Counted from the stretch's first letter, positions 1 to 56,795 are shown. The stretch: DNA of 56,795 bases from a candidate division Kazan bacterium (GCA_003647645.1 QMNG01000004.1:1-56795); one strand, 5' to 3'. Notes: generated by a model not told the origin, from the letters alone. A program made the numbers and translations.

Positions 1-843
1 GGTGTATTGCAGGGTGACGTGAAGGACGTCTTGCTATTGGACGTGACCCCGCTGTCGCTCGGCTTGGAAACACTCGGCGGTGTTGGGACCAAGCTTATTG
101 AACGAAACACTACAATTCCAACTAGTAAATCACAGATATTCTCAACGGCGGCCGATAACCAACCAAGTGTCGAAATACATGTATTTCAAGGCGAGCGAGA
201 AATGGCCGCAGATAATAAGTCGCTGGGCCGGTTCATACTGGATGGTATCGCGCCAGCGCCCCGCGGTGTGCCTCAAATTGAGGTTACCTTTGACATCGAT
301 GCCAATGGTATTCTCAACGTTACGGCCAAGGACAAGGGAACTGGCAAAGAACAGCATATTACCATTACTGGCTCAAGTGGTATGAGCAAGGAGGAGGTAG
401 AGAGAATGGCCAAAGAGGCTGAGGCACATGCGGAAGAAGATAAAAAGAAAAGAGAGAAAATAGAAACCCGCAACCAAGCTGACAGTTTGGTCTATTCCTC
501 TGAAAAGGCCCTGAAAGATGCCGGCGACAAGGTTGATACTGCCCTCAAAGGCCAGATTGAAGATAGAATTAAAGCTGTTAAGGACGCATTAGAGAAGGAT
601 GACACCGAGACGATTAAAAAAGCAACCGCCGAATTGTCTGAGGCTATTCAAAAAATTGGCCAAGCGGTTTACGGGCAGAGTGGGCAAGGCGCTTCTCAGA
701 CAGGTGCTAAAACCGAGGGAGACAAAGGTGCCAAAGATGCTGATTTTACTCAGGCATCCGATTCGACCTCCGGTTCGAAAGGGTCAACTCAGGACGAACC
801 TTCACAATCCAGTGACGACAAATCTAGCGACGAGCAAAAATAA
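1..843 (+). CDS. dnaK: Chaperone DnaK, C-terminal part (5' truncated by window)
   Basis: [49 protein letters not shown]: Hsp70 substrate-binding domain. Confidence 0.98.
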
Positions 844-950
844 CTGCTATGATTTAAGGTGTTATGGGGGAAAACACTGCCAATCCCATAAGGGATTATG
901 ATAATTCCTCTATCAACTACCTCAGCATAGAACGATGACTAAGAGAAAAT

Positions 951-1715
951 ATGAGGGAAGATATCACAATCTCACACGGATTAAGAAAATCTAGCATTTG
1001 GTTGGCATTTGTCAGCTTGCTGGTGTTTATTGTTCTGGCCGCTCCGAGGTGCAGCAGTTCAGAACCCGAGCCAACTTCGTCTGATAATGTTGTTTCTAAT
1101 GATAATAACTTTTTATCAGACAATCCGATTGGCAATATTGATTTACCCGGTTCTTCTCTGCCGGAATCAACGCCGGGTAATCAATATGACTCCGGACTGA
1201 ATAACTCGGCAGCGATGTATGCTTTGCTTCAGGACGAAAAAAACACAGCCATTGCCTCGATTCGGGCCCTGCAGGAGGATGTGATCCTAGCGTTGGTGTC
1301 ACTTAAATTTGTCAATGGATTATCAGATAGCAACTTGGTGACCAACTATTATATCTATTTATCGGCTTCTAATCCCGATTACTATTATTTGGTGAATATG
1401 CCCAGAAACAGCGCAAGTTTAAAGAGGTTTCTAATGCCCAAGGAGGATCTGGCGCTGCCGTTCAATCTGTTAGAAGTTCAGGATCAATATTGGAAACTTT
1501 CTTATGCTGACGCGTTGCAGGAAGTTGAGAAGCGAGGAGGGTTGACCTTTAGGGCTAATCATCCGGATGCGTTTGAAGTTTCTGCCATCTTGGCTAAACC
1601 AGCCAATCAGTTCACCAACTGGTTTATAACTTATCGGGCAACTGATGGTACTGGCGAAGTTTTCAAAGCGACTGTTGATGCGGTAAATGGAGAGACAACG
1701 ATAGTTGGGAACTAA
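951..1715 (+). CDS. Hypothetical exported/membrane-anchored protein, possible PepSY-like C-terminus
   Basis: 254-aa ORF, N-terminal hydrophobic segment, low-complexity linker, C-terminal W..TY...VDAVNG pattern. Confidence 0.7.
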   Translation: MREDITISHGLRKSSIWLAFVSLLVFIVLAAPRCSSSEPEPTSSDNVVSNDNNFLSDNPIGNIDLPGSSLPESTPGNQYDSGLNNSAAMYALLQDEKNTAIASIRALQEDVILALVSLKFVNGLSDSNLVTNYYIYLSASNPDYYYLVNMPRNSASLKRFLMPKEDLALPFNLLEVQDQYWKLSYADALQEVEKRGGLTFRANHPDAFEVSAILAKPANQFTNWFITYRATDGTGEVFKATVDAVNGETTIVGN

Positions 1716-1768
1716 GAAATAGCGAGTATAGAACAGGGTATCGACCTGTATGGGTCGTCGGTTAATTT

Positions 1769-2860
1769 ATGGGTAAAGACTATTACAACATATTGGGTGT
1801 AGACAGAAATGCCTCACCGGAAGAAATTAAAAAGGCTTATCGTAAGCTGGCTTTAAAGTATCATCCTGACAAAGGCAAGAACGGTGACGAAACCAAGTTT
1901 AAAGATGTCAACGAAGCGTATCAGGTGCTTGGTAATGAACAAAAGCGCCGGCAGTACGATCAGTTTGGGCAAGCTTTCAGCGGATCCAGCAAAGCGGGCT
2001 TTGATTTTACCTCGGGGGGTGTGCCGCCTCAGTGGGATTTCAGCGGATTCCAGCAAAGCGGATTTGGCGATATGGGAGATATTTTTGAAACCTTTTTTGG
2101 CAGAAGCGGCTCACGCCGCAGAAGCCCCGCAGATATTAAACGGGGCAGGGATTTAGAAACTGTGATTGAGATAACTTTTGACGAAGCCTTGTTCGGAGCA
2201 AGTAAAGATGTATACGTCAACCGGGAAGTTCCATGTGATTCATGCTCGGCTACCGGGTCTGCCACTGGTAAGCAAAAAACTTGTGATAGATGTGGGGGTA
2301 AAGGACAGACAGAAGTCATCCGCAAGACCATGCTGGGTGCCATTCGCCAAGTGCAGGTTTGTCCGGAGTGTAAGGGCTTGGGTGAGGTACCCGAAAAGAA
2401 CTGCAAAGCCTGTCGGGGGGAAGGAAAGATTCGTAAGTCCGAAAAAATTAAAGTTGAAATCCCGGCTGGAATTGATCAGGGCCAAACAATTCGGGTGACC
2501 AGCAAGGGTGACGCTGGTTGGCGGGGCGGCAAAATCGGTGATTTGTATCTGACCGTAAATATTTTACCAAGCAAGGAGTATGCGCGAGAGGGAGATGACC
2601 TAAGCAAAGTTGTTTCAATTCCGTTTACTACTGCGGTATTGGGGGGAAGTGTTGAAGTAACTACGCCGTATGATTCGATTAATTTAAAAATTCCAGCCGG
2701 AACCAAGGCTGGGGAGATATTCAAAGTTCGCGATCATGGAGTTCAGAAGCTGAATAGTCTTAAAAAAGGCAATCTCTATTTAGAGATAGATATTGATGTT
2801 CCCAAACGTTTAACTCTAAAACAGCGTAGGCTGCTACAAGAGCTAGACAAGGAATTTTAA
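1769..2860 (+). CDS. dnaJ: Chaperone DnaJ
   Basis: J-domain with HPD, G/F-rich region, four CxxCxGxG-type zinc repeats. Confidence 0.97.
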
Positions 2861-2862
2861 TT

Positions 2863-2990
2863 GCCGCATTTTGCTCGTCCAAAATGTGGCACAAAAGGGC
2901 GCCGCAGTTCGTCGAAGCTAACTAAGAGATTTATCTCATTGGCTAACGCTTCTCCTCCAATGCGGGTAGAAATCCAAGGAGGGGATTTTT
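2863..2990 (+). repeat. Dispersed structured element, short copy F
   Basis: GCCGCATTTTG/CAAAATGTGGC hairpin, AAAA, GGGCG pseudoknot arm, CCGCA..CTCCAA-TGCGG core; start nearly identical to copy at 41079. Confidence 0.7.
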
Positions 2991-3019
2991 TTATTCTTTT
3001 TTGATATGATTAGACTGTT

Positions 3020-3535
3020 ATGGTTCCTACATGGGATATAGTTTTACTAGCTTTTGGGGGCGCAAGCATCGTCTACGGTTTGATGTTGCGCGAGCGAGTG
3101 ATAGTAACCTTATTGGGGGCCTATGCTGCTATAGTGATAACCAACATTTGGGGAGTTGCGCTTTATGAAATAGTAACCAACCAGAGCGCGGCAGTATTAA
3201 GCGAACAATTGGTTAACACCAATAACATCTCCGTATTTACAATGCAGATGGTTATTTTTGCGGGGGTACTGTTGATTATTGCTCTTAAGGGCGGAGTGTT
3301 GATTCATCCAGAATCGCTTGGTACTGGAGTGATGTCGATGATTGTGCTGGTATTATATGGTCTGCTAAGTGCAACATTGATAGCTTCAGCAATATTGGGA
3401 TTTTTACCACAAGACCAACTTAATGTTGTCTATGAAGGCTCCAACATAGCTCGCTATTTAGTGGATTACCAAAACTGGGTTCTTATCGCGCCGCTTTTGG
3501 TAATGCTGGTTTCCGGTTGGGGGTCGAGAGAATAA
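3020..3535 (+). CDS. Multi-pass membrane protein (CvpA-like topology)
   Basis: 171 aa with about five hydrophobic helices. Confidence 0.7.
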   Translation: MVPTWDIVLLAFGGASIVYGLMLRERVIVTLLGAYAAIVITNIWGVALYEIVTNQSAAVLSEQLVNTNNISVFTMQMVIFAGVLLIIALKGGVLIHPESLGTGVMSMIVLVLYGLLSATLIASAILGFLPQDQLNVVYEGSNIARYLVDYQNWVLIAPLLVMLVSGWGSRE

Positions 3536-3574
3536 TGATTTGTCATTTTAGGCGTTTCATTTTAAAGTGTAGTC

Positions 3575-3967
3575 ATGCGGATACGCTTGTTAAATTTTGG
3601 CAAGGATAATATTGCTTGGCTTCAATGGGGCCGATTTAAACGGCGCGAGCAGAGTCTGTTCGTTTTTGTTTGGCTGTCGGCCGTATTGCACGTTATATTT
3701 TGGGTAATTTGGCATTTCTTCGTGGCGCCGTATCCCATCGCTCTAACCATTCCTTTGGCCACAAATTTGGGGATATTCAATTTCTTATATGATTATTTTT
3801 GGCCTCTGGGTAACACAGCTATTTTGATATTGAATACACTGCTAGCTTTCCAGATATACAAAAAGGATATCTTCGCCAGCTGGCTTTTAATTGGTGCTAA
3901 TATTTTCTTACAAATTTTGGCCTTAGCGATTACTCTTTTCCTCATATCGTTTAGTAGCTCATTGTAA
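3575..3967 (+). CDS. Hypothetical membrane protein
   Basis: 130 aa, three to four hydrophobic segments, 2 nt before the next ORF. Confidence 0.7.
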   Translation: MRIRLLNFGKDNIAWLQWGRFKRREQSLFVFVWLSAVLHVIFWVIWHFFVAPYPIALTIPLATNLGIFNFLYDYFWPLGNTAILILNTLLAFQIYKKDIFASWLLIGANIFLQILALAITLFLISFSSSL

Positions 3968-3969
3968 TT

Positions 3970-5199
3970 ATGATATTTTTCGAGTCAAATTTAATTCTTT
4001 ATTACTTTGGAATTTTCTTCACCTTGTATATAGGCGTCTTCTATCTGATTACATTATTTGAAAACAGAGAGAAAATTAGAGATCCTAAGGTTGGTAAGCT
4101 TTACACCCTTAGTATTATTGTGCCGGCGTTCAACGAGGCCAAAACCATTGGCAAGACTTTGGTATCTTTAAAGAATTTAAATTATCCCCAAGATAAAATA
4201 AAGATCATTGTGGTAGATGACGGCTCTACTGACAACACATATGAGATTGCCAGCAGATTTTCTGGCGTAAAAGTGATTAAAAAAGAAAATGGGGGCAAGG
4301 CCAGCGCTATTAATATTGGATTGAAAGAGGTTGGCACAGAGTTAGTAGCGGTGATGGACGCAGATTCGTTTGTAACTGAGCATGCCTTGTGGTCAATGGT
4401 GGGATACTTTAGAAATAAACGAACAATGGCCGTGACGCCGGCGTTGAAAGTTTATAGTCCCAAGGGTTTTTGGCAGGGAGTCCAATATGTCGAGTATCTT
4501 TTTTCTGTATTTTTCAGGAAGATGTTTTCGTTTCTAAATGGAGTGTATGTCACCCCGGGTCCGTTTTCGGTATATCGCAAAGAATTTTTTGACAAGTACG
4601 GCGATTTTCAGGAAAACAATATGAGTGAAGACCTGGAAGTTGCCTTAAGGATTCAATCTCATGATTATAAGATTGAAAATTCTATTAATGCCGAAGTATT
4701 CACTGTGGCTCCGAATAATTTTAAAGCTCTGCTAAAACAAAGAGTGAGATGGTATAGCGGAGTATTAAACAATCTTTATGCTTACCGCCATTTGTTCGGG
4801 TCTAGAAGGGGATATTTGGGGATATTTGTTTTGCCGGTAACACTTGTATCTATTGTTCTGGTTTTGGCGCTCTTGGGATATTATGGAGCAACGCTGTTTA
4901 TAAGTCTGTTAAAAAATCTTTATCAAATTAGGTTGGTCAGTTTTGATGTCATGGGTATAGCACAAGACTATCTTGCTAATTTTTCAGTGCTCAAATATAT
5001 TAGTCCAACCTTGGTACTGTTTGTTCTAACAATCAGCTTTACGGTAACAATATTCATTTTGTCTCGCATTTATTCACAGGATAAAGGCAAGGTCTTCGGT
5101 AGTTTTTTGATGTATGCATTGGTTTATGGCCCTATATTTGGCGTGATGTGGATTACTACCATAGCGCACAAGATTTTAAATCTTAAAATAAAATGGTAA
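3970..5199 (+). CDS. Processive family-2 glycosyltransferase (cellulose synthase/PNAG synthase-like)
   Basis: IIVPAFNE, DDGSTD, GKASA, DAD, SED and QRVRW motifs plus TM helices. Confidence 0.92.
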   Translation: MIFFESNLILYYFGIFFTLYIGVFYLITLFENREKIRDPKVGKLYTLSIIVPAFNEAKTIGKTLVSLKNLNYPQDKIKIIVVDDGSTDNTYEIASRFSGVKVIKKENGGKASAINIGLKEVGTELVAVMDADSFVTEHALWSMVGYFRNKRTMAVTPALKVYSPKGFWQGVQYVEYLFSVFFRKMFSFLNGVYVTPGPFSVYRKEFFDKYGDFQENNMSEDLEVALRIQSHDYKIENSINAEVFTVAPNNFKALLKQRVRWYSGVLNNLYAYRHLFGSRRGYLGIFVLPVTLVSIVLVLALLGYYGATLFISLLKNLYQIRLVSFDVMGIAQDYLANFSVLKYISPTLVLFVLTISFTVTIFILSRIYSQDKGKVFGSFLMYALVYGPIFGVMWITTIAHKILNLKIKW

Positions 5200-5855
5200 G
5201 TCGCAGGATAAACTATGTGAAGTTTGTTTTTGCCTTTCTCATTGCTGGCGCGATATTTTTTGGAGGCCTGTTCTTAGGTAGTCAGTTAACTTCTCTGCAG
5301 ATTCATAACATTACCAGCATTCAGGAAGATTTGAAAACATCACTGGCAAGTTTAGAGCTTCGTCATGATTTACTAAAACAAAATATTTGTGGAATATCTG
5401 ATTTTGGTTTGTTTGGAGCGGAACTGGGTGATTTAGGCAGGCAGCTAGCAGATGTGGAAAAGGGCTTTGGGAAAAATAAAGAGAACATTCTGAAACTCAA
5501 AGAACCATATTTCTTGCTGGAAATCCGTCATTTCTTATTATTGCAGGAGGCCAAAAACAAATGTGGCAATGATATTGATTTGGTTTTGTATTTTTATTCA
5601 AATGATCCCAAACAGTGCGAACAATGTGATGACCAAGGATATATTCTAAGCTATTTGCAGGACAAAATAGGCTACGAAAAAATTAAAATTTATTCTTTCG
5701 ATATTCGTTCCCAATCGCCGTCAGTCCAAACTTTAATGGATTTGTACAATGTTGAGAGAGTTCCGTTGGTGGTGATAAACGACAATGTTTACAATCAGTT
5801 TTTGACCCTTGAAGAAATTCAGGAAATCTTAGGGGTGGCAGATACTCTTGGTTAA
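5193..5855 (+). CDS. Membrane-anchored thioredoxin-fold protein
   Basis: N-terminal TM, LYFYS..CEQC motif, VP-LVVIND cis-Pro-like motif; overlaps GT2 stop. Confidence 0.7.
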   Translation: MVSRRINYVKFVFAFLIAGAIFFGGLFLGSQLTSLQIHNITSIQEDLKTSLASLELRHDLLKQNICGISDFGLFGAELGDLGRQLADVEKGFGKNKENILKLKEPYFLLEIRHFLLLQEAKNKCGNDIDLVLYFYSNDPKQCEQCDDQGYILSYLQDKIGYEKIKIYSFDIRSQSPSVQTLMDLYNVERVPLVVINDNVYNQFLTLEEIQEILGVADTLG

Positions 5856-6048
5856 AACTAAACATACAGAAAGTCTTAAAATAGTGTCTTGATTTTTGAT
5901 TATATCGGTTGCTAGAATCAAGTATTTATTTTATCTAGAGAATAACGCGCTAGATCATTTTACTTGTCTGAAAGCAGTTTTTATGATAGGTTGGTAACAA
6001 ACTTGTTCGTATTGATGAGTGTTCATTACCAAAAAGGAGGTGACTCTA

Positions 6049-6840
6049 ATGCCGAAATGTGCTGGTGGATGCGGTCGTGAGGTTGCCAGTGAGGGCGACT
6101 ACTGTAAGATTTGTGGTTATGGACAGTCAGATACTTTGAGAAGTAACCACAATGTTCAGCCCATTATTCCTGCGCAGGGGACAGATGAAGATTCTAACTC
6201 CCATCGGCTCTCTGAATTTCTTAAGGGAGGTATGTCTTCCGCAGCGAACCAAGGACCAGCTTATCGTGGGAGTGTTGGTGAAAGGATGGGAAAAATCATT
6301 GGACCCTTGGTTGGTGTTGTAGTAGTTTTAGTCATTGCGGGTTTTGTAGCTGCGGGCATCAAGATCACTGCAGAGACCGTTGGAGTGGTCTCCCAGGAAG
6401 TTGATGAGCAGATGAAGGAGAAAATCGAGAGAAAATTTAATCCGCCATCCTCAACATTCTCAGCTTCGTTTAAGGACAAAGGGGGCAATTATCGTGAAGT
6501 TCAGATGTCTCTGATAGCTGATCCCAGACCATATGACGGTAGCTGTCTCATCGTCAATATTGGTGAAACGGGTACAATTCGCGCCAGGGTTCTAGGTATT
6601 GAGGAGAAAGATTACTATATCAAGTGGATTCTCAAACCCCAGTTGGTTGGGATCACGGATTGGGAGCAAGTCGATCACAACACGATTAATGTTTCATTTA
6701 GCAAGAAGATTCCCTGGAAAGTTATTGGTGATAAAGACCCACGATCGCTGAACGGGAAGAACGGGTTTCGTGCAGAATTATACCTTCGGTCTGAACGGAG
6801 GTTGCTATGCACCTGCTGGATGGATGTTCAGTGCAATTAG
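6049..6840 (+). CDS. Hypothetical protein with N-terminal Cys-rich zinc-ribbon-like motif and one TM helix
   Basis: AAGGAGG SD before ATG 6049; CAGGC...CKIC; hydrophobic segment mid-protein. Confidence 0.7.
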   Translation: MPKCAGGCGREVASEGDYCKICGYGQSDTLRSNHNVQPIIPAQGTDEDSNSHRLSEFLKGGMSSAANQGPAYRGSVGERMGKIIGPLVGVVVVLVIAGFVAAGIKITAETVGVVSQEVDEQMKEKIERKFNPPSSTFSASFKDKGGNYREVQMSLIADPRPYDGSCLIVNIGETGTIRARVLGIEEKDYYIKWILKPQLVGITDWEQVDHNTINVSFSKKIPWKVIGDKDPRSLNGKNGFRAELYLRSERRLLCTCWMDVQCN

Positions 6841-7046
6841 CTGTATTGGTTCGTTGATAAAGGCCTTTGTAAAAGATACTTAGGCCTTTTTTATTGGCTG
6901 TCTGGGGTCAGCAATCCTGCATATTTTTGTTTATGTCGATTATTAAAATTAAATAACGTGTTTTATACCGAGGAATAATATATTAGTTAATTATCCAAGC
7001 GTTCCGGCATTATGGAATATAATCAGTTCCAAAATGCTCTACAGAG

Positions 7047-7075
7047 TTGACATTAGAAGAGTTATCCCTTAGCAT
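7047..7075 (+). promoter_or_regulatory. Putative sigma70 promoter of the 16S gene
   Basis: TTGACA-17 nt-TAGCAT. Confidence 0.55.
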
Positions 7076-7315
7076 AACTAACGGTATATTATAATCTTTT
7101 AAAAGGAGTAAATTACAAGGTTTCTGGCTTTCTTTTGATCTGATCAAAGGACTTAAGAAATCTGCCTGTCCCGACGCATTTCGGGGTCGGTTTTTATTCC
7201 TTACTACCAGCACTTTTCCATCTAGATAGTACTTAGAGAGTTTTAGTTTTTACTTTAACTTTTCGTAATTTTACGTTAACGTTAATCGTTTTTGAAACAT
7301 TTTTGTTTCAAAAAC

Positions 7316-8788
<1,473 letters not shown>

Positions 8789-8947
8789 TAGGGAGACCCA
8801 TATATTTGGCAGCTAGATTACTAGGTGTGCAAATATTAAAGGTTCTTACTAGAATCATTGGTCGAGATTTCGCTATATGCGAAATCAATTCTGCTGTACA
8901 GCAGAATCTCCGACTCTCTAAGTACTATCTGGGTGGATAAGTATCCT

Positions 8948-9144
8948 TCGGTACTTTGTCTTGCCAAAGTACCCAAAGCGTCTCCGCAGTCGCTCTCATT
9001 ATTCATCTAATAAAATCCCCTTACTGCTCTCGCCAAACTTGCCCTACGGGCTTCGGACAGATGGCTTCGCAACAGGGATTTTATTGATTCAGGACATTCG
9101 AGCTCCAATGCTCGATGGTTGGCTCCGCCAAAAGGAAGATATTA
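8948..9144 (+). repeat. Dispersed structured element, copy A
   Basis: GGTACTTTG/CAAAGTACC hairpin; long identical blocks shared with the reverse-strand copy at 51971-52170. Confidence 0.9.
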
Positions 9145-9187
9145 TTTAAAATAAAAACCACTCCCTGTTCGGGGTGATTTTTATTTT

Positions 9188-9204
9188 TGGTGGACCCGGG
9201 CGGA
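9188..9204 (-). repeat. 17-bp direct repeat of the tRNA-Ala 3' end (att-like)
   Basis: TGGTGGACCCGGGCGGA identical at 9188-9204 and 9310-9326. Confidence 0.9.
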
Positions 9205-9309
9205 TTATCTTATTGCCACAGTACCAGTCGCAATGCTCCGGTACGTGGCACTCACTATTCGCTCTTATCGTGGCGGCGCCACGAACTTGAGCATAAGGCG
9301 AATAGTTCG

Positions 9310-9385
9310 TGGTGGACCCGGGCGGACTCGAACCGCCTACCTCCGCATTGCAAATGCGACGTTCTACCGGGTGAACTACGGGCCC
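9310..9385 (-). tRNA. tRNA-Ala(TGC)
   Basis: Cloverleaf GGGCCCG...TTTGCAA...TTCGAGT...CGGGTCCACCA with G3:U70. Confidence 0.97.
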
Positions 9386-9607
9386 CTATGTTCCAAACCA
9401 AATGAGGTCAATGTTTCCAAATCCTACCAGAAGCCCTATCAGGATGGCAAGCACTCCAAACAAAACATAAGCCAAGTAGGTGCCCCCGCCGCCCAAGAAC
9501 TTCTCAGCCCAGCCGATTTTATAACCAATTAGATCAGCTAGTTTTTTGTGGTAGATGATCAATAAAATTCCCCCAAAAACTCCAATAATGAAAATTAGAA
9601 ATCTCAT
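9386..9607 (-). CDS. Small two-TM membrane protein
   Basis: Two hydrophobic helices around IGWAEKFLGGGGT; stop codon abuts the tRNA-Ala 5' end. Confidence 0.7.
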   Translation of the reverse strand: MRFLIFIIGVFGGILLIIYHKKLADLIGYKIGWAEKFLGGGGTYLAYVLFGVLAILIGLLVGFGNIDLIWFGT

Positions 9608-9752
9608 AACATTCAAATTATATCAGGCAATCGCGTTGATAGAGAGTAAAATTCCTGTTAATCTACTGTTGTTGTATATTTAGACTAGAATCTACTTGAT
9701 AGTTAATTGTTAGTAGTTGGATATTGGAAATTAAATTGCGGAGCAATTTTGG

Positions 9753-10008
9753 GGGCATGTAGCTCAGTTGGTTAGAGCGCAGTCCTGACCAGCCGACGCA
9801 TAAATACATTTTGAAATTGTGGGCACATAGCTCAGTTGGTTAGAGCGCAGTCCTGATAAGACTGAGGTCCCTGGTTCGAGTCCAGGTGTGCCCACCACAA
9901 TTTCAAAATATGCTATGGCTGGCTAGGTAAGACTGCCTGTCCTCCGTAGCTCTATGAAATAGAGCGAAGGACGAAAGGTCCCTGGTTCGAATCCAGGCAT
10001 GCCCACCA
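9753..10008 (+). tRNA. Interrupted outer tRNA-Ile(GAT) in three pieces: 9753-9788, 9928-9935, 9976-10008; functional status unknown
   Basis: Pieces join to a 77-nt cloverleaf with acceptor GGGCATG/CATGCCC-ACCA. Confidence 0.85.
9821..9897 (+). tRNA. tRNA-Ile(GAT), intact, nested inside the outer tRNA-Ile
   Basis: GGGCACA...CTGATAA...TTCGAGT...TGTGCCCACCA, 77 nt. Confidence 0.97.
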
Positions 10009-10149
10009 GTAGGTTTTGTTAATATAAAATTTGGCTCTATTTTATTTTGTGATATGATACTCTTTCGGGTGAGAAGCAATCTCCCCCCACATCAACGTTC
10101 CGCTGCATAGCAAAATCAAGCATGAGGCGGGTACACCCATCAAAAATTT

Positions 10150-10680
10150 ATGAACACTAGAGAAGGGGGATTATCATCCGGAGAATCGGGGGAAGAAGAT
10201 AGCGCTGCTGGTTTTGAAGTAGTGCCTGGTTTGGAATTGGAGGATGGCAAAGAAGATGGCGAGGAAGAGGATTCTGTGCTGACAGCGGAAGAAGCTGTAG
10301 GGTTTATCAATGAGCTGGCTCAAAATGGGCAGACTGAAACGCTTCTGAATATCAAAGATAACTTCATTGAGTGCAAAGTATGCAGCGAAGATGAGTTTGA
10401 TGAACTGGTTGTTTTGGCCACAACAAAGCGAATCAGACGCTATATTGACATAGCTCAGGAAATTGAATCACAGATCGAAGAAATTAACAGAGTGCTTGGC
10501 CCAGATTGTGCTGGCTCGAATCATAATCAGGAAGTTGTTAGAGATTACTATCAACGGGCAGCTGAGCTAGATTTAGAGAGAGCTAAGATAATCCGTGGAC
10601 GGGAGTGGAGACACGACACTCATACAAAGCAGCTGCTAAAAGAATTGGGAAATGGGCTAAATCTTACCCCAGAAGAATAG
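10150..10680 (+). CDS. Hypothetical acidic protein
   Basis: 176-aa ORF followed by a terminator. Confidence 0.65.
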   Translation: MNTREGGLSSGESGEEDSAAGFEVVPGLELEDGKEDGEEEDSVLTAEEAVGFINELAQNGQTETLLNIKDNFIECKVCSEDEFDELVVLATTKRIRRYIDIAQEIESQIEEINRVLGPDCAGSNHNQEVVRDYYQRAAELDLERAKIIRGREWRHDTHTKQLLKELGNGLNLTPEE

Positions 10681-10695
10681 CTGGCTAATTCAATG

Positions 10696-10720
10696 AAAAC
10701 CGCTCTCGGAGCGGTTTTTT
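10696..10720 (+). terminator. Intrinsic terminator
   Basis: AAAACCGCTC-TCG-GAGCGGTTTTTT. Confidence 0.75.
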
Positions 10721-10722
10721 AC

Positions 10723-10751
10723 TTGACAGGTTGTAGGTTTTCTGATAGACT
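10723..10751 (+). promoter_or_regulatory. Putative sigma70 promoter
   Basis: TTGACA-17 nt-TAGACT with extended TG. Confidence 0.6.
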
Positions 10752-10834
10752 GCTTTCGATGGTTTCCTAGCGGTGGAGGCCGGGTATTCTTTACAAATCC
10801 GGAGCAGATTGCTCTATATCAGGAGGGGACAGCA

Positions 10835-11800
10835 ATGTCTCGTATTCACACTGTTTGGATGCACATAAAGCCGCATCTGGACGAGATTTGTGCCTTTTGG
10901 TTGTTAGTCCGCTTTGGGGAAAAGATGTTTCCGGGAATAGGCGACTGTGAGCTTCGGTTTACGGCTAACGGAGGAATCGTCTCTGACCAAAAAACTGCGG
11001 ACATGGAAGCCCAGGGACATCTATTCTTGGGCTGCGGCGATGAGGGAGCGCGCTTCAACGATCATCGTGGCGGTGTCAAGAAGAAATGCACTGCCGAGTT
11101 GGTGGCTGAGACACTCGGTCTCAGCTCCAAGGACGAGATTAAGTTGATGTTGGATTATGTTCACAAGGCAGATTTGGGAACGGGCATGGGCCCGTTCGAG
11201 TTTGCCTCTCTGATCAAGATGAAGCACAACTTACCCAACGGTGACACCGAAGAGGTGGTTCGCTGGGCCATGGCAGTCCTGGATGAAATACACCAGGATC
11301 AATATCTGTTTTGGTCAGAAGCGAACATTGAACTCGCCAAGCTTCAGTGCAGGCATCTTACTGAGTGGTCCATCATCTACATTGATGGAGTTGACAGTCC
11401 TCGAGTTCTACGAGCTGTTCGGGCTAACGTTGAGAAATGCGCTGTGTTTATCCAGCGTACGAAGACTGGAAATGTGCAGATCTTCTGCACAGACCAGCAC
11501 CGGCTTAAATTTCGGCTCCACTGGGTCGCCGGCGAACTTCGTCGGTTAGAAGATTTGGTCCGGTATGGTAAAGTCCGATGTGAAGATGCTGCTAAGAGAA
11601 TGGCAGTGGGAAAACTCGATGACAGTGACCCGTGGTATCTCATGGAGGGTAAAACCAAAGCGACTACGGGTGTTATGCTCCTTAACGGGTCGCTGACCCA
11701 TTCGGACGTCTCTCCAACCCGTTTGGGATTGGAAGAGATAGTGGATGTAGTTGAGAAATCTCTGGATTACTACCTTGAAAGAAAGAGAAAGAGAAGATAG
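10835..11800 (+). CDS. MYG1/DHH-like putative phosphoesterase
   Basis: N-terminal H..PHLDE and G...RFNDH...CTAELV motifs resembling MYG1/DHH; AGGAGG SD. Confidence 0.6.
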   Translation: MSRIHTVWMHIKPHLDEICAFWLLVRFGEKMFPGIGDCELRFTANGGIVSDQKTADMEAQGHLFLGCGDEGARFNDHRGGVKKKCTAELVAETLGLSSKDEIKLMLDYVHKADLGTGMGPFEFASLIKMKHNLPNGDTEEVVRWAMAVLDEIHQDQYLFWSEANIELAKLQCRHLTEWSIIYIDGVDSPRVLRAVRANVEKCAVFIQRTKTGNVQIFCTDQHRLKFRLHWVAGELRRLEDLVRYGKVRCEDAAKRMAVGKLDDSDPWYLMEGKTKATTGVMLLNGSLTHSDVSPTRLGLEEIVDVVEKSLDYYLERKRKRR

Positions 11801-11824
11801 AAAAGATTTTGCTCATTTGTACAT

Positions 11825-11857
11825 AGAGGCGGGACCTAAAAGGTTCCGCCTCTTTCT
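11825..11857. terminator. Terminator between convergent genes
   Basis: AGAGGCGGGACC-TAAAA-GGTTCCGCCTCT-TTCT. Confidence 0.7.
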
Positions 11858-12398
11858 ATTTCTTCCAAAAATTCTCTGGGATTTTGTTAATTAGATATTC
11901 TATTCTTTCCAGTACAAATAACAGATCTGATAAACGATTCAGAAATTTATGGATAATCGGATCGACAATTTCTGTTTCAGATAATCTCAAAACCTCGCGT
12001 TCAGCCCGGCGACAAGTGGTGCGGGCAATATCTAACATTGCTCCAGGTTTGTTATTGCCGGGAATAATGAAGTTTGAGATTGGAGGCAGAAATTGATTAA
12101 AATAGTCAATGCTTTTTTCCATACCGACGATATCCATTTCTGAAATGGTTGGTGTAAGTATCTGTTCTTTGGCAGCCAACATTGACATCATATTCATAAT
12201 TTTATTTTGAATTTTAAGTAGTAACTTGCGTGTGTCTGCATTAGTTGAAAAGGCTCGGGCAGCACCGAGAGTGGAGTTCAGCTCATCAACTGTGCCATAA
12301 GCGGAAGTTCGTAGATCAGTTTTGTTGACTCGTTCGCCAGTTCCGAGCGAGGTAGTGCCTAAATCACCTTTGCGGGTATATATTTTTTCCCTCTTCAT
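11856..12398 (-). CDS. pduO: PduO-type ATP:cob(I)alamin adenosyltransferase
   Basis: KIYTRKGDLGTT, YGTVDELNS, FIIPG, ARTTCRRAER, FLNRLSDLLF. Confidence 0.93.
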   Translation of the reverse strand: MKREKIYTRKGDLGTTSLGTGERVNKTDLRTSAYGTVDELNSTLGAARAFSTNADTRKLLLKIQNKIMNMMSMLAAKEQILTPTISEMDIVGMEKSIDYFNQFLPPISNFIIPGNNKPGAMLDIARTTCRRAEREVLRLSETEIVDPIIHKFLNRLSDLLFVLERIEYLINKIPENFWKK

Positions 12399-12439
12399 GA
12401 CAGATTATTTTATCAGGTAAACTGCTAAAATAGAAATAG

Positions 12440-13186
12440 ATGGCTACCATAAAAACATCGGGAATAGTGATAAGACAAATAAATCTGGGTGAGGCAGATA
12501 AGATTTTAACTATTTTGACCAGAGATAGAGGGAAAATCCGAGCTGTGGTTAAGGGGGTAAGACGGCCCAAGGCCAAATTGGCTGGTTTTACCGATATGTT
12601 CAGGTATAACGATTTTGTTCTGGCCGAGGGCAAGAATTTAGATATCGTAATTTCGGCTGTAACAATTGAACAATTTATTTCCGATGGCATAGAGCTGGAA
12701 AAGATCGGGATAATATATTATCTTTGCGAGCTGGTGGACAAACTGATGGAAGAAACCAATGAGGTCAAAGGAGTTTTTGAACTCCTACGTGAAGCTCTGC
12801 ACTTCGTAAGAAATCATGATATTGATTCAGCTCTGATAAAAAGTTATTTTGAGATGAAGATGTTATTGCTTTTGGGTTACTCGCCAGAGCTGAACCAGTG
12901 TGTGGCTACCCATAAAAAACTTGGCGATGAGGATGAACTAAGTTTTAGTGTGCGCTTAGGGGGAGTATTATGCGGCGACGCAAAAATAAAAGACGATTTT
13001 GCCCGACCCATATCGCAGAATACATTGAAATTTTTGCGGTTGTTGCAATGTTATCCACTTGCGGATGTTTCAAAAATTAAGGCTGATCCAGAAATTTTGA
13101 ATCAGATGTCGGCCGTAACTTCTGATTTTGTTGAATACGTAATGGAGGTGAGGCCAAAATCACTCGCCGTACTCGGCGAGTTATAG
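12440..13186 (+). CDS. recO: DNA repair protein RecO
   Basis: GEADKILTILTRDRGKIRAVVKGVRRPKAKL; FEMKMLLLLGYSPEL. Confidence 0.95.
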   Translation: MATIKTSGIVIRQINLGEADKILTILTRDRGKIRAVVKGVRRPKAKLAGFTDMFRYNDFVLAEGKNLDIVISAVTIEQFISDGIELEKIGIIYYLCELVDKLMEETNEVKGVFELLREALHFVRNHDIDSALIKSYFEMKMLLLLGYSPELNQCVATHKKLGDEDELSFSVRLGGVLCGDAKIKDDFARPISQNTLKFLRLLQCYPLADVSKIKADPEILNQMSAVTSDFVEYVMEVRPKSLAVLGEL

Positions 13187-13217
13187 TGCTACTTTTTCCC
13201 AAAGTAACCAAAAGCTG

Positions 13218-13430
13218 TTGGCACTTTGTCTTGGCAAAGTGCCAAAAACCGTTTACGCATTCACTCTCGCTGTTAGCTATTAAAGAAATCTTTTCTCTGG
13301 CTTATCTCTAAACTCACCCCGATGTTCCACATCGGGATTTAGACATAGAGCACACTAGGGTGATAGATTTCTTTTATTCAATACGCTCGAGCTCAATGCT
13401 AGGGGTTGGCTTTGCCAAATAGAGGAAATA
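13218..13430 (+). repeat. Dispersed structured element, copy B (preceded by an extra first-hairpin-like unit at 13188-13214)
   Basis: GGCACTTTG/CAAAGTGCC, AAACTC-hairpin-TTAGACA, GAGCTCAATG, TTGGC-TTT-GCCAA. Confidence 0.85.
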
Positions 13431-13525
13431 CTATAAAAACTAATCGGCCCATCCACGGGCCGATAGATTCTCCCTGTTTTTTCCATGATTCATAATTCTC
13501 TATTCTCTTCTCTGTATGTTATATA

Positions 13526-14443
13526 CTATCTTCTGCGCCGGCTGTGGAAGGCGCGGTGGACGTCCTTCAGCTGGCGGTTAGTGATGTGGGTGTAGACTTG
13601 GGTAGTGGTAATAGAGGAGTGGCCCAGCAGGGCTTGGACGGAGCGGATGTCGGCTCCGTTTATTAACAAATCAGTAGCATAAGAATGGCGCAGGGTGTGA
13701 GGCGTTACTTTTTTCACTATGCCGGCTTTGGTAGCATATTTTTGTATAATTCGCTGAACACTGCGGGGGGTAAGGAATTTGGCATTGGAATTAATTCCAT
13801 GTGAAATAAACACATATTCATTGTTATCCTTGCGTTTTTCTAAGTATCGTCTGAGAGTTGTCTTGGCTTCGTCAGACATAAACACAATTCGAGGTTTGTC
13901 GCCTTTGCCCCGGACCATAAACTCTCCGCGTTGGAGGTTAATTTTCTCTTTTTTAAGGGCAGTTAACTCAGAAACTCGCAGGCCGGTAGAAAAAAGAGTC
14001 TGAAGAATGGCATAATCTCTTAAATGTTGAAGTTTATTATCTTTGGGTACAGCTTCAAATAACCGATCGAGTTCATAAATTTCCAAAAAATCAACTGATC
14101 GTGGCGGGGTTTTGGGCAGTTCTATTTTTTCTGCCGGCAGAGATTTGACATCATTCCTAGCGAGGAACTTTAAAAATGCTCTAAGTGCGATAATGTGGTA
14201 ATTCTGAGTAACAAGTTTTAAGCTCTTTCCACTTGCATCTTTATAGCGATTAAGCCATTGGCGATATTTGCGAACCAAGGGCAGATCAATTTGGGCGGGG
14301 GAGAGGTTCTGTTTGCCAGCGCGTTTGGCAAACTCCAAAAAGCGCATCAGATAATGGTGGTAGTTATTCAGTGTGCGCTGGCTGCGATTTTTCTCGATTT
14401 CCATATAATCGAGAAAATCATTTATGTAATTCTTAAATCTCAT
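13526..14443 (-). CDS. XerC/XerD-family tyrosine recombinase (start could also be 14473)
   Basis: TGLRVSEL, VRGKGDK, TPHTLRHSYAT, LLGH, TTQVYTH catalytic R-K-H-R-H-Y set. Confidence 0.93.
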   Translation of the reverse strand: MRFKNYINDFLDYMEIEKNRSQRTLNNYHHYLMRFLEFAKRAGKQNLSPAQIDLPLVRKYRQWLNRYKDASGKSLKLVTQNYHIIALRAFLKFLARNDVKSLPAEKIELPKTPPRSVDFLEIYELDRLFEAVPKDNKLQHLRDYAILQTLFSTGLRVSELTALKKEKINLQRGEFMVRGKGDKPRIVFMSDEAKTTLRRYLEKRKDNNEYVFISHGINSNAKFLTPRSVQRIIQKYATKAGIVKKVTPHTLRHSYATDLLINGADIRSVQALLGHSSITTTQVYTHITNRQLKDVHRAFHSRRRR

Positions 14444-14483
14444 GATTTCATCCCTTGCTATATTGTGCGACATTATACTAAAT

Positions 14484-14515
14484 AAAAAAAGAGGCTCCGA
14501 ACTAGTTCGGAGCCT
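14484..14515 (-). terminator. Intrinsic terminator
   Basis: 24-bp palindrome AGGCTCCGAACTAGTTCGGAGCCT followed by a T-tract on the minus strand. Confidence 0.7.
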
Positions 14516-14834
14516 AAGTGTCCGGCCACCAGATGATAACTGGCTGATTCTCAAGTAGAGGACAAGGCCCGATGACACCACTGAGAGAGGAAGAGCACTT
14601 GGGTAACTTCTGCCTTTGCCACCGTCCGTAAACGTGTGTCAGAAATATAGATTGGTGGTTGGCGCAGAGCTGATGGAGTTGTTCGTCACCAATCAGCCGG
14701 TGCACTTTGCAGTTGGCTATACTCTCGTGGCACTGAGCCATCATAAAAAGAACATTGTAAACATGGTTTGGTATCTGAGACCCAAACTTCGTAATGAATT
14801 CCATTAGGGTCACTGTGACACATCTCCTTTTCAA
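14514..14834 (-). CDS. Hypothetical protein (true start probably slightly downstream, after AAGGAG)
   Basis: Fills the intergenic gap, has an SD-like AAGGAG and its own terminator. Confidence 0.5.
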   Translation of the reverse strand: MKRRCVTVTLMEFITKFGSQIPNHVYNVLFMMAQCHESIANCKVHRLIGDEQLHQLCANHQSIFLTHVYGRWQRQKLPKCSSSLSGVIGPCPLLENQPVIIWWPDT

Positions 14835-14906
14835 GTTACTCCCAATTGTCTCACTGGATGATGAAGAAGAGAGTAGTGTATCACATTTAGAGATTATAGT
14901 TAATCT

Positions 14907-16082
14907 CTAGCGGGGTAGATAACTAAGCGGATTCAAGGGTTTGCCGTTGTATCTGATTTCGAAATGTAAATGAGGCCCAGTGGAGCGGCCGGTTGAACCC
15001 ATCCGGGCAATCAGTTGCCCCTGCTGGACATAATCTCCAGATTTTACGTTAAATGAACTCAAGTGAGCGTAGCGAGTAACCCAGCCATCGCCGTGGTTGA
15101 TATCAATGTAATTGCCATATCCATATCGGCCGGTATAGGTGCGAACAATACCTGCAGCTGAGGCATAGATGCCCCAGCCATTCAGGCGGTTAAGGTCAAT
15201 TGCTTTATGGCGGTAATAATATCCCTGTGAAATAAAGTGTGTGTGGGTACTGGTTGGCCAAACAAACTGGCCGCTGCCAGATAAGGGGTTAAATGCGGGC
15301 AAATTGGCAACATCACCAGACGGGACGTATCTGCCACCGGATGTTTTGGGTGCGACCACACCCGGTACCAGAATTTCTTGTCCGGAGAATATTGGATCTT
15401 CCCGGTTGATTTTATTGTATTTAACAATGTCGTCAACACTAACATGGTAGCGACTGGCAATGGTACTGAGGGTATCGTTTTTGCGCACAGCTATAAAGAC
15501 GCCGTCAACCGCGGGGATCTTTAATTCCTGTCCGACTTTGAGTGAGTTGCCGGAAAGTTTGTTGGCATATTTTATTGTGTCAACGCTCAAACCAAAATCG
15601 CTGGCGACCGAAGCGACCGACTCGCCCTCTTTTACTGTGTAGATAATCGTCTCCCGGCGGCTGTTGCGGCTGATAACTGTCTGGGTGGCACCGGTTTTGA
15701 ATATATAATCGTTGTTTTCGCCAACAGTGGTGATAACTTCGTCATAGACGACATCTTCATGGAAATACTCGACAGATGCCAGCTCGGCAATGGTTCGGTA
15801 TCGGTTTTGCAGGCGGCCTTCTTCGCCACCGATCGCCACAGCGGCGCTGCGGGGAGTCAGACCAGAGAGAATGACTGAAATCGCCAAAATTGTGATGGCC
15901 CAGTGGCTACCAAAACCGTGGAGTGAACGCATCATTCCTTTAAATGAGAAATTAAATCGTGAAAGATTAGAAGTTACTGTAAAACCCAGATTGCGAAGCG
16001 ATCTCTGGTTATTTGGTTTACGAGTTGGTTGCGACTGCTGGGAGGTCGGCTGACTGACAGGCAGATGTTTTATGATATGCAA
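14907..16082 (-). CDS. LysM x2 + M23 peptidase
   Basis: YTVKEGESVASVA and VRKNDTLSTIA LysM repeats; HKAID, YAHL, STGPHLHFE. Confidence 0.95.
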   Translation of the reverse strand: MHIIKHLPVSQPTSQQSQPTRKPNNQRSLRNLGFTVTSNLSRFNFSFKGMMRSLHGFGSHWAITILAISVILSGLTPRSAAVAIGGEEGRLQNRYRTIAELASVEYFHEDVVYDEVITTVGENNDYIFKTGATQTVISRNSRRETIIYTVKEGESVASVASDFGLSVDTIKYANKLSGNSLKVGQELKIPAVDGVFIAVRKNDTLSTIASRYHVSVDDIVKYNKINREDPIFSGQEILVPGVVAPKTSGGRYVPSGDVANLPAFNPLSGSGQFVWPTSTHTHFISQGYYYRHKAIDLNRLNGWGIYASAAGIVRTYTGRYGYGNYIDINHGDGWVTRYAHLSSFNVKSGDYVQQGQLIARMGSTGRSTGPHLHFEIRYNGKPLNPLSYLPR

Positions 16083-16252
16083 TCTTTCTGATAATCTTTT
16101 TGGGCGAGAATGTTTGCTGGTACTAATGGCTTTATTGGTTAATAGTATGCCCTAGTTCCATTTGGTAAATACTCCCTAAAAAAGAACTACTAAGTCGGTA
16201 GCTCTACATGTGGATAATATCTGATAAACACTGATTTGTCAATTGAGCATTC

Positions 16253-17251
16253 TCAAGAGATAACTGTGATTGAGATTGTGTTATCAAAGCGGCTGATGTT
16301 CCCGCTGACATCGGCTACGATAACGTCCCCAACATAAATGCCAGGCTCGGTTGGAGCCGGCAAAGTAGCCACAAAAACACTAGTTTTGTTGAAATCAAAT
16401 AGTTCATATGTCTGCCCAGCCATTTCAACTGTCACTTTGGCGGCGTTGAGTGAAGCCGGAACAAATATAGCAAAACTCTCCCCGGCAACGACCCGTGCCG
16501 GAATAATTCTGATATTGGCTCTGTCTATACCGGCGGGGTCGGTTTTTATGGTGATGGTTACCAGATTGCTAGTCGCACTTTCAATTCCCAGATCGTTGAT
16601 GGCTATAGCTGCCAAAGTATGTTGGCCGTTGTATAGAGGTTTGTCTAAATGGGTCTGGAAATGTCCATGCTCGTCGGTTTTGGTGATGGTGTTATGTTTA
16701 CCGTTATCAGTGATGATAATTTTAGTATTTTGGGCACCAGCACCGATAATTTCCGGTTTGGAGTTATTGATTTGACTTTTGTCCGGCGGACTGGTGATTG
16801 TCGGGGCGGGAGGAACTTCTGACTGGATGAGTTCTATTGTTGTGGTTTGCCTCAAAATGCCGGAGGTGAACACGATTACTGATTTACCCGGATTGGAGCC
16901 GGCAGTGTATATGAACTGAATGTTATTATCTTTATGTTCTAAAAGCTCCACTCGGCCATCACCCCGAATAATGTTGGCAGTAAGAGGGCTGGATGTATTG
17001 ATGGGGGTAACCCAAATTTTACTTTGGCTCTTGCCGTCGGCCGGTAGCTGGCTATGCTCTACCTGAACTAATAAGTCGGAACCACCCAAATGAGCGGCCA
17101 GTTGGCTGATGCTGTTTTTTAGTGTTTGAAGACTAACGCCAGTTTGAGCTACAGCAACTGTTGAACCGATCAAGATTATCAGCCCGATAATGCCCAGAGC
17201 TATATATAGGATTCTATGCCGGTTAGCTTGGGGTGATTTTGTTTGTGCCAT
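16253..17251 (-). CDS. Membrane-anchored Ig-like (Big-type) domain protein
   Basis: N-terminal TM, LPADGKSQS invasin-like motif, PAPTITSP...GQHTLAAIA beta-sandwich pattern. Confidence 0.7.
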   Translation of the reverse strand: MAQTKSPQANRHRILYIALGIIGLIILIGSTVAVAQTGVSLQTLKNSISQLAAHLGGSDLLVQVEHSQLPADGKSQSKIWVTPINTSSPLTANIIRGDGRVELLEHKDNNIQFIYTAGSNPGKSVIVFTSGILRQTTTIELIQSEVPPAPTITSPPDKSQINNSKPEIIGAGAQNTKIIITDNGKHNTITKTDEHGHFQTHLDKPLYNGQHTLAAIAINDLGIESATSNLVTITIKTDPAGIDRANIRIIPARVVAGESFAIFVPASLNAAKVTVEMAGQTYELFDFNKTSVFVATLPAPTEPGIYVGDVIVADVSGNISRFDNTISITVIS

Positions 17252-17379
17252 AAGTCAATTGTAGCCACACTAGGCAGGTCGAAGCAATTTTTAGGCTTTG
17301 TGAGTGTAGCTCTTTCACCTTTATGATATATTAAGGATACACACGTTAAAGATTCACTAACATTTAAGGGGGTTTTGTT

Positions 17380-18795
17380 ATGGTCAGAAGAAAAGAAAGT
17401 CCAAAAGATCAAGAACGTCGAGTCAAGATTACAAAAAAGGCACAGGCAGAGGAGCCAGAAGTAACCATGACGGGGAGCAGTCGGCTGATGCGGGCTCGTC
17501 GGACTGGCGGGGTTAAACGGACGTTCTGGTTGTTTGCATTTATTATTATTTTCTTGGGTGTAGGCTGGTTCGCTGCTAGGGCAATGATTGTCGGATTAGG
17601 CGGGGACAGCAGCAACTTTTGGGCAGGCCTGTTCAAAACCAGTTCAGTCAATCTGATTGGCGAGGAGGACGGCCGGGTTAATATATTGATACTGGGCCAT
17701 CCCGGTGGCGGTGATGAGGTAGATGGCCCGTTTTTGACAGACACGCTGATGGTAGCCAGCTACAACGTAGAGGATAATTATCTGCATCTTTTCTCGATTC
17801 CACGTGATACTTATGTCTCAATCGAGGACTACGGTATGAGTAAAATTAACGGAGTGTTTGAAATTGGCAGAACTAAATTTGACGATGGTCCGGGTACAGC
17901 AATGCGAACTGTGGGAGATTTACTGGGACTTGGTATTCCCTATTATGTCAAAATCGATTTCGAGGGATTCGAGCAGGTTATTGACAGCTTGGGCGGCGTT
18001 AACATTGAGGTAGAAAAAGATCTGCATGATCAGTATTATCCAACCCCTGACAAAGGCTATGAGACACTCGATATTCCGGCTGGTACATATACAATGGACG
18101 GGGCCATGGCGTTGAAGTATGCCCGTTCTCGCAAAACCACATCGGATTTTGACAGGGCCAGACGACAACAGAAAATTCTTTTAGCTTTACGTGACCGGGC
18201 TATGGACATGGAGTTGCTCACCGCTCCCAAAAAGGTGATCGAAATCAGCGAAATAGTTAAAGATCACTTCTCAACTAACCTAAAAACAGGTGAGATAGAG
18301 CGGGCGCTGGAATTAATGGTAGGCATTGATCCTGAAAGAATATATAACAAAGTGTTCGACGATGGGCCTAACGGTGTGCTCTACGGTACCAAAGTGGATG
18401 GCATTTTTGTTCTAAAACCAATAAACGATGACTACACTAAGATTAGTGACTCTGTTGCTCTAGCCCTTTCTCGAGTAGGTGATGAAGCAACAACGGATGA
18501 GGATGCTGATCTGGAGCCCCTGAAAGTAGAGGTGTTAAATGGCACTAATATTACCGGGCTGGCCGGTCGGACGCGAGATAAACTTGAACAGGCCGGTTTT
18601 GAGGTGGTAAGAGTTGGCAACAACCCAACCAGAGGATTCACTGACTCTATTATCTATGACGGAACCGGTGGAGGCAGGTTCAGTGCAATCAATCGGTTGG
18701 CCGATTTGATGAATGCGACTATTAGTGAAGATGATAGTATAACTCCGGGATCGGGAGCAAATGTCCGCCTGGTATTGGGCGAATCGGCAAAATAG
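17380..18795 (+). CDS. LCP (LytR-CpsA-Psr) family protein with LytR_C domain
   Basis: NILILG, TDTLM, SIPRD, YARSR, SDFDRARRQQ, VEVLNGT. Confidence 0.95.
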   Translation: MVRRKESPKDQERRVKITKKAQAEEPEVTMTGSSRLMRARRTGGVKRTFWLFAFIIIFLGVGWFAARAMIVGLGGDSSNFWAGLFKTSSVNLIGEEDGRVNILILGHPGGGDEVDGPFLTDTLMVASYNVEDNYLHLFSIPRDTYVSIEDYGMSKINGVFEIGRTKFDDGPGTAMRTVGDLLGLGIPYYVKIDFEGFEQVIDSLGGVNIEVEKDLHDQYYPTPDKGYETLDIPAGTYTMDGAMALKYARSRKTTSDFDRARRQQKILLALRDRAMDMELLTAPKKVIEISEIVKDHFSTNLKTGEIERALELMVGIDPERIYNKVFDDGPNGVLYGTKVDGIFVLKPINDDYTKISDSVALALSRVGDEATTDEDADLEPLKVEVLNGTNITGLAGRTRDKLEQAGFEVVRVGNNPTRGFTDSIIYDGTGGGRFSAINRLADLMNATISEDDSITPGSGANVRLVLGESAK

Positions 18796-18899
18796 TTTGA
18801 ATCTGCTCTATAGAGGATTTCAAAAGTGGGGCAAGGTGTTGTTTAATGTAAAAGTTGTGCTGTCTTGGATACAATTGATTCTAAAATCTTCTATAAAAT

Positions 18900-19688
18900 A
18901 TGATAAATGAGGTTCGTAGTTGGCTCTGGGATAATCGGAAAGTTTTAATTGTCATAGCGCTGTTCATAGGTGTGCTTGAGCTGGTCTATTTCGTTCCCTT
19001 TTATCTCATGTGGTGGACATTGGCCTTGGCAGTCATATTGGCCTTGGGCATCTGGTGGCTGAGCGGCTTTACCAGTGAGATTAGCAAATGGTGGCTGTTG
19101 TGGCTGGAGTCTATTTGGATGGTTGCCGGCGGTCTCGGCTTTTTGTTGTTCAATTTGCTGGATAATTGGCAGTTTCAGATTGCTGCTGCGGTTTTGGCGA
19201 TTATTGTGTTTGCTATGATCAGGGCATATGAGATTTATCTAACGACTGGTAAATGGCCGGTGCGGGCATTTGCCTTTCTCAATTTTCTTAATGTTTTGGC
19301 CTTTTTCTTTGTTAGTGCCGGTCTGCTGTCAGCTGCCGACTTTTATTCCTTAAATCTGGGTGTACTGCTGATAGGCTTTGCGGCTCAAGTACTCCTAGCG
19401 ATTAACTTAAGGTTCTGGCGCGAGGGGGTGGCCTCTGTACGCAAATGGCTCTACGCCACAATTACTGTATTGGTGATGGAAGAGATCTTGTGGATCGTTA
19501 GTTCATGGCATCGGGGTGTTTATCTTAAAAGTTTTCTTCTAACTATTATTTTTTATATTTTTGCTGATTTTATAATGCACTACAGCCGAGGTAGCTTAAC
19601 AGTGAAGGTTGCAGTAGAATATGTCGGCTTGGTTCTGCTTTTGTTGGTAGCGATGTTTGTATTTGACTGGTTGTTTATTTTGCAATAA
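18900..19688 (+). CDS. Polytopic membrane protein
   Basis: 262 aa, many hydrophobic helices. Confidence 0.75.
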   Translation: MINEVRSWLWDNRKVLIVIALFIGVLELVYFVPFYLMWWTLALAVILALGIWWLSGFTSEISKWWLLWLESIWMVAGGLGFLLFNLLDNWQFQIAAAVLAIIVFAMIRAYEIYLTTGKWPVRAFAFLNFLNVLAFFFVSAGLLSAADFYSLNLGVLLIGFAAQVLLAINLRFWREGVASVRKWLYATITVLVMEEILWIVSSWHRGVYLKSFLLTIIFYIFADFIMHYSRGSLTVKVAVEYVGLVLLLLVAMFVFDWLFILQ

Positions 19689-19762
19689 GTGTAAACATTA
19701 AAAATTTAACGGCTTGTTCTTGAGCAGTTAGTGAGATAAGAGTTTTTGGTATAATAGTTCCC

Positions 19763-20869
19763 ATGGGAAATGTAAACTTCAAGCAGTGGAGTGTGGTTAT
19801 TGTGGTTGCTCTAATCGCTGGCGTACTGTCGGGTTGGGGAACGGTTTGGTATTTATCTTCAGAGAAGCCAGAAACGGTTTTTAATCGGACAGAAAGTGTC
19901 ACACTTAATGAAGACTCGGCAATCATCCATGCTGTGGAGAAAGTTTTGCCTAGTGTGGTGAGCATCATCAGCAGTGAGAATGTCAGAAATATATTTGGTG
20001 GCGTATTTGAGCAGCGGGGAGCCGGCACGGGTTTTGTTATCAGCTCCAACGGTCTGATTGCAACCAATAAACATGTAGTTGAATCCGATAGAGCAGATTA
20101 TCGGGTGATTACCTATAATGGCGACAGTTTTGACGCTGAAATAGTTGCCAAAGATCCGCTTGCTGATTTGGCTATCTTAAAAATAAAAGCCAAAGATCTG
20201 CCTGTGGTTGAGTTGGGTAACTCTGATGAGGTGGTGTTAGGCCAGAGGGTTATTGCTATTGGAAATGCTTTGGGCGAATATCAAAACAGTGTGACTACCG
20301 GTATTATCTCAGGTATCGGCAGAACGATAACGGCAATTAATCAGGCTGGTCAACAAGAGAGGTTAGAGGACGTTATTCAAACTGATGCAGCAATCAATCC
20401 CGGCAATTCTGGCGGTCCCCTAGTTAATTTAGCTGGACAGGTAGTGGGAATTAATACTGCTATTGATAATCAAGGACGGCTGGTGGGATTTGCAATTCCG
20501 ATCAATAGTGTTCAATCGGCAATTGAATCTGTACTGAAGAGCGGCGAAATAACCCGGCCCAGATTAGGTATCCGCTACATTCCCATTACTAAGGAGTTTG
20601 CTGCATTGAACAATATGGATATTGTACAGGGAGCGCTAGTGGCTCGGGGCGAAACAGAGGCTGAACTGGCTGTGCAGCCGGGAGGCCCAGCCGACTTAGC
20701 CGGGATTAAAGAGGGCGATATTATCATTTCTATCGGGGGAGAGGAAATTACCGAAGCCAGAAGTTTGATAGCAATTTTGCAGAATTTTAAACCGGGTGAT
20801 TCAGTGCAGGTGAAATTTATTCGCGAAGGTAAGGAAAGGCAGGTAACAGTCAGATTGGGCAAACTTTAG
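19763..20869 (+). CDS. htrA: HtrA/DegP-like serine protease with PDZ domain
   Basis: TNKHV, DLAILK, IQTDAAINPGNSGGPL, C-terminal PDZ. Confidence 0.95.
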   Translation: MGNVNFKQWSVVIVVALIAGVLSGWGTVWYLSSEKPETVFNRTESVTLNEDSAIIHAVEKVLPSVVSIISSENVRNIFGGVFEQRGAGTGFVISSNGLIATNKHVVESDRADYRVITYNGDSFDAEIVAKDPLADLAILKIKAKDLPVVELGNSDEVVLGQRVIAIGNALGEYQNSVTTGIISGIGRTITAINQAGQQERLEDVIQTDAAINPGNSGGPLVNLAGQVVGINTAIDNQGRLVGFAIPINSVQSAIESVLKSGEITRPRLGIRYIPITKEFAALNNMDIVQGALVARGETEAELAVQPGGPADLAGIKEGDIIISIGGEEITEARSLIAILQNFKPGDSVQVKFIREGKERQVTVRLGKL

Positions 20870-20887
20870 AAATAACTCATACCAAAC

Positions 20888-20928
20888 TCAAAACTCCGCT
20901 CGAGCTGTACAGCAGAGCGGAGTTTTGA
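20888..20928. terminator. Bidirectional terminator
   Basis: TCAAAACTCCGCTC...GAGCGGAGTTTTGA between convergent genes. Confidence 0.7.
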
Positions 20929-20946
20929 TTATGATCACAAGATAAC

Positions 20947-21654
20947 TTACTTCTTGTGGCCGACTTCTTTCCTAATGTCATCCAGAGTTTCAGAAGCAGC
21001 TTTTTGTCCCCCCAAACCGAAGGCCAAACCACCGGCCAGAGCAACCATAAAGAAGATGGCAGTGATAAGACGGTCGACAATTGAGGCAGCAATGCCCAGC
21101 TGGTTCAAAGCCACCAAAATGGTGAAGATGTAAATTACCCACTTGGTAGTAGCAGCCAGAAATTGTGCTGCGTGGACTTTGGCGGCTCCAACTGCACCGC
21201 GGACAAGACCTGCAAAGAAGTGCGCTGCTAGCACACCAATAAGCAGGATAGCGATGGCCACGAATACGTTGGGAATATAGACCAAAATCTGGTTAAGGAA
21301 GTCAGTCACTTTAGACAAGCCGAGAACATCTGCAGCGGCCAAGAAGGCGACCAATAATATGGTCCATTTGACCAATGCTCCCACAAACTCTGAAACTTCT
21401 AGCTCAAAACCAGACTTTTCAAACAGGGTTTTGGTGCCCACTCGGTTCAAGGCAGCGTCAACCCGAAGTTGTTTTAAGATTTGAGTTACCAGTCTGTCCA
21501 AACCAACTGCCACAATCCAGCCCACTAAGAGGATGATAACAGCGCCAACTAAGTTTGGCAGAAAGACCAGGAAACGTCCCCAAATATCTTCTAACGGGTT
21601 TAGAACGGCGTTGCCCCATACGGCAAAAAGATTTTCTTGCATCTTGTTCCCCAC
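20947..21654 (-). CDS. TM-helix-repeat membrane protein (CmpX/MscS N-terminal-like)
   Basis: Two FLPNLVGA / YIPNVFVA repeats and LAFGLGG end. Confidence 0.85.
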   Translation of the reverse strand: MGNKMQENLFAVWGNAVLNPLEDIWGRFLVFLPNLVGAVIILLVGWIVAVGLDRLVTQILKQLRVDAALNRVGTKTLFEKSGFELEVSEFVGALVKWTILLVAFLAAADVLGLSKVTDFLNQILVYIPNVFVAIAILLIGVLAAHFFAGLVRGAVGAAKVHAAQFLAATTKWVIYIFTILVALNQLGIAASIVDRLITAIFFMVALAGGLAFGLGGQKAASETLDDIRKEVGHKK

Positions 21655-21784
21655 AAATTATTTTTTATTATGCGCGCATAGATGATTCCATAGTTTCGAC
21701 CCTATAAGTCAATGAACAAAACGTCCCAATGACAAGTATATTATAACCAAAAATTGTTAATTTTGCCACTTGGCAATATTTGTT

Positions 21785-21871
21785 TGGTGGCGCGGGTGGG
21801 ACTCGAACCCACACATCCTCTCGGACACATGGTCCTAAACCATGCGTGTCTACCAATTCCACCACCGCGCC
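21785..21871 (-). tRNA. tRNA-Leu(TAG)
   Basis: GGCGCGG...CATGG-TTTAGGA-CCATG, long variable arm, TTCGAGT, CCGCGCCACCA. Confidence 0.96.
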
Positions 21872-21993
21872 ATAACCAATATGCCTGTCCCGTAAACGGC
21901 ACTACCGTGGTAAGGGAATGTAACCCATTTTACAGCAAGGAACCGTATGATGCCTACCGTTCCACCGTCTCATTATGATTCTCACCGTCTGTT

Positions 21994-22674
21994 CTAGACT
22001 GTGATTCGGTCTTTTAAATTATTAAACTTGCTATCGCTGATGCCATAAACCTTCTTTATTTCATCAATATCAGAGAAACCACCGTTCTGTAAACGATAAT
22101 CTATAATTCTCTGAGCTGTGATGGGACCAATGCCTGGGAGGCTATCAAGCTCTGAATTTGTGGCAGTATTAATGTTTATCAAATCAGTAATTTGGTTATT
22201 ACTGGTGTCTGTAGCGGAGTTGCTGGACGAATAGGATGGAGGGCTAATATAAACTATTTGGTTGTCGCCAATTTTGGGTAAGTAGATTTTGCTGTGATTA
22301 TCTACCAAAGCTGCACGATTAATATTGCGGGCGATTTCATCTATATCGGCTTCCGGACTAAATCCGCCGGCTGCGGCAATAGCATCTTCAATTATGCTTT
22401 CTGCGTCTAGCTCATAAACTCCAGGATGGTTAACTCCACCACTAACATCCACAACTAATTTTAAACTGTGGCCGACAATATTTTCTTGGTCGGTAACAAA
22501 AATATCGTCGTCCTCGGCTAGGGTGCTGACCGGAGGTGTCAGAATAAGATAAATACCAATAGCGGAGATGATCAGCAGAATTCCCAATATCCAGTATTTG
22601 TACTGCTCGAAGAACTCCAGTTTATTTCTTTCTAATTCAGGCTCGGGTGTAAAAGGCGAGAGAAGTGTCTCCAT
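21994..22674 (-). CDS. comEA: Competence protein ComEA (SLBB + HhH)
   Basis: VDVSGGVNHPGVYEL; ININTATNSELDSLPGIGP...IIDYR. Confidence 0.95.
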   Translation of the reverse strand: METLLSPFTPEPELERNKLEFFEQYKYWILGILLIISAIGIYLILTPPVSTLAEDDDIFVTDQENIVGHSLKLVVDVSGGVNHPGVYELDAESIIEDAIAAAGGFSPEADIDEIARNINRAALVDNHSKIYLPKIGDNQIVYISPPSYSSSNSATDTSNNQITDLININTATNSELDSLPGIGPITAQRIIDYRLQNGGFSDIDEIKKVYGISDSKFNNLKDRITV

Positions 22675-23158
22675 ATCGTTTTTGATTTATGATTCTTAAA
22701 TTAGGGTTTCTTGGAGGCTTTGCGCTGCTGCGATATTCAATGACCAATACTCCCTCATCAGCCAGCAAATCTTCCCATCCGGTGATGTCAAGTGCATCGT
22801 CATACCACGGAGCAGCAAAGATGACATCATAAGTAGCCCGATTTGCCAGAACAAAATCCTCCACTCTCATAAGCCTGACAGTTGCCTCCTTTATGTTGAG
22901 CAATTTTAGATTTTGTTTGATTAAATTGTAGTGACTTCTGTCCTTTTCAATAAAGACAGCATGGGCTGCTCCCCGGCTCAACGCTTCGATGCCAACAGCT
23001 CCGCTGCCCGCAAAGAGGTCAAGAAATTTAGTATCAATAACCTTGTTGCCCAAAATATCAAAAACGGCTTTGCGGACCTTGTCTGTGGCCGGACGCAGAG
23101 TTGGTGCACTTTTGAGTATCCTGCTACCAAATTTTCCGCCAGTGATTCTTAGATTCAT
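22637..23158 (-). CDS. rsmD: 16S rRNA m2G966 methyltransferase RsmD
   Basis: LRITGG, LRPATDKVR, LDLFAGSGAVGIEALSRGA, YGDT; the usual DPPY motif reads APWY. Confidence 0.9.
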   Translation of the reverse strand: MNLRITGGKFGSRILKSAPTLRPATDKVRKAVFDILGNKVIDTKFLDLFAGSGAVGIEALSRGAAHAVFIEKDRSHYNLIKQNLKLLNIKEATVRLMRVEDFVLANRATYDVIFAAPWYDDALDITGWEDLLADEGVLVIEYRSSAKPPRNPNLRIINQKRYGDTSLAFYTRA

Positions 23159-23182
23159 CTTTTTGCTTCGTGATTCAGGTTT

Positions 23183-25222
23183 TTATTCTCTGTGCATTAT
23201 GGCATCGTTTATGTTAATTCGACTCGCCAACATAGGCGACTGGGTCAGCTCTGGGTCTTTTTCCAGCATCTCCCTGGCTGCGTTTCGAGCGATCTTGATA
23301 GCCTCTGTGTTTGTCCAGTCAGCTAGTTTATATTTTATAAATCCGGCTTGGAGCTGGCCGAATAGGGCCCCGGGGCCCCGTGTTTTCAGGTCCAGTTCGG
23401 CCAACTTGAAGCCATCGTCTAGTTTGGCGAATTCTTCCAGCCGTCTAATTATCAACTCATCATCCAGGCTGGGAATAACGTAACAATATGATTGTAAATC
23501 ACTTCTGCCAACCCGCCCCCGGAGCTGGTGCATTTGCGCAAGCCCAAAGCGTTCGGCGCTTTCTATAGATATAACGGTGGCATTGGGAATATCAATGCCG
23601 ACTTCAATTACGGTGGTTGATACCAAAACCTTGATCTTACCGCTTTCAAAGTCCTTCATAATTTTTTGTTTGATTACGGCATCGAGTCCGCCGTGGAGCA
23701 GACCAACTTTAACATTGGGAAATTCATTTTTAATATGTTCAAATTCTTGTTCAACCGATTTAGCTGAGATGGTTTTACTCTCCTTGATTAAAGGGGCAAC
23801 AATAAATGCTTGGTGATTCTTTTTGACCTCTTCCAATATTTTTTGGTAGGCAACCTTTCTTGTTTTCTCGGTCAGAACTTGTGTGATAATCCTTGGCCGT
23901 TGACTGGGTTTGCTAGCAATTATCGATATATCCAAATCCCCAAAAATGCCCAGAGCTAGAGAACGGGGGATGGGGGTTGCTGTCAGAGAAATAAAGTGCG
24001 GCAAAAACTCTTGGTCGGATGGATGTTTGTCTGGATGGGTCTTATGTTTCAGGGCCTCACGTTGTTTGACTCCAAAGCGGTGCTGTTCGTCGATAACTAC
24101 AAGGTTTAGGTTTTTGAACTGAACGTTGTTATAAATCAACGCGTGTGTACCGATGACAATATCAGCGTCGCCGGGGCCCTTGTTGAAAGCATTAGTGCGG
24201 AGAGCTACAGTGGTGTTCATTTTGTCAAAGAGTGGTTTAAGTTTGTCAAAATGCTGATTAGCTAATACCTCCGTCGGTGCCATCATCGCGGACTGGAAGC
24301 CGGATTGTTTAGCCGCTATCATTGCAATTGCCACAACAATAGTTTTTCCCGATCCCACATCGCCCTCAAGTAGGCGGCTGGCGGGGGATTTTTGGGAAAT
24401 ATCTTGTAAAATTTCCCAGAGAGCCTGTTTCTGAGAATCAGTCAATTTGAACGGTAGTTGTTCAAGTACTTTTTTCACTAGGCCAACATCTGTCGGAATT
24501 GGGTGGGCGGCCTGCTTTTTGAGGTAATTTTTTATTTGCTGAATTGTCAACTGGGTGGTTAACAGTTCGTCAAAAGCCAAGCGGTCTTTGGCAGTTTGAA
24601 GCGTTTCAAGCGACATAGGAAAATGGATTTCGGTCAGTGCGTTATTCAGAGGCAATAATTTATATTTTTTTACAACCGCCGCTGGCAGAATTTCTGGCCA
24701 TTGGCTTATTGTTTTCACTAAGCCCTTCATAATTCGACGGAACATCTTGGAAGAAATATTTTTGTGCTCGGGATAGACGGGAATAATTCGACCGCTGTGT
24801 AACGGGGTATCGGAGACTGTTTCAAAGTTGGGATTGATCATTTGCAAGCCATTTCGGTTTTTATCAACCTTGCCGGTGAAGAAGTATTCCTTATCCTTTT
24901 TTAATGAAGTTCTAAGATATGGCTGATTGAACCAAATTAATGATATCTGGCCAGAGTCATCGACGGCTCTGGCTTGGGTGAGGTACATTCTCTTGATCGG
25001 TGAACGGAAAGTAGAGATCGCAGCTAATTTAGCCCTGATGGTGAATTTGTCACCGGACGGGACTAGGTCAGCAATGGCAATAATTTGGCTTAAATCCTCC
25101 CAAGCTCTGGGGAAATAGTATATTAGGTCATCTATATTTTTTATATTCAAATCGGCTAAAATCTCAGCTATTTTGGGACCAACATAAGGAATAGATTGAA
25201 GCCCGAGAGTGGTTACTGCCAT
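23183..25222 (-). CDS. recG: ATP-dependent DNA helicase RecG
   Basis: GDVGSGKT, MAPTEVLA, DEQHRFGV, ATPIPR, HQLRGRVGR. Confidence 0.97.
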   Translation of the reverse strand: MAVTTLGLQSIPYVGPKIAEILADLNIKNIDDLIYYFPRAWEDLSQIIAIADLVPSGDKFTIRAKLAAISTFRSPIKRMYLTQARAVDDSGQISLIWFNQPYLRTSLKKDKEYFFTGKVDKNRNGLQMINPNFETVSDTPLHSGRIIPVYPEHKNISSKMFRRIMKGLVKTISQWPEILPAAVVKKYKLLPLNNALTEIHFPMSLETLQTAKDRLAFDELLTTQLTIQQIKNYLKKQAAHPIPTDVGLVKKVLEQLPFKLTDSQKQALWEILQDISQKSPASRLLEGDVGSGKTIVVAIAMIAAKQSGFQSAMMAPTEVLANQHFDKLKPLFDKMNTTVALRTNAFNKGPGDADIVIGTHALIYNNVQFKNLNLVVIDEQHRFGVKQREALKHKTHPDKHPSDQEFLPHFISLTATPIPRSLALGIFGDLDISIIASKPSQRPRIITQVLTEKTRKVAYQKILEEVKKNHQAFIVAPLIKESKTISAKSVEQEFEHIKNEFPNVKVGLLHGGLDAVIKQKIMKDFESGKIKVLVSTTVIEVGIDIPNATVISIESAERFGLAQMHQLRGRVGRSDLQSYCYVIPSLDDELIIRRLEEFAKLDDGFKLAELDLKTRGPGALFGQLQAGFIKYKLADWTNTEAIKIARNAAREMLEKDPELTQSPMLASRININDAIMHRE

Positions 25223-25333
25223 ATTGTTATTCTATCATTTAATACTATAAGAAGACGTTTTTTAGATTCTGCTTTAAAACATCGACTCCAGATGCCAATT
25301 GATGAAAAAGTAGCTCCCAGAGCAGAAAAACTC

Positions 25334-25362
25334 TTGACTCAAAGCAGAAAGTATAGTACAAT
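25334..25362 (+). promoter_or_regulatory. Putative sigma70 promoter
   Basis: TTGACT-17 nt-TACAAT. Confidence 0.65.
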
Positions 25363-25415
25363 GAAAGCGATATAGTATTAAAAATAGGAGGGCAAGGAGG
25401 GGGAGTACATTCACT

Positions 25416-25583
25416 ATGAAAACCCCTAAAAAGATTATAGATTTTACGGGACTGGAGTTTCGTCCCGATCGGCGGCCGGCCGCTAGACTTCGCCGCAGGG
25501 CTCAGGTGTTAAAAGCGAAAAGAGAGACGGGCAATGTGTCTCGTAATGTGAGAACTATTTTAGGGGAAATGTTTGGGCTTTAG
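25416..25583 (+). CDS. Small basic hypothetical protein (55 aa), not in the ORF track
   Basis: MKTPKKIIDFTGLEFRPDRRPAARLRRRAQ...; upstream promoter and AGGAGGGGGAG SD. Confidence 0.5.
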   Translation: MKTPKKIIDFTGLEFRPDRRPAARLRRRAQVLKAKRETGNVSRNVRTILGEMFGL

Positions 25584-25586
25584 GGG

Positions 25587-26771
25587 TTAGCCCAGTTGGA
25601 TAAAGTGACGTTTGCCGACTTGGATAATGGTGCCGGGTTCGTTTTCAACTATCAGATTGGGGTCTGATACGATGTGATGGTTAATTCGAACTCCTCGCTG
25701 TTCAATTAGTCGTCTGGCTTCTGACTTTGAGCTGGCCAGATTGTATTTGGCCATAATATCCACCAGTCGAGTAGCTTTTTTAATTTTTATCTCGGATATA
25801 TCGTCAGGTGTTCTACCCTTTTTAAAAATTCCCACAAAGTTATCTTCTGCTTTTTTAGCTGCCGCTTCCCCATGATAGATTTTGACAATTTCATACGCTA
25901 ATCTCGCCTTGGTATCGCGGGGTTCTTTTTTGGCTGCGACTTTGATGGCTGGCAGGTCGCTGGTCGGTACACTAGTGGCCAGTTCGAAGTAGGTATAGAT
26001 TTGGTCGTCTGGCAGCGACATAATTTTGCCATACTGTTCATCAGGACTCTCTGTGATGCCGATGTAATTACCGAGGCTTTGGCTCATTTTTTGTTTGCCA
26101 TCAAGTCCGATCAACAGAGGCACGCTAATGATTGCCTGTGGCTCTTGGCCAAAATCTTTTTGCAGATCTCGGCCACGCATCTCGTTAAAAGTTTGATCTG
26201 TACCAATAATTGTCACATCACTTTCCAGCATAACGGAGTCATAGCCCTGCAGCACCGGATAGAGTGGTTCGTGTAATCCAATCTCTTTGTGTTTTTTGAT
26301 ACGTTGTTGAAACATATCCCGCTCGATTAATTGGGCGTGAGTAAAATGACTCATTAGCCGAATTATGTCCTCGGCTGACATTTTGTCGTACCATTCGGAG
26401 TTGTAGCGAATTTCAGTCTTTTTCGGATCCAAAATGGTTAAAACCTGCTTAATATAATGCTCTGACATTTCCCTGACATCGTGGGCATCGCGAAGTTGGC
26501 GGACATCGTTTTTGTTCGTGGGATCGCCGAATCTTCCGGTAAAGTCGCCAATTAAAAAGATGACGGTATGTCCCAGATCTTGAAACTCTCGCATTTTGTG
26601 ATAGACCACACTATAGCCCAGATGCAAATCGGGTGTGGTGGGATCAACTCCATGTTTAATCCTAAGAGGTTTGCCGGAGGCCAGCTTAGTGCGCAATTCC
26701 TTTTCGCCGACAATGGAATTTACTCGCCGGCTTAAAAGTTCGTCTATCGTTTTTTTGTCTGGTCTGTCCAT
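25587..26771 (-). CDS. tyrS: Tyrosyl-tRNA synthetase
   Basis: GVDPT..LHLGY, YPVLQGYD, GTDQ, KMSQS, C-terminal S4-like domain. Confidence 0.96.
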   Translation of the reverse strand: MDRPDKKTIDELLSRRVNSIVGEKELRTKLASGKPLRIKHGVDPTTPDLHLGYSVVYHKMREFQDLGHTVIFLIGDFTGRFGDPTNKNDVRQLRDAHDVREMSEHYIKQVLTILDPKKTEIRYNSEWYDKMSAEDIIRLMSHFTHAQLIERDMFQQRIKKHKEIGLHEPLYPVLQGYDSVMLESDVTIIGTDQTFNEMRGRDLQKDFGQEPQAIISVPLLIGLDGKQKMSQSLGNYIGITESPDEQYGKIMSLPDDQIYTYFELATSVPTSDLPAIKVAAKKEPRDTKARLAYEIVKIYHGEAAAKKAEDNFVGIFKKGRTPDDISEIKIKKATRLVDIMAKYNLASSKSEARRLIEQRGVRINHHIVSDPNLIVENEPGTIIQVGKRHFIQLG

Positions 26772-26787
26772 CGAATGTTAAACATTA

Positions 26788-26860
26788 AGTATCTAGTATT
26801 TAGTATACTGTGTGTGGGTTGTCTTATACTAGATACTGTACACCAGATACTATATACTAG
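26788..26860. repeat. Inverted heptamer tandem array (AGTATYT / AGATACT)
   Basis: agtatct-agtattt-agtatac ... tatact-agatact-gtacacc-agatact-atatact. Confidence 0.6.
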
Positions 26861-26865
26861 TTCCT

Positions 26866-29403
26866 ATGTCAGAATTAATGCCCTTTGGGGGGAACAGATA
26901 CAATCGGGTTAGACAGAAGATAAGGAGCAGACGGTTTGTCAGAAAAACCAAGAAGCATTTTTTTGGCCTTTTGGGCAAATTTGGCATATACAACATACCT
27001 CGATTGACACTGTTCATTGCCGTGATGGGGTTGTTTGTAGTGAGTTTTTTCATGGCGGTGTTTTCCATTGGCCTGCCCAACCCGTCTCGTTTAATTGTTT
27101 ATGAAGCAACTGAATCAAGCAAAGTTTTTGACAGAAATGGAGAAATGCTTTATGACATCTTTAATCAAAAGCGTCGCTCCAACATTGAGTTTGAAGATAT
27201 TCCGGAGGTGGTGAAACAAGCCACTATAGCGATTGAAGATAAAAATTTTTATCATCACAGGGGTTTTGATATTACTGGCTTTCTAAGGGGATTGATCTTG
27301 CAACCCTTGAGAGGTCGGGGAGTCCAAGGGGGCAGCACCATTACTCAGCAATTTGTAAAAAACGCTCTACTGGGACCAGAGCGGGTTATTTCTAGAAAAA
27401 TTCGGGAGTTGATTTTAGCTTTTGAATTGGAGCAGATCTATTCCAAGGATAAGATTTTATCTCTGTATTTAAATGAAGTGCCGTACGGCAGCGGTGGATA
27501 TGGCGTGGAAGCAGCTTCGCAAATATATTTTGGTAAGGATGTGACGGATATTACACTACCGGAAGCGGCTGTGTTGGCAGCTCTGCCTCAGGCGCCCAGC
27601 CGGTATTCACCCTATGGTCAGAATCCAGATTTGTTGATGGCCAGAAAAGATTTGGTATTAGAGCAGATGTACAAACAGGGATATATCACTTTCGAAGAGA
27701 CCGAAGCAGCAAAAGAGGCAGAGATAGAATTTCAGCCACGGAGCGAATCAATTCGGGCGCCTCATTTTGTTATGTATGTTCGGGAGCAATTGGCAGCCAA
27801 ATATGGAGAAAAAATGGTAGAGGAAGGGGGATTGAGAATTATCACCACTTTGGATTGGAATAAGCAAAAGGCCGCCGAAGCTGCTATTGCGTCCAGAGCG
27901 GAATACAATAAAGAGCATTACAATGCCGGTAACGCCGCTTTGGTTTCGATTGATCCTAACACCGGTGAAATTTTGGCAATGGTCGGCAGCAAGGATTATT
28001 TTGATATGGAAGAAGATGGGCAAGTGAATGTGACCATCCGGGAGCGCCAGCCGGGCTCGTCCATAAAGCCAATCGTTTATGCTACGGCTTTCAAAAAAGG
28101 GTACAATCCAGCCACGATGCTGATGGATGTTAAAACCAACTTTGGGCAGGGCTGGACACCGCGCAACTACGACGGCGTTTACCGCGGGCCGATATCAATT
28201 CGTGATGCGCTGCAGGGTTCTATAAACGTGGCGGCGGTGAAGGCATTAGCCTACGCCGGAGTTAAAGAAACCACTAATACTGCCCACGATATGGGCATCA
28301 CTACTCTTAATGATCCGGAGCGATATGGTTTGTCCCTCACTTTGGGCGGCGGCGAAGTAACTTTGTTAGATCTCACTTCTGCTTATGGCGTATTCGCAGC
28401 TGCGGGTATGCGGACGCCAACAGTGGCAGTTTTAAAGGTAGAAGACAAAAACGGCCGGGTGCTGGAAGAGTATGATCCCGTTAGGCCACGCCGGGTTCTG
28501 GATGCACAAATAGCTTATTTGATAAATGATATTTTAAGCGATAATGAGGCCCGTTCTAAGTTTTTTGCCGGTGGCAGTTTAACTTTGCCAGATAGAATTG
28601 TGGCTGCCAAAACTGGTACGACTAATGAATATCGCGACGGCTGGACAGTTGGCTACACTCCGGATTTGGTGACAGGCGTGTGGGTAGGCAACAACGATAA
28701 TGAATCAATGAAAAACGGTGCCGGCCTGAACGTGGCAGCCCCAATTTGGAAGGCATATATGCGTTCAGCTTTAGCGGGCACTTCCAATAAAGCATTCACC
28801 CGTCCTCCGGGTATTCGGGAAATAGAAGTTGATGCGGTATCCGGTAAACTGCCAACCGATGCTTCGCCCAGCACTAAGACAGAAATATTCACGAGTTTTG
28901 CTGTGCCGACTGAATACGATGATGTTCATACTAAAGTTCGGGTGGTGATATCAGCTCCGGACAAATTGGCTCCGGAAGATTTTCCCATCGATTTGACAGA
29001 GGAGCGAATCTTCTCGGAATTTCATTCTGAACGGCCCAATAATGCCAACTGGGAAAATCCAGTCATCGCCTGGGCCAAAGAGAATGGCTACAATAACATT
29101 CCAACAGAATATTACAATGGTAGCCCCGACGATATTGATAGAATCATCATTATGCATATGCCCGGGCAAAGTTCTTTTCCCATCACTCTGATTGCCCACC
29201 TCTCAAGTGAAGGGCTGGAAAAGACATTTGAAAAAGTTGAATTTTATCTTGATGATGTTATGGTTGGTTCACTGGATAGCGGCGGTCCGCAGTTTGTCCT
29301 TGATGTTAATGAGGGCGAGGCGGGTGAGCATACTGCTTATGCCAAATTAGTCACTGATGAGGGTACTTTCAATAGTATGACAGTTCAATTTACAATTGAT
29401 TAG
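26866..29403 (+). CDS. Class A penicillin-binding protein (PBP1A family)
   Basis: EDKNFY, GGSTITQQ, RKIRE, SSIK, SIN, KTG motifs. Confidence 0.96.
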   Translation: MSELMPFGGNRYNRVRQKIRSRRFVRKTKKHFFGLLGKFGIYNIPRLTLFIAVMGLFVVSFFMAVFSIGLPNPSRLIVYEATESSKVFDRNGEMLYDIFNQKRRSNIEFEDIPEVVKQATIAIEDKNFYHHRGFDITGFLRGLILQPLRGRGVQGGSTITQQFVKNALLGPERVISRKIRELILAFELEQIYSKDKILSLYLNEVPYGSGGYGVEAASQIYFGKDVTDITLPEAAVLAALPQAPSRYSPYGQNPDLLMARKDLVLEQMYKQGYITFEETEAAKEAEIEFQPRSESIRAPHFVMYVREQLAAKYGEKMVEEGGLRIITTLDWNKQKAAEAAIASRAEYNKEHYNAGNAALVSIDPNTGEILAMVGSKDYFDMEEDGQVNVTIRERQPGSSIKPIVYATAFKKGYNPATMLMDVKTNFGQGWTPRNYDGVYRGPISIRDALQGSINVAAVKALAYAGVKETTNTAHDMGITTLNDPERYGLSLTLGGGEVTLLDLTSAYGVFAAAGMRTPTVAVLKVEDKNGRVLEEYDPVRPRRVLDAQIAYLINDILSDNEARSKFFAGGSLTLPDRIVAAKTGTTNEYRDGWTVGYTPDLVTGVWVGNNDNESMKNGAGLNVAAPIWKAYMRSALAGTSNKAFTRPPGIREIEVDAVSGKLPTDASPSTKTEIFTSFAVPTEYDDVHTKVRVVISAPDKLAPEDFPIDLTEERIFSEFHSERPNNANWENPVIAWAKENGYNNIPTEYYNGSPDDIDRIIIMHMPGQSSFPITLIAHLSSEGLEKTFEKVEFYLDDVMVGSLDSGGPQFVLDVNEGEAGEHTAYAKLVTDEGTFNSMTVQFTID

Positions 29404-29462
29404 TGTGGAAAGTAAAAGAAGAATCACGAATCATGAATCAGGGAAAAGACAAAAATATATTT

Positions 29463-29545
29463 CCTGAGCGTAGTCGCCTCCGGTCCAGAGGGCCTCTGGC
29501 TCAGAAGGAAGGACTACCCTAATGTAACTCTTCGATTTCACTCAG
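29463..29545. repeat. REP-like inverted pair (CCTGAGCGTAGTCG..AAGG / CTTCGA..CTCAG) with nested 32-bp hairpin
   Basis: Matches the reverse complement of CCTTCGACTATGCTCAGG at 40423; interrupted at 29477-29508. Confidence 0.7.
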
Positions 29546-29600
29546 AGAATAAAACTATAAAAAACCATAATTCATTACTCTTAATTCGTAATTCAAACAC

Positions 29601-30884
29601 ATGCAAGTAGAAAAAATATCCACTAAAAATAATTCTGTCAGTTTAAAAATCTCACTCAACAAAAAGGAATGGGACAAAACTTTAGATAGGGCAGCCGCGG
29701 ATGTTGCCGCGGTTGAAAAGATTCCGGGGTTCCGCCCAGGCAAGGCTCCGCGCAAGGTAGTTATAAATAAAGTTGGCGAAGCTAGAGTTCTGTCAACAGC
29801 TATCGAGCAGGCAGTCCAGGAGTTCTATCCGGTGGCAGTTAAACAAGAAGGACTACGGCCGGTGGCACTGCCCAAAATATCTATCGATAGAGCCACCCCC
29901 GAAAACGAGCTGGTTTTTACAGCGGATGTAACAGTTTTGCCCAAGGTAACTTTGGGTGATTACAAGAAGATCAAAATAAAGAAGGTTGTTGAACCAGTCA
30001 CTGAGAGCCAAGTAGAAGATGTACTAAAAAATATCCAAAAGCGCCAGGCTGAATTTGTGGAAGTCGAACGACCGGCCAAGATGGGCGACTGGGTAGAGGT
30101 AGATTTTGTCGGCTACATCGACAATAAGCCGTTTGAGGGAGGCCAAAGCAAAAATCATCCAATGATATTGGGTGACAAATTGTTTATTCCCGGTTTTGAA
30201 GAGGGAATTGTAGGCATGAGAGCAAAGGATAGAAAGACCATAGAAGTTGAATTTCCCAAAGATTATGGCAAGACCGAATTGGCTGGCAAGAAAGCTAAGT
30301 TTGATATTACCCTTCACAAAGTAAAATCTGTAAACTATCCGGAGATTAATGATAAATTTGTGCAAAAGGTCAGTAAATTTAAGACCTTGGACGAATTCAA
30401 GGCGGATATAAAAAAGTTTTTGGAAGAAGAGGCCGAGAAAAGAGCTGAAACCAAATCCCGTGAAGATGCAATTATGGAGTTGGCTAAATTAGTGAAAGTG
30501 GATTTGCCAGATGAAATGGTCGATTCAGAGTTAGAAGCCATGCTCAAGGACCTGCGTATGCGGGTTGCCCAGCAGAAAATGGAGTTTGCAGATTATTTAA
30601 AGAAGGCTGGTGTTAATGAAGAGGGCCTAAAAAGCCAGTGGCGGGATCAAGCCAAGCAAAGAGTTTTAGCCGGCTTGGCTCTGGATGAACTGCGCAAAGC
30701 TGAACAGATAGAGGTTTCCGACAAAGAAATTGAGGAAGAAATTAAAAAGCTGGAAGCGATGTATCCGCAGGATATAGAAAAAATTAGAGAAGAGTACAAA
30801 AAGCCAATCGCCAGAGACAGGTTAAAAAATATGTTGGCAAGCCGCAAAGCGGTGGATAGACTGGCGGAGTTGGCTACTCCGTAG
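29601..30884 (+). CDS. tig: Trigger factor
   Basis: IPGFRPGKAP signature, FKBP domain FIPGFEEG. Confidence 0.97.
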   Translation: MQVEKISTKNNSVSLKISLNKKEWDKTLDRAAADVAAVEKIPGFRPGKAPRKVVINKVGEARVLSTAIEQAVQEFYPVAVKQEGLRPVALPKISIDRATPENELVFTADVTVLPKVTLGDYKKIKIKKVVEPVTESQVEDVLKNIQKRQAEFVEVERPAKMGDWVEVDFVGYIDNKPFEGGQSKNHPMILGDKLFIPGFEEGIVGMRAKDRKTIEVEFPKDYGKTELAGKKAKFDITLHKVKSVNYPEINDKFVQKVSKFKTLDEFKADIKKFLEEEAEKRAETKSREDAIMELAKLVKVDLPDEMVDSELEAMLKDLRMRVAQQKMEFADYLKKAGVNEEGLKSQWRDQAKQRVLAGLALDELRKAEQIEVSDKEIEEEIKKLEAMYPQDIEKIREEYKKPIARDRLKNMLASRKAVDRLAELATP

Positions 30885-30915
30885 CCCATCCTGCCGAACA
30901 TAAGTAATAGGTACC

Positions 30916-30941
30916 AAAAAACTCACGGCCGTGAGTTTTTT
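30916..30941. terminator. Palindromic terminator
   Basis: AAAAAACTCACGGCCGTGAGTTTTTT. Confidence 0.7.
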
Positions 30942-31064
30942 GATAATGGTAGTGTATACTGTTGCAGGGGAAGTTTTTTGCCTAGTTTCAAATCTGCGAT
31001 AAAATGGTAAACTTATTTGGTGTCGGTGTTCGGCGTTATATTTTTATTTTTTTAATGGTGGATT

Positions 31065-32426
31065 ATGAGTAATGTTACCGTTGTGGGTTTGCAATGGGGA
31101 GATGAGGGAAAGGGCAAAATCGTTGATTTGCTTTCGGAGCAAGCCGACATAGTCGTGCGTTTTCAGGGAGGGAATAATGCCGGGCACACATTAGTTGTCA
31201 ACGATATTACTTACAAACTTAGCCTTTTGCCCTCAGGAATCGTGAGAAAGGGGAAATTATCCGTCATTGGAAATGGCGTGGTTATTGACCCCTGGTCTCT
31301 GGTGGACGAAATAGAACGAATCGGTAAACTGGGTGTAAGCATCACTCCCCAGAATTTGATAATTGCAGATAATGCCTGTTTGATTCTTCCCCTGCACCGG
31401 GATTTAGATGCCCTGCGGGAAGAGAATGCAGGCCCCAAGGCGCGGATTGGCACACTTAAGCGGGGAATCGGACCAGCCTATGAGGACAAAGTCGGACGTC
31501 GGGCTATCCGAGCTTGTGATTTAGGGGAGAAGACAACGCTGCAGAACAAAGTGGAGCGGCTTTTAATTCATCATAATAGTCTGCGAAAGGGGCTGGGCGC
31601 AAAAGAAATCGACACTCAAGAACTTTTGGAATCTCTTTATAAAATTGCCTCCAAGATTCTGCCTTATGTTAAGCCGGCTTGGAAGTATCTTTATAATGCC
31701 AAAGGGCAAAATAAAAAAATTCTGTTTGAGGGAGCCCAAGGCGCTATGTTGGATATTGAACATGGCACGTATCCCTATGTAACCTCGTCCAATACTTATG
31801 CCGGCCAGGCGGCAGTCGGTTCCGGTATAGGTGTTGGCAGCATTGGATATATTTTGGGTTTGACTAAGGCCTACACAACCCGAGTTGGGGGCGGCCCGTT
31901 CCCAACCGAGCAAAGCAACAGCGTTGGCAAGTTATTGCAGGAAAAGGGCAACGAATTTGGGACTGTTTCCGGACGTTCACGCCGCTGCGGGTGGTTAGAC
32001 GCCTGCATGCTTCGGCAGACTGTAATTAAGGAAGGTGTTCAAGGGATTGCCCTGACTAAAATTGATGTGCTGGATTCGCTTAAAGAAATTAAAATCTGCG
32101 TTGGCTATAAGTTGGACGGAAAAAAGATTGATTACTATCCTTCGTCTCAGATAGCCCAGGCCAAAGTTGAACCCATCTATGAAACAATGGCGGGGTGGCA
32201 AACTAAAACCCAAGGCCTGCGCGACTTTGATGCTTTACCCAAGGCAGCCATTCGATACATCAAAAGGATTGAAGAGCTTCTTGGGGTACCTGTTGTAATT
32301 ATCTCCACAAGCCCTGAGAGGGAGGATACGATCGTAATTAAAAATCCCTATGCCACTGACAACACTGAAAATTTGTCTGCCCATTCGGCTTTATTAGGCC
32401 GTACTCTGGCTGACGCGAGCCGATGA
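31065..32426 (+). CDS. purA: Adenylosuccinate synthetase
   Basis: [39 protein letters not shown]. Confidence 0.96.
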
Positions 32427-32469
32427 AATAGGGTATAATTAGCAGGTATAGCAGATAAAAATAGAGATT

Positions 32470-33060
32470 ATGAATGTTGTTCCAATGGTTATAGAAAAAT
32501 CTCCGGCAGGAGAGCGGGCATATGATATTTATTCGCGCCTGTTGAAAGACAGAATTATTTTCATCGGCAGTCTGATTGATGATCAGGTGGCTAATATGGT
32601 GATTGCCCAGTTGTTGTTCTTGGAAAACGAAGATCCCAAGAAGGACATATTCATCTATATCAATACTCCCGGTGGCTCGGTTACGGCCGGCATGGCCATT
32701 TATGACACAATGCAGTATGTGAAACCGGACGTAGCGACGATGTGCGTAGGTATGGCCGCTTCAATGGGCTCGATACTGCTGGCCGGCGGGGCGAAAGGCA
32801 AGCGCTATGCTCTGCCAAACTCTCGTGTAATGATCCATCAGGTACTGGGCGGAGCCCAGGGGCAAGCGAGTGATATTGAGATTCACGCCAAAGAAATCTT
32901 GAGCTGGAAGAAACAGTTGAATGAGATATTGGCGTATCACACCGGCCAAAAAATAGGCAAAATCGAAAAGGATGCCGATCGCGACTTTTTCCTGAAAGCC
33001 CAAGAAGCCAAGGCCTATGGCATTGTTGACGAGGTGATGGAAACTAAAATCCCGGTCTAA
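32470..33060 (+). CDS. clpP: ATP-dependent Clp protease proteolytic subunit
   Basis: [24 protein letters not shown]. Confidence 0.98.
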
Positions 33061-33078
33061 TAATTATAGGTATTAAGG

Positions 33079-33978
33079 GTGAATAAAACGGATTTTTTCC
33101 CCGGCTTGGTCGGCCAGGCAAGGGCAAAAGAGATTTTAAATCGGGGGATTGAGTCAGGCAAACTGGCCCAGACCTTGATTTTTGTCGGAAGACGGGGCGT
33201 TGGTAAAAAGATGGCCGCCTTATTATTGGCAAATGCACTACATTCGAGAGGCAACGCTTCTGCTATCGGCAATGCTAATCAAGCGGGCAAAGCTGATACT
33301 TTTGTTTTTTCCGAGATTTTGGCTGAAATGCGTGAGCAAAAAAAAGAAAATCCGTTTATGGAAGCTGCTCGGTCCATTATTAAGTTTTTAGAAATGTCAC
33401 CTCTGTCTTCTGAAATGAAAGTGGCCATTATCGATAATGCGGATATGCTCACAGCTGGATCGCAAAACTCTCTTTTAAAAACTCTGGAAGAACCTCGTCT
33501 GAATGCAGTTTTAATTTTAGTTACGGAGGATGAAGATAGGCTGCTGCCGACGATTGTGTCCCGTTCTCGGATTATTAATTTTGCACCCCTTACTAATGAT
33601 GAAATAAAAAAGGTTGTCCCCGACGTTAGTCCGGAGATTTTAGAACTGGCAGACGGCAGTATCGGATTTGCCAAGCAGATGGCAGAATCTATAGATGCGC
33701 GGCTTGAATTAAACCAAATACGGGATTTTTGGCTTAGTATAAAAGATGCAGATATAGAAACAAAAATCTCTTGGGCAAATGACAAGAGGGACAGGCAGGA
33801 CGCGATAAAGTTTTTGGAAATAGGCCTGGTTGCGATTCGAAATCAATGGCTTGCAAACCCCACGATCATTGGAGCCAGAGTTATCTGGTTAATTCAAAGA
33901 ACTATTTATCAGATAAGAGAGAATGTTAATGCCCGGGCGGCGCTCGAGGCGATGTTGCTAGCGCCGGTTTTCAATTGA
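33079..33978 (+). CDS. holB: DNA polymerase III delta-prime subunit
   Basis: GRRGVGK, KVAIID, QNSLLKTLEEP, LLPTIVSR. Confidence 0.88.
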   Translation: MNKTDFFPGLVGQARAKEILNRGIESGKLAQTLIFVGRRGVGKKMAALLLANALHSRGNASAIGNANQAGKADTFVFSEILAEMREQKKENPFMEAARSIIKFLEMSPLSSEMKVAIIDNADMLTAGSQNSLLKTLEEPRLNAVLILVTEDEDRLLPTIVSRSRIINFAPLTNDEIKKVVPDVSPEILELADGSIGFAKQMAESIDARLELNQIRDFWLSIKDADIETKISWANDKRDRQDAIKFLEIGLVAIRNQWLANPTIIGARVIWLIQRTIYQIRENVNARAALEAMLLAPVFN

Positions 33979-34034
33979 GATAAAGGAAATTGGTTGCTAT
34001 ACTTGGCAGGTAAAAATAGCCTTAAGTTTAGCTT

Positions 34035-34604
34035 ATGTTAGAAATTATTATTTTTGTCGCTACAGTAATTGTGCTGATTATGATTTTGCGTAAATTGCCG
34101 GTAGATGCAGACGTGGCATTGAAGCAGGCCTCAGGCAGGGGCAGCCAGGAAAAAAATCAGCTAGCCGAAGCTGATGAGTTATTTGAACAGGGTGAATTGA
34201 AAAAGGCTGAGAAGATGTATCTAAAGTTGCTGGACAAAGATTCAAAAGATGCTACTTTGTATAACAAGCTAGGGCTTATCTATTTGGCGGATAAAAATTT
34301 TAAGGATGCTAAATCGTCTCTAAAGCAAGCGCTAAAATTGGAACCAGAGAATGATACCTTCTATAATAACCTTGGACTTCTGTACTATGAAATGGGCAAA
34401 TATGATGATGCGATTGAGGCCTATGAGGCATCGATTAACATAAATGACAAAATTGCCTCTCGTCTAATAAATTTAGGTTTGGCCTACTTTATGAACAAAA
34501 AGTACAGAAAAGCTGCCGATGCCTATGAAAAAGCCGTGATTTTAGACCCCCGAAATGAAAGCTATGTAGAACTTTTAAAAAAAGCAGAAGAAAAGATCAA
34601 ATAA
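34035..34604 (+). CDS. Membrane-anchored TPR protein
   Basis: N-terminal TM; repeated NKLG/NNLG/INLG...A...Y..A TPR units. Confidence 0.9.
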   Translation: MLEIIIFVATVIVLIMILRKLPVDADVALKQASGRGSQEKNQLAEADELFEQGELKKAEKMYLKLLDKDSKDATLYNKLGLIYLADKNFKDAKSSLKQALKLEPENDTFYNNLGLLYYEMGKYDDAIEAYEASININDKIASRLINLGLAYFMNKKYRKAADAYEKAVILDPRNESYVELLKKAEEKIK

Positions 34605-34622
34605 CGCCGATTGTGTACATTT

Positions 34623-34698
34623 GCCGAGATAGCTCAGTCGGCAGAGCGCACCCATGGTAAGGGTGAGGTCACGGGTTCGATTCCCGTTCTCGGCTCCA
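34623..34698 (+). tRNA. tRNA-Thr(GGT)
   Basis: GCCGAGA...ATGGTAA...TTCGATT...TCTCGGCTCCA. Confidence 0.96.
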
Positions 34699-34796
34699 GA
34701 ATTCACTCAATCGAACTATAGAGTCGAGTGAGTTCTGCCCTCCGAAGCGTTATCTGTATCACAAGAGGCGAATGTCCTATTTGTGACGGGATGAAG
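34699..34796 (+). repeat. tRNA-Thr trailer repeat, copy 1
   Basis: Colinear with 35110-35219 (GAATTC..TTCTGCCCTCCGAAG..TCACAAGAGGC..TATTTGT..GATGAAG). Confidence 0.85.
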
Positions 34797-34835
34797 AGAT
34801 GAAGAAAAAAGACGGGTTAACTCTTTTGATAATTT

Positions 34836-34922
34836 GCTGGGGTATGCAAGCGGTCAAAGCAACCGGTCTGTAAAACCGTCGGCTTTATGCCTTCGCAGGT
34901 TCGAATCCTGCCCCCAGCACCA
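34836..34922 (+). tRNA. tRNA-Tyr(GTA)
   Basis: GCTGGGG...CTGTAAA, long variable arm, TTCGAAT, CCCCAGCACCA. Confidence 0.95.
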
Positions 34923-35034
34923 CGCAAAACTCACTTCGTCCGTCGCGTGATGCAGCCATAATGTAAAATAGTTCTTTGCGTGAGCTGGGCGCTGCCATAT
35001 TTGGACAGACAACTCAAGAATTGTTTAACAACAC

Positions 35035-35109
35035 GCCGAAGTAGCTCAATGGTAGAGCAACCGCTTTGTAAGCGGTAGGTTGGGGGTTCGAATCCTCTCT
35101 TCGGCTCCA
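35035..35109 (+). tRNA. tRNA-Thr(TGT)
   Basis: GCCGAAG...TTTGTAA...TTCGAAT...CTTCGGCTCCA. Confidence 0.96.
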
Positions 35110-35219
35110 GAATTCGCTCAATTTTAATATAGCGTCAAGCGAATTCTGCCCTCCGAAGTGCTATCTATATCACAAGAGGCAAATGACTTATTTGTAATGA
35201 GATGAAGCAAAGGATGGGC
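35110..35219 (+). repeat. tRNA-Thr trailer repeat, copy 2
   Basis: Diverged copy of 34699-34796, closed by GCCCTCC...GGATGGGC. Confidence 0.85.
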
Positions 35220-35408
35220 AAAACTATTTTACACTTCGCCTGGCTACGCCGAAAGGTAGTTACAATAGTGTTTTTTATTTTCCTATTGCGTTTTTTGGGG
35301 CTTTGTGTATGATTTATCCGAAAGTATGGTGATCTCATTTTGTTCGAAGTTTTCGAGTGTGTGAGACGGTCGCACCTACGGTATATTATTCAAGTATTGT
35401 TAATTCAC

Positions 35409-35675
35409 ATGGAAGAAAACAAGAACAAGTTGTTTGTTGGTGGAATTAGTTTCGATTCAACAGAGGATTCACTGAGAGATCTATTTTCTACAGTTGGAAC
35501 TGTGGAATCTGCTGTTATCATCACAGACAAAATGTCTGGTCGCTCCAAAGGTTTTGGCTTTGTTGAAATGGGTTCTGAAGAAGAAGCTCAGAAAGCCATC
35601 GCTGAATTGGACGGCAAAGATCTTGATGGCAGAACAATTGCTGTCAATGTCGCTCGTCCAAAAGTCGACAGATAA
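35409..35675 (+). CDS. RRM RNA-binding protein
   Basis: RNP2 KLFVGGI and RNP1 KGFGFVEM. Confidence 0.95.
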   Translation: MEENKNKLFVGGISFDSTEDSLRDLFSTVGTVESAVIITDKMSGRSKGFGFVEMGSEEEAQKAIAELDGKDLDGRTIAVNVARPKVDR

Positions 35676-35689
35676 ATCAAATTAGAAAC

Positions 35690-35719
35690 AAAAAGCTCCG
35701 GTATGCATCGGAGCTTTTT
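35690..35719 (+). terminator. Intrinsic terminator
   Basis: AAAAAGCTCCGGT-ATGC-ATCGGAGCTTTTT. Confidence 0.75.
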
Positions 35720-35762
35720 GTTGTTGACTTTTACACTGTAGTGCTCAATAATATTCCTTGTT

Positions 35763-36209
35763 ATGGCAAAAAAAGTTTTAGCAGTTGTAAAGCTTCAGTG
35801 CGAGGCTGGAAAAGCTAACCCGGCTCCGCCAGTTGGTACTGCCTTGGGTCCCCACGGGATTCAGATTATGGATTTCTGCAAGCAATTTAATGACAGAACC
35901 AAAGATATGATGGGCAATGTTGTGCCGTCTGTAATTACTATCTATGAGGATAGGTCTTTTGATTTCATCCTTAAACAGCCACCGGCATCAGCGTTGATTA
36001 AAAAAATGTTGAATTTGGAAAAAGGTTCTGCCGTGCCTAACAAGGAGAAAGTGGCCAAGCTGACCAGAGCCCAGCTTAAAGAAATTGCCGAGAAGAAAAT
36101 GCCTGACCTAAACGCTAATAATATTGAAGCAGCAATGAAAATCATTGAAGGCACTGCTAAAAACATGGGTGTGGAAGTGCAGAATGGTCCAAACGGAATG
36201 AAAAAATAA
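35763..36209 (+). CDS. rplK: 50S ribosomal protein L11
   Basis: [28 protein letters not shown]. Confidence 0.98.
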
Positions 36210-36211
36210 TT

Positions 36212-36892
36212 ATGGGAAGAAAATATGCGGAGGCTGTTGCCAAAGTAGACAAGAAGAAGCTTTACTCCGTTGATGAAGCGCTGAAATTAGTGAGGGAGAC
36301 CTCACCCGTGAAGTTTGATGCTACGGTTGAGTTGCACGTGCAGATGGGTCTGGATCCCAAACAGGCGGATCAAAATATTCGGGGAACAGTCAATATGCCG
36401 GCTGGTACAGGCAAGGTTCAGAAAGTATTGGTTATCGCCGGCGAGGCAGATGCCCAAAAGGCTGCTGCGGCCGGCGCTGACTTCGTTGGTCTTGACGATA
36501 TTATCGAGAAAATTGAGAAGGGCTGGATGGATTTTGATGTGGTTATTGCCACACCGGATGTTATGCCCAAAGTTGGTAAATTGGGACAAACATTAGGCAC
36601 CAAAGGCATGATGCCGAATCCTAAATCTGGCACAATAACAAAAGATATCGAAAAGGTAGTTAAAGAATTTAAGGCGGGTAAAATTGAGTTTCGTTTAGAC
36701 AAAGATGCCATTATACATTTGGGGCTGGGCAAAGTTTCTTTTAAACTGGAAGATTTAAAAGATAATTTTAACGCTCTGATGGCAGCCATTAAGACAGCCA
36801 AACCAGCCAGCGCCAAAGGCACCTACATTAAAAGAATTACTCTCACTAGTACAATGGGACCGGGAGTAAATGTGGACGTGACGTCTATCTAA
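36212..36892 (+). CDS. rplA: 50S ribosomal protein L1
   Basis: KFDATVE, MPNPKSGT, STMGPG. Confidence 0.98.
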   Translation: MGRKYAEAVAKVDKKKLYSVDEALKLVRETSPVKFDATVELHVQMGLDPKQADQNIRGTVNMPAGTGKVQKVLVIAGEADAQKAAAAGADFVGLDDIIEKIEKGWMDFDVVIATPDVMPKVGKLGQTLGTKGMMPNPKSGTITKDIEKVVKEFKAGKIEFRLDKDAIIHLGLGKVSFKLEDLKDNFNALMAAIKTAKPASAKGTYIKRITLTSTMGPGVNVDVTSI

Positions 36893-36903
36893 ACTTTCTT
36901 TTC

Positions 36904-37130
36904 ACTACTTTTTAAAAAGTAGTATAAAACTTTATGCCAGTCAGCCTCTCTACGAACTAGTAGAGAATTTTTATGAAGGCTGACGCTAAACTCCCCCGAC
37001 AAGTCGGGGTCAAACAGTAGCTACGCTTCTATAAAAATTCTCTAAGTTCGTGACGCGCCGGCCTCCAATGGCTTGGATACTATAGCCAGAGTTCCAACGC
37101 GGGGTTATTTACTCTGCGAAAAGAAGGGAA
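36904..37130 (+). repeat. Dispersed structured element, copy G
   Basis: ACTACTTT/AAAGTAGT, AGAGAATTTTTAT/ATAAAAATTCTCT, AAACTC-CCCCGACAAGTCGGGG-TCAAACAG, CTCCAATGGC. Confidence 0.8.
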
Positions 37131-37189
37131 TTTATTGATGGTTTGTTTTGCCAAATAAAAGTTATGTTAGAATGGTATGTGGAGGAGAT

Positions 37190-37690
37190 ATGGCGAGACC
37201 GAGTTGGGATGAGTATTTTTTAGATATTATGGCATCCGTTGCCAGGCGGTCGACTTGCGATAGAGGGAGAAGCGGCGCTTTAATAGTAAAAAATAAGAGG
37301 ATTTTAACCACTGGCTATGTCGGTTCGCCGGTGGGTTTGCCTCACTGCGATGACGTTGGACATGAGTTTAAGGAGACTATCCATGCTGATGGTCATGTTA
37401 GTAAACACTGTGTTCGCACAGTTCATGCTGAACAAAATGCTATTTGTCAGGCAGCGCGGTACGGTATTCCCATTGATGGAGCGACTCTCTATTGTACGAT
37501 GACACCGTGCTATGTTTGCGCCAAAATGATCATTAATGCGGGGATTAAACGAGTAGTGGCAGAGAAAGATTATCAAGCCAGTGCCGAAACAAAAAGGGTT
37601 TTTAGAGAAGCAGGAATTCAATTCGAACTTCTTAGTGAAGACATCAAGGAATATGCTGATCAGATAGGGGAAAAGATTGGAGGCAGATGA
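37190..37690 (+). CDS. dCMP deaminase (ComEB-like)
   Basis: RPSWDEYF, RSTC, HAEQNAI, PCYVC; GGAGGA SD. Confidence 0.93.
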   Translation: MARPSWDEYFLDIMASVARRSTCDRGRSGALIVKNKRILTTGYVGSPVGLPHCDDVGHEFKETIHADGHVSKHCVRTVHAEQNAICQAARYGIPIDGATLYCTMTPCYVCAKMIINAGIKRVVAEKDYQASAETKRVFREAGIQFELLSEDIKEYADQIGEKIGGR

Positions 37691-38118
37691 AGGTAAAGAT
37701 AAAAAGAATAGACAAATCGCTGCCCCTGCCGACCTATGAAACTGCCGGTGCGGTATGTTTTGATTTGTCTGCAAGAGAAAGTGTTATTGTGCAGCCGGGC
37801 GGGTTAGCAAAGATAAAGCTCAACATAATTGTGGAAACTCCGGCTGGTTATATGTTGATGTTGGTGCCGAGAAGCTCTTTGCCGGCTAAAAAACCGGGAT
37901 TAATTTATCCTCATGGGGTGGGTGTAATTGATCAGGACTATCGTGGACCGGATGACGAGCTGATGTTGCAGGTAAAAAATGTCGGCAGTCAGTCGGTTGA
38001 AATTAAAAGAGGTGAAAGAATAGCTCAGGCTGGGTTTGTGCGAATTGAACATGCCGAACTAGAGGAAGTTGAAGAAGTTGCCGCTTCAAGCCGCGGAGGG
38101 TTCGGCAGTACCGGGTAA
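37687..38118 (+). CDS. dut: dUTPase (trimeric)
   Basis: FDL, PRSS, GVIDQDYRG, RIAQ, RGGFGSTG. Confidence 0.96.
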   Translation: MKVKIKRIDKSLPLPTYETAGAVCFDLSARESVIVQPGGLAKIKLNIIVETPAGYMLMLVPRSSLPAKKPGLIYPHGVGVIDQDYRGPDDELMLQVKNVGSQSVEIKRGERIAQAGFVRIEHAELEEVEEVAASSRGGFGSTG

Positions 38119-38123
38119 TCTCT

Positions 38124-38723
38124 ATGTTTATTGTATTTGAAGGGGGGGATGGTTCAGGGCAGGATACACAGGCAGATCTTCTGCAGGATTACCTGATTGA
38201 TTTGGGGTATAAAGTATGGAGAACCAGAGAACCGACCAAGGGGGAGATTGGTCTTCGAATTAAAAGGATTTTGCAAGGCAAAGAACCCAAGCTTGGCGCC
38301 TTTGAACTGCAGGAACTGATGTCCAAAGATAGGGAAGAACATGTCAAAGACATTGAGAAAAGTCTGAAAAACGGTGAGATTGTAATTTCCAGTCGGTACT
38401 TTTACTCGACTCTGGTTTATGGAATGGCTGATGGAGTTAAATATAAAAAGTTGTGGGATTTGAACAAGAATTTTCTGCGCCCGGACATGGTTTTTTATCT
38501 GGACTTGGATCCTGCGCTGGCTATCGAGCGCATTGAGAAACGGGGGCAGCCCAAGGAGTTATTTGAGCGGCAGGAATTTTTGCGTAAGACTAGACAGGGA
38601 TTTTTGAGTTTAAAGAACAAGTTTCCAGAATTTAAAGTGATAGACGGTTCAGGCACAATTGAGCATGTGCACAACCTGATAACTGCCGAAGTTCGCAAAC
38701 ACCTAGAAGAGGTTACGGTTTAA
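38124..38723 (+). CDS. tmk: Thymidylate kinase
   Basis: FIVFEGGDGSGQDTQ, TREP, SRYFYS, PD..FYLD. Confidence 0.93.
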   Translation: MFIVFEGGDGSGQDTQADLLQDYLIDLGYKVWRTREPTKGEIGLRIKRILQGKEPKLGAFELQELMSKDREEHVKDIEKSLKNGEIVISSRYFYSTLVYGMADGVKYKKLWDLNKNFLRPDMVFYLDLDPALAIERIEKRGQPKELFERQEFLRKTRQGFLSLKNKFPEFKVIDGSGTIEHVHNLITAEVRKHLEEVTV

Positions 38724-38808
38724 ATGACTCAGATGTTGAAGACCCGCTAAGCGAGGGGCTTTTTGGTATGATACAATGCAGTGTGGAAAATTTTCCAGGA
38801 GGTGAACC

Positions 38809-39717
38809 TTGAGAAAAACAAAGCAGCGGGCCAATGTACCCGAGTTGGATGCTATCCTCGAGCGGAAGTTTCAGGTTCTTGATCAGGGGTTCATCCGTCT
38901 GGTCGATTATCTTGGCACCGAAGCTCGAATTGTGCAAGCGGCACGGGTTTCGCTTGGTAGGGGAACCACTACTCCGCAGCGGGATGCGGAGCTGATTCGG
39001 TATCTCTGGCGAAACAAGCATACCAGTCCGTTTGAACAGCTCCAGATCACCCTTCATTGTAAACTGCCTATCTTTGTGGCTCGTCAGTGGGTTCGTCACA
39101 GAACAGCCCGTCTTAATGAGCTCTCCGGCCGTTATTCTAAATTGCCCGATGAGTTCTATGTTCCTGGCTTGGGGCGTGTCCAATATCAGGCAACAGAAAA
39201 CAAACAGGGTAGTGAGGGCAGTCTTCCCAAGGACGAGGCCAGCCAAATTGTAAGGGTGATGAACGCCGGACGGGTTTTAACCCACAGTAACTACGAGGGC
39301 ATGGTGAAGCGGGGTGTAGCGCGAGAATTAGCGCGGATTGATCTGCCCTTGAGCACGTACACCCAGTGGTATTGGCAGATTGATTTGCACAACCTACTTC
39401 ATTTCTTAATGCTCCGGTGCAGCGAGCATGCTCAGTGGGAGTTCCGCCAGTACGCTAACACGATTAGGGATGAAATCGTTAGGCGGTGGGTGCCCACTGT
39501 ATGGCAGGCGTTTGAGGATTTTACACTGAAGGCACTCCATTTCACCCAGCCTGAAGTTGGTCTTTTGGCGTCTGTGATTAATGCCAGGAAGCTTAAGAAA
39601 CTTGTTGGGCAAGTGGAGAACGACTCTGCTCGGAAAGAGCTAGCCGCTCAGATCGGTGTGTCAACAACGGAACTTAAGGAAGTATCCGACAAACTCCAAC
39701 GTCTTTTGGACACCTAG
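38809..39717 (+). CDS. thyX: FAD-dependent thymidylate synthase
   Basis: AARVS, HTSPFEQ, RQWVRHR...NELSGRY, RELAR, HAQWE. Confidence 0.97.
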   Translation: MRKTKQRANVPELDAILERKFQVLDQGFIRLVDYLGTEARIVQAARVSLGRGTTTPQRDAELIRYLWRNKHTSPFEQLQITLHCKLPIFVARQWVRHRTARLNELSGRYSKLPDEFYVPGLGRVQYQATENKQGSEGSLPKDEASQIVRVMNAGRVLTHSNYEGMVKRGVARELARIDLPLSTYTQWYWQIDLHNLLHFLMLRCSEHAQWEFRQYANTIRDEIVRRWVPTVWQAFEDFTLKALHFTQPEVGLLASVINARKLKKLVGQVENDSARKELAAQIGVSTTELKEVSDKLQRLLDT

Positions 39718-39735
39718 AGTGTTTCAAGGGATACG

Positions 39736-39762
39736 GGCCCTGCCGTGAGGCGGGGCTTTTTT
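39736..39762 (+). terminator. Intrinsic terminator
   Basis: GCCCTGCC-GTGA-GGCGGGGC-TTTTTT. Confidence 0.75.
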
Positions 39763-39763
39763 A

Positions 39764-39792
39764 TTGACATAAATTGCCGTTGTGTTTAGAAT
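39764..39792 (+). promoter_or_regulatory. Putative sigma70 promoter of rplJL
   Basis: TTGACA-17 nt-TAGAAT. Confidence 0.7.
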
Positions 39793-39807
39793 AGCCAATG
39801 TATCCTT

Positions 39808-39896
39808 TAAAGACAGTAGGCAAACACTTAAGACCTACCGAGAAGGCGAGACAAGTCATTTTGTTTTAGCTAACTCGGTGAAAAGCCGAGGTTTTT
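39808..39896 (+). promoter_or_regulatory. L10 leader (ribosomal protein autoregulatory RNA)
   Basis: AAGACAGTAGG...TTAA..CCTACCGAG directly upstream of rplJ. Confidence 0.8.
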
Positions 39897-40421
39897 ATGC
39901 CCAAGTCAAGAGAACAAAAAGAGCAGGCAGTTGCCACCTTAACTAAGGAGCTAAAGTCTAACGATTTTGGCGTACTGACCGATTTTACCGGTCTGTCGAT
40001 GATTGATTTAGATAATTTCAGAGCTAAAGCCAGAGAACAGGGGGTTAAATATACTATAGTTAAGACCGCTCTGTTGGATATAGCTGCTGAAAACGCGGGG
40101 CTGAAAGACATTAAGACTGCCAAAACCGGCAAGAGTTATGCTCTGGCGTTGGGCGGTAGGGACGAGGTTAGCATTTCAAAGTTGATTCACGGATTTGCTT
40201 TAGCCAGTGATAGCAGAGTAAATATTGTCTGTGGAATCATAAATGGCGAGATCGCACCGGCGGAAACAGTTCAGCAGTTGGCAATGTTGCCGTCCTATGA
40301 AGAATTGATGGCTAGGGTGGCTGGCAGCATGAATGCGCCGGTGTCTAATTTTGTTTATTCTATAAATTACACATTACAGTCGTTTTATAACGTTATAAAA
40401 GCTATACAAACAACAAAATGA
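39897..40421 (+). CDS. rplJ: 50S ribosomal protein L10
   Basis: MPKSREQKE, DFTGLS, VKTAL, LAMLPS; position before rplL. Confidence 0.95.
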   Translation: MPKSREQKEQAVATLTKELKSNDFGVLTDFTGLSMIDLDNFRAKAREQGVKYTIVKTALLDIAAENAGLKDIKTAKTGKSYALALGGRDEVSISKLIHGFALASDSRVNIVCGIINGEIAPAETVQQLAMLPSYEELMARVAGSMNAPVSNFVYSINYTLQSFYNVIKAIQTTK

Positions 40422-40442
40422 CCCTTCGACTATGCTCAGGGT
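40422..40442. repeat. REP-like unit CCCTTCGACTATGCTCAGGGT
   Basis: Reverse complement of the unit at 29463. Confidence 0.7.
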
Positions 40443-40473
40443 AGATTAATAAAATTAATTTAGGAGAAAGATT

Positions 40474-41079
40474 ATGGCAGACAAAAAAGATACCACAGAG
40501 GAACAAGCAGCCGCTGATAGCGGGACCCCGCAGAACACGGTGGAGGAGAAAAAGGAGGAAGCCCCAAAGGAGGAACCTAAGGTCGAGTCCGGCTCCAGTT
40601 CTGGCGAAGCTACGCCGGACAAGGAAAAAGCAATGGTTGAGGAGCCCCAAGCTGAAGAATCTAAAGCTGAGCCGGCTAATCAAGTTGACACCAGCAAACT
40701 TTCCGATACGGCCAACAAAGTATTAGACATGGTTTCTGAAATGACTATATTGGAGCTGGCCGAACTAGTTAAGGTTCTAGAGGATAAGTTTGGAGTAAGC
40801 GCTGCTCCGGCTGTTGCAGCGGTAGCTGGCGGCGCGGCCGGCGAAGCGTCAGGCGAAACCGAGGGAAAAAGTACTTATAACGTCAATTTAACTGACACTG
40901 GCAGCAACAAAATCGGCGTGATCAAAGCAGTCCGTGAAGTTACAGAGCTGGGCTTGAAAGAAGCTAAAGATTTAGTTGAGGCTGCTCCCAAGCTTGTTCG
41001 CGAAAATGTCAAAAAGGAAGAAGCTGAAGAGATTAAGAAAAAGCTTGAAGCCGCTGGTGCCAAAGTGGAGTTAACTTAG
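40474..41079 (+). CDS. rplL: 50S ribosomal protein L7/L12 with long acidic N-terminal extension
   Basis: [39 protein letters not shown]; AGGAG SD before 40474. Confidence 0.95.
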
Positions 41080-41272
41080 CCGCATTTTGCGTGCCCAAAA
41101 CGCGGCGCAAAAGGGCACACCATTCACAAATTTATTAGTCAAAAAACAAAACTGCCTTACTGGCTATCGCTGAACTCGCTACGCTCGAACAGCAGCTTCG
41201 CCAACGGCAGTTTTGTAATTGACTGACATAATTTGCTCAATGGGGTATATTGGCTTCGCCAAGCGGAAGAGA
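41079..41272 (+). repeat. Dispersed structured element, copy C
   Basis: GCCGC..GCGGC hairpin, GTGCCC/GGGCAC, AACTC-GCTACGC-TCGAACAG, GCTCAATG, TTGGCTTCGCCAA. Confidence 0.88.
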
Positions 41273-41278
41273 TTTTTT

Positions 41279-42361
41279 ATGAGTATTGATTTTGAAATTA
41301 GGGCTAAGGATGGGAGGGCGAGGGCTGGTGTTATCACAACCAAGCGGGGAGAGATTAAAACTCCGACAGTGACGGTTAATTTTACCCCGGCGCTTTTGCG
41401 TAGTGGTTTAGAGCCGGCACAAGTTAAGGAATTAGGCGTGGATTTAGTATTAGTAAATACTTTGCATACATATTTATCAAATGTAGGCGATATTCATGAA
41501 TTTTTAGGTTGGGCTGGACCAGTGATGGCGGACTCTGGTGGCTTTCAGATGATTTCGCTAGCTGACAAGTTAAATGTGAAAAACCATGGAATTGAATTTA
41601 TCATTGATGAAAAAAAACTCTTTTTTACTCCAGAGAAAATTCTGGATATTCAGCGGAATATGAGTGTTGATTTGATGATGCCGCTTGATTATGTGGTCAG
41701 CGTGCGGAAAAAGAACATCTGGTTATTTGTTAAATCGGTAATTAGAACAGAACGTTGGTTCAAACAGACGCATACAACAGATTTTGATAATCTTTATTAC
41801 ATCGTGCAAGGTGGAACAAGCAGTTTGGCGCGCTATCTTAGTTTAAAAAATGCTAATGCATGGCTTAGCCGAGGCATATCGGCTGTAGCTCTGGGCGGCA
41901 TCTCTTTGGGTGAAACTAAGGACGAGATTTATCAAACGGTAAAATTTTGTTGTGACAGATTGCCAGAAGATAAACCACGGCACTTGTTGGGCGTAGGGGA
42001 GCCGGATGATCTAATTCGGTGTATTGGTTTAGGCGTCGATACTTTCGATTGTGTGGTAGCTACTCGCGAGGCTCGGCACGGCAGGGTATGGACCGGTAAA
42101 GGACCGATTCGCCTGTTAAAAAGTGATTATGCAGAAGATAGGCGAGTTATTGATGAGGATTGTGACTGTCCAACTTGCAGAGCGGGTAAAACCAGAGCCG
42201 AGCTTCGGGCGGGCTTGAAATTGGGGAACAGTGATACAAAAATTGACCTTATGCTCCACAATATTCGATTTATGATGCGGCTGATGGAACAGGCCCGACA
42301 GGCTATCGAAGATGGGGTATATTCTCAATTTCAAAACAGGTTTTGGAGATCACGTAAATAG
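41279..42361 (+). CDS. tgt: tRNA-guanine transglycosylase (divergent)
   Basis: DSGGFQ, IVQGG, PRHLLGVG, DTFDCV, CDCPTC...HN zinc site. Confidence 0.9.
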   Translation: MSIDFEIRAKDGRARAGVITTKRGEIKTPTVTVNFTPALLRSGLEPAQVKELGVDLVLVNTLHTYLSNVGDIHEFLGWAGPVMADSGGFQMISLADKLNVKNHGIEFIIDEKKLFFTPEKILDIQRNMSVDLMMPLDYVVSVRKKNIWLFVKSVIRTERWFKQTHTTDFDNLYYIVQGGTSSLARYLSLKNANAWLSRGISAVALGGISLGETKDEIYQTVKFCCDRLPEDKPRHLLGVGEPDDLIRCIGLGVDTFDCVVATREARHGRVWTGKGPIRLLKSDYAEDRRVIDEDCDCPTCRAGKTRAELRAGLKLGNSDTKIDLMLHNIRFMMRLMEQARQAIEDGVYSQFQNRFWRSRK

Positions 42362-42475
42362 CCCCGGGCGGACTACGCGCAATTATAAGTAGTTGAGATC
42401 ACTATCTGTATTGTGTGTTTGACAGATGAGAAGTATTTATGTATCCTGAATATCCACTCCCAGAGCTAATTTATT

Positions 42476-45400
42476 ATGATAGATAAAAATATGGGGGAAC
42501 AAGTTGAAGGAGAGGATTTAACTTCGGTTGAAGATGAAAAAGAATCTACTCCGTCCATTCCCGAAAGGCCAATCGGGGACAAAATTGAGCTTGTTGAAAC
42601 TGTCGAAGATTCCGACAGACAGCTCTTTGATAAGGAATACAAAGGTATTTCTCGGGAGCGAATTTACGACGATGAACGCTTTTGGAATGATCCCAAATAT
42701 CTGTCAATGTTGAACAAAGCTGTATTTCAAAGCATTGTCAGCTATGAGCTATATGAGAAAAGAAAAATTAAGAAGAAGGACATTGCAATAATCGATATAG
42801 ATATTCCCGATTCTACTGTTGGTTTGGAAGTGGCCCTAGAAAAATTCGAGAGAGAAGATATCACCAGAACACCAGACATCAAAGCGGTGGAAGACCATAT
42901 TCCGCTACTTTTGACAGTTCATGATTCGGTTGTTGATGTGTTTTACCAATGCGGTGTTAAGGGAGATAAGTTTTTTGGAGATGGAGCCAGGGGCCTATGT
43001 GAAGGTGGTGTAGATCAAGCAGTAGCAACTGCTAATCTCTTAAAGGAGAGTTTATCCCAGTACGGTTTAGATGTCCGTGTTGGTATAGATGTTGGTGACG
43101 TGACAATTATAGGCTGTGGAAATGAGAAAACTAAAAAAGCCTTTTTGATGGGCGACACAGTCAAAAATGCCGAGGCTATTCAAAAACATGCCCGGGTCGG
43201 TGATATTGCAATGTCTTTAGAAGCTCAGAAGAAAAAAAGAGGCCAAGCAGAAACAGACCTTTTGGAATGGACAAAGTATAGAGAAATACTCATAGCCCCC
43301 GATGAAATAAGACGAGAGATTAAAGCCAGGGAGGCCTTTTTGCCTGCCTCGAGAGTCAGGGAATTAAGATATCAGTACTTGAGCGGAGAAGAGCTTAGCC
43401 CCAGTGTGATTGAGGTCTGCACTTTGGTGATTGATCTGCCGGACATTGAAGACCGGCCATTTGATGAAGCTAACAGAATAATAACGGAAATTTTTGAGAT
43501 TATTACGAATTCTGGGGGTGAAATAGATAAAACAGACGGCCGGAAAATTATGGCTAACTTTCTTGCTGGTCGGAGTGATTTTGACGGCGTTCAGGCAGGT
43601 ATTAGACTAGTCGAAATACTTAAGGGTCTGAATGTCCCATTTAATATTGCTGCTGCCAGATCGAATGCTTTATCCGTGGTTATGGGCGGGGACAGAACTG
43701 TCATTGGCAGAGTGGCCAATCTTGCCTATCGCGAAGTTGTCGACAGCCCTGCGGGAGTTTTAACGATTGATGAGGATTTGATGAGGCGGGTGGAAACTCA
43801 AATCAAAAAGGGTGAATCGATTGGTGTATCGGAATATAAGGGAATAGGTCGGCGCGAAAGATTCGTTGTCTCCGAACTAAAGGGCTGGTATGAACTTGCC
43901 AGGGCAGAGAGGCTTTTGTTTAGACAGGATGAACTCGATGAGTTAAGCAAGGAATGCGGCCTTGTAGAGCAATCTGGCGGTCGCTGTCTGGCGATTGCTG
44001 GGAGACAAGGGTTTGGTAAATCTGCGCTTGTGGCTGAATTTTTGGCGATGAAAAAGAGAGAGGGATATAGCACGTATTTTGGCAGAGCGGAAGAATATAC
44101 GTCAAAACAGCAATTCGCGGTTTGGAGAGATTTGTTTAAGCGTATTTTTAATTTAGAAGAGATGAGCACAGAGGAAAGAACTGAAATGATACTGGGGAAA
44201 TTCCCACATTTGAGTGAGTCGCTGGCATTACTCGATCCAATTTTGGGAACCAAATTCGAAAGGACTACTTTAGTCAAATCATTGGAAACCCGTCCCAAGG
44301 ATATGAGAGAGATGCAGGCAGAAATAGTGGTTGAATTGCTCAGTACTCTATCCCGGAACAGCTCCAATGCGGCGGTAGTGCTGCTCGAGGATATGCAGTT
44401 TTTTGATGAAGATTCTCAAAGTCTACTGATAGAGGTTTTATATAAGATCAAGGATTCTAACTCTCTTTTAATTGTCACTACCAGACCGCATGATCTGGAA
44501 GGAACATTAAATCTGCCCCCGGAAGAATTTGGAAAGCTGGAAAATGTTGGAAAGATGGAAATAGGGAGCGTCCTACCGGTATTTGACGACGAAAAGTGGG
44601 AAAGGGTCAAGGAGGACTGGTGGACTGCAGCCAATTTGTGTGTACCACTGGACAGAACAGACTTTGAACAGGACGGTGATTTCTTCAAAAGAATGTTTAG
44701 GAAAATCTATGAGGAGACCGAGGGTAATTTTCGGGCGCTTCAAACCTATTTGCGTTCATGGACGGTCTACGGAGTTCAAAAAGGGTATTTTGAGGCCAAG
44801 GATAAAGTAGTTGATGGGAAATTGCAGACTGTTTATTCATTAGTTCGCGACAAAGATGGAAATCCAATGAGAATATCAGACGAGAATTTTAAAAAACTGG
44901 GTGATGTCAGCGGAATTGAAACAAGGCGCTTCCATAACTTGGAGTTGCCTAAGGTAAAAAATATATTGTTGAGTGCGTCTGTTATTGGTTCGAGCTTTTC
45001 CATAGATGAGTTGTTGTATGTTAGCGGCGGTCTGAATGAGGAAGAAGTTATCGGGTTGTTGGGAGAAGCTGAAAGGCGGGGATTCATCCGCCACATTGGA
45101 GGCGACATGTATGCTTTTGCCAACAATGAGATCAGCACAGCCATATATAGGACCCGCTCTGAGGAATTAGATCCAACTCTGCAGTATCAACATCGTTTGT
45201 TGGGTCAATACTACCACACAAAAAATCCTGACGATTTACACAAAATCGCCTTTCATCTTCGGCATAGCGATGATTATTTGGCAGCGCTTGAGGTCTTGGA
45301 TAAACTTGTACGACAATCCAAGAATTCTTTTTCATGGGAAACAATGCTGAATAGCGTTAACCATTCCAGCAAAATATTTGCCAAGATAAAAGGAGGCGGC

Positions 45401-46657
45401 GGGGAATGGCGAGCCATTCCGCCGTGGAGCAACGAGCAATTTGTTCAGTCGGAACCACAGAGCAAACTTGAAAAAGATAAGTTGATCAGTGGGGAAATTA
45501 ACAGATTATTGATAGCCTCAATAACATTACGACGGTTTAGGCGCGGAGACATTATGGAACCTGTTGATTTGGCACTGGATGAGTTTAAGAATTTAGAGAA
45601 CAAAGACAGAGAGTTGCCCACGAAAGAATTGATTACTTGGTGTAGGATCCTGATTTGTAAGGCATGCAACTATGATTTACTGAAGCAGATTGATAAGGCT
45701 GATGAAATATTTGAGCAACTCTTCAATATCACAAATTACAAATTTTGTCTTGGTGATGACAGTCCGGATGCAACCAACAGCGCGTTACACAAAATGATGT
45801 CAGACTTTTTATATTTTTACGGACTGCACTTATCAAAAAAGGGTCAGTATGAGTCTGCTATTGGTGAACTGGAAAAGGCGCTGGAATTCAGTACGGATCC
45901 GATCCAGGAGGCCAGGATAAGAAATGGTATCGGTGTCGAGAATATGAGAATCGGTGAGCTGGAACGGGCAAAACAGGAGTTTAAAACTTTAATATCATTA
46001 GCCGGTCAAAACCGGGATTTGAAAAAAAATCTGAATATATATTGGATGAACTTGGGCGAGGTGTATGAGCGTTTTGGAGAATTTGAGCTGGCGATGGATT
46101 GTTTTGATAAATCTATTGAGGCTGCAGACAAAGTGCAAAATGTTACAAGCCGACTTGGCACACGTGCTAATCAAGGTTTTGTAAGAAAATTTCAAGGAAG
46201 ATTTAAGGATGCTCTGCATATTTACCAAGAAGTTATCCAGCAAGCCGGTCGGAGGGGTATCGGAGAACTAACATCATTGTGCAAATCGGAATCAGTTTTT
46301 TGCTATTTTGAAATAGGAGATTATACAGAAGCCAGAAGAGCCATCAACAAATTGCAGGGCACAGAATTTCAGGGCAGAGGACTCACATTGACAGCCATTG
46401 AAAAGTTGCTGCTGGGAGAAAATGACACTGATTTGCTGGAAGATATATTCCTAAGAGGCAGTAAAAAAATGTTACAGGCAAAAATAGACCAACTTCATAT
46501 TGCGTTTGACAACTATTATTTTGGGAAAAAGCTACTACATCTGGGGCATCGGGATTTGGGCAAACAGCACCTATTGCAAGCCAGGGAATATTACCAAAGG
46601 AAACAAGTGCCAATGTTAATCTCTGAAATTGAGGCACTGCTTGAAGAACTTGTATAA
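42476..46657 (+). CDS. Tandem class III cyclase + STAND/AAA ATPase + TPR protein
   Basis: KFFGDG, VRVGIDVG, IGRVANLAYR, Walker A GRQGFGKS, Walker B LLEDMQ, TEGN, C-terminal TPR-like repeats. Confidence 0.85.
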   Translation: MIDKNMGEQVEGEDLTSVEDEKESTPSIPERPIGDKIELVETVEDSDRQLFDKEYKGISRERIYDDERFWNDPKYLSMLNKAVFQSIVSYELYEKRKIKKKDIAIIDIDIPDSTVGLEVALEKFEREDITRTPDIKAVEDHIPLLLTVHDSVVDVFYQCGVKGDKFFGDGARGLCEGGVDQAVATANLLKESLSQYGLDVRVGIDVGDVTIIGCGNEKTKKAFLMGDTVKNAEAIQKHARVGDIAMSLEAQKKKRGQAETDLLEWTKYREILIAPDEIRREIKAREAFLPASRVRELRYQYLSGEELSPSVIEVCTLVIDLPDIEDRPFDEANRIITEIFEIITNSGGEIDKTDGRKIMANFLAGRSDFDGVQAGIRLVEILKGLNVPFNIAAARSNALSVVMGGDRTVIGRVANLAYREVVDSPAGVLTIDEDLMRRVETQIKKGESIGVSEYKGIGRRERFVVSELKGWYELARAERLLFRQDELDELSKECGLVEQSGGRCLAIAGRQGFGKSALVAEFLAMKKREGYSTYFGRAEEYTSKQQFAVWRDLFKRIFNLEEMSTEERTEMILGKFPHLSESLALLDPILGTKFERTTLVKSLETRPKDMREMQAEIVVELLSTLSRNSSNAAVVLLEDMQFFDEDSQSLLIEVLYKIKDSNSLLIVTTRPHDLEGTLNLPPEEFGKLENVGKMEIGSVLPVFDDEKWERVKEDWWTAANLCVPLDRTDFEQDGDFFKRMFRKIYEETEGNFRALQTYLRSWTVYGVQKGYFEAKDKVVDGKLQTVYSLVRDKDGNPMRISDENFKKLGDVSGIETRRFHNLELPKVKNILLSASVIGSSFSIDELLYVSGGLNEEEVIGLLGEAERRGFIRHIGGDMYAFANNEISTAIYRTRSEELDPTLQYQHRLLGQYYHTKNPDDLHKIAFHLRHSDDYLAALEVLDKLVRQSKNSFSWETMLNSVNHSSKIFAKIKGGGGEWRAIPPWSNEQFVQSEPQSKLEKDKLISGEINRLLIASITLRRFRRGDIMEPVDLALDEFKNLENKDRELPTKELITWCRILICKACNYDLLKQIDKADEIFEQLFNITNYKFCLGDDSPDATNSALHKMMSDFLYFYGLHLSKKGQYESAIGELEKALEFSTDPIQEARIRNGIGVENMRIGELERAKQEFKTLISLAGQNRDLKKNLNIYWMNLGEVYERFGEFELAMDCFDKSIEAADKVQNVTSRLGTRANQGFVRKFQGRFKDALHIYQEVIQQAGRRGIGELTSLCKSESVFCYFEIGDYTEARRAINKLQGTEFQGRGLTLTAIEKLLLGENDTDLLEDIFLRGSKKMLQAKIDQLHIAFDNYYFGKKLLHLGHRDLGKQHLLQAREYYQRKQVPMLISEIEALLEELV

Positions 46658-46658
46658 T

Positions 46659-46694
46659 AAAAAACACCTCTCAACAGCCTGAGAGGTGTTTTTT
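46659..46694. terminator. Bidirectional terminator
   Basis: AAAAAACACCTCTCA...TGAGAGGTGTTTTTT. Confidence 0.8.
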
Positions 46695-46703
46695 ATATTT
46701 TAT

Positions 46704-46904
46704 TTAACTTGGGTCGTAAACATCATGCTCACCTCCGATATGCATTGGAGCGGCTGGTTCTCCAACTATCGGTTCTTCCGCAACCGGCCCCAGCCGGCTC
46801 ATGGCCAGAGAATATCCAAACAAGACACCTAACAGTAATACGATAGCCAGCACAACAATCAGCTCCGCTTCGAGCCAACGAACAGCTTTTTCATTTAATT
46901 TCAT
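46704..46904 (-). CDS. Small single-TM protein
   Basis: 66 aa, one hydrophobic helix. Confidence 0.6.
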   Translation of the reverse strand: MKLNEKAVRWLEAELIVVLAIVLLLGVLFGYSLAMSRLGPVAEEPIVGEPAAPMHIGGEHDVYDPS

Positions 46905-47000
46905 GATAAAACCATTAATGATATAAATTCATCTGTATTATATCCCGAACCGAGTCAGATTTCCAAAAAATATTCCGTCATAGGGGTTTGAAAAAATAAG

Positions 47001-47921
47001 TTATTTTACAATTTCTTCAAACAGAGTAGAAAACAGGTTGATCGGCTGTAAAAATTGGGATTGTAATAGAACAGCCATTATAGTGGTGGGGGCATGTTTA
47101 ACTGAGATTTCACAATAGGCAGTAGATTTGTTGGTTTTAGCAATGGCATATCCGCGACCGGGAGCAAGTCCAGTAACCAAACCCTTATTACTGATCCTAA
47201 TAATGTTTTTACTACTTTCCTCAACCTGCCAAATCGGATTAGATACAAGGGCCCGGCCAAGTTTATCTACTTCAACAGCTCGAAGCTGGATTTGTCCACC
47301 AACGGCGACTTCGGTTTCATCCGGAATGACAACCAGATCGGTTGCAGAGACCGATGCCAGCATAACTCCTGGATAACTTCTGTCTTTTACTTCAGTGAGA
47401 GCGGCAAAAGTGTTTTTATCCCCACCCTTAAATTTGAGAGTTATTTCTGAAGCTTTGTTCAGATTCACCAAAGCCTGTGACGGCGTAACGCTAATTCCGT
47501 TGACCTCTGCCGATTCATATCTGCCAGCCAGCCAAACCATACCACTGTATGGCCGGCTGAGATCTATTCTATATATGTAAGTTTTGTTATCGCTGGCTCC
47601 GCGAGTACCTTGGCGGGTAGTAATTAAATCTTGATTATCGCCCTGCCAGCCGGTGGTTACCCGGTAAAGATTTTTGTCGTCTGTGGCGGTAAAGTTAAGT
47701 CCATCTACTTCTATCTGATCAATAATTAGCTGACTGTTAGTCGGTGCACCGGGGTATGTAGTAATTGAATTTTCAACATTGCCTGTGCTGAGCGGAGCAG
47801 GCGATACATAAGCGGTAGTTCCGCCGATCATAACAGCTCCCAAAATTAAGACTGCTAAGCTCAGCCCCAGCTCGGCTTCGGCGAATCTGATTATTTTATG
47901 CAGTAAATTTTTGTTTTTCAT
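47001..47921 (-). CDS. Membrane-anchored protein with C-terminal Ig-like group 2 domain
   Basis: VAVGGQIQL...W.....I..ISNKGLVTGLAPG pattern. Confidence 0.75.
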   Translation of the reverse strand: MKNKNLLHKIIRFAEAELGLSLAVLILGAVMIGGTTAYVSPAPLSTGNVENSITTYPGAPTNSQLIIDQIEVDGLNFTATDDKNLYRVTTGWQGDNQDLITTRQGTRGASDNKTYIYRIDLSRPYSGMVWLAGRYESAEVNGISVTPSQALVNLNKASEITLKFKGGDKNTFAALTEVKDRSYPGVMLASVSATDLVVIPDETEVAVGGQIQLRAVEVDKLGRALVSNPIWQVEESSKNIIRISNKGLVTGLAPGRGYAIAKTNKSTAYCEISVKHAPTTIMAVLLQSQFLQPINLFSTLFEEIVK

Positions 47922-48007
47922 TCCGTTTGGAAATTTTTGTTTTTATCGAAGCAAGCAAAAGCTTCATTTGCTTTTTATTATATCATAAAAATATGTTTTC
48001 GTCAAGT

Positions 48008-48041
48008 AAATCAACGGCTCACGATGAGCCGTTGATTTTTT
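48008..48041. other. Strong inverted repeat between divergent genes (terminator-like)
   Basis: AAATCAACGGCTCA-CGA-TGAGCCGTTGATTT. Confidence 0.6.
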
Positions 48042-48066
48042 CGCCCTAGTATTAGATAATTTGTCT

Positions 48067-49149
48067 ATGTTATATGCGGTAATTGTAGCTGGCGGACAAG
48101 GCACTCGTCTGTGGCCTGTAAGTCGCAGAAACAATCCCAAACAGTTATATTCCTTTGATGGGGGCGAGACGCTGTTGCAAAGAACCTACAAGCGGATGCT
48201 TAAAGTTGTTCCGCGTGAACAGATTTTTATCGAAACAAACAAAGATTACAAAAAGGAAATTTTAGAACAACTGCCTAATATAGATAAAACCAACATAATT
48301 TTGGAACCAGCTTCGCGCAACACTGCTCCGGCTGTGGGACTGGCCGCAGCCGTGATTCAAAAGCTCGACGCTGATGCCACTATGATCAATGTTTGGGCGG
48401 ATCATTATATCGCAGATGAGAAACAATATAAGAACAAAATTTTGTTGGCTGATAAGCTGTTGCAAAAGCATCCGGGGTATTTGGTTAATATCGGATCTGA
48501 GCCGAAATATCCAGCTACAGCTTTTGGTTATTTAAAAACTAGCGGCAGGTTGGGTGTTATTAATGGTGAGGTCATATATAAGGTTTCTCAGTTTGTCGAA
48601 AAACCAAACCTTACTGCAGCTAAAAAATATGTTAGGGCCGGCAACTATTATTGGAACACAGCCCTTTTTGTCTGGAAGGTAAATACTCTTCTTGAGATGT
48701 ATCAGCAATATAAGCCGAAGATTTACGACGGTTTAATGAAAATTCAGGCTGCATGGGGCACGAATGATCAGGACAAAACAATAAACAGAATTTTTCCCAA
48801 ATTGGAGAAGGTAGCCATCGATTACGCTATATTTGAGAAGGCCAGAAACATTGCTCTAATTCCCGCTGATATTGGCTGGCGGGATATTGGCAGCTGGAGG
48901 GATGTGTATGATATTTTAAGCAAGACTGGCGGAACAATAGTGCAGAAGGGAAAAGTTCGAGCAATCCAGACAACTGACTCTTTGATTTTTAATGAGAATA
49001 AGGATAAATTAGTGGTTGTAATTGGTATGAACAATGTTGTAATAGTCGATACACAAGATGCTTTGCTGGTTATGCAGAAAGATCGGGACCAAACTATTAA
49101 GAACGTAATTAAAGAGATTGAAATTTCGAAAGAAGCAAAATTCTTATGA
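48067..49149 (+). CDS. manC: Mannose-1-phosphate guanylyltransferase
   Basis: AGGQGTRLWPVSR..PKQ, EPASRNTAPA, FVEKP, IDYAIFEK, WRDIGSW. Confidence 0.93.
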   Translation: MLYAVIVAGGQGTRLWPVSRRNNPKQLYSFDGGETLLQRTYKRMLKVVPREQIFIETNKDYKKEILEQLPNIDKTNIILEPASRNTAPAVGLAAAVIQKLDADATMINVWADHYIADEKQYKNKILLADKLLQKHPGYLVNIGSEPKYPATAFGYLKTSGRLGVINGEVIYKVSQFVEKPNLTAAKKYVRAGNYYWNTALFVWKVNTLLEMYQQYKPKIYDGLMKIQAAWGTNDQDKTINRIFPKLEKVAIDYAIFEKARNIALIPADIGWRDIGSWRDVYDILSKTGGTIVQKGKVRAIQTTDSLIFNENKDKLVVVIGMNNVVIVDTQDALLVMQKDRDQTIKNVIKEIEISKEAKFL

Positions 49150-49224
49150 ACTGAAATTAAGCATTGTGAATCAAAAATCAAAGAAAAATAAAAACACAAA
49201 TTTTAATTCGTAATCCTAGCTGAG

Positions 49225-50580
49225 ATGACAAAGCAGGTTTGGTTAATTAGTTTTATCGTTGTGGTGCTATTGGGAGCGCTGGTTATTGATTTTCCAGCTA
49301 TTGCAGAGTTTGTTGGATTCCCTGAAGGACAATTTCAAATAAGGCAAGGCCTGGACTTAAGCGGGGGAACCCATTTGGTATATCAAACAGACCTTACGGA
49401 TGTCGAACCAAAGGAGCGGTCCGACTCAGTTTCTGGTGTAGTTGAAGTGATTCGTAGACGAGTTGATGCTCTGGGAGTAGCCGAGCCGTCCATTCAAAAA
49501 ACCAGGGACAATTCGCGAGTCATCGTTGAATTGCCTGGAATTGATGATGTCAACGAAGCCATTTCATTGATCGGAGAAACAGCTGAGCTAGAATTCCGTG
49601 AGGGCATAGTTGGCAAGAGCATAGATGAAAACGGTTCTATGATTTCGAGCAACTATGACGACTGGGCAGATGTGGGCCTAACCGGGGCTAATTTTGTAAA
49701 GGCCGAAGTCCAGTTTGCCCAGGGCAGTACTGTTATTGTTTCGGAGCCGGAGGTAGTGATCAAATTTGACGCAGAAGGACGCCAGAAATTTGAGGAAGTT
49801 ACGGGGAGGAATATTAATAAGCCGCTGGCAATATTTTTAGACAAGCAGCTGCTTTCGGCACCCAAGGTAAAATCCAGAATAAATAGTGAAACCGCTGTTA
49901 TCTCGGGTGGTTTTGATCTACCCGAAGCAAAACGGTTAGCTATTCAGTTGAATGCCGGTGCTTTACCAGTGCCAATTGAACTGATTGCACAGAATAATAT
50001 TGGGGCGACACTAGGCGCTGAATCAATTCAGAAAAGTATTATCGCCGGACTGATTGGTTTATTGATGGTGATGCTATTTATGATTATCTACTATCGCCTG
50101 CCGGGTTTGGTCGCTGCGTTGGCTTTATCCATATATGCGTTAATTACTCTAGCCATATTCATTGCTATTCCAGTTACCCTGACATTGGCTGGCATCGCTG
50201 GTTTTGTACTGTCCGTCGGCATGGCCATTGATGCCAACATTTTGATATTTGAAAGAATGAAAGAGGAAGTTAGAAGGGGTAGTACTGTTAGATTGGCGAT
50301 TGATACCGGCTTTAAACGAGCGTGGACATCAATTCGCGATTCTAATATTGCCTCGTTGATTACTGTGGTAATTTTGTATTTTGGAGCCTCCGGCCTAATT
50401 CGCGGTTTTGCTGTAACATTGGGCATTGGTATTTTGGTCAGTTTGTTCACAGCCCTGACCTGTACTCACATCGTTTTACAGCTGCTAGCCAGCACCGGGT
50501 TGAGAAATAAGGCATCGCTGTGGATGGGGGGAGCATTAATAGGCCAGGATCAAAAGTCAGAAATTAAGAATCAAGCATAA
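49225..50580 (+). CDS. secD: Protein translocase subunit SecD
   Basis: GLDLSGG, RVDALGVAEP, AGALP, GMAIDANILIFER, DSN. Confidence 0.97.
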   Translation: MTKQVWLISFIVVVLLGALVIDFPAIAEFVGFPEGQFQIRQGLDLSGGTHLVYQTDLTDVEPKERSDSVSGVVEVIRRRVDALGVAEPSIQKTRDNSRVIVELPGIDDVNEAISLIGETAELEFREGIVGKSIDENGSMISSNYDDWADVGLTGANFVKAEVQFAQGSTVIVSEPEVVIKFDAEGRQKFEEVTGRNINKPLAIFLDKQLLSAPKVKSRINSETAVISGGFDLPEAKRLAIQLNAGALPVPIELIAQNNIGATLGAESIQKSIIAGLIGLLMVMLFMIIYYRLPGLVAALALSIYALITLAIFIAIPVTLTLAGIAGFVLSVGMAIDANILIFERMKEEVRRGSTVRLAIDTGFKRAWTSIRDSNIASLITVVILYFGASGLIRGFAVTLGIGILVSLFTALTCTHIVLQLLASTGLRNKASLWMGGALIGQDQKSEIKNQA

Positions 50581-50681
50581 TAAAGGAAGGGAATCTGTCT
50601 CGTTGGAAACGCACGAAAACGGGCTGACAGATAAAATAACAAAAACAGCTGTTAACAAACATAGCAAAAATTTCTAACAGG

Positions 50682-51623
50682 ATGAACATTATTGGAAGAC
50701 GCAAAATTTGGTTTACACTCTCAAGCATTTTAGTCACCGCCAGTGTTATAGCGATGATTATATTTGGATTCAGGACCGGTATTGACTTTGCGGGTGGGAC
50801 ACTTATTGAGATCGAAGTCGGAGATATTGATGCTGGGTTGTTGCCAGAGAATGTCGGTTTGGAAAATTATTTAGAATCTGCTTATTTAGAGACGACTGGC
50901 GAGGAGACCGTAGCCCAACCGTCCGGTCCGGCCACTACTTTGGTTGATGATGCCGGCAAAAAGGTTAGTGGAACCCGCTGGATATTTAAAAGTAAGATTA
51001 TTACCAACGATCAAAAAAATGCTTGGATTGAAGCAATTAGCGAAACCTTGCCTAAACTTTCAGAACTGAGATTTGAAATAGTTAGTCCGGCTATTGGCGC
51101 AGAGGTTGTTAATAAAGCGATTTTTGCTGTGGCTTTGGCGGTTATCGCAATTTTACTATATGTAGCTTTTTCGTTTCGCAGAGTGCCCAGGCCAACCAGC
51201 TCGTGGCGGTTTTCTCTGGCAGCGATTGCCGCTCTGGCCCATGATGTTATTATTTTGCTGGGCGCCTACGCAGTTATGGGTTATTTCTTCGGTGCCGAGG
51301 TGGATGGGATGTTTATTGTAGCGCTGTTGACCCTGCTGGGATTTTCTGTACATGACACGATTGTGACCTTTGACAGGTTACGGGAGAATTTAATTAAACG
51401 CGGCGGCTCTGAATTTGAAAAAACTGTTAATGACAGCGTTGTTGAAACAGTTACACGATCGCTTAATACCTCCGTCACTTTGATCTTCGTGTTGTTGGCT
51501 ATGGTATTGATGGGCGGCAGTACGATTACATTCTTTACTTTGGCGCTACTAGTCGGCGTAGCCATCGGAACCTATTCTTCGATCTTTGTGGCAGCGCCGT
51601 TATTGCTACTAGGTAGAAAATAA
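50682..51623 (+). CDS. secF: Protein translocase subunit SecF
   Basis: GIDFAGG, AHD, GFSVHDTIVTFDR.RE, RSLNTS, GTYSSIF. Confidence 0.97.
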   Translation: MNIIGRRKIWFTLSSILVTASVIAMIIFGFRTGIDFAGGTLIEIEVGDIDAGLLPENVGLENYLESAYLETTGEETVAQPSGPATTLVDDAGKKVSGTRWIFKSKIITNDQKNAWIEAISETLPKLSELRFEIVSPAIGAEVVNKAIFAVALAVIAILLYVAFSFRRVPRPTSSWRFSLAAIAALAHDVIILLGAYAVMGYFFGAEVDGMFIVALLTLLGFSVHDTIVTFDRLRENLIKRGGSEFEKTVNDSVVETVTRSLNTSVTLIFVLLAMVLMGGSTITFFTLALLVGVAIGTYSSIFVAAPLLLLGRK

Positions 51624-51626
51624 GCC

Positions 51627-51676
51627 CGTCATTCCCGCTCCTCTCATCGTCATTTCCGCGCAGGCGGGAACCCAGA
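51627..51676. repeat. GTCATTCCCGC...GCGGGAA short palindromic repeat (1.5 tandem units)
   Basis: CGTCATTCCCGC and CGTCATTTCCGCGCAGGCGGGAACCCAG. Confidence 0.65.
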
Positions 51677-51693
51677 CATTAAAATATTTTTTT

Positions 51694-51910
51694 GCCACCC
51701 ATTTGCTTGTCCAAACGGGTGGCGCCCAAAAGACACCCTGTTCACAAATTGTGAGCCAATTTAAGCAAAATCACCCTATCTGGATTTAACCGCAAACTCG
51801 TCAGAGCTAAAGCTCTTCCTCAAACAGTGCTCATCCAGAATAGGGTGATTTTACTATTGGCTTACACAATTTGCTCAATGGGAAATGTTTGCTTCGCAAA
51901 GTGGAGGAGG
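51694..51910 (+). repeat. Dispersed structured element, copy D
   Basis: GCCACCC/GGGTGGC, TGTC/GACA, AAAATCACCCTAT/ATAGGGTGATTTT, AAACTC-hairpin-TCAAACAG, AATTTGCTCAATGGG. Confidence 0.88.
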
Positions 51911-51970
51911 TTTTTATATCTTATCCAATGGCTTAGGGGTTTGCTTTGTAAAGGAGAGGAAATTATTCGG

Positions 51971-52170
51971 ATAATATCTTCCTCTTGGCATTAGCCAACA
52001 ATCGAGCATTGGAGCTCGAATGTCCTGAATCAAGCCAATCGCTTTAATCAGCGTGTTCACTGTTTGAGCGAAGCGAGTTTGGTAATAAGCAGATAAAGCA
52101 ATTGACTTAGATGAATAATGAGAGCGACTGCGGAGGCGGTTTGGGTACTTTGCCAAGACAAAGTACCGAA
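51971..52170 (-). repeat. Dispersed structured element, copy E
   Basis: Reverse complement shares CTCCGCAGTCGCTCTCATTATTCATCTAA and GATTCAGGACATTCGAGCTCCAATGCTCGAT with copy A. Confidence 0.9.
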
Positions 52171-52315
52171 AAGAAAGATTGACTGGGAGAGGGTTTTGTG
52201 ATATACAGGAGGTGTCAGCGGATGTGCTGACCCGACGCTGAGGAGGTGGTTTATCCCGCAAGCCCGAAAAATCGGGAACCTCGCAGATAGTCGGTATTGA
52301 AAAAGGAGACTTCAA

Positions 52316-53224
52316 ATGCCACGGAAGTCAATGACAGCTGGTCAGATCAAACAGTTTATCGACTTTGTACGTGCTGTAGTTACTGACTCAAGTATCAGTT
52401 TCGCTCAAGCGCAAGCCCTCATCAGTAACTCCGATCGGGTAGGCCAGTTTAAGCAGGGGTTTAAAAACCTGTTGAACCGGTCCATTCGCAACCCTTCACT
52501 GGAAATAAGGCGACTTAGTGAGCTTGCCCAAGCGGTCATCGATCAACTCCTAAAGCTTGACCCGGATCTAGATTTGAACCCAGAACGGCTTCGATATCTT
52601 GTCAAGCACCCAGAAAACCTCAAGAGTATGCTTGATGAAGCTTTCATTTTTGTGATTCCTGAACTCTATCTCTATCCCATTGTCGTGGATTATGATATAG
52701 ATCTTGAGGAAGCAATCAAGCCGTTCGAGTTCTCCAAGTGCTCTCGCTGCTATCGCTCCTATGTTAGACCAGATATTACGCCCAAGAACTTTCCGACATT
52801 ACAGACAGGAAAAGCCAAGTTGGTCGTAGAATTATTTAGTTCTGCTAACATATTTGATGATGTCAAGAAAATCAAGAAGATGTCTGCGACTCAAGTTCTC
52901 CGGAGACTTGATAAGATAGGATACCGGCCAGCAGAACTGCGCGAACTTCTCGCATTAGCAGTCACACACCCGAAGGTTATGCAGGAACGTCAGATTCTTG
53001 CACTTGGCTCTATTTGGCATGAGATGTGCTGGGACCGATACCACATTCCATTTGTATACGAGCGGAGTAGCGATATGGCAAAAGCCTACGGGACTGTTGA
53101 TGTGCAGCGTGAGCTGGGACTTCTGTCGGAGTATCATAAGATGCCCAGTGTTACCTATTTTTTTGTGCAGGGTGGAAAGGCTCAGTACAGCAGAGATATG
53201 CTGTTCGCTGCCATTCGCAAGTAG
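52316..53224 (+). CDS. Hypothetical protein
   Basis: 302-aa ORF with AAGGAG SD and downstream terminator. Confidence 0.8.
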   Translation: MPRKSMTAGQIKQFIDFVRAVVTDSSISFAQAQALISNSDRVGQFKQGFKNLLNRSIRNPSLEIRRLSELAQAVIDQLLKLDPDLDLNPERLRYLVKHPENLKSMLDEAFIFVIPELYLYPIVVDYDIDLEEAIKPFEFSKCSRCYRSYVRPDITPKNFPTLQTGKAKLVVELFSSANIFDDVKKIKKMSATQVLRRLDKIGYRPAELRELLALAVTHPKVMQERQILALGSIWHEMCWDRYHIPFVYERSSDMAKAYGTVDVQRELGLLSEYHKMPSVTYFFVQGGKAQYSRDMLFAAIRK

Positions 53225-53344
53225 TGTGCTTTGAACTTGGCTTTGCTTATGACGGTTCTGCCCTGGCGCTTCTGCTTGTTCAGCAGGCAGATCCCGAGAG
53301 GGATACTGCTTGAGCTTAGTTCTTTGTTCGATTTTGAGTTTTAT

Positions 53345-53377
53345 GGGCGGCCGCCGCAGCGGCCGCCCTTTCTTTTT
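53345..53377 (+). terminator. Intrinsic terminator
   Basis: GGGCGGCCGC-CGCA-GCGGCCGCCC-TTTCTTTTT. Confidence 0.8.
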
Positions 53378-53406
53378 GCTTTATTGGAAATGGATTTTTT
53401 ATGAAA

Positions 53407-53515
53407 TAATATATACTATAGTATATATTATAGTATATAGCATAGTATATACTATGCTATATACTATTACACAGCATACATAGCACTACAGTGAACAGCT
53501 GTTCATTATAGTGCT
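53407..53515. repeat. Cluster of loopless AT-rich palindromes (24 bp, 38 bp, imperfect 34 bp)
   Basis: 53407-53430, 53430-53467 and 53482-53515 checked base by base. Confidence 0.85.
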
Positions 53516-53571
53516 TTTGGTAGTATATGTTACTATGTGCCCAACGCTAATTCTTTTATAATAAACCCACG

Positions 53572-55302
53572 ATGGTTATAACTGCTGGGGTAAAATCAGA
53601 AGTTCGTTTTAATGTAGCGGATATACAACAGGATATTCCCGTTTCTTTAAGGGGTTTTGATTTTATCACAGCCCAGTTGTTACTGCAGCGGGGGATTAGG
53701 ACCAAGGAAGCTGCCGATAAGTTTTTGAGTCCAAAACTAGAGGATTTAGGCAACCCGAGTTTGTTCAAAGATCTGGATAAGGCCGTTGCGCGGATTAAGC
53801 GGGCGATAGCCAAGAAAGAGCATATTACTGTATATGGTGACTATGATGTTGATGGTATTACCTCCGCGACTATATTAATTTCTGTGCTTAAAACATTAAA
53901 AGCTATTGTGAATGTCTATTTGCCGGAACGGTTGAAAGAAGGATACGGGTTAAATAAAAAGGCAATTAAAAAACTGCGAGAGAAGGGAACCGACTTGCTG
54001 ATTACAGTTGATAATGGCACCACAAATATTGACGAAATCGCTTATGCCAATAAGCTGGGCATGGATGTAATAGTTGTTGATCATCATCAAATCGGCAACA
54101 AGCTACCCTTAGCCTATGCCTTAATAAATCCACATCGGCCGGATGATGGATATCCAGATAAGAATTTAGCTGCTGTAGGAATAGTATATCACCTCGTGAG
54201 ACGACTCATTGGCGATGGAGCGGCTGTGAAATATTTGGACTTAGTGGCTCTTGGAACTGTGGCCGATGTGGTGCCGCTGATTGGAGACAATCGAATATTT
54301 ACAGTTTTTGGTTTAAAAAAATTAAATAAAACTGAACGGATCGGCTTGAAAGCACTGATTGATGTTGCTTCCCTTAAAGGCAAGGCACTGGGAGCCTACC
54401 ACATTGGTTTTCAACTTGGTCCGCGCATTAATGCGGCCGGGCGGATTGACCATGCTGCTAAGGCATTTGCATTGCTCAATGAAACTGATGAAGCGCGTGC
54501 CTATGATGTTGCTCATGATCTCAATAGTTTGAATACAAAGCGGCAAAAGATGACGGAGCAGATTTTAGAATCGGCTTTGGTTCATGCTGGTGAATGGGAT
54601 AACAAAAAAATAATTATTGTCGGGGATGAGGGCTGGTCGATTGGTGTGGCGGGAATTGTAGCCGGCCGGCTGACCGAAAAATATTCCAAGCCTTCAATGG
54701 TTTTTGAGTATCAGAAGGATATATGCAGAGGCTCTGCCCGAAGTGTTGACGGTGTGCATTTAATTGAGTTGCTGAATAACGTCGATGAGTATATTCAGGG
54801 ATACGGCGGGCACGCTAAAGCTGCCGGCGTAACAATAAAACGAGCCAAATTTGAAGATTTTAAAAAGGCTTTGGAACAGTACGCCTTAACTACGATTCAC
54901 CCGGACCTGCTTAGGCCGAGCGTAAATATTTCTCTGTTAATAGAGCCAAATCTGGCTGATTCTAGGCTGTTTGAGATAATATCCAGATTGGCACCATTTG
55001 GCTTCGGTAATCCCACGCCGGTATTTGGGATGAAAAAGGTAAAACTCGAGAGCTATGATGCCGTCGGCAACGCGGCTTCAATTATTCGGATGATATTTTC
55101 TAAGGGTGAGCAACGAGTTCAAATTACAGGTTTTGATAGGAACGGTGAGTTGATTTTGTCTCTTCAGGAGGGCAGTGAATTTGATGTGGCCTTTACTATT
55201 TCCGGCAGTGAGTGGTCTTCAACCCGGGATAGTCTTAGGTTTGGAGGAAAACCCCGAAAGTTTATAGACAGAAAATTAGTACAGCTCCGGCAGTCTGTCT
55301 AG
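53572..55302 (+). CDS. recJ: ssDNA exonuclease RecJ
   Basis: GDYDVDG, TVDNG, DHH, LGTVAD, PRINAAGR, GSARS, GGHAKAAG. Confidence 0.97.
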   Translation: MVITAGVKSEVRFNVADIQQDIPVSLRGFDFITAQLLLQRGIRTKEAADKFLSPKLEDLGNPSLFKDLDKAVARIKRAIAKKEHITVYGDYDVDGITSATILISVLKTLKAIVNVYLPERLKEGYGLNKKAIKKLREKGTDLLITVDNGTTNIDEIAYANKLGMDVIVVDHHQIGNKLPLAYALINPHRPDDGYPDKNLAAVGIVYHLVRRLIGDGAAVKYLDLVALGTVADVVPLIGDNRIFTVFGLKKLNKTERIGLKALIDVASLKGKALGAYHIGFQLGPRINAAGRIDHAAKAFALLNETDEARAYDVAHDLNSLNTKRQKMTEQILESALVHAGEWDNKKIIIVGDEGWSIGVAGIVAGRLTEKYSKPSMVFEYQKDICRGSARSVDGVHLIELLNNVDEYIQGYGGHAKAAGVTIKRAKFEDFKKALEQYALTTIHPDLLRPSVNISLLIEPNLADSRLFEIISRLAPFGFGNPTPVFGMKKVKLESYDAVGNAASIIRMIFSKGEQRVQITGFDRNGELILSLQEGSEFDVAFTISGSEWSSTRDSLRFGGKPRKFIDRKLVQLRQSV

Positions 55303-55340
55303 CTTAAAGAAGGGCTTTTTAATACAATAACCTTACGAGT

Positions 55341-56606
55341 ATGGGAGTAAAATTTCAAAAACCTAGAGGAACTCAGGATATTCTGCCCAGTGAACAGAAG
55401 TATTGGTATTGGACAGAAGACAATTTTCGCAGTGTTATGCTCTCGGCTGGCTTCGGACGGATCATCACACCGACTTTTGAAAATACTGATCTGTTCGTGC
55501 GCAGCGTAGGCGAAGACACTGATATTGTTTCAAAGGAAATGTATACCTTTACCGATCGCGGGGGAAATAGTCTGACTTTGCGTCCAGAGGGCACTGCCGG
55601 GGTGGTCCGAGCGTATATCGAAAACGGGATGCACAAGGAACCTCAGCCGGTGAAGGTATTTTACTGGGGTCCGGTATTCAGATATGATCGACCGCAGGCT
55701 GGGCGATACAGAGAATTTTGCCAGCCCGGTTTGGAGATGTTCGGGGAGCAAGATCCGATTGTTGATGCGCAAGTGATTGCGCTAATGATGAAATTTTATC
55801 GGAAAATCGGTCTCAAAGATTTGGTAGTCAAAATAAATAGCATCGGTGATATAAAAGGCCGGGCCAAAATGCAAAAGGCGCTGGTGGACTTCTTATCAGC
55901 TCACCGGCGAACACTTTGTGCCGAATGCAAACGACGGATGATTCAGAACCCGATGAGGGTACTGGATTGCAAGGAAAAGAAATGCCAGCCGGTTATAGAG
56001 GAAGCTGGTGGAGTACTGATTGATAATTTAAATACTGCCTCCAAGGAACACTTTACCAAAGTGTTGGAGTATCTGGACGATATGGGTGTTGAGTACGAAC
56101 TTGATCATCGGTTAGTCAGGGGGCTTGATTATTATACTCATACGGTTTTTGAAGTAGTTGCAAAAAATGGGGGCCTGTCAATTGGCGGTGGTGGCAGATA
56201 TGACGAATTAGTGAAGATGTTAGGCGGTCCGGCCACACCGGCTATTGGATTTGGGGTCGGTTTGGACCGAACGATCGATTTGTTGAAAAAACAGAATGTG
56301 GCTGTTCCCGAGGTGGTGTTCAGCGATGTGTTTATAGTTCAACTTGGCGATGAAGCTAAAAAGAAGGCAATTAGAGTAATTGACCAACTGGACGAGGCAG
56401 GCTACCGAGTGGCGCATGCGCTGGGGCGAAGCAGCATTAAATCCCAACTTAGGGTGGCTAATCGATTAGGCACTAAGATAGCGATAATTATTGGTGAACG
56501 TGAAGTACACGACAAAAGCGTGATTATCCGTGATTTGTCCGATAGTACCCAAGAATCTGTCTTGGACCGTGACTTAATTAAGATGCTTAAGAAAAGAATC
56601 CAGTGA
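55341..56606 (+). CDS. hisS: Histidyl-tRNA synthetase
   Basis: PRGTQD, LRPEGTA, FRYDRPQAGRYREF, LVRGLDYY, GGGRYD. Confidence 0.98.
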   Translation: MGVKFQKPRGTQDILPSEQKYWYWTEDNFRSVMLSAGFGRIITPTFENTDLFVRSVGEDTDIVSKEMYTFTDRGGNSLTLRPEGTAGVVRAYIENGMHKEPQPVKVFYWGPVFRYDRPQAGRYREFCQPGLEMFGEQDPIVDAQVIALMMKFYRKIGLKDLVVKINSIGDIKGRAKMQKALVDFLSAHRRTLCAECKRRMIQNPMRVLDCKEKKCQPVIEEAGGVLIDNLNTASKEHFTKVLEYLDDMGVEYELDHRLVRGLDYYTHTVFEVVAKNGGLSIGGGGRYDELVKMLGGPATPAIGFGVGLDRTIDLLKKQNVAVPEVVFSDVFIVQLGDEAKKKAIRVIDQLDEAGYRVAHALGRSSIKSQLRVANRLGTKIAIIIGEREVHDKSVIIRDLSDSTQESVLDRDLIKMLKKRIQ

Positions 56607-56688
56607 ATTTTCTTAGGAATTTAATAAACGGACTGACGAATTAATTTAAAAATAAAAGCGAGTGTACATAGTATAAGTTGCCAGCGGG

Positions 56689-56795
56689 ATGAATGACGAT
56701 AAATGGGGAGAAATCTTAGACAGAGTTGAAGAAAAGTTTGACGTAGTTGATAGTGGAAAGGAAATATTAGAAGACATTCCAAATGCTTTTGTCGA
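56689..56795 (+). CDS. Hypothetical protein, 3' truncated by window
   Basis: Open frame MNDDKWGEILDRVEEKFDVVDSGKE... to the window end. Confidence 0.6.
   Translation, partial: MNDDKWGEILDRVEEKFDVVDSGKEILEDIPNAFV

Follow-up and report, generated by a model that had tools for sequence, protein, structure and literature searches.

REP and BIME repeats are dispersed, extragenic elements that lie mostly 3' of genes, form hairpins in the transcript, are arranged in mosaics, often share their position between relatives and are non-essential; the REP unit is a short palindrome of ~20-40 nt (about 35) with a conserved sequence, and is linked to RAYT transposases. BOX of pneumococcus, ERIC, Correia, NIME of Neisseria and bcr of the Bacillus cereus group are built of modules, measure 100-200 nt and occupy transcribed intergenic spacers, where they fold as RNA; some are processed by RNase III or alter mRNA stability, and compensatory changes have been reported in some bcr groups. 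The attC sites, at 57-141 bp, carry R'', L'', L' and R' boxes, stand in cassette arrays and are served by the IntI integrase; their stems vary yet pair, their unpaired bases are fixed, and they are strand-specific and placed 3' of a co-oriented gene.

The window analysed here is the whole of a 56,795 nt stretch from a candidate division Kazan bacterium (QMNG01000004.1:1-56795), and it carries members of an uncatalogued, class-specific family of structure-constrained intergenic repeats. In common with REP and BIME the family is dispersed, extragenic and downstream of genes, has hairpins, forms mosaics, shares sites between relatives and is non-essential; its unit, however, spans ~200 nt and at least eight helices, and its conservation is one of shape, the median pairwise identity being 0.51. 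A REP/BIME system with RAYT was rejected, as PF01797 is found in 5 of the 26 genomes of the class and the unit is too long and its sequence unconserved. The family is modular, intergenic and has an RNA-type fold, as do BOX, ERIC, Correia, NIME and bcr, but it has no terminal inverted repeats and is far more divergent within a genome, and in its conserved loops, at apex and junction, and its fixed rod length it is closer to a dedicated structured RNA than to a repeat. None of the named families searched resembles it in sequence. The likeness to attC lies in freely varying stems that still pair, fixed unpaired bases, a site 3' of a co-oriented gene and a strand-specific signal, but the family is longer and is scattered behind housekeeping genes, where attC sites stand in arrays behind cassettes; an integron attC site was rejected on length and on this scattered placement, and the single tyrosine recombinase checked is universal in the class. 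Finally, HEARO/omega-RNA, OLE, GOLLD, ROOL and raiA are likewise large multi-helix folds supported by covariation and without an assigned function, some of them also multi-copy and associated with mobile elements, but none matches the present family, whose 20-30 copies per genome lie at the 3' ends of genes and which is found convincingly in one small class only.

Copies in the window

A covariance model of the family (R1) matches exactly seven copies in the window, with E-values of 9e-20 to 3e-46 and no eighth match, and these are the seven that the initial annotation had picked out. Six are 3' of, and co-oriented with, the genes that it had named, dnaJ, recO, rplA, rplL and secF being identified by Pfam and the 16S rRNA gene (which ends at 8787) by Rfam; the seventh, on the minus strand, has no co-oriented gene upstream.

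Units are a median 200 nt long, with at least eight helices, and read on the given strand as a 5' hairpin (P1), an A-rich linker and a closing helix (P2) which brackets an irregular rod ending in an apical loop. Copy 5 (41076-41275, plus strand; 161.8 bits, fold z = -3.5) serves as the exemplar. Its P1 (41079-41106) begins at the stop codon of rplL (L7/L12 by Pfam), the 5' strand of P2, CCAUU (41120-41124), pairs in the fold with AAUGG (41239-41243), within GCTCAATGG, and the apical core GAACTC-[GCTACGC]-TCGAACA, identified from the consensus of 107 copies, is at 41172-41191; an optional hairpin in the fold, TTGGC-TTC-GCCAA (41250-41262), is followed directly by a purine-rich trailer (41263-41275), all of these being on the plus strand. 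The ATG of the following gene (41279; TGT by Pfam) is 4 nt past the end of the copy, which runs directly into it. In the shared layout first proposed the motifs and stems hold, and the four stem pairs quoted are in the sequence and form when copies are folded singly; the TTGGC-NNN-GCCAA hairpin occurs only locally (helix 9, in only ~26 of 107 copies), and the purine-rich tail falls outside the unit common to copies, the 30 nt downstream of P2 being 62% purine.

Copy 1 (2860-2988, plus strand; 72.8 bits, E 9e-20) starts at the stop codon of dnaJ (DnaJ by Pfam) and is a short form, made up of P1, linker, closing helix and a short inner hairpin, from which the long rod and the apical core are missing; its alignment with R1 runs from end to end, the central part being deleted, just as the loss of a central module had been described. 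Its 3' part (CTCCTCC...GGAGGGG, then a T-run) looks like an intrinsic terminator. Copy 2 (8947-9144, plus strand; 152 bits, with a single-sequence fold) starts 160 nt downstream of the 16S rRNA gene (7316-8787), and a terminator scan places a terminator-like hairpin downstream of it at 9159-9176. Copy 3 (13217-13431, plus strand; 157.6 bits) follows the end of recO (RecO by Pfam) by 30 nt and is convergent with a Xer-type tyrosine recombinase gene (13529-14581, minus strand; Pfam Phage_integrase). Directly upstream of it an extra P1-like hairpin with a CCAAAAG linker (13187-13214, plus strand) can be read in the sequence, by which the 5' module is duplicated, and the same arrangement is found upstream of copies on contigs C5 and C64. 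Copy 4 (36901-37133, plus strand; 84.9 bits), which has an extra insertion in its 3' half, stands 8 nt after rplA (L1 by Pfam), with a dCMP deaminase gene next.

Copy 6 (51691-51913, plus strand; 152.7 bits, fold z = -7.3) lies 67 nt after secF (Pfam SecD_SecF_C), and copy 7 (51972-52170, minus strand; 161.8 bits, fold z = -5.0) converges on it. Copies 7 and 2 are 0.78 identical overall, and their comparison by sequence reading makes copy 7 chimeric, with an outer scaffold almost identical to that of copy 2 and an unrelated inner stem. Between copies 6 and 7 there is a possible 3' fragment (51924-51969, plus strand) with CCAATGG, a small hairpin and a purine tail, a weak candidate (nhmmer E = 3.2 and sequence reading) that R1 does not report.

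A fold kept without its sequence

Both-side changes are found in 49 of the 52 model pairs in the alignment of 107 copies, including all nine pairs of helix 1 (P1), which is paired in 98% of cases, and all five of helix 2 (P2), whose strands have the consensus CRCAGU and AAUGYG. Across the same copies 81% of cells pair against 32-46% for slid partners, doubly changed cells number 1190 against 149-261, and none of 500 shuffles reached the observed covariation; support for the fold is strong, and chance is excluded. Of the 25 top column pairs by mutual information 22 are pairs of the model, and at 21 well-paired positions G-U and U-G together number 116 on the given strand against 37 for A-C and C-A (~3:1). 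On the basis of covariation, mutual information and G-U excess a one-strand fold is under selection, as the initial annotation had supposed. The rod between the P2 strands has a median length of 121 nt (IQR 117-126.5), and the loop motifs first described as fixed hold in the 107-copy consensus: the apical loop reads RAACUC-[variable hairpin]-UCARACA, with AACUc...UcaRACA at least 75-90% conserved, and YC.AUG and UCR are further fixed motifs. No covarying pseudoknot was detected by mutual information in these copies.

Distribution

The model finds 23 copies in the 1.14-Mb genome. Of the 26 genomes of the class 22 have copies, 2-33 in each and in most members 11-33; by arithmetic from the copy counts the family takes up ~1% of genomes of 0.5-0.8 Mb. 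Four class genomes (G010, G012, G001 and G022) have no copies. Related repeats in other phyla had been thought conceivable, an expectation that the search among other Patescibacteria does not bear out, as 144 genomes gave only five single weak matches. The absence of a named family has held: against Rfam 15 at gathering score the whole window gives only the 16S rRNA and six tRNAs, so that ribozymes, riboswitches, HEARO, OLE, GOLLD, ROOL, raiA, lysM-TM7 and the other families there were rejected, and 651 nt around copies 6 and 7, searched at E up to 10, give three chance-level matches of 12-16 bits. No description of the family was met in the literature searched.

Placement relative to genes

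A co-oriented ORF (at least 80 aa, ending no more than 450 nt upstream of the copy) precedes 71 of 79 copies, and 47 of the 64 upstream ORFs scanned have housekeeping Pfam domains, the proteins including SecF, MraY, DnaJ, RecO, L1, L7/L12, FtsZ, GreA and LepA. Several copies adjoin a stop codon, and some split genes that in G010 are 8-14 nt apart in an operon-like manner, for example after the transpeptidase gene of the mraY cluster; copies between such genes must therefore be read through or transcription must restart. At least 8 of the 79 copies have no co-oriented gene upstream. In G007 20 of 21 copies lie on one strand in a chromosome-wide orientation, which is kept by several copies that are antisense between two opposite-strand genes, and this pattern fits a DNA-strand bias as well as it does transcription. 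Flank reading and scans found no conserved promoter upstream of P1, and an intrinsic terminator as part of the element was rejected, since terminator-like sites in the scan are inconsistent in or beside it, copies 5 and 6 having only weak sites of 5-6 bp inside.

Copies are also associated, genuinely though not throughout, with reverse transcriptase (RT) genes and diversity-generating retroelements (DGRs). Of 14 RT loci checked, 9 have a copy on the strand of the RT and 1.8-3.1 kb upstream of it, and one of these is a confirmed DGR with a 129-nt VR/TR pair of 82% identity; at two loci G010 lacks both the element and the DGR that G008 has (12 against 4427 nt, and 18 against 3083 nt). The element was rejected as a DGR component, as RT is present in three element-free genomes and was not found in three that bear the element.

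Shared sites, exchange and loss

A copy occupies the same site in two genera in 26 of 63 orthologue checks (41%), where chance would give an estimated few percent, and the other 37 sites are not common to genera. Where a site is shared its copies are not orthologous in sequence, and because the median pairwise identity of copies is only 0.51 most copies are taken to be old. Best matches lie mostly within the same genome (18 of 23 copies in G000, 14 of 19 in G008, 13 of 16 in G016), and tracts of 168 and 219 nt are 98% identical between distant loci of one genome. Both tracts stop at the 3' strand of P2 and their 5' limits differ, one tract setting in before the P0 hairpin and the other within P1, which fits gene conversion into an existing copy better than insertion with fixed ends; such exchange of near-identical tracts within a genome points to concerted evolution. 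Two pairs of junctions read in detail have neither terminal inverted repeats nor target duplications or flanking direct repeats, and a MITE was rejected on these two pairs for want of terminal inverted repeats, a fixed 5' end or a flanking direct repeat.

The search of relatives also met an empty state. G010, of the same genus as G008, syntenic with it and 96% complete, has no copy at all, and at 8 of the 9 short-spacer loci the spacer is 297-714 nt in G008 against 8-270 nt in G010. The set is therefore dispensable, the flanking genes working without the element. Furthermore other repeat modules, likewise missing from G010, form a mosaic with the element; counts of the GTCATTC...GAATC hairpins are 20 in G000, 44 in G008 and 2 in G010.

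Possible roles

Three functions had been guessed at from the window, a mobile element, a ribozyme and a 3'-UTR regulator; of these the mobile element, as a classical non-autonomous transposon, is now disfavoured. We lean, with rather less than even confidence, towards a structure-constrained repeat of 3' UTRs or intercistronic spacers that is co-transcribed with its gene and comparable to REP, BIME and BOX. Copies would belong to the mRNA of the upstream gene, in its 3' UTR or between its cistrons, and would punctuate it in cis, being recognised by their conserved loops and long duplex, plausibly as a double-strand-specific processing site or alternatively as a barrier protecting the 3' end, and either would uncouple the fates of neighbouring cistrons; gene conversion between copies would keep their shape alike, and their sequence partly so within a genome. 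In its favour are the fold with its covariation and its strand, the nearly constant rod length, the placement after co-oriented housekeeping genes, the sites common to genera, the exchange between copies and the lack of a mobility enzyme that tracks the family. Against this stand the flanking genes of G010 that work without the element and the equally empty G012, G001 and G022, the copies that have no co-oriented gene upstream and the antisense copies of G007, the turnover between genera of 37 of the 63 sites, the company of other repeats that G010 also lacks, and the want of a consistent terminator in or beside the element.

Several of these points would suit a selfish non-autonomous repeat, which is possible but in our view unlikely: an ssDNA or RNA fold would be needed for copying by a trans-acting enzyme, structure would be kept for propagation and not for the host, and extinction of the family would cost the host nothing. 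Its absence from four of 26 genomes, one a syntenic genus-mate with minimal spacers, the 37 sites not common to genera, the near-identical pairs at distant loci, the best matches mostly within G000, G008 and G016 themselves, the mosaic with other modules missing from G010, as selfish repeats would look, and the chromosome-wide orientation bias all favour it, but the 26 shared sites and the age implied by the identity of 0.51 do not, and neither do the recent pairs with a common 3' but no common 5' limit, which fit gene conversion, or the junctions read, at which no terminal inverted repeats or target duplications are seen. Nor does any transposase or RT among the 26 class genomes track the family. 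Y1 transposase (PF01797) is found in 5 (within family f1 in G000 only), control genomes being positive; RT is in 18, including the element-free G012, G001 and G022, and searches for it in G015 (96% complete), G023 and G021, which bear the element, were negative; 25 have the Xer-type recombinase, with all four element-free genomes among them, and 14 a PaaX/Cas2-like protein. Small multi-copy GIY-YIG ORFs do co-occur with the family (24 of 26 genomes, absent from G010 and G012, with single weak matches in G001 and G022), but by eye in the coordinate lists they appear not to be physically linked to copies. A check for IS200/IS605-derived elements (PATE, omega-RNA, reRNA), made with TnpA and Rfam only, found TnpA largely absent and no HEARO match. 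It is the 5 of 26 genomes with Y1, the missing common 5' end and the 26 of 63 shared sites that disfavour a classical non-autonomous transposon.

It would seem improbable that the copies are stand-alone RNAs, 20-30 paralogous versions of, for example, a self-cleaving or self-processing ribozyme or a ribonucleoprotein RNA that would act through the conserved junction and apical loop. Invariant loops with variable helices are typical of ribozymes and protein-binding RNAs, and the family has invariant unpaired nucleotides at both ends of a fixed-length rod with freely variable helices, is strand-specific and is kept at ~1% of genomes of 0.5-0.8 Mb. Copies antisense to both neighbours would then need their own transcription, but no conserved promoter was found upstream of P1 and several copies abut a stop codon; no ribozyme family matched in the Rfam scans, no covarying pseudoknot was detected, and G010 dispenses with the whole set. 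A new kind of large structured RNA that has its own activity, whether self-processing or ribonucleoprotein assembly at mRNA 3' ends, and is restricted to this class of ultra-small Patescibacteria, with 20-30 fast-diverging paralogues per genome kept alike through gene conversion, is improbable to the same degree.

A DNA-level role as a folded single-strand recombination or landing site, marking gene boundaries and receiving cassettes such as DGRs, is the most doubtful, as its attC logic (structure over sequence, fixed unpaired bases, 3' co-oriented placement), the copies upstream of RT at 9 of 14 loci with one confirmed DGR and the joint absence of element and DGR at two loci in G010 are set against flanking genes that are core housekeeping genes in conserved order and not cassettes, a length of ~200 nt beyond the attC range, copies dispersed and not arrayed, and an Xer-type enzyme, the only recombinase checked, that is universal in the class (25 of 26) with element-free genomes included.

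Significance

Patescibacteria genomes are among the smallest and most gene-dense known, and in spite of this most members of the class carry an elaborate 200-nt fold in 11-33 copies. The family is a natural experiment in which shape is kept without sequence, copies are homogenised within genomes and one lineage has shed every copy with gene order kept. Under the preferred reading or the selfish one the covariance model brings a family not yet catalogued into RNA annotation, and it also marks a consistent neighbourhood with DGRs. If the repeats are selfish, they show how repeats may persist in minimal genomes without a recognisable transposase; if they act on mRNA, they would show post-transcriptional 'punctuation' for the first time in these uncultured organisms.

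A fold conserved on one strand

The ~200-nt intergenic element is a real family whose structure is constrained on one strand. Searches throughout relied on the covariance model R1, with 52 pairs over 213 positions. An alignment of 19 copies (A2) and helices taken from per-sequence folds went into R1, which, resting on copies of the source genome alone, may miss distant relatives. In the window it finds exactly seven copies, each where the initial annotation had placed one. Across the source genome (1.137 Mb in 138 contigs, 88% complete) motif and nhmmer searches gave ~21 full copies plus fragments, and R1 gave 23 at E <= 6e-8 with one more at 0.11; seven of the 23 lie in the 5% of the genome that the window, contig C4, represents.

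Reading of the sequences bears out the layout described at the outset: a 5' hairpin (P1), an A-run, long nested stems of unrelated sequence and a trailer rich in purines, with AAACTY-hairpin-TYRRACA and GCTC(C)AATG as motifs. The TTGGC-NNN-GCCAA hairpin, which had been thought usual, does exist but is limited to roughly one copy in four (helix 9 of a 107-copy alignment). Single-sequence folding produced a rod-like shape common to four copies, with z scores of -2.6 to -7.3 against dinucleotide shuffles, and the same fold was recovered in all 21 full-length genome copies. The closing helix (P2) surrounds this rod, and the strands of P2 lie a median 121 nt apart (IQR 117-126.5). The consensus keeps an AAA linker, UCR 3' of the P2 5' strand, AAAUY/RnUU within the rod, AACUC and UCARACA flanking a variable apical hairpin, and also ACR and YC.AUG.

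In an alignment of 53 copies to R1, pairing holds in 83% of cells, compared with 37-47% for slid partners, and both sides change in 47 of the 52 pairs; in the larger alignment, of 107 copies from six genomes, the values are 81% versus 32-46% and 49 of 52, with 1190 doubly changed cells versus 149-261, and the observed covariation was reached by none of 500 shuffles, all of these counts favouring R1 because the alignments were fitted to it. A partial check is offered by mutual information calculated without the structure, in which model pairs fill 22 of the top 25 places; the same analysis of the 107 copies gave no convincing non-nested covarying pair that would indicate a pseudoknot. Among the 21 best-paired positions G-U and U-G together number 116 versus 37 for A-C and C-A, therefore the given strand is the folding one, whether in the form of RNA or of single-stranded DNA.

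Novelty and distribution

The initial annotation could assign the element to no named family, and it matches none in Rfam 15: a scan of the whole window at gathering score found only the 16S rRNA and six tRNAs, and a permissive scan of a 651-nt stretch that includes copies 6 and 7 gave three chance-level matches only. A full-text literature search returned no description of it, with the proviso that PMC5737381 and PMC8040213 come with long supplementary lists of candidates in which the motif could figure. In the part of PMC5737381 covered lysM-TM7, which belongs to 5' UTRs, is the sole TM7 motif; the Patescibacteriota tandem-array cluster in the portion covered of bioRxiv 10.64898/2026.10.21.760802 is distinct from the element, a term search of the text of bioRxiv 10.64898/2026.09.15.751765 found nothing on it, and the one passage of PMC7160235 covered is irrelevant to it. 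The family appears to have been undescribed so far.

Among the genomes searched the element was convincingly found in this one class only. Matches to R1 occur in 22 of 26 genomes of the class, from two families, at a usual load of 11-33 copies per 0.5-0.8-Mb genome, the exceptions being G021 with two and the 65% complete G003 with six. Zero matches were obtained in four genomes, G001 (85% complete), G010 (96%), G012 (83%) and G022 (88%). In other families of the phylum five of 144 sampled genomes gave a single weak match apiece (E between 4e-7 and 7e-6), in some cases spanning the rod only, and the other 139 gave none under strict filters with 15 candidates scored per genome. A blastn search of plasmid and phage collections with copy 2 found no match.

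Genomic placement

In four genomes, for 71 of 79 copies, an ORF of 80 aa or longer in the same orientation ends no more than 450 nt upstream. The genes that had been named upstream of window copies, dnaJ, 16S, recO, rplA, rplL and secF, are upheld, and when 64 of the 71 ORFs were scanned against Pfam (the seven omitted being short or more than 190 nt away) 47 had domains, every one of ordinary housekeeping proteins; the products include SecF, MraY, DnaJ, RecO, L1, L7/L12, FtsZ and GreA, and further LepA, TopA, LeuRS, penicillin-binding proteins and HtrA. Downstream of the window copies Pfam identifies dCMP deaminase, TGT and a convergent Xer-type recombinase among others, and for at least seven copies in the genome the next gene is convergent. 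Behind the window 16S gene (7316-8787) come copy 2, a hairpin resembling a terminator and, on the opposite strand, a tRNA (9313-9385); since no Rfam match to 23S rRNA comes after it in the window, the rRNA genes appear to be unlinked.

Two suggestions about the flanks were rejected. The purine-rich tail fits a Shine-Dalgarno sequence only in copy 5, where an ATG lies 4 nt past the match, and it is not a general ribosome-binding site because several copies lie where the ends of two genes converge. Nor is the element closed by pairing of a pyrimidine-rich 5' flank with this tail, as cognate duplexes are no better than non-cognate ones (mean energies -6.9 vs -7.2, -9.1 vs -9.4 and -13.3 vs -13.6 kcal/mol; median cognate rank ~50 of 103) and the bias is confined to base composition.

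Along chromosomes the copies favour one strand: 20 of 21 in G007, 28 of 33 in G002, 16 of 19 in G008 and 20 of 21 in G006. The GC skew of G008 indicates no clear origin or terminus; its profile is unusually asymmetric, ~+0.2 over 20-300 kb and near zero elsewhere, and the high-skew part holds most of the + strand copies.

A copy also lies 1.8-3.1 kb upstream of a reverse transcriptase (RT) gene, on the same strand, at nine of 14 RT loci checked (G008 2/2, G007 1/1, G002 2/3, G016 1/1, G013 1/3, G014 1/1, G018 1/1, G006 0/2), a distance that places it just before the target gene of the diversity-generating retroelement. One such retroelement, at L163:1700-6300 (G008 221.7-226.3 kb), has a 129-nt VR/TR pair of 82% identity with the RT downstream.

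Clean absence and exchange between copies

The search for empty sites in relatives that the initial annotation had proposed could be made in the element-free G010, which is of the same genus as G008 and collinear with it, and in which the flanking genes were located for all 19 G008 copies. At nine loci with short spacers (297-714 nt in G008) the G010 spacer is 8-270 nt in eight and longer in one, and at the remaining loci whole extra segments are absent from G010; in the alignments the element is cleanly missing and has left no remnant, and two accompanying types of smaller hairpin repeat, GTCATTC-N-GAATC and a GC-rich one, are missing too. What comes 3' of secF in the other element-free genomes is either the next gene or a terminator hairpin of the ordinary kind.

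The first of these, GTCATTC-N-GAATC, is a second dispersed repeat that lies between gene end and element (window 51625-51670; G008 spacers) and frequently has a TATAAT-like box plus a T-rich run behind it. A loose pattern, which the window's own variant escaped, counted 20 in the source genome, 44 in G008 and two in G010. The GC-rich hairpin (AAGCGC-loop-GCGCTTGACC type) stands 5-10 nt upstream of P1 in many copies, with examples in the sequence stretches L040-L046 and on contigs C1, C2 and C14 of the source genome.

Checks of upstream-gene orthologues found a same-site copy in another genus in 26 of 63 cases and none in 37, a count that leaves out 17 further queries without an orthologue; the SecF and MraY sites carry a copy in all four genomes compared. 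Same-site copies are no more alike than random pairs (identity 0.44-0.68 against a family median of 0.51, with scattered ranks). The nearest relative is in the same genome for 18 of 23 copies in the source genome, 14 of 19 in G008 and 13 of 16 in G016, less frequently in G007 (9 of 21) and G002 (8 of 22), and distant loci within G008, G002 and G016 hold pairs at 0.92-0.95 identity. Two G008 pairs are 98% identical over 219 and 168 nt. Both tracts end where the P2 3' strand ends and they start differently, one upstream of a small hairpin that precedes the copy and the other inside P1, leaving a mismatched chimeric P1. This pattern is what is expected from gene conversion between existing copies, which also accounts for window copies 2 and 7, with their common outer scaffold and different inner stem. 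As the GC-rich hairpin is included in one of the 98%-identical tracts, it may belong to the element as an optional 5' module.

The search for a partner

All ORFs of G008, which carries elements, were contrasted with those of the source genome and of G010. Thirty-four are common to the first two and missing from G010, 27 of which were scanned against Pfam; several (GluRS, S21, YqeY) look like gaps in the G010 assembly. None of the candidates qualifies as a required partner. A PaaX/Cas2-like protein is present in 14 of the 26 class genomes, Y1 transposase in five, RT in 18 including three of the four element-free genomes, and Xer-type recombinase in 25 including all four. Small ORFs of the GIY-YIG type, present in 24 of the 26, are a loose correlate only: element-bearing genomes have 1-11, G010 and G012 none, and G001 and G022 one weak match each. 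These nuclease ORFs are multi-copy and of ~90-130 aa, some with internal stops (contigs C2, C3, C6 and C30 of the source genome).

In G016 and G024 the Xer-type recombinase gene, which is single-copy, is matched as two segments separated by ~1.26 kb, although a single open frame of ~740-750 aa runs through both (G016:C4:82233-84428; G024:C14:3334-5502), which suggests an in-frame insertion; an RT gene adjoins it. The window gene at 42476-46654 (+) has a product of 1393 aa in which Pfam recognises TPR domains and AAA_16 (STAND-type NTPase); its G008 counterpart is 27% identical with a weak cyclase-domain match as well, and no homologue was found in G010.

What the element may be

Our preferred reading, held tentatively, is that of a putatively co-transcribed 3'-UTR or intercistronic RNA module, because the copies are placed inside transcription units, including at spacers that are only 8-14 nt in the element-free G010. 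Nearly as likely, though still doubtful, is a selfish repeat, for which speak its dispensability, its mosaic company with other repeats and its copying within a genome. A stand-alone RNA or ribozyme seems improbable. A DNA-level site we regard as the least probable.

Taken as a co-transcribed module, the element would offer its duplex and its conserved loops to host factors as recognition features, its copies evolve in concert via gene conversion, and its role may be likened to that of the REP, BIME, BOX or Correia elements.
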